Positions 1-20,000 of a stretch of 20,000 nt of DNA are shown one piece after another (the first letter of the stretch is position 1; the number at the start of each line of letters is the position of its first letter). This stretch comes from an uncultured virus (IMG/VR IMGVR_UViG_3300013126_000020). Taxonomy: Duplodnaviria; Heunggongvirae; Uroviricota; Caudoviricetes. The translations under genes and the position numbers were made by a program. The stretch lies in IMG/VR virus record IMGVR_UViG_3300013126_000020; one strand, given 5' to 3'. The notes beneath the pieces are model-generated. The model had not been told where the DNA came from and did not search any database. It saw only the letters and a program-made list of their open reading frames with translations.

Positions 1-1
1 G

Positions 2-826
2 GTCAAGGTTGGTGCATCAAATGCAGATGGCCACTATCCGCGCCAGGAAGAGCTAGCAGCCATGCGAGATGTGTTCGAGCACGCTCAGTATGACAAGGAT
101 TTCAAGGTGTTTACTCATCCGGATGTCACGATTGAGCGGGTTGGCTTCAATGGCGGCATTCTTGACATCTCCGCTGACCTAAACTTTATCCTGGACAATA
201 TCTTCATTGGCCTAATGGTGCCCAAGGCAGTCATCACTCAAGAAGGCGCCTCATACGCGTCGGCCTCCGTGGCACTAGACGTCATTCGACAGAGGTATAA
301 TAACTTCCGTACGAAGATGACTAACTGGCTCGTAAACAAGATCTTTGCGCCGATGGCAGAGGCTAATGATTTTTATGAGACAATCGACGGTCAAAAGCAC
401 CTGGTACTACCCGATGTAGAGTGGAACCAGATGACCCTGTACGATGTTGATACATACATCGGGCACCTGCTCAATCTTATGGAAAAGACTCCTCCTACCG
501 CTCCTGTTGGAGTTAGTCGCGGCACCGTGTATCGCAGCCTTGGCCTGGACTTCCAGGACGAGCTAGCCAATCAGCGCAAGGAGGCTATTCAGATGGCTAT
601 TCTTGCAAAAGAAATGGCAGCGATTGCAAAGATGTCTCTTTCAGAACTGCGTACGCTTGATCCCGATGCACCAATCATAGAGAAGGATGAGGCACCTCTC
701 CCAGGTGTAGGGGCAGAGGCCGCACCAGAAGGCGGAATGCCTCCTGACATGGGAGGCGGAATGCCGCCGGATATGGGCGCCGGGCCTCCGCCGGGTGGCG
801 CAGAACCACCGCTACCGCCGATCTAA
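2..826 (+). CDS. Portal protein, C-terminal part (5' truncated by window edge)
   Basis: The frame is open from position 2 (VKVGASNADGHYPRQEELAA-MRD...), so ATG 62 is internal. The segment 'IFIGLMVP..VITQEGASYASASVALDV.RQRY..FR..M..WL..KIF.P' resembles the portal stem/wing region. Ends in a disordered Gly/Pro tail. Lies upstream of the protease and capsid genes. Confidence 0.8.
   Translation, partial: VKVGASNADGHYPRQEELAAMRDVFEHAQYDKDFKVFTHPDVTIERVGFNGGILDISADLNFILDNIFIGLMVPKAVITQEGASYASASVALDVIRQRYNNFRTKMTNWLVNKIFAPMAEANDFYETIDGQKHLVLPDVEWNQMTLYDVDTYIGHLLNLMEKTPPTAPVGVSRGTVYRSLGLDFQDELANQRKEAIQMAILAKEMAAIAKMSLSELRTLDPDAPIIEKDEAPLPGVGAEAAPEGGMPPDMGGGMPPDMGAGPPPGGAEPPLPPI
731..778 (+). repeat. 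Tandem 24-bp coding repeat (GGMPPDMG x2) in the portal Gly/Pro tail
   Basis: ggcggaatgcctcctgacatggga followed by ggcggaatgccgccggatatgggc. Confidence 0.85.
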
Positions 827-829
827 GGT

Positions 830-1249
830 ATGAATATAAAATCCGATATAGCTGCCTATGGAAAAGGGGATCGAGCCGCAGAGATGCGGCTTGCCGCTTT
901 TATTCGTCAATGCGAATCTCGCCAGGATATCGCTGGACTGGAGGTCTTATCTGATGCCGGCGGCCGGATTGAAGAGCTGGTTCGGCGCGCAACTGTTGTC
1001 GTGCAAATGGCGCTAGATGCTCGCAAAAAGACATCTGCCGTTAAGCGCAAGTTGCGCGATTATTTGGCCAAAATCGACAGACTTGGCTTCAATACCGATG
1101 CTGCCAAAGAAGATCGCAGATGGGTGCCGCTATTGCGCGAAGCGGCTCAGCTCAGGTGGTCGATAAAGCCGGATCAAGAAATGTATAATATTGATCTAGA
1201 AATAAGGAATAAGATACGCAGAGCCGCGCAACTTGGTGTTAAAATATGA
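830..1249 (+). CDS. Hypothetical protein (139 aa, basic, helical)
   Basis: Starts 3 nt after the portal stop. ATGA overlap with the next gene. Confidence 0.7.
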   Translation: MNIKSDIAAYGKGDRAAEMRLAAFIRQCESRQDIAGLEVLSDAGGRIEELVRRATVVVQMALDARKKTSAVKRKLRDYLAKIDRLGFNTDAAKEDRRWVPLLREAAQLRWSIKPDQEMYNIDLEIRNKIRRAAQLGVKI

Positions 1250-1848
1250 AGACTCAGGTTCAAAAAGTAAAAGAGCGACTTGAGAAGTGGCGCGCGCCGA
1301 TTTCACGTCGCCTGGAGCAGACCGTGTCAGAGACAGCTCTTCCTGACGCACATGACGATGAGCATGATCATGGTGATGAGCCAGTAGATGCCACCAAGAG
1401 CCTGCCGACCGGTGCTCGCCCGCCTCGGGTAACGTCCGGATTCGGCACGATAGTTAGCCCTATTGACGGGGTTAGGCGCATGCACTATGGCGTCGACATT
1501 GGGGCTGGCAAGGGCCCTGCGTACGCAGCCGTAGATGGATACATTCTGCACGCAGGGCCAGCCGGCACTGCAGGAAATATGGTAGTGATCTATCGCAAAG
1601 GCAGCGACGGAAATGGCCACCAGTACAAGTACATGCACCTTGACTCGATATCAGTGATACAGGGCCAGAGGGTGAAGAAAGGGGATCTCATAGGCACGAT
1701 GGGTGAGACGGGCCGCGCCAAAGGCGTACACCTTCACTTGGAGCACTTAGTACTGGTGCCGGCGGGAGATAAATTCCAGAAACTGCACATTCCTCCTACT
1801 GCAGAGGAAATAAATACAGCAGTGCCAGGAGCAATCAAGAGCAAGTAG
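1246..1848 (+). CDS. M23-family (LytM-like) zinc metallopeptidase, probable peptidoglycan hydrolase
   Basis: RVTSGFG, HxxxD motif HYGVD (1483-1497), 'Y.H.D...V..GQ.V..G..IG..G.TG' and HxH motif HLH (1729-1737). The N-terminal extension contains an acidic His-rich stretch, HDDEHDH. Confidence 0.92.
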   Translation: MKTQVQKVKERLEKWRAPISRRLEQTVSETALPDAHDDEHDHGDEPVDATKSLPTGARPPRVTSGFGTIVSPIDGVRRMHYGVDIGAGKGPAYAAVDGYILHAGPAGTAGNMVVIYRKGSDGNGHQYKYMHLDSISVIQGQRVKKGDLIGTMGETGRAKGVHLHLEHLVLVPAGDKFQKLHIPPTAEEINTAVPGAIKSK

Positions 1849-1920
1849 ACGGCTGCCCAGCACAAACATAAGAATAAACTAGTACGATATTGGGCCGATT
1901 TTGAGTCAAATAGGAGCACT

Positions 1921-2811
1921 ATGCCCAAGTATCTAAGCAAGGCACAGGAAAAAACCTGGAGAAAGGCAAAGAAAGCCTTCAAGTCCCAGTCCGGTCGCAA
2001 GCCGGGGCAGAAGGATTGGCCATTGGTCATGCATATTTTCAAGAACATGAACAAAACTGCCGCGGATATAGAAGTCCAGCCTCAAGAAGGATACGTTGAA
2101 GAGGGCATCGAGCTTGCAGAAAAGGTCATGGGCTCCGGCTATTTCTCAGGAATTACAGATGTAGTTGTAGAGACGGGCCAGCCAGACCACTATGGCAAGG
2201 TCGTATCCGATAATCCAAAAAAAATATACATATCCGCAAATAGAATAAAAAGCGAGTTCTCGTCACCGCTAGACCGGGCTTTTCAAATGGCCGTGACCCT
2301 GTGTCACGAGGTTGGCCATATAAGGTCAAAGTTCCAGGGCGGCGAGGGCCCTGCTTATGCCGAGGAGCAGAAATTTGCTCACCTGTTTGGAGAGAAAATA
2401 AAGGCAAATCCAAAGGATTTTGAGAAGTTCACAAAGGCGGCCGCACGCTCAGCCGATATAGTACGCATGGCACATCTGGCAGATGCCAGTGGCCATTATG
2501 CAGCAGCGGATTTCCTTGACGCGGCGCTAATGAAAAGTGCTGCCGACCAGATTGATACCGAGCAGATAATCAACGGCGTTGGCTCTCTAATCGGCTACAT
2601 GGTCAGCAGAGTGTCTCCCGAGAAGCGGGTTAGCTTCAAGCAGAGCATAATTCGTAAAATCAGCCAAATAGGCACCGATCTGGCTCAGAAACGAAAGAAT
2701 CCGTCGGCTGGCATCGGGGCGGTATTTGGCCTACTAAAGAACCTGCTGTCAGGCCTGGATGCATCCCAGATCTCCTATATTATGGGACAGATACTGTCGA
2801 GGTATTCATGA
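1921..2811 (+). CDS. Multidomain protein: basic ChaB-like N-terminal helix pair, HExxH zincin-like domain, LD-x-x-G tag, C-terminal helical domain
   Basis: RBS AGGAG upstream. N-terminal W-x-K-A-K-K-A...W-x-L-V-x-x-I-F-K pattern. CHEVGH followed by a downstream Glu (GGEGPAYAEE). Domain names are by motif resemblance only. Confidence 0.6.
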   Translation: MPKYLSKAQEKTWRKAKKAFKSQSGRKPGQKDWPLVMHIFKNMNKTAADIEVQPQEGYVEEGIELAEKVMGSGYFSGITDVVVETGQPDHYGKVVSDNPKKIYISANRIKSEFSSPLDRAFQMAVTLCHEVGHIRSKFQGGEGPAYAEEQKFAHLFGEKIKANPKDFEKFTKAAARSADIVRMAHLADASGHYAAADFLDAALMKSAADQIDTEQIINGVGSLIGYMVSRVSPEKRVSFKQSIIRKISQIGTDLAQKRKNPSAGIGAVFGLLKNLLSGLDASQISYIMGQILSRYS

Positions 2812-3506
2812 TAAAAAACGCAGGACCGGAGCCCACCGGAATAACGGATCCATCTACTGGTAAGAAGGTTTATGTCTCTACCACGGCTCGAATTACTTTT
2901 CGCAAGCTGCACCCAGAGTGGGTAAAGGCGAAAGTAAAAAATTCTGCCCTAAATGAGGAGATTGCCAAGCAGTTTGCCGCAGCCCCTGTTCTAGAGATAT
3001 TTCTTTCAAAGAAGAACAAGAGCGAGGCCGGCGACGTCCGAGGAACTGAGTCCAGTAAGTTTGTGTGCATACATCGCAACTCCTATGTTTTCGTCATTGC
3101 GGCAAAAGGCACCCACAATCTACCTGCTCCGCCGGCCCCAAAAGAACTGCCTGCATCCATCAAGCTTGCAGAGCAAAATGTAAGGGTGGCCCAGGGCAGA
3201 GATGATTTCCTTCGAGCCCATCGCGGTTGGTTGGAAGACCACTGCTTTGACCTGTTTATTGGCCAGGCAGCACTTGACGAGAAGGGCGCTCAGATGCTGC
3301 GCGAATATGCGGAAAAAAATGGCGGCTTCAAGGCTATCAAGAATATGACTGCCGACCAGGCCCGGCAGATTGCCAGCAATCAGGCCAGTGCAATGGCGCG
3401 AACCATGCTTTCCGAGGATCAGCGTGGACAGCTTACGCGGGAGCCGGGCCTCCTAAATGATCGTCCGGGCAATCTGGCAGTCCCTTTTGCATTTCCTCTT
3501 GAGTGA
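2808..3506 (+). CDS. Hypothetical protein (232 aa)
   Basis: ATGA overlap with the upstream gene. Long ORF that fills the operon. Confidence 0.75.
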   Translation: MIKNAGPEPTGITDPSTGKKVYVSTTARITFRKLHPEWVKAKVKNSALNEEIAKQFAAAPVLEIFLSKKNKSEAGDVRGTESSKFVCIHRNSYVFVIAAKGTHNLPAPPAPKELPASIKLAEQNVRVAQGRDDFLRAHRGWLEDHCFDLFIGQAALDEKGAQMLREYAEKNGGFKAIKNMTADQARQIASNQASAMARTMLSEDQRGQLTREPGLLNDRPGNLAVPFAFPLE

Positions 3507-3518
3507 GTGGTGACCAGC

Positions 3519-4070
3519 ATGCGTAAAAACTCAAATGTGGAATTTTCAGTTCCGGTCTCAGAGGGCGAGAAGGCGCGCGCAACAGACCTCAGGGACAAGA
3601 TCAAAGAATTTTGCGAGCATGTCGAGAAGTTCAATGAGTTTTCCGAAGTCCTAACCGAATCGCTGGACCAGATAACATCTGGAGACCAGCTTATTCCGAT
3701 TGGTGCGCTTTTCAAGAAGTACCAGTACAAGCTGCGGGCACATTTCAACAACTGCGTGAAGTCTTTCTCCCTTGTTCTAGTGTCATATGGCAAGCTATAT
3801 TCTGAGTCAAGAACCGATCAGATACGAGATGTAATACTGAATACATTCTCAGAGGCCCGCACCGAATTTATAAATCTAATGACCATAATGGATGACTTTG
3901 ACGCAGAGAGCTTTGTCGCGGACGCAAAAGCATCTCAGCAACAAATCAATAATTATCTGGAAAAAGTACTGGTTAGCGCCCGCGACGAGTGGATCTCGCA
4001 CATAGACAAGAATATACTTGGAAAACTAAAACTGGCATCCGACTTCTCGCTCGTAAAGGTAACAAAATGA
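3519..4070 (+). CDS. Hypothetical alpha-helical protein (about 183 aa) upstream of the prohead protease
   Basis: ATG at 3519 preceded by GAGTGGTG (the track uses GTG 3507). Amphipathic helical composition. ATGA overlap with the next ORF. Confidence 0.75.
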   Translation: MRKNSNVEFSVPVSEGEKARATDLRDKIKEFCEHVEKFNEFSEVLTESLDQITSGDQLIPIGALFKKYQYKLRAHFNNCVKSFSLVLVSYGKLYSESRTDQIRDVILNTFSEARTEFINLMTIMDDFDAESFVADAKASQQQINNYLEKVLVSARDEWISHIDKNILGKLKLASDFSLVKVTK

Positions 4071-4219
4071 TAATTAAATACGGAACATCTGACCCCGCCA
4101 CCCTTGTAGACACGAAGAATATTCCTTCATGGCTAAGCGATAAAACGGTGCCGGTAGCCACTGGCACTGACGAGTCAGAGTCCCCTTCTGACCAGGAAGG
4201 CAGCGCGGAGGAAGAATGA
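4067..4219 (+). CDS. Small acidic-tailed protein, 50 aa (MIIKYGTSDP...GSAEEE)
   Basis: ATGA overlaps at both ends (4067-4070 and 4216-4219) and AAGGT upstream. The track's 3989 start is probably too long. Confidence 0.65.
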   Translation: MIIKYGTSDPATLVDTKNIPSWLSDKTVPVATGTDESESPSDQEGSAEEE

Positions 4220-7200
4220 GCATTATCAAGAGTGGTTTTATTGCCGGCAATTCCCTGGGAATTGTCAGCAATGCAAAGCTAAATGACGATCCGGCAGTGC
4301 ATGCTCGATTTGCTGCCGTTACCGATACTCTGCGAGCGGAGCAGAAGAAGCGGGGCGCCACTGAACTGTCGCCATACGTTGACGATTTTCTTTATGCTAG
4401 CTGCATCATGATGCATGCTGCCGAATCAGCTCTTATAAATCAGGAGACCGGAGAGGTCATTAAGACCGCTGATGGCAAGGCTGTTGCGGGTTGGTTTGAG
4501 CGCTATGATGCAGCAGACGGTCGCGAAACTGCTCGCTGGGTTAGTCCCGATGGAATTCGCCCAACGAAGAATAACAATGGAGACATCTTTCCAGAGAGCG
4601 AGCTCCTAAAGGCTTATAAAAACTGGATCGGCAAGCCGCTGTGCAAGGACCATGTGTCCAGCTCTGTTGATGGCATCCGGGGCGTAATAGTTGATACTTT
4701 TTATGACCCAAAGTTCAAGCGTGTTCATGCGCTCTTTGCACTTGACAAGAAGAATTACCCAGACCTCGCCCGCAAGGTAGAGGCCGGATACGCCACAAAC
4801 GTCTCAATGGGAACCGCCGTCGGTCGCTCGATCTGTAGCGAGTGCCAGAATGTGGCCACCGTAGCTTCTGAATTTTGCGGTCACGTAAAGGCGCGAACCC
4901 ATTACGGCGAAATAAATCTTGATCTGAATCCAATCGAGCTCAGCATTGTGGTTACAGGAGCAGATCCTCGTGCCAAGATCCGCAAGATCGTTGCCAGTCT
5001 CGATGAATATCGCGCGCAGGCAGATGCGCTGCGCAAGATTAAGGGCGTGCCGCTCGAGGTGCTTGCTGCCGTTGACAGCGAGATTGGCAGCCTGCAGGAA
5101 GATGTCACAAGAGGCATCCCGCCCGGGGACGTATCGCTTGATCGCTTGTTTGAACTGATTGGCCTTGTAGAGGCTAATGATGAAAAAACCGGCGCTCTAG
5201 GAATGGCGGCGTCGAAACTTTTCGAGTACATGAACGAGGTTGGTCTGAGCGCTATCCATTCGGCTCTCCTTACCTCAGGTGACGATAAGAGTGAAGAACT
5301 CTTTAAGGCCTTGTCAAGGATAAAAAATCTTTCTGACTCCGAGGATATGGTCAAGGAGGCATCCAAGGCAATAGGCAGGCTCACCGAACTTGCGCTTGGT
5401 GTATCTGACAGTGTCACTAGTATGCCCCCTTCTTCCGCGACTGGATCGTCTCCGCTGGGCGATGACGCCCGGTCCGGAACAGGGACCAGAGGGCCCATGA
5501 CTGGCGATCCGGCTGGCACAGCCAGCTCAGGCACAGGGATTGATCCGTTTGGGCGGAACAGTACGTCTGGTGGACACGGATCTCCTCCAGAGGGCGATTT
5601 GTTTGGGCTAGCATCCGTATATAGGGACGTTCCGTTGAAAAAAGGTGCAGCCGAGTACAAAAAAGACTCTGATGCCATTTCTGAAAGAATAACATCTATT
5701 AAAAACAGTTTGGATAGTTTGAAATCGTGTCTCCCGACCCAGAAGGCGGGAGTGGGAACAGGAGATATTATGACGTTTGATGAACTACGGAAGCGTGCTA
5801 ATCTGCGTAAGAAGGCTTACATGCAGGGCACAGAAGAGCCAAAGGCTTATGCCCCCATGGGCGATCCAGATCTACGCGAGGGCGATCACCACCTCCACGG
5901 CGAGGAGCTCGACACTTCCGTAGCTAATCCAGATCAGAAGGTAAAGGAGATGCTTCACCGCGCATCGCTGGACGAGCGTCGCGCTGCCCGCGCAGAGAAG
6001 CTTCGTGCCATTTCCGCTGAGCTAAAGGCCGTGCCAATGCAGGGCAACAAGGCAGTCGTCGTTGACACCACCAAGGGTTCCGGCAAAGTTGTTCAGATGG
6101 CCGATGATCACTCTGATGACGAAGGTCAGGACGCTGATGACAAGGATCTGATGAAGGCCGAGGCCGCTCTCCTGCGCCGTCTCGAGATCCTCAAGGAAGC
6201 TGCCAAGAAGAAGGGCAAGAAGGCCGAGAAGAAGGACTCGGAAGATGAGAAGAAGGAGCCCAAGGCAACAAAGGGCATGAAAGGCATGAAGGAAGAGCAT
6301 GATGCCAAGGCCGCAAAGGGCGCGAAGCCCATGAAGAAGAAGGCATATCCTCAGGGCACCGAAGAGCCAAAGGCTTACGCCCCCATGGGCGACCCGGATC
6401 TCCGCGACGGCGATCATCACCTCCACGGTGAGGAGCTCGATACCAAGGTCAGCAACCCTGATCAGAAGGTAAAGGAGCTCATTCAGCGCGCCGGCCTCAA
6501 GGCTCGTCTGACGAAGTCTGCCAATGTTGAGCGCTCACGCTGGTCGGTTCTTGCCGGCGACAAGGAAGTCTTCAGCGTAACCGCTGGGGATGCGTACAAC
6601 GTTCACCTCAATAAGCAGAGCGACGTTGCCGGCAAGACCTGGGGAGAGCTATTTGTATCGCCAGAGTACGGCAAGCAGCTCATGGCTCAGATTCGTGCAG
6701 GCAATATTTCCAAGCTCGCGGCCGAGCTCGATGCAGCCAAGGAGTCAGCTGCCGATGCTCCGATGCCAGCTCCGCCGGCTGATGCTGGCATGGCTGCGCC
6801 TCCTGCTCCGGCTCCAGCTCCAATGGTTGAGCCAGCTCCAGAGCCAGCTCCTGGTAACGAGGCCGATGACATGAAGGATCGCGTCATGGGCGCTCTTGAG
6901 AAGCTCGAAGGCTGCGTTGCTGACCTCAAGGCCGCAGTCCTTGGTGACGACGCCGGCGTTAGCGATGTTGACGTAGAGGCGCCAATGGCTGCCACTGCCT
7001 CACTGCAGCGCGGGATGTTCGAGGCTCACGCTTCGCTAAACTCACTCGCCAGCGAGCTTCGCTTCCTAGTCCGCGATGCCGACCTGGCTGATCCAAGCGT
7101 TCGCCTCGCCGCTCGCGCTGCGATTCGCGACAGCCACCTGGCCGTAATCGAGGCAAATGAGCGCATTGCTGCGTATCAAGATGCCTGCGCCGAGGACGCC

Positions 7201-8136
7201 GCCATGGCTCTTGATGACGAGGAGCTTGATCAGGTAGCTGAAGAGGTTGAGAGCGCCATCGATGAGCACATCGAAGGCGACCCATCTCACGATGACCTGG
7301 AGCAGGCCCTAAACGACCTTCGCGAAGAGCTCAAGGCGCTCGAGGATAAGGTCGAGGATGTCGCGGAGTTGGCAGAAGAGAAGGCCGAGGATGAGGAGGA
7401 CAAGGACGAGGAGGCCGATGCCATGGATGACATGTCCAAGCGTGCCGCCATGCGCCAGCAGCTCGTTGCTCGCGCCGCGAAGATGGACATGGTCAGCTCC
7501 GACCCGATGCTCAACGTTCACGGCAAGGGCGAAGGCAAGCTCGACTTCGGCATGAAGACGCAAGGCGATGCCGACTCGGACGTCCAGAGCGTATTCGAGG
7601 CCCAGGAAATGGCGATGAAGACCATGGAAGGTGTCAAGAAGGCTGCTGCCGGAATTGCTACCGCCGTACGCCAGGGTACGATCAAGGAGTCGCAGCTCGA
7701 CGCCCTTGTAGCCGTGGCTGCCGTCGATGCCGAAGCAGTCAAGTACTACCGCGAGTACTTCGGCAAGACCGACAGCGAGTTCGCCAAGGGCCTTGTTTCT
7801 GAGTTCAAGAAGTCAGCTAGCTCGAACGAGGATATTGGCTTCCGCTACAAGCGCGCTTACGCGGTTGCTATCGACGCCCAGGCTCGCGGCCTCATCAGCC
7901 AGGGTCGTGCCGCTCTCGATGAGTGCGCGGAGACCCTTGCTACCGGCAGCGATGCTAACTTTGACAGCTTCAAGCGCATGGTTGGCAACGTTAAGCCACA
8001 GGCCCGCACCGCCGGCATCGTCCCACAGATGGGCGTAGTTGATGGCGGAGAGTCGAACACCCGCACTGCCTCCGACAAGGGCAGTGTTGATGTCCGCGAC
8101 TGGCGCAGCCTCGGCAAGGCTCTGTTCGACATCTGA
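4216..8136 (+). CDS. Prohead (capsid maturation) protease fused to a long scaffold/core protein, 1306 aa
   Basis: RBS GGAGG. The N-terminal about 260 aa carry HK97-gp4/assemblin-type motifs: NGD.F...EL, KDH (H146), VSMG (S197), IELS.V..GADP.A.I (E241), plus a CxxC-x10-CxH insert. The remainder is a charged, Ala-rich, coiled-coil/low-complexity scaffold-like sequence. Followed by a strong terminator. Confidence 0.85.
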   Translation: MSIIKSGFIAGNSLGIVSNAKLNDDPAVHARFAAVTDTLRAEQKKRGATELSPYVDDFLYASCIMMHAAESALINQETGEVIKTADGKAVAGWFERYDAADGRETARWVSPDGIRPTKNNNGDIFPESELLKAYKNWIGKPLCKDHVSSSVDGIRGVIVDTFYDPKFKRVHALFALDKKNYPDLARKVEAGYATNVSMGTAVGRSICSECQNVATVASEFCGHVKARTHYGEINLDLNPIELSIVVTGADPRAKIRKIVASLDEYRAQADALRKIKGVPLEVLAAVDSEIGSLQEDVTRGIPPGDVSLDRLFELIGLVEANDEKTGALGMAASKLFEYMNEVGLSAIHSALLTSGDDKSEELFKALSRIKNLSDSEDMVKEASKAIGRLTELALGVSDSVTSMPPSSATGSSPLGDDARSGTGTRGPMTGDPAGTASSGTGIDPFGRNSTSGGHGSPPEGDLFGLASVYRDVPLKKGAAEYKKDSDAISERITSIKNSLDSLKSCLPTQKAGVGTGDIMTFDELRKRANLRKKAYMQGTEEPKAYAPMGDPDLREGDHHLHGEELDTSVANPDQKVKEMLHRASLDERRAARAEKLRAISAELKAVPMQGNKAVVVDTTKGSGKVVQMADDHSDDEGQDADDKDLMKAEAALLRRLEILKEAAKKKGKKAEKKDSEDEKKEPKATKGMKGMKEEHDAKAAKGAKPMKKKAYPQGTEEPKAYAPMGDPDLRDGDHHLHGEELDTKVSNPDQKVKELIQRAGLKARLTKSANVERSRWSVLAGDKEVFSVTAGDAYNVHLNKQSDVAGKTWGELFVSPEYGKQLMAQIRAGNISKLAAELDAAKESAADAPMPAPPADAGMAAPPAPAPAPMVEPAPEPAPGNEADDMKDRVMGALEKLEGCVADLKAAVLGDDAGVSDVDVEAPMAATASLQRGMFEAHASLNSLASELRFLVRDADLADPSVRLAARAAIRDSHLAVIEANERIAAYQDACAEDAAMALDDEELDQVAEEVESAIDEHIEGDPSHDDLEQALNDLREELKALEDKVEDVAELAEEKAEDEEDKDEEADAMDDMSKRAAMRQQLVARAAKMDMVSSDPMLNVHGKGEGKLDFGMKTQGDADSDVQSVFEAQEMAMKTMEGVKKAAAGIATAVRQGTIKESQLDALVAVAAVDAEAVKYYREYFGKTDSEFAKGLVSEFKKSASSNEDIGFRYKRAYAVAIDAQARGLISQGRAALDECAETLATGSDANFDSFKRMVGNVKPQARTAGIVPQMGVVDGGESNTRTASDKGSVDVRDWRSLGKALFDI
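5770..8136 (+). CDS. Nested in-frame scaffold protein (788 aa) from an internal start
   Basis: AGGAG-ATATT-ATG at 5760-5772, in frame with 4216. AT-rich CTATTAAAA at 5696. Codon usage changes abruptly at this point (AAG/GAG/CTC/GCC dominate downstream; AAA/ATA/AGG are common just upstream). Confidence 0.65.
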   Translation: MTFDELRKRANLRKKAYMQGTEEPKAYAPMGDPDLREGDHHLHGEELDTSVANPDQKVKEMLHRASLDERRAARAEKLRAISAELKAVPMQGNKAVVVDTTKGSGKVVQMADDHSDDEGQDADDKDLMKAEAALLRRLEILKEAAKKKGKKAEKKDSEDEKKEPKATKGMKGMKEEHDAKAAKGAKPMKKKAYPQGTEEPKAYAPMGDPDLRDGDHHLHGEELDTKVSNPDQKVKELIQRAGLKARLTKSANVERSRWSVLAGDKEVFSVTAGDAYNVHLNKQSDVAGKTWGELFVSPEYGKQLMAQIRAGNISKLAAELDAAKESAADAPMPAPPADAGMAAPPAPAPAPMVEPAPEPAPGNEADDMKDRVMGALEKLEGCVADLKAAVLGDDAGVSDVDVEAPMAATASLQRGMFEAHASLNSLASELRFLVRDADLADPSVRLAARAAIRDSHLAVIEANERIAAYQDACAEDAAMALDDEELDQVAEEVESAIDEHIEGDPSHDDLEQALNDLREELKALEDKVEDVAELAEEKAEDEEDKDEEADAMDDMSKRAAMRQQLVARAAKMDMVSSDPMLNVHGKGEGKLDFGMKTQGDADSDVQSVFEAQEMAMKTMEGVKKAAAGIATAVRQGTIKESQLDALVAVAAVDAEAVKYYREYFGKTDSEFAKGLVSEFKKSASSNEDIGFRYKRAYAVAIDAQARGLISQGRAALDECAETLATGSDANFDSFKRMVGNVKPQARTAGIVPQMGVVDGGESNTRTASDKGSVDVRDWRSLGKALFDI
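5809..6492 (+). repeat. Two-copy 156-bp / 52-aa direct repeat (5809-5964 and 6337-6492) in the scaffold
   Basis: KKAYMQGTEEPKAYAPMGDPDLREGDHHLHGEELDTSVANPDQKVKEMLHRA vs KKAYPQGTEEPKAYAPMGDPDLRDGDHHLHGEELDTKVSNPDQKVKELIQRA: 45/52 identical by manual alignment, with many synonymous differences. Confidence 0.97.
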
Positions 8137-8157
8137 GCGAGAGCCGAAGCCAAAGAG

Positions 8158-8191
8158 AACCCCGCCGCAACCCGGCGGGGTTTTCCGTTTT
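8158..8191 (+). terminator. Intrinsic terminator after protease/scaffold
   Basis: Stem AACCCCGCCG / loop CAACC / CGGCGGGGTT followed by TTCCGTTTT. Confidence 0.88.
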
Positions 8192-8297
8192 CGTTATTTT
8201 CTCGACGCAGATCAATAAATGTAAATAATGGTATCCGCCCCGCGGATGTCCGGTACCAGCAAGGCAAGGAACATCGATCAGCCGAAAAGAGGCGCTC

Positions 8298-8441
8298 ATG
8301 TTTGACTTTAGCCAGTTTGAGATTCAGTCAGAGATACGCGAACTAAGGGAGTTGGGTCTAGATTCTGAAGAAATAGACGGATATATATGCTTCTTTTGGG
8401 ATTTCCCTATAGAAAGTGAGGAAGGTTATGGCAACAATTGA
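8298..8441 (+). CDS. Small acidic protein, 47 aa (MFDFSQFEIQSEIRELRELGLDSEEIDGYICFFWDFPIESEEGYGNN), absent from the ORF track
   Basis: GAGG RBS at 8289-8292. First ORF after the ATCAATAAAT motif. Its 3' end overlaps the next start (8428). Contains a protein-like helix-turn-helix segment, IRELRELGLDSEEIDGYI. Confidence 0.55.
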   Translation: MFDFSQFEIQSEIRELRELGLDSEEIDGYICFFWDFPIESEEGYGNN

Positions 8442-8637
8442 CATTGCAGACGAAATTGCAGCCGGCATGCAGCAGGCGATCAAAGAGAACTCACCAGCAC
8501 CAGAAGCTGGCTACTTCTCTGGCATTGCGCAGCAGCTCGCCGGCACTGCGAGCGAGCTTGATCAGGCCGGCAGCCCACTTGCTGGGAGGGTTGATGCGCT
8601 CCTCAACAACATGGTAAGCGTGCTAGGAGAAGACTGA
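8428..8637 (+). CDS. Small protein (69 aa) consisting mainly of an IADEIA N-terminal helix and an LD-x-x-G tag
   Basis: GAGGAAGG before ATG 8428. TGATG coupling to the next gene. Confidence 0.7.
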   Translation: MATIDIADEIAAGMQQAIKENSPAPEAGYFSGIAQQLAGTASELDQAGSPLAGRVDALLNNMVSVLGED

Positions 8638-9344
8638 TGCTTAGGCCAATTCATGTTGGTAGAAACTGGCCGACTCAGCGGCCTCTTGATCCAAATGCCA
8701 CCTTTTTGCCTGGCATGATTGGCCAGCACAAGCTTGTCGGTAATGAAATCGTACTAGGCGTCAGCGATGGCATTGCTCCATTCGGTATAATTGAAGACGT
8801 CAGGGAAGTTGCCCATGTGCGTCCGGTGATCGACGAAATTGTTCTTGTCACTCCCTCTGAGTCAGAGATTGATCTGAGCACCGGGGTGCCGCTACTTGCT
8901 GTTGACAAGATCGCATTCCTCAAAAATGCGAATATTCTGCAGTATAGTTTCGCCTCTGACATAGCAGGGGTAGAGCTAATCGCAGTGAATGGAGCAGTGA
9001 ACATCGTCGCTGGAACCGCACTGAATGCGCGCATCAGCCCTGTGTCTACGACTAATGACAGCGTAATGATACGCGCTAGGTATTCTTATTATGTGCCAAA
9101 TCGGCCGGGGGACGATTCCACGCTGGGCAGCAACAAGGTAACTGTTTGGCCAAACCCAAGCGGCTGCATTTTTGCTACTGATCAATACGAGACCGCCGTG
9201 CCTTATCCTCTAAATGCTGCACTTTATGTCAGCTCCGGTGGTCGGCTTACGAGCGAGCAGCTAATGGATTCCCAGCCAGCGGTGGCCATGGTGTGTGTGC
9301 CTCCTACGAGTGTAAACCCCATGCTTGAATTCATGTGGTTGTGA
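8637..9344 (+). CDS. Probable capsid decoration/cement-like structural protein (beta-rich), paralog of 15300..15974
   Basis: Beta-rich, Gly/Pro/Val-rich. Shares 'STLGSNKVTVW' / 'HTATASGKVTLW' and an upstream 'GIIED' / 'ALADE' with the gene preceding the MCP. Confidence 0.55.
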   Translation: MLRPIHVGRNWPTQRPLDPNATFLPGMIGQHKLVGNEIVLGVSDGIAPFGIIEDVREVAHVRPVIDEIVLVTPSESEIDLSTGVPLLAVDKIAFLKNANILQYSFASDIAGVELIAVNGAVNIVAGTALNARISPVSTTNDSVMIRARYSYYVPNRPGDDSTLGSNKVTVWPNPSGCIFATDQYETAVPYPLNAALYVSSGGRLTSEQLMDSQPAVAMVCVPPTSVNPMLEFMWL

Positions 9345-9351
9345 GGTTGAT

Positions 9352-9966
9352 ATGAATAAGAAATTGTCCCTGTTTGCAAGCATGTTTGAGGCCGATACGG
9401 GCATGGATATTCGTGACGAGTTTGTGTCTGCTTGGGCAGACGCACTCACGCAAAAGAATAACCAGCGCAACCGCAAATTTGTTGCAACAGATGTGGATAG
9501 CTGGCTCAAGACCATGCACGAGGAAATAGCCCAGTGCGATGAGTCGGCAACCGTGCGTGTATGGCTCGATGAGCTAAATGATCTTTTTTGTGTTTCGGTT
9601 GTTGATGCGTCGGGCTGCTCCGAGTTCTGCGTTGCCTCGCCACGCAATCCCAAGACGGAGACAGAGAAGCTCATTCTCGCCGTAATTAATGGCGGCCCGG
9701 AGGCAGAAGAGGCTTTCCGTGGTGCAGTGTTGAAGCTAAAGGGCGACAGCCCAGCTGAAACTGTTTCAGATACGAGAGAGAAGCGACTGGCGGATTCTGT
9801 CGTTGTTGTTGATGATGATGCGGATGATGATATGAGCGATGATGAGCTGGATGAGCTAGCGGACAAGTTGGATAAAACTGCCTCGCTGCTAGCTAATAAT
9901 CAATCTGCAGCGTATATGGTCGAATTAGCAGCCTCTCGTCTTCGAGAGATCAAAGCAGGTGAGTGA
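9352..9966 (+). CDS. Hypothetical acidic protein (204 aa)
   Basis: GAGGT RBS before ATG 9352 (the track uses TTG 9325). Asp-rich stretch near the C-terminus. Confidence 0.75.
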   Translation: MNKKLSLFASMFEADTGMDIRDEFVSAWADALTQKNNQRNRKFVATDVDSWLKTMHEEIAQCDESATVRVWLDELNDLFCVSVVDASGCSEFCVASPRNPKTETEKLILAVINGGPEAEEAFRGAVLKLKGDSPAETVSDTREKRLADSVVVVDDDADDDMSDDELDELADKLDKTASLLANNQSAAYMVELAASRLREIKAGE

Positions 9967-10355
9967 TGTCTAAGTTTGTGGATGTAGACGGTATACTGGC
10001 AGAAGTTCAAAAGAAGATGGCTGGTCAGACCACTATGCCAAAGAGCGTTTTCCGACAGGAAGAGGCCCGCGCAGATGTGGATATCCAGTCAGAGCTAAAC
10101 AAGCGTGCCGAGGCCTACTTCAGCGACATGCTTGATGATGTTCACAAGAAGTCGGTAAAGCTCGAGGGTATTGATGCTACGGTAATGACTGCCCAGGATC
10201 GCCAGGCTGTAGCCATGAAGATGCTTGACGCCGGCAAGCGCAAGAAGCTTGCTGCGGTTGCCGACCAGCTGCGAGTGGTAGCCGATCAGGCCGACGCCTC
10301 CGGACTTTTTAAGCAGGCCGCCTCGCTCCGCGAAGCTGCTGCAAAGCTTTCTTGA
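9963..10355 (+). CDS. Hypothetical probable internal head protein (about 130 aa) with the H..V..Q module and LD-x-x-G tag
   Basis: Overlaps the upstream stop (start GTG 9963 or ATG 9966). Shares segments with the scaffold C-terminal region and with other ORFs in the window. Confidence 0.75.
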   Translation: MMSKFVDVDGILAEVQKKMAGQTTMPKSVFRQEEARADVDIQSELNKRAEAYFSDMLDDVHKKSVKLEGIDATVMTAQDRQAVAMKMLDAGKRKKLAAVADQLRVVADQADASGLFKQAASLREAAAKLS

Positions 10356-10368
10356 TTAGGAGTTTGCC

Positions 10369-11121
10369 ATGAGCATCAGGAAAAAGAAGGCCGAAGCTAT
10401 TATCGGCGGACTCATGGTGGACCTGGCCGCCAGCGGGGCTTTTGACGCCCTTGCCATTGTACGCCATGCTAGCAGGCGTACCGGCACCGGGTCCACAGCT
10501 TTTGTTGTTGCGCCAGATGACCCCGCATGGGCCGACCTTTTTCGCGAGCTGAGCGTTGTCAAGAACACAGTTCCGATGCTGTCAGGAGCCGCAGAGAGAA
10601 ACGCGATCAGGCATCTTGAGTACGCAATTAAAAACCGCACAGCCGCTGTTCCCGCCCTGATAGAAGGCCTTGATCGGGCCATGGATAAAAATGCTGCCAA
10701 CTACGACGATATTCAAGTGGCCAAGGACGCCATTGCCAAGATGAAAATTGCCGCCAAGAGGATTGGCGGCCCGGCAATGTCACAGGATGGCGGCGGTGCT
10801 GGCGCGGCAGAAAAGGCATTTGACGAGTACATAACAAAGGGCGCTAAAGAGCTTGAAGCCTTTTTTGCCAAGTATCAGATAGAGGATGATCCTAAGGGTG
10901 AATACTGGAGTGAGCCACACTTCAATATTGCCAAGAGCCTTCTGCTAGATGATTTAAAAGTCCAGAGGCTTGTGTCTCACTACAATAAGAAAGACGATGC
11001 CAAGGCCAAGCTCATTGCCCGACCAGACTTTCCACAGGGAGCTTTTGAGCTGTATAAGCACGTTTCAGCCCAGATAAAAAAAGCTTCATCTGAACTAGAT
11101 AAACTCCCCTCGCGTATATAA
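10369..11121 (+). CDS. Hypothetical protein (250 aa)
   Basis: AGGAG RBS. Fills the operon. Confidence 0.8.
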   Translation: MSIRKKKAEAIIGGLMVDLAASGAFDALAIVRHASRRTGTGSTAFVVAPDDPAWADLFRELSVVKNTVPMLSGAAERNAIRHLEYAIKNRTAAVPALIEGLDRAMDKNAANYDDIQVAKDAIAKMKIAAKRIGGPAMSQDGGGAGAAEKAFDEYITKGAKELEAFFAKYQIEDDPKGEYWSEPHFNIAKSLLLDDLKVQRLVSHYNKKDDAKAKLIARPDFPQGAFELYKHVSAQIKKASSELDKLPSRI

Positions 11122-11130
11122 GGAGATGGC

Positions 11131-12300
11131 ATGGTACTCAGCTTAACCTCTATTCCAGCAACTCCTGAGGCCTCTTCCAAAGGCCTCGCCTCTCCATCTC
11201 GTGTTGGCCGGGGACGGCCGCTAGGGACTGATTATGTCTTTGCCCTGCAAAAGGCCCTGAGGAAGCAGGATCCCAATATTGACCTTGGAAAAACAGGGCC
11301 TGAGAAAGATGGAGTAGACGGACTCTACGGCAACAAGACTCGCGAAGCTGTCAAGGCAGTCGCAAAGAAACTTGGAGTCGATAATCCTCTTGACAATTCC
11401 GGCCGCCCCAGCGCAGAGATGAACGCGAAGCTTGGCCTAGCCAATCCGCCGCCCAAGACCTCCGCACCAAGCGCTCCGCCAACACCTGCGCCTCCTGCTG
11501 ACAAAGGAGCAAAGACTCCCGCTTCCGAAAACGAAGACAAGGGTGTTCTAAATCAATTCACGCTATCAGACGGCACAGTGTTCCTGATGGTCCCCTTTTT
11601 GCGCGGTTTCCCAAGAGGAGGCCTAACCCTAGAGGATGAGCCTTGGGCTGCCGCTCAGGCCTTGCGTCAGATGCAGTATGCCCTTGAATCAGGCGGTTTA
11701 ACGGTAGAGAATAAGCTGCCGAAAAGCTTCCAAGGCATATTCACCATTGAGGAATACGATAACTACATGGACGAGGTCCGCAAGACTGTCCTAGAGATAC
11801 AGACAAAATGCAGACTTGTTGCAAATTCTTTTATAGCCGCAGTCAATCGCAGACGAAAGGAGCTTGGACTGCCGCCAGCAAGCAAACCGGCCACCGAGGG
11901 GACCAAAGACGAGGTCTACCATCTCGAATTAGCCTACTGGAACGGTGCTCTAGCTGGGGTTAGCATTGCCACTAGTGCTCAGGCGATACTGAGCACTAAA
12001 CTCCTGCAGTTTATCAGGGGAACAAGACGGCAGCTACTGCAGCTTCTAAAGGACTCTGCTGATGTTAACCCGCTCTTTGGAGACCCCGGGCTAAACGAGA
12101 CCGCCGCCAAGGAGATCGGTAGCATAATTGAGAGCACCGCAACTGAGCTAGCCAGGCAAATAGACCCAGCTGACTCTGCATATTACTTCACATTCAACAA
12201 AGACCTTCCGGAGATGAAAAGCAGGCTGCAAAAGGTGCTGACAGATGGCGCCACAGTGCAGAAAATTAGGCGAGCTATTATCAGTCAGGCCCAGGCCTAG
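11131..12300 (+). CDS. Protein with an N-terminal peptidoglycan-binding (PG_binding_1-like) domain, Pro-rich linker and helical C-terminal domain
   Basis: AAGGAG RBS. 'V.ALQ.AL......DGVDGLYGNKTREAVK' matches the PGBD signature DG-x-(F/Y)-G-x-x-T-x-x-A-V (about 11230-11361). Confidence 0.75.
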   Translation: MVLSLTSIPATPEASSKGLASPSRVGRGRPLGTDYVFALQKALRKQDPNIDLGKTGPEKDGVDGLYGNKTREAVKAVAKKLGVDNPLDNSGRPSAEMNAKLGLANPPPKTSAPSAPPTPAPPADKGAKTPASENEDKGVLNQFTLSDGTVFLMVPFLRGFPRGGLTLEDEPWAAAQALRQMQYALESGGLTVENKLPKSFQGIFTIEEYDNYMDEVRKTVLEIQTKCRLVANSFIAAVNRRRKELGLPPASKPATEGTKDEVYHLELAYWNGALAGVSIATSAQAILSTKLLQFIRGTRRQLLQLLKDSADVNPLFGDPGLNETAAKEIGSIIESTATELARQIDPADSAYYFTFNKDLPEMKSRLQKVLTDGATVQKIRRAIISQAQA

Positions 12301-12334
12301 GGCGTAATTTTACTTGCAGCTTGGTAGAGGAAAG

Positions 12335-13429
12335 ATGAACATCATCAAGACTTGGGAAGAATATAAAAAATCAGATCACAGGGTACCAGAGTTCGACCGA
12401 GCTCTGGCAGGCTTTGCTGACGCCCTTGGCATCGACAAGGATCGCGCCATAGATACCATTTCCAAGCTCGTAAGCCAAGATCCATCCCTCGCCCGCACAT
12501 CTTCGTCTGCATTTCCCCTGATCAAGTCTGCGAACTCCGCCGCTACTGATGCAGTGAACGATATCCTTGGCTTCCTGAAAGCGCTAGAAGGAACAGATGA
12601 TGATGCCATTCAGGCTGCCCGGGCGCAAGTAGACGGAATACTGACCGGAGACGACCTGGGTCGCAAAAAGGCTCTGCATGAGGCCATAGGTATACATAAG
12701 ACGATTTATCCAAAACCGGGTTTTGCGCAAAAGCTAAGTACGTCATCGCTAAGGCCTCTTACCGACCTTCTTTCAAAGGGGCCCGAGAGCCTCTCCGACC
12801 TTAAATACATCAAGGGGATGTGGAAGACTGAGGGCCATCTTCAAAGTGTGATAAAAAAGCTTCTTGATGCAGCTGCCGATGGCGACCAGGATGCAATAGA
12901 TGATTTCGTAGAGATGTCTAAGACAGGCAGGGGAAAGGAGTATCTGGCGGGCGTGGATAAAAATACTCTCGCCGAAAAGATTACAAGCATATCCCGTCGT
13001 GCTCCAGGCAGGATAAATACAAGAGATATAATGAAGGCCCACGAAGTCGTTGGTCGCAGTCTTGCCTCCGCTGCCGCCCGTGCAGCGGACCCTGATCGCC
13101 TCTGGAATATATTGGGCGACACCTTTGGCAGGCACAGAACCGTCATGGATCGCCTTCGCGCGGTATGGCGTGCAACAAAATTCTTGCCAGGTATACTTAA
13201 ATTCGTAGTTGTTCCAGGAGCTCTCATTGGCGGAGCAGCGTACGGTGTCAACAAGGCCTACGAGGGTATTAAGGAATTTTTCGGCGACACTGGTACAGAC
13301 GCCTCCACGCCCACGGGCGCAAGTGGTCCCGGAGGAACCTCCGCTGCCCATGGCTCCCCTGCCGCTGGTATCGGAACTGTCGCAGATCGAGTTCGCGGAG
13401 AGCTGCAAAAAATCTACTCAAAAGAGTAA
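12335..13429 (+). CDS. Hypothetical protein (364 aa) with a C-terminal hydrophobic/Gly-rich helix; candidate internal virion/ejection protein
   Basis: GAGG RBS before ATG 12335 (the track uses TTG 12314). FLPGILKFVVVPGALIGGAAYGV segment. Confidence 0.7.
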   Translation: MNIIKTWEEYKKSDHRVPEFDRALAGFADALGIDKDRAIDTISKLVSQDPSLARTSSSAFPLIKSANSAATDAVNDILGFLKALEGTDDDAIQAARAQVDGILTGDDLGRKKALHEAIGIHKTIYPKPGFAQKLSTSSLRPLTDLLSKGPESLSDLKYIKGMWKTEGHLQSVIKKLLDAAADGDQDAIDDFVEMSKTGRGKEYLAGVDKNTLAEKITSISRRAPGRINTRDIMKAHEVVGRSLASAAARAADPDRLWNILGDTFGRHRTVMDRLRAVWRATKFLPGILKFVVVPGALIGGAAYGVNKAYEGIKEFFGDTGTDASTPTGASGPGGTSAAHGSPAAGIGTVADRVRGELQKIYSKE

Positions 13430-13464
13430 AGATATACTCTACAAAGGCTAGTGAAGAGGTACAA

Positions 13465-15174
13465 ATGACGATTGCCGATGAAATTGCAAAAGAGTTTGCC
13501 AAAAATCTGGCAGATAAGCGAGCCGCAGCGCGCCAGCGGCTCGTTGCCGCTGCCGCCGACACAGAGAAGGCAATCCGTGAAAAGCGCCCGCGCAAAAGCG
13601 ATGAAAAATCAATCATAGAGGAGGCCCACCCGGGCGAGGTTTTCGTTGCAGAGTCCGACGGCCTAGGGGGCATGGTTGGAAATCCAGAGCAGGTTCATGA
13701 GCAGATTCTCAATGCGCTGAACCGCCGTCCATCCGCCTTCCCCTATCAGGGTCTTGTTGCTAACGCAATGCTGGACTTCGAGAAGACTGCTGAGACGCTC
13801 GAGTCGCACGACCTACATGACGAAGCCGATGCTGTGCGAAAAATCGCGCAGGATTTGCTTGCGGTGTTGCAAAGGCGAGCGCAACTAGGCTCCACGACTC
13901 CGGGAGGAGTTACAGAGCCCGAGATTCTTGATCCAGATCCCGATCAGACGCAGTCATCAAAGATACACAAGGCACCTGATATACAGGAAGCCGAATTAGT
14001 ATCGGGGGAGGGTCGGACGACAAGTCAAACGTCGACCAAAGCCACATCTCGCGACAATAGCGGCGTCGTATCCAAAAGTATCGAACAAACATCAAAAAAT
14101 GCAAAAAAGGCGGGCGGCGCCCTTAGTAAGATAAAGGGATTTGGAGGAAAAATTCTGGGCCCAATAGGACTGGTGATATCTGCGTGGGACATCATAGACT
14201 CCGCCAGGAGTGGTGACTGGGCCTCCATCTGGACCACTGCCGGTGGCGCAGCAATTGGTGCGGCTGCGGCTGCGGCGGGCGTAACTGCGGCACCGGCACT
14301 AATTGCCGCCGGCGTAGGCACTGCCGTGGCAGATGGGATTAGCGCAGCCTTGACTGCCACTGCTCAGGATGGGATAGGCGTAGATCTAGCCGAGCTTGCA
14401 GCGGACATTGAATCAGAAGTTGCCGATGATTCTTACGACCCTGCCGCTTACACAGATCCGGTTAAAAAGGAGAAGGCAGAAGTTGCTCGCAAGGCTCTGG
14501 AGGCCATGCGCGAGCGGATAAACAGCATATTGCTAGCCAGGAAGACATTGGAGCGCGAGGCCGGAAAGGGAGAGCAGATGGATCCCGGCACTGTAGGAGT
14601 TGCTGTCGCCAGTATCGCCGAGAACAACAGGGCACTGGGAGAGGCATTTGCGCAATTCGAGAAGGCGGGCAGCGAACTTGACCTGTCTTTCCTTCGTGAC
14701 ACACTTGGCTTTGGATTTCCGAAGATCAAGAATCGCATTTCAGATGTTAATGAATCAGTTTCAGAGTTTGAAAATGCGATGGAGGAGCTCTACACCAAGA
14801 TCAAACCTCAGGTCGACACTATTCGCAGCCAACTAGAGGACCAGGAAAGGCGCGCATCACAGTTGATGAAGGATATTTCATCTGGAGCTGCCACTGGGTA
14901 CGGGGTAAGGACCGAGCTCGGTCTTCCTACAAAGCTAAAGAGCGACGTAGACAACCCTGATCACGTAAAGGAAGTCCAGGGTTTTCTGGGAGTGCGAGAG
15001 ACCGGCAAGTGGGATGATACGACGATGGACAAGATTCGCAAGATACGCAACCGCTGGATTGGTTTTCACATCGATATGGCCAAGCACGTCACAGAGGACA
15101 TTCTTAAGGCCTCTACTAGGAAAGAGCTGGAGGATCTTGAGCAACTTTGGCAGAACAGGTACGCAGGCAACTGA
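13465..15174 (+). CDS. 569-aa multidomain protein: IADEIA N-terminus, AHP module, LD-x-x-G-like tag, Gly/Ala-rich hydrophobic hairpin, coiled coil, C-terminal PGBD-like segment; candidate ejection protein
   Basis: GAGGT RBS. Hydrophobic stretch ILGPIGLVISAW...TAGGAAIGAAAAAAGVTAAPALIAAGVGTAV. C-terminal 'VKEVQGFLGVRETGKWDDTT' resembles a PG-binding helix-loop. Confidence 0.7.
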   Translation: MTIADEIAKEFAKNLADKRAAARQRLVAAAADTEKAIREKRPRKSDEKSIIEEAHPGEVFVAESDGLGGMVGNPEQVHEQILNALNRRPSAFPYQGLVANAMLDFEKTAETLESHDLHDEADAVRKIAQDLLAVLQRRAQLGSTTPGGVTEPEILDPDPDQTQSSKIHKAPDIQEAELVSGEGRTTSQTSTKATSRDNSGVVSKSIEQTSKNAKKAGGALSKIKGFGGKILGPIGLVISAWDIIDSARSGDWASIWTTAGGAAIGAAAAAAGVTAAPALIAAGVGTAVADGISAALTATAQDGIGVDLAELAADIESEVADDSYDPAAYTDPVKKEKAEVARKALEAMRERINSILLARKTLEREAGKGEQMDPGTVGVAVASIAENNRALGEAFAQFEKAGSELDLSFLRDTLGFGFPKIKNRISDVNESVSEFENAMEELYTKIKPQVDTIRSQLEDQERRASQLMKDISSGAATGYGVRTELGLPTKLKSDVDNPDHVKEVQGFLGVRETGKWDDTTMDKIRKIRNRWIGFHIDMAKHVTEDILKASTRKELEDLEQLWQNRYAGN

Positions 15175-15299
15175 GGGAATGTCGGCAGCCACTGCATCAC
15201 ATTTTTTCATCTGACAACTAATAAAGAGTGTAATATGTGATGTTTTAGGGGTCAAGACGCAGTCTGGCCACTCCAAACTAAATAAGTGAGGTAATTACA

Positions 15300-15974
15300 A
15301 TGGCTCTATATCCTGTTCAGCCCGGCATCCAGCCGCTTGGCCTTTTTGATGTTCTTGACACCGAGCTCGCCGCCCTAAAGGGTGGTGAGGTCATGACCCT
15401 CGGCACCGCTCCCGTGGTCAACACCAGCACCGAGACCGCCGCTCCCGACGTTCTCGACGGCTACCACCTTAACGCGGCAGCCACCCGCCCCGTTGCGCAG
15501 CTCGCTGCGTCCGGCGCGGCGTTCGTTGCCCTTGCCGACGAGGGCACCGGCCCCGACTACTTCACCATGCTCGGCACGGTCGTCGGCGGCAAGGCCGGCC
15601 TCGTCGTTAGCGCTGGCGCCGTACTCGGCCCACACACCGCGACTGCCTCAGGCAAGGTTACCCTCTGGGACAAGCCCGGTCTCTATGAGGTTACCCTTGA
15701 CTCGATGGCCGGCGACTTTGTCAGCTCGCTCACCAGCAGCGGCCTCACCCCCGGTGTCGTCGTCGGCTTCGGCAGCGGCGCAGACAAGGGCAAGCTTGCT
15801 CACAATGGCTGCGCGAACAAGGTTGCCAGCTCAGGCTGCGCGATCTTTGTCGAGTTCGCTCACTCGCAGAGCCTTGTCACCACCCCCGCCTACCTGACCG
15901 GCGCGACCCAGACGTTTGATCGCGTCAAGGTCATGTTCCTCGGTTCAGCTGGCGCCGGCAAGGCCCTGACCTGA
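15300..15974 (+). CDS. Probable major head decoration/cement protein (224 aa)
   Basis: GAGGT RBS. Immediately upstream of the MCP. Gly/Ala/Thr/Val-rich. Same strong C-ending codon bias as the MCP. Has its own terminator. Confidence 0.65.
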   Translation: MALYPVQPGIQPLGLFDVLDTELAALKGGEVMTLGTAPVVNTSTETAAPDVLDGYHLNAAATRPVAQLAASGAAFVALADEGTGPDYFTMLGTVVGGKAGLVVSAGAVLGPHTATASGKVTLWDKPGLYEVTLDSMAGDFVSSLTSSGLTPGVVVGFGSGADKGKLAHNGCANKVASSGCAIFVEFAHSQSLVTTPAYLTGATQTFDRVKVMFLGSAGAGKALT

Positions 15975-15995
15975 TAGCAACCTAGGAGTTGCCTG

Positions 15996-16026
15996 AAGAG
16001 ACCGCTTCGGCGGTCTTTTCTTTTTT
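15996..16026 (+). terminator. Intrinsic terminator with a C(UUCG)G tetraloop
   Basis: AAGAGACCGC-TTCG-GCGGTCTTTT followed by CTTTTTT. Confidence 0.92.
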
Positions 16027-16029
16027 GCA

Positions 16030-16099
16030 CTATTAATTCTGCTAGCCCTTATCATACGCAGCCTATTAATTCTGTAGGTGTTTAGCGTAATTAATTTTG
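16030..16099 (+). promoter_or_regulatory. Triplicated ATTAATT motif upstream of the MCP (candidate tandem late promoters or operator sites)
   Basis: CTATTAATTCTG exactly at 16030-16041 and 16063-16074, plus a 9/12 match, TAATTAATTTTG, at 16088-16099. Lies between a terminator and the MCP RBS. Confidence 0.6.
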
Positions 16100-16158
16100 G
16101 TGACTACGTGTCCCCAAAGTGCAAGTAAGAGTAAGTTAAGTTCACTTCGGAGAAAACA

Positions 16159-17163
16159 ATGTCAAATCTTTTTGATAACTCAGGCGAGCTCGGTGGTCTT
16201 ACCACCCGCGACGCGCTGAAGAGCCTCGTCCGCATTGCCAAGGTCCTCGAGGAGGGTATGCCCTCCAACGCCGTTGCCGCTGGCCGTCCTTCGACCACCG
16301 AGTCACAGCGCGACGAGCTCGTTCGTCAGGCCATCCTCGACCAGGGCGGCAAGGTTGCTCTTGCTCAGGCCATGGCGCTCCCAATCCGCCGCAACCTTGA
16401 TTACTCGGGCGTTGCTCGCCGCGGCCTCGTCGTTGACGAGCTCGCCACCGGCGTTCTCCCCCTCTATGAGCGCGACATCGACGTTGCCGCTTTCGTAATC
16501 TCGGCGAACGGCGCCGTTCCAGAGAGCCCTGTCCGTGGCGACCGCGTATTCGTCCCAGATTTCGACATCGCCTGCCACCCACTCGTCCGCATCCGCGAGG
16601 CCCGTCAGCGCCGCTTCAATGTCATCGAGCGTACGGTCCAGAAGGCCAAGCAGGAGATCGCTGCCACTGAGGACGCGAACTTCTTCGCCGCCCTCGACTT
16701 CGCTAGCGACGCCGCCCTCGGTGGTGAGAACACCGCTCAGGTTCTCGGCGCCCGCATCTCACGCGCCGACATGGTCGAGATCAAGTCAGAAGTTGATCAG
16801 TGGGACCTGCTCACCAGCAAGTTCTTCATGAACATCCGCGACTTCCAGGACCTCCTCCTCTGGACGTCACAGGGTGGTACCTCGGCTGCTGAAGTCGACC
16901 CCGTCACGCACCGCGAGATCCTCCAGACCGGCCTCTACGCCAAGCTCTTCACCGCCGACATCATCGTCAGCAAGCTTGTTCCGTTCGGCAGCGTCTTCGG
17001 TTGCGCTGAGCCCGACATGGTCGGCGTCATGCCAATCCGCCAGAACGTCGAAGTCGTACCAAACGACAAGATGGATCGCCTCAGCCTCGGCTGGACGGTA
17101 TTCGAGACCATCGGTATCGGCATTGTCAACGCCCGCGGCGTCGCCGTAGGCCGCAAGTCCTGA
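16159..17163 (+). CDS. Major capsid protein (HK97 fold), 334 aa
   Basis: GGAG RBS. Size and position after the protease/scaffold and decoration genes. 'LAQAM..PIRR.LDY.GVARR..VVD.L..G..P.YERD' N-arm/E-loop-type segment, backbone helix 'KAKQEIAATEDANFFAALD', and C-terminal 'GW..FE.IG.GI.N.RGVA' strand typical of HK97-fold MCPs. Extreme codon bias. Flanked by terminators. Confidence 0.9.
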   Translation: MSNLFDNSGELGGLTTRDALKSLVRIAKVLEEGMPSNAVAAGRPSTTESQRDELVRQAILDQGGKVALAQAMALPIRRNLDYSGVARRGLVVDELATGVLPLYERDIDVAAFVISANGAVPESPVRGDRVFVPDFDIACHPLVRIREARQRRFNVIERTVQKAKQEIAATEDANFFAALDFASDAALGGENTAQVLGARISRADMVEIKSEVDQWDLLTSKFFMNIRDFQDLLLWTSQGGTSAAEVDPVTHREILQTGLYAKLFTADIIVSKLVPFGSVFGCAEPDMVGVMPIRQNVEVVPNDKMDRLSLGWTVFETIGIGIVNARGVAVGRKS

Positions 17164-17180
17164 GCCTAGCTCTGGTCTGA

Positions 17181-17214
17181 AAGAGGGGTCGCCGCAGGGC
17201 GACCCCTTTTTATT
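17181..17214 (+). terminator. Intrinsic terminator after the MCP
   Basis: AGGGGTCGCC-GCAG-GGCGACCCCT followed by TTTTATT. Confidence 0.92.
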
Positions 17215-17325
17215 GCGCCGTCTGATGCTGTTAGCTACAGGCATCGACCGAATGAAGCAGAGCATATGGCTTTGTTCGGTAAGATGTTGCGCAGGCAGCG
17301 AGCAGTGTGATCAGGCAGGTGAGAT

Positions 17326-17682
17326 GTGAGCTTATTCGACTTACTATTCCGCAAGAGCTGTGCAGTGGAGTCTCACCCTGCCGATGGGTACCTTGCACAA
17401 CCGCCCGGGCACGATACGATTGTGCGCCCAGGCACATATCGCTTTAATAATCGCCAGGTAGATATTCTCGGTTTTCTACCAAATAGCAAAATGAGCGCCA
17501 CTCTATTTCTGTGTCATGCGGGCTCAGGAAGCTGCTCAGAGTGGGGCACCTACGAGTTTTCTAGGGTGTCGCATGACAAAACCCAGGAGATATGGGAGGC
17601 TATTGTTGGTAAGTCAGGCATAGTTATTCATGTAACAAAACACCACGGTGAAGTAACACTAAAACTAGAGGTTGATAGATGA
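17326..17682 (+). CDS. Hypothetical protein (118 aa)
   Basis: AGGTGAG before the GTG start. ATGA overlap with thyA. Confidence 0.6.
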   Translation: MSLFDLLFRKSCAVESHPADGYLAQPPGHDTIVRPGTYRFNNRQVDILGFLPNSKMSATLFLCHAGSGSCSEWGTYEFSRVSHDKTQEIWEAIVGKSGIVIHVTKHHGEVTLKLEVDR

Positions 17683-18536
17683 CTGAGACTTCCTATCTAA
17701 ATATAATGCGCCAGATCCTTGATGAGGGCATCGACGTTGAAAATGATCGCACAGGAGTCGGGACCCGAGGCATCTTTGGCGCTCAGATGGTGTTTGACAT
17801 GGATGACGGATTTCCTCTATTGACCACGCGTCGTATTGCGTTTCGTATTGCATTCGAAGAGATGATGTGGTTTCTCCGGGGACAGACAGACTCTAAGATC
17901 CTTGAGCAGAAAAAAATCAACATTTGGAGGGGCAATACTACCCGTGAATTCCTGGACGCAAAAGGACTGACCCATCTCCCAGAAGGTGATGCAGGAAAGA
18001 ACTACAGCTGGCAGCTGCGTAACTTTAATGGCAGCCACGCTGGTTCTGGCTATGATCAGCTGGCCGCAATTGTTTCTGGAATAAAGACAGACCCATCCAG
18101 CCGCCGCCATTTTGTTAGCTACTGGAATCCGCAGCAGGTGCTGACAGAAGCAGCTCTGCCGCCATGCCATGTAAGCTGGGCAGTACAGATTGCTGGAGGC
18201 AGGCTAAATCTATCCTTCCAGATGCGGTCTAATGACTTCTATCTAGGAAATCCGACAAATATCGCAGGATATGGATTCCTGCTCCACGCCCTCGCCAATT
18301 TGACTGGCCATCGTCCCGGTCGACTTGTATTCCAGGGTTCTGATGTGCATCTGTACAAGAACCAGCTGGATAACGCAAGGATCCAGATTACCCGAGAGCC
18401 ACTGCCGCTGCCGCAATTTCGCATAAATAAACAGCTGTCTACTCTAGATGACCTGCTCGCTCTGCAGTATTTGGACGTAGAGATGGTCGGATATGCGCAC
18501 CATCCAGATTTACCAAAGGTTGAGATGGCCGTATGA
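17679..18536 (+). CDS. thyA: Thymidylate synthase (ThyA type)
   Basis: DRTGVGT, FPLLTT, SRR, catalytic ALPPCH, RSND.YLG.P.N...Y, D.HLY.N, C-terminal MAV. GAGGT RBS. Confidence 0.97.
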   Translation: MTETSYLNIMRQILDEGIDVENDRTGVGTRGIFGAQMVFDMDDGFPLLTTRRIAFRIAFEEMMWFLRGQTDSKILEQKKINIWRGNTTREFLDAKGLTHLPEGDAGKNYSWQLRNFNGSHAGSGYDQLAAIVSGIKTDPSSRRHFVSYWNPQQVLTEAALPPCHVSWAVQIAGGRLNLSFQMRSNDFYLGNPTNIAGYGFLLHALANLTGHRPGRLVFQGSDVHLYKNQLDNARIQITREPLPLPQFRINKQLSTLDDLLALQYLDVEMVGYAHHPDLPKVEMAV

Positions 18537-18985
18537 ACAAATTGATCGGAATAGCTGCAGTGTCTGAGAACGGCGTAATTGGTCGCGGCAACTCTCTGCC
18601 CTGGCACCTGCCAGAGGATTTAGCGTGGTTCAAGTCCGTAACCTTGGGCCATGCACTGGTAATGGGTCGCGCCACTTATAACTCTATAGGTCGCCCACTT
18701 CCTGGCAGGAAAACATATATTCTGACGAGATCTCCTGCCGGTCCCTCGGAGATCAGAAGTATTTCAGAGGCGCATTCAGATTCGGGCTTTGTCTTTTTAT
18801 GCGGTGGCTCGGAAGTATATGCTCAGTTTCTATCTGATTGTGATGAGCTTCTAATTACTCATGTTAAACAACAAGTTGACGGCGATAAATATTTTCCTTA
18901 CTTTCAGCATATGTTTTATGCGACAGAAACGCTGCGGTCAAACGAAGAGTATGACATCGTCAGATATGCAAGGATTCCACGATGA
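18533..18985 (+). CDS. folA: Dihydrofolate reductase
   Basis: IAAVSENGVIG..N.LPW.LPEDL..FK..T.G...VMGR.T..SIGRPLPGR, GG..VY, GD.YFP. ATGA-coupled to thyA. Confidence 0.96.
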   Translation: MNKLIGIAAVSENGVIGRGNSLPWHLPEDLAWFKSVTLGHALVMGRATYNSIGRPLPGRKTYILTRSPAGPSEIRSISEAHSDSGFVFLCGGSEVYAQFLSDCDELLITHVKQQVDGDKYFPYFQHMFYATETLRSNEEYDIVRYARIPR

Positions 18986-19359
18986 AACATTCGAGTGCGG
19001 CCTGGCGCTGGGGCTCCGCAGAGCACCGAGCAGAAGCTGTAGCGTCCACGCTTCAGTGTTTTTTCAAGAAGAGTGCCTATGAGCCAGACTTGCAAGGACT
19101 GGTCAGCATGGTGGCCGCGATTGCAGACAGGGACTTTGATGACGAATGCGTCATAATTGGAAATCTTGCAGGTTTTATTTCTTTCGAGATAAATGCGGCC
19201 AGTCCCTATGTCGGTGGCGGTGAATTTATGGATTGGGTGATGAGCAGTGCTGTCAGGTCTGAGGAGCCAGCCTCTCTCGACCTTTCTCTAAAGATAGCGG
19301 GACGCAACTGCGTCCCGCTGATGGTCTGCTCTATGCGCAAGAAGGTTTCAGGGCTCTAG
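18982..19359 (+). CDS. Hypothetical protein (125 aa)
   Basis: ATGA overlap with DHFR and AAGGA upstream. Overlaps the convergent gene by 12 nt. Confidence 0.55.
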   Translation: MKHSSAAWRWGSAEHRAEAVASTLQCFFKKSAYEPDLQGLVSMVAAIADRDFDDECVIIGNLAGFISFEINAASPYVGGGEFMDWVMSSAVRSEEPASLDLSLKIAGRNCVPLMVCSMRKKVSGL

Positions 19360-19695
19360 CCCATCTTCGAACGCCTCGACAACGCCGGCATTGTGCTCTT
19401 TCTTCAGCTCTTCGATCTTGCTAGCGGCCGCACTGCGAGCCGCTTTTACGTTTTTGCCGACAAACCTTATCGCAGGGCCCATCGCGTTCGGATTCTCCAG
19501 CTCGTGGACGGTTAGTTCGCAAACAACCATGCCCTTTTCCCGCTTAAATGTAACATGGATTGACTTTTTCACCTCTTGCTCGGCGAGGATCAATAGGTTT
19601 GCGGCCGCATCCATATGTGCTGCGGCGCGGAACATGCCAGCCTGGTCCAGCTGGTTCGCAAGCGCGTAGATATTCTTTATAATGGTTTTGTTCAT
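19348..19695 (-). CDS. Hypothetical protein (115 aa) with an N-terminal LD-x-x-G tag and a small beta-beta-(beta)-alpha domain
   Basis: GGAG RBS on the - strand. N-terminus IKNIYALANQLDQAGMFRAAAHMDAAA matches the tag found in the head-module genes. Confidence 0.8.
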   Translation of the reverse strand: MNKTIIKNIYALANQLDQAGMFRAAAHMDAAANLLILAEQEVKKSIHVTFKREKGMVVCELTVHELENPNAMGPAIRFVGKNVKAARSAAASKIEELKKEHNAGVVEAFEDGLEP

Positions 19696-19833
19696 TTTGG
19701 CTCCATGCTCTTTTGGGCAGAATCCCTATAAAAGTTCGCATGAATCAATTAAAGTAGTAATAGGTAGTAGGCCGCACAAGTGCCCCAGCTTGGGGTTTGT
19801 TTGGCTGTACGCGCAAGGTCCGGAGGAAGCTTG

Positions 19834-20000
19834 ATGTCAAGGATAGAGCCGGTTGTACCAAAATTCTTGGTAAAGAATATCAGCCGCAGCGATCTGCTGG
19901 TACTAGACGTCATCCCAATTCGCCCCGGTCAGACCATAGATGTCTATAGGGCTGCAGAATATCACTCCGATTCTAGAGAGATTACGAATAGAATTTTGCG
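19834..20000 (+). CDS. Partial CDS (3' truncated): MSRIEPVVPKFLVKNISRSDLLVLDVIPIRPGQTIDVY...
   Basis: GGAGG at 19822-19826 and ATG 19834. Open to the window end. ATCAATTAAAG motif about 90 nt upstream. Confidence 0.75.
   Translation, partial: MSRIEPVVPKFLVKNISRSDLLVLDVIPIRPGQTIDVYRAAEYHSDSREITNRIL

Follow-up and report, generated by a model that had tools for sequence, protein, structure and literature searches.

Sequence comparisons confirm that a helical motif in the window, by which we mean the whole 20,000-nucleotide stretch of phage DNA that was analyzed, is real and recurrent, and they show it to be restricted to one large clade of uncultured jumbo phages. The motif, hereafter called the tag, is concentrated in the head module of these phages. 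Because it is concentrated in capsid-building genes, the tag is probably a mark of proteins that enter the capsid core. We give about an even chance to the reading that it is a portable docking module in the prohead core of this clade, taken over by accessory proteins and drawing its carriers into the capsid; cargo loading would be a plausible role of the tag.

In its canonical form, M-h-K-E-L-I-K-LANxLDxKGLxKEADxLDxhIKKhA, the tag is about 32 residues long and consists of helix A, a glycine turn, and helix B, which are predicted to form an autonomously folding hairpin. The AlphaFold model of one carrier contains a helix-loop-helix (helices 38-58 and 61-76, pLDDT 83-91) followed by a 23-residue low-confidence linker and then a separate domain, and copy 1 of the window is modeled, at a pLDDT of about 60, as a helix at residues 172-190, a turn at G191, and a second helix at 193-208. 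Asn9, Asp12, Glu19/Asp21, and Asp24 are surface residues that are kept across hundreds of proteins. Helix B ends in a conserved D-[SA]-h-[IL]-[KR]-K-h-A, and the linker that follows is rich in Glu, Asp, Gly, and Pro. The sequence-only reading of the window had placed a K/R-x-A after many copies of its motif; this corresponds to the conserved end of helix B, although in copy 4 the "QRRA" is not part of the tag. Neither Pfam nor PHROG has a family that covers the tag. Pfam searches with 24 tags (E <= 10) returned five families, one member each, with TPR not among them, and the Pfam tables for 135 carriers (E <= 1e-3) hold no TPR family. A tag profile compared with 177,635 PDB sequences gave four rows (E 0.33-7), none of which is a phage protein or phage scaffold; a designed TPR (E 7) is among these faint look-alikes.

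The seven peptides quoted in the sequence-only reading were all found in the window where it had placed them. The window alone is insufficient as proof of a shared motif, because shuffled proteomes attain its pairwise scores: the top ungapped 22-mer pair, copies 3 and 5, scores 45, which is matched by the best pair in 20% of globally and 40% of locally shuffled proteomes (60 of each). Profile A1, built from copies 1, 2, 3, and 5 with their orthologues, was run on a complete relative of 371,675 bp (G002), where it found ten untrained copies at per-genome E-values of 9e-7 to 0.02, seven of them directly after the start Met. Profile A2 detects 16 tags in this genome. Untrained matches of A2 score 20.5 and 15.3 bits, as against 12.0 bits for the best of 20 locally shuffled proteomes and 3.5 bits for reversed sequences. 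Of 1.84 billion library proteins, 352 match a wider profile at E <= 1e-3, many of them in several places, and 48 loci that encode near-identical peptides were recovered with a strict degenerate DNA pattern. It could be supposed that the copies are look-alike Ala-rich amphipathic helices that arose by chance, as the pairwise scores within the window and the 12.1% Ala content of its proteome would allow. This origin was rejected on the strength of the G002 E-values, the low decoy and reversed controls, the library matches, and the 48 strict-pattern loci, and its probability is close to nil.

Two further profiles were applied to the window copies, which are listed with the principal head genes in Table 1. 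The first was made from ten tags of non-head genes in G002 and tested against 200 decoy proteomes; copies 1, 5, 3, and 2 score 23.2, 16.6, 12.9, and 11.5 bits with it and the decoy maximum is 8.2 bits, in a test that is partly circular because the ten tags were themselves found with A1. The second was made from 15 tags taken from three other phages; it gives copies 1 and 5 scores of 9.6 and 9.4 bits, each attained by 1% of decoys, and does not find copies 2 (1.6 bits), 3 (0.7 bits), or 4.

Table 1. Tag copies and head genes in the window, with the peptides quoted in the sequence-only reading.
Feature	Nucleotides	Strand	Basis	Quoted peptide
C-terminal part of the portal protein, with which the head module begins in the window	2..826	+	phrog_16240, E 4.5e-16	
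Copy 1, internal tag, aa 177-206 of g1921-2811	2449..2538	+	10-tag and 15-tag profiles	aa 180-203, nt 2458-2529
1306-aa fusion of a prohead protease domain and a long scaffold-like region	4216..8136	+	phrog_18299	
Copy 2, C-terminal tag, aa 37-66 of the 73-aa g8416-8637	8524..8613	+	10-tag profile	aa 41-63, nt 8536-8604
Claimed weak copy 7, C-terminus of g9325-9966, aa 182-203	9868..9933	+	unsupported	
Copy 3, C-terminal tag, aa 100-129 of the 130-aa g9963-10355	10260..10349	+	10-tag profile	aa 103-126, nt 10269-10340
Claimed weak copy 6, N-terminus of g10369-11121, aa 14-34	10408..10470	+	unsupported	
Copy 4, degenerate tag, aa 102-131 of g13465-15174	13768..13857	+	position in other phages	aa 105-128, nt 13777-13848
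Major capsid protein	16159..17163	+	phrog_2522, E 2.5e-61	
Copy 5, N-terminal tag, aa 6-35 of g19348-19695	19591..19680	-	both profiles	aa 9-32, nt 19600-19671

The score of copy 1 with the 10-tag profile is attained by none of the 200 decoys. Its residues Ala184, Asp188, Gly191, Ala196, and Asp200 are invariant in eight orthologues, one of which belongs to a phage with a 55% identical capsid protein, yet the orthologues are otherwise only 20% identical. The carrier is an HExxH protein, and the adjoining M23 peptidase has no tag. Copies 2 and 3 likewise exceed all 200 decoys. The Asp and Gly of copy 2 are retained in eight distinct orthologues, and in G003, G007, G013, G015, and G017 the equivalent gene, which follows that of the protease-scaffold, encodes a tag or a motif like it. 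Copy 3 and copy 5 are reciprocal best hits, a relation attained by 0.5-1.5% of decoys. Copy 5 is the most canonical in the window, and its gene lies outside the head module, beyond thymidylate synthase and DHFR. The claim of five main copies therefore stands for copies 1, 2, 3, and 5, which profiles support, but not in the same way for copy 4, in which Asp replaces the turn Gly and which failed every profile test run. Judged by its location, copy 4 is a degenerate positional homologue of scored tags in three other phages: a 176-aa protein of G017 matches aa 35-132 of its carrier (E 7e-10) and has a tag of its own (11.6 bits, aa 108-127), and proteins encoded just upstream of the decoration and capsid genes in G013 and G015 have tags of 22.2 and 17.9 bits (aa 130-156 and 118-139). 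The two weaker copies of the sequence-only reading found no backing in the profiles. Copy 6 is absent from the listed matches of every profile, and the L008 and L009 orthologues have not kept its pattern; copy 7 reaches at best 3.6 bits with the 15-tag profile, at an offset and with 5% of decoys attaining as much, and 0.7 bits with the 10-tag profile, and its stretch is conserved among close orthologues but lacks the turn Gly.

BLAST comparison of 14 G002 carriers and 22 window proteins gave, true orthologues aside, only matches limited to the tag (23-74 aa), as expected of the portable element on unrelated proteins that had been proposed, and in one small-domain family the tag occurs on either side of the same domain. 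N-terminal, internal, and C-terminal placements, all of which had been claimed, are each seen among the carriers. The 40 distinct strict-pattern loci comprise 26 N-terminal, 5 C-terminal, and 4 internal tags and 5 that are unclear; among the best 150 library matches, 136 of 235 tags are terminal (46 expected), with 37 at the C-terminus and 99 internal, and the single-tag proteins of this set divide into 43 N-terminal, 6 C-terminal, and 15 internal. Two or three tags are present in 83 of the 147 best-scoring library proteins, separated by tens to hundreds of residues of long linker, and the big head-module protein has two. Tags in the head module are mostly internal, and proteins with C-terminal tags end 5-9 residues past the motif. 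Carriage outside the head operon also holds, both for copy 5 on the opposite strand and for arrays of tag genes far from the head module. A Cpn60 gene lies near a tag array in G007, as does an ArdC-like gene in G004. Carriers include proteins with glycine-zipper membrane segments, weak, sub-threshold matches to LysM and PG_binding_3, and, among the library matches, ferritin-like, Dps-like, AP2, and DnaJ domains. The glycine-zipper, LysM, PG_binding_3, ferritin-like, Dps-like, and AP2 types, as well as the HExxH carrier of copy 1, fit internal or ejected proteins. Pfam named no carrier as a virion protein among 76 array and head proteins, and Pfam and PHROG scans of the carriers found no known encapsulin cargo family besides the ferritin-like one.

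The clade that the tag follows is defined by its capsid protein, which is 55-100% identical to that of the window. This capsid-protein family, to which 1533 of 8000 scored candidates are related at E <= 1e-20, is present in seven of the eleven tag-bearing records, including all three that are at least 90% complete. Bacillus phage G, whose gp27 is 44% identical to the window's capsid protein, has no tags. In ten records picked by their capsid gene only, nine had tags, 41 in total. With limits that were chosen after the data were seen, and with tags of the same protein not being independent, 27 of the 41 are on the same strand as the capsid gene and at most 30 kb upstream of it (2.5 expected), and 23 are at most 22 kb upstream (1.95 expected). 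Moreover, the syntenic positions of tags in the head module are conserved between phages with capsid proteins only 55-60% identical, so that the link to head morphogenesis drawn from the window is borne out. The second batch of these capsid-selected records, all of them fragments, has only 3 of 13 tags within 22 kb and one record without tags. The head maturation protease match of phrog_18299 covers aa 119-227 of the protease-scaffold protein (E 4e-12), and syntenic homologues of 1108-1342 aa are found in G006, G007, G013, G015, and G017. This protein is a candidate receptor of the tag.

Several known systems resemble the tag in part. The TPR repeat is a 32-34-residue helix-turn-helix with signature positions 4, 7, 8, 11, 20, 24, and 27. 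The tag fits the TPR consensus in its small residues at 8 and 20 and its hydrophobic ones at 4, 7, and 11; unlike TPRs it has a conserved Asp at 24, matches no curated TPR profile, and occurs as lone units with long linkers rather than in tandem, stacked superhelical arrays. P22-type scaffolding proteins have a coat-binding helix-turn-helix at their extreme C-terminus, a helix-loop-helix of similar size to the C-terminal tags of g8416 and g9963, whose genes lie beside the scaffold gene. The predicted fold of the tag agrees with such a domain, whereas the PDB comparison revealed no sequence kinship to solved scaffold domains; the P22-type domain binds coat, while the tag is common to many proteins and capsid binding is only a candidate function. 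Encapsulin cargo-loading and microcompartment encapsulation peptides are terminal tags joined by flexible linkers to unrelated cargo, and those of encapsulins bind to the inside of a shell protein that has the HK97 fold. The same arrangement, and the ferritin-like and Dps-like carriers, recall these peptides, which are shorter single segments, in contrast to a two-helix unit that is also found inside core proteins.

The capsid targeting sequence of phage T4 is present on the internal proteins IPI-III and Alt. Like the tag, it is a short leader common to unrelated proteins, some of them encoded away from the head genes. It brings proteins into the prohead core, which for the tag is a candidate role. 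PMC5694885 describes N-terminal propeptides of 10-20 residues that ensure incorporation and can package foreign proteins. The tag departs from this form in being a hairpin of about 32 residues that is also internal, C-terminal, or in tandem, with no sequence likeness and no conserved residue behind it that might mark a cleavage site. In phage P1, the first 30 or so residues of DarB are enough to direct a reporter into the capsid, according to the part of PMC9024508 consulted, which concerns this one protein; the signal is like the N-terminal tags in length and position, with no evidence of homology, and the tag is a motif common to many proteins.

Scaffold-like and internal proteins encoded between the protease-scaffold and capsid genes carry the tag internally or C-terminally, sometimes twice, and 10-20 more carriers per genome, which are small, fast-evolving, mutually unrelated, encoded elsewhere, and often in arrays, begin with the hairpin right behind the start Met and continue with a flexible linker. 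In the mechanism that we propose, Ala8 would pack with Ala20 inside the hairpin, leaving exposed a hydrophobic stripe together with the conserved surface residues. This face may dock on one common phage-encoded surface, be it the scaffold, the inner face of the capsid protein, the portal, or another tag, and docking would pull any tagged protein into the assembling core and hence inside the capsid. A tentative extension, which we regard as possible though less likely than not, is that the hairpin acts throughout the clade as a "zip code" from which, by sequence only, the full set of prohead-core proteins carried into the next cell could be told (10-20 per genome, including arrays of fast-evolving, N-terminally tagged effectors), with tags binding each other or the giant protease-scaffold and multi-tag proteins knitting the core; if true, this would be the first shared encapsidation code for giant phages and would offer a ready means of packaging foreign proteins. 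Giant phages pack many proteins into their heads, and for SPN3US the part of PMC5694885 consulted describes long, individual propeptides and names no shared signal. Here, one conserved and readily recognizable module marks head-module proteins and many dark-matter proteins of phages whose capsid family has more than 1,500 metagenome relatives. Should it be the signal for incorporation, sequence would suffice to tell which proteins uncultured jumbo phages hold internally and eject, the arrays of tagged genes would be candidate injected effectors, and foreign proteins could be loaded into capsids by means of the tag. Whatever its receptor, the tag is an unannotated, widespread interaction module that merits a family entry.

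The distribution in G002 raises a different prospect, namely that the tag docks to a hub other than the capsid, such as a phage chaperone, a replication or assembly compartment, or a host factor, with head proteins as one class of client. Only 4 of the 16 tags in this genome are found in the 30 kb upstream of the capsid gene, and most sit amid HNH, sigma-like, RNA-ligase, and tRNA-enzyme genes, outside the head module. Furthermore, six plus-strand tag genes lie 0.5-4.4 kb downstream of a promoter-like motif, TAAAGCCGG-N5-6-CCGATCCTG, that is confined to 0-115 kb and 361-372 kb, the part near the genome ends with small ORFs, HNH endonucleases, RNA ligases, and tRNA enzymes. This region looks early or middle, and the position of the six genes counts against a purely late, virion role. 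The neighboring Cpn60 and ArdC-like genes and the DnaJ or AP2 domains of some carriers would also suit a hub of this kind. We nevertheless consider it unlikely, given the strong head-module enrichment in records picked regardless of tags and the syntenic head-module positions described above; in addition, none of the ten G002 carriers outside the head module matches replication, transcription, or nucleotide-metabolism families.

The sequence-only reading, in full, had the tag as a cleavable cargo signal in the manner of T4 internal proteins, cut off by the maturation protease. The dominance of the position right after the Met in single-tag proteins, the protease-scaffold gene within the same module, and the Glu-, Asp-, Gly-, and Pro-rich linker are all compatible with cleavage, and the arrays of unrelated tag-bearing genes recall T4 internal-protein loci. 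However, conservation stops past K-K-h-A, with Glu, at 19%, being the commonest residue at +8/+9, and tags that are internal, as predominate in head-module proteins, multiple, or within a few residues of the C-terminus fit poorly with a leader that is removed. Removal by the protease is therefore doubtful, and the full model improbable. Somewhat less improbable, though still quite unlikely, is a tag that has no common receptor and is instead a self-associating or stabilizing helical unit, akin to a single TPR, that spread by duplication and shuffling and oligomerizes or links its carriers. Small residues at Ala8, Gly15, and Ala20 and hydrophobic ones at 4, 7, and 11 match TPR signature positions, the designed TPR is among the PDB look-alikes, and proteins with two or three tags on long linkers, including the doubly tagged head-module protein, would suit networks. 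Against it stand the absence of TPR from the Pfam matches and the conserved surface residues, since these imply a specific shared partner rather than generic packing. This reading overlaps with docking in the prohead core if the network so built is the core itself.

The window comes from an uncultured jumbo phage and is its head-morphogenesis module. Its principal genes are listed in the table below, together with smaller features discussed in the text, and about ten further plus-strand window proteins are without a family match. Bacillus phage G gp27 shares 44% identity with the capsid protein, and of 8000 scored candidates 1533 are relatives of the latter at E ≤ 1e-20. IMG/VR contains close relatives of the window phage; two records stood in for its whole genome: G001, 24 kb long and nearly identical to the window, and the relative G002, which is 371,675 bp long, has direct terminal repeats and is complete (100% by estimate). 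Capsid-protein identity between the window and these relatives is 99-100%, whereas the neighbouring head-module proteins share only 26-76% identity, an extreme contrast in evolutionary rate inside one operon.

Coordinates of features of the window and its relatives (positions in the window unless another record is named)
Feature	Position	Strand
Portal protein, C-terminal part	2-826	+
M23 peptidase	1246-1848	+
GYFSGI hexapeptide, g1921	2137-2154	
HExxH motif (HEVGH), g1921	2305-2319 (aa 129-133)	
1306-aa protein, prohead-protease domain at N-terminus	4216-8136	+
Repeat of about 65 residues, g4216	5794-5991; 6322-6519	
Half-tag ISKLAAELDAAKESAADA, g4216	6706-6759 (aa 831-848)	
GYFSGI hexapeptide, g8416	8509-8526	
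Terminator-like hairpin and T run	15998-16026	
CTATTAATTCTG, twice (to 16074)	from 16030; from 16063	
Major capsid protein	16159-17163	+
CCTATTA ahead of g19348	19758-19764	
Thymidylate synthase and DHFR		+
Tag plus small domain, G002	210599-211129 (L052:10599-11129)	
Tag plus small domain, L113	2933-3421	
Tag plus small domain, 17 library proteins		

All seven peptides quoted by the sequence-only reading as copies of a helix-LDxxG-helix tag were found at their reported positions. Copies 3 (g9963-10355) and 5 (g19348-19695, minus strand) form the top ungapped 22-mer pair in the window, with a score of 45. In 60 shuffles of each type, the top pair reaches this score in 20% of proteomes when shuffling is global and in 40% when it is local. 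Because such pairwise scores do not rise above those of shuffled proteomes, the window alone is insufficient to establish the motif. Profiles built from the orthologues of a single copy rank the other copies best in the window, yet at only 4-7 bits, which 0.5-5% of 200 decoy (shuffled) proteomes also reach, and the profile of copy 4 (g13465-15174) retrieved nothing. Within the orthologues, A-x-x-[LA]-[DE]-x-x-G-...-A is preserved while the remaining positions vary.

It is the related genomes that show the motif to be real, by a profile scan of the kind that the earlier reading had proposed. Profile A1, made from copies 1 (g1921-2811), 2 (g8416-8637), 3 and 5 and their orthologues, recovered three training loci in G002 and ten new places (per-genome E 8.9e-7 to 0.024), of which seven immediately follow the start methionine, two are C-terminal and one, internal, is preceded by another, degenerate copy. 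The 21-row profile A2 has 16 matches in G002 and five in G001, one of the latter in an ORF of 177 aa that lies upstream of the window start by about 8.4 kb. Against the 527 G002 ORFs delivered by a simple longest-ORF caller, two untrained A2 matches scored 20.5 and 15.3 bits, compared with a maximum of 12.0 bits over 20 locally shuffled proteomes and 3.5 bits for the reversed control. Among 1.84 billion representative proteins, A2 matched 352 at E ≤ 1e-3, 11 of them at E ≤ 1e-10. In IMG/VR, scanning with a strict degenerate DNA pattern returned 48 loci encoding near-uniform peptides (M-[IL]-K-[ED]-L-[IV]-K-LANxLDxKGLxKEADxLDxhIxK); the 40 distinct loci place the tag N-terminally in 26 cases, C-terminally in five and internally in four, with five unclear.

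The individual copies differ in how well other tags retrieve them. With a profile of the ten tags from G002 non-head genes, copies 1, 5, 3 and 2 scored 23.2, 16.6, 12.9 and 11.5 bits against 8.2 bits for the top of 200 decoys, a test that is partly circular because A1 had found those ten tags. When the profile was made from 15 tags of three other phages, copy 1 scored 9.6 bits and copy 5 scored 9.4 bits, each reached by 1% of decoys, and copies 2, 3 and 4 scored 1.6, 0.7 and 0.0 bits. Copy 4, in which the turn glycine is replaced by aspartate, fails every profile. A protein of another phage, G017, that is homologous to g13465 residues 35-132 (E 7e-10) nevertheless carries an 11.6-bit tag at the corresponding position, and the proteins in the place of g13465 in G013 and G015 carry tags of 22.2 and 17.9 bits; in our reading, copy 4 is a positional homologue of the tag that has decayed. 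The two weaker copies that had been proposed, 6 (g10369-11121) and 7 (g9325-9966), found no support.

The tag unit spans about 32 residues. Its conserved stretch starts after the methionine and ends at D-[SA]-h-[IL]-[KR]-K-h-A; A8, G15 and A20 (numbered within the tag) show little or no variation, with D12 and D24 conserved as well. Since conservation stops at K-K-h-A, the K/R-x-A motif said to follow the tag is the end of helix B: it is indeed conserved, but as part of the tag itself. AlphaFold models the tag of the G002 protein G2_210599 as helices 38-58 and 61-76 (pLDDT 83-91), which a linker of 23 residues, modelled at low confidence, separates from a small beta domain (pLDDT 92-94), and that of g1921 as helices 172-190 and 193-208 (pLDDT about 60). 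In its spacing of small and hydrophobic residues the tag is like a single TPR repeat, and none of the Pfam TPR models matches it. No family spanning it was found with Pfam in 135 carriers or with PHROG in 90, and the tag profile had no significant match among PDB sequences. Foldseek returned nothing at E ≤ 0.001 for the g1921 model (pLDDT 61.6) or for that of the small-domain protein, the weak rows for the latter being zinc-ribbon ribosomal proteins at E > 1. The nearest ESM Atlas clusters, at 0.81, are viral hypothetical proteins, which is a lead only, and the 21 homologues of P0013 bear uninformative names.

The tag is portable between unrelated proteins, as had been proposed, in that the similarity of its carriers is limited to the tag. 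Nearly all carriers are without a Pfam or PHROG family match; a few contain ferritin-like, Dps-like, AP2, DnaJ or zinc-ribbon domains, LysM and PG_binding_3 matches are weak and fall under the curated cut-offs, and some carriers include glycine-zipper membrane segments. Counting tags that score 15 bits or more, the top 150 library matches contain 235 in 147 proteins (one tag in 64, two in 78 and three in five), a list biased toward multi-tag proteins because tag scores add up. In this set 136 of the 235 tags are terminal, as against 46 expected under uniform placement. One carrier family combines 1-3 tags, always present and on either side, with a conserved domain some 55 residues long (LSTRY[CS]PD..GVQ..R...YQ[CD]P..GK.Y…PGGS). 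This domain occurs in 17 of 290 proteins, all 17 of them within the top 150 matches, and in G002 and another tag-bearing record, G003, the gene of this family is found about 5.7 kb upstream of that for terminase. Some members retain a zinc-ribbon-like C-P-D-H … C-P pattern.

Tag-bearing phages largely share the capsid family of the window. Five such records contain 11, 19, 2, 4 and 14 tags. Of the 11 tag-bearing records tested, seven contain the capsid family of the window (identity of 54-59% or higher), including all three that are at least 90% complete; the four records without it are fragments, 26-67% complete. Phage G has no tags by the same tool and profile that find them in other genomes, and a tblastn search of 50,697 GenBank phage records with a two-tag protein gave no match. 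When ten records were picked by their capsid gene alone and then searched with A2, nine contained tags, 41 in total. Upstream of the capsid gene on the same strand, 23 of the 41 lie within 22 kb (1.95 expected) and 27 within 30 kb (2.5 expected), although the distance limits were fixed after the first batch had been seen and tags of one protein are non-independent. By batch, the 22-kb counts are 20 of 28 and, in the second, which consisted of fragments only, 3 of 13. The layout of the head module is conserved: tags occur in the protein directly after the protease-scaffold, twice in a protein of 928-1216 residues, in a protein of 425-435 residues directly ahead of the decoration and capsid genes, and N-terminally in small proteins upstream of the protease. 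Window copies 1-4 sit in this module. As the sequence-only reading had also noted, the tag is found outside the head genes as well; in other genomes, co-oriented arrays of small N-terminally tagged genes lie far from the head module. Tag genes show no significant strand bias, with 5 of 15 being minus-strand genes (p 0.14).

Two promoter-like motifs may bear on the timing of these genes. In G002, the sharply conserved TAAAGCCGG-N5-6-CCGATCCTG lies 8-120 nt ahead of many gene starts, with about 45 plus-strand sites at 2.9-115 kb and 361-371 kb (L042-L047 and L060, pieces of that genome); its full form is absent from 116-361 kb, the part with the head genes, and it probably marks one temporal gene class. 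A CTATTAA-type motif is a candidate late promoter. In the window, the hairpin and CTATTAATTCTG pair lie upstream of the capsid gene, and CCTATTA lies 69 nt before the ATG of tag gene g19348. In G002, CTATTAA precedes the capsid gene, several large genes and the tag gene G2_24783, the only one of 14 tag genes to have it upstream (Fisher p 0.28); a looser pattern, picked post hoc and not relied on, precedes 4 of 14 (p 0.003). The ribosome-binding sites of tag genes in G003 resemble those of its head genes, as judged by eye only.

On the reading we favour, the hairpin would be an interaction module of the prohead core, and accessory proteins bearing the same hairpin N-terminally would thereby join the core; candidate receptors would be the scaffold, the inner face of the capsid protein, the portal or another tag. 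We regard this prohead-core interaction tag, borne also by accessory proteins, as a proposal that could equally well prove right or wrong. Against it count the location of the majority of G002 tags outside the head module, and the six plus-strand G002 tag genes downstream of the promoter-like motif that is restricted to the region of small ORFs close to the ends of the genome. Co-folding of a capsid-protein alignment (A3) with a tag alignment (A4) gave no answer (score 0.00) and weighs neither for nor against binding. The further suggestion that the maturation protease removes the tag drew no support from the conservation after the tag, from tag positions and multiplicity, or from the mapping of the head module.

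The prohead-core reading is similar to the capsid targeting sequence of T4 (PMC5694885) and to the 30-residue signal of P1 DarB (PMC9024508). Full-text searches for tag peptide words and capsid-targeting terms did not find the motif described. Shared tags for incorporation or assembly are known as a kind; the folded, multi-position, clade-wide version seen here is not known to have been described.

Several smaller features of the module were also observed. The M23 peptidase gene sits between portal and protease and has no counterpart in two relatives, L008 and L009 (= G002), where G002 has an unrelated 388-aa gene; the gene is suggestive of a swappable internal protein that cuts the cell wall. 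The HExxH motif of tag carrier g1921, also present in its G002 orthologue, suggests from sequence a zincin-like metallopeptidase; this part of the protein was modelled at a pLDDT of about 80 and had no significant Foldseek match. Tag carriers g1921 and g8416 have the GYFSGI hexapeptide in common, and orthologues of g8416 keep it as G[YH]F[SA]G[IV]. Within the 1306-aa protease fusion, the scaffold-like part contains two copies of a repeat (…KKAYxQGTEEPKAYAPMGDPDLRxGDHHLHGEELDT…) and a half-tag, comprising helix A without the glycine turn or helix B, which scores only 3.4-4.5 bits and is kept in G002.
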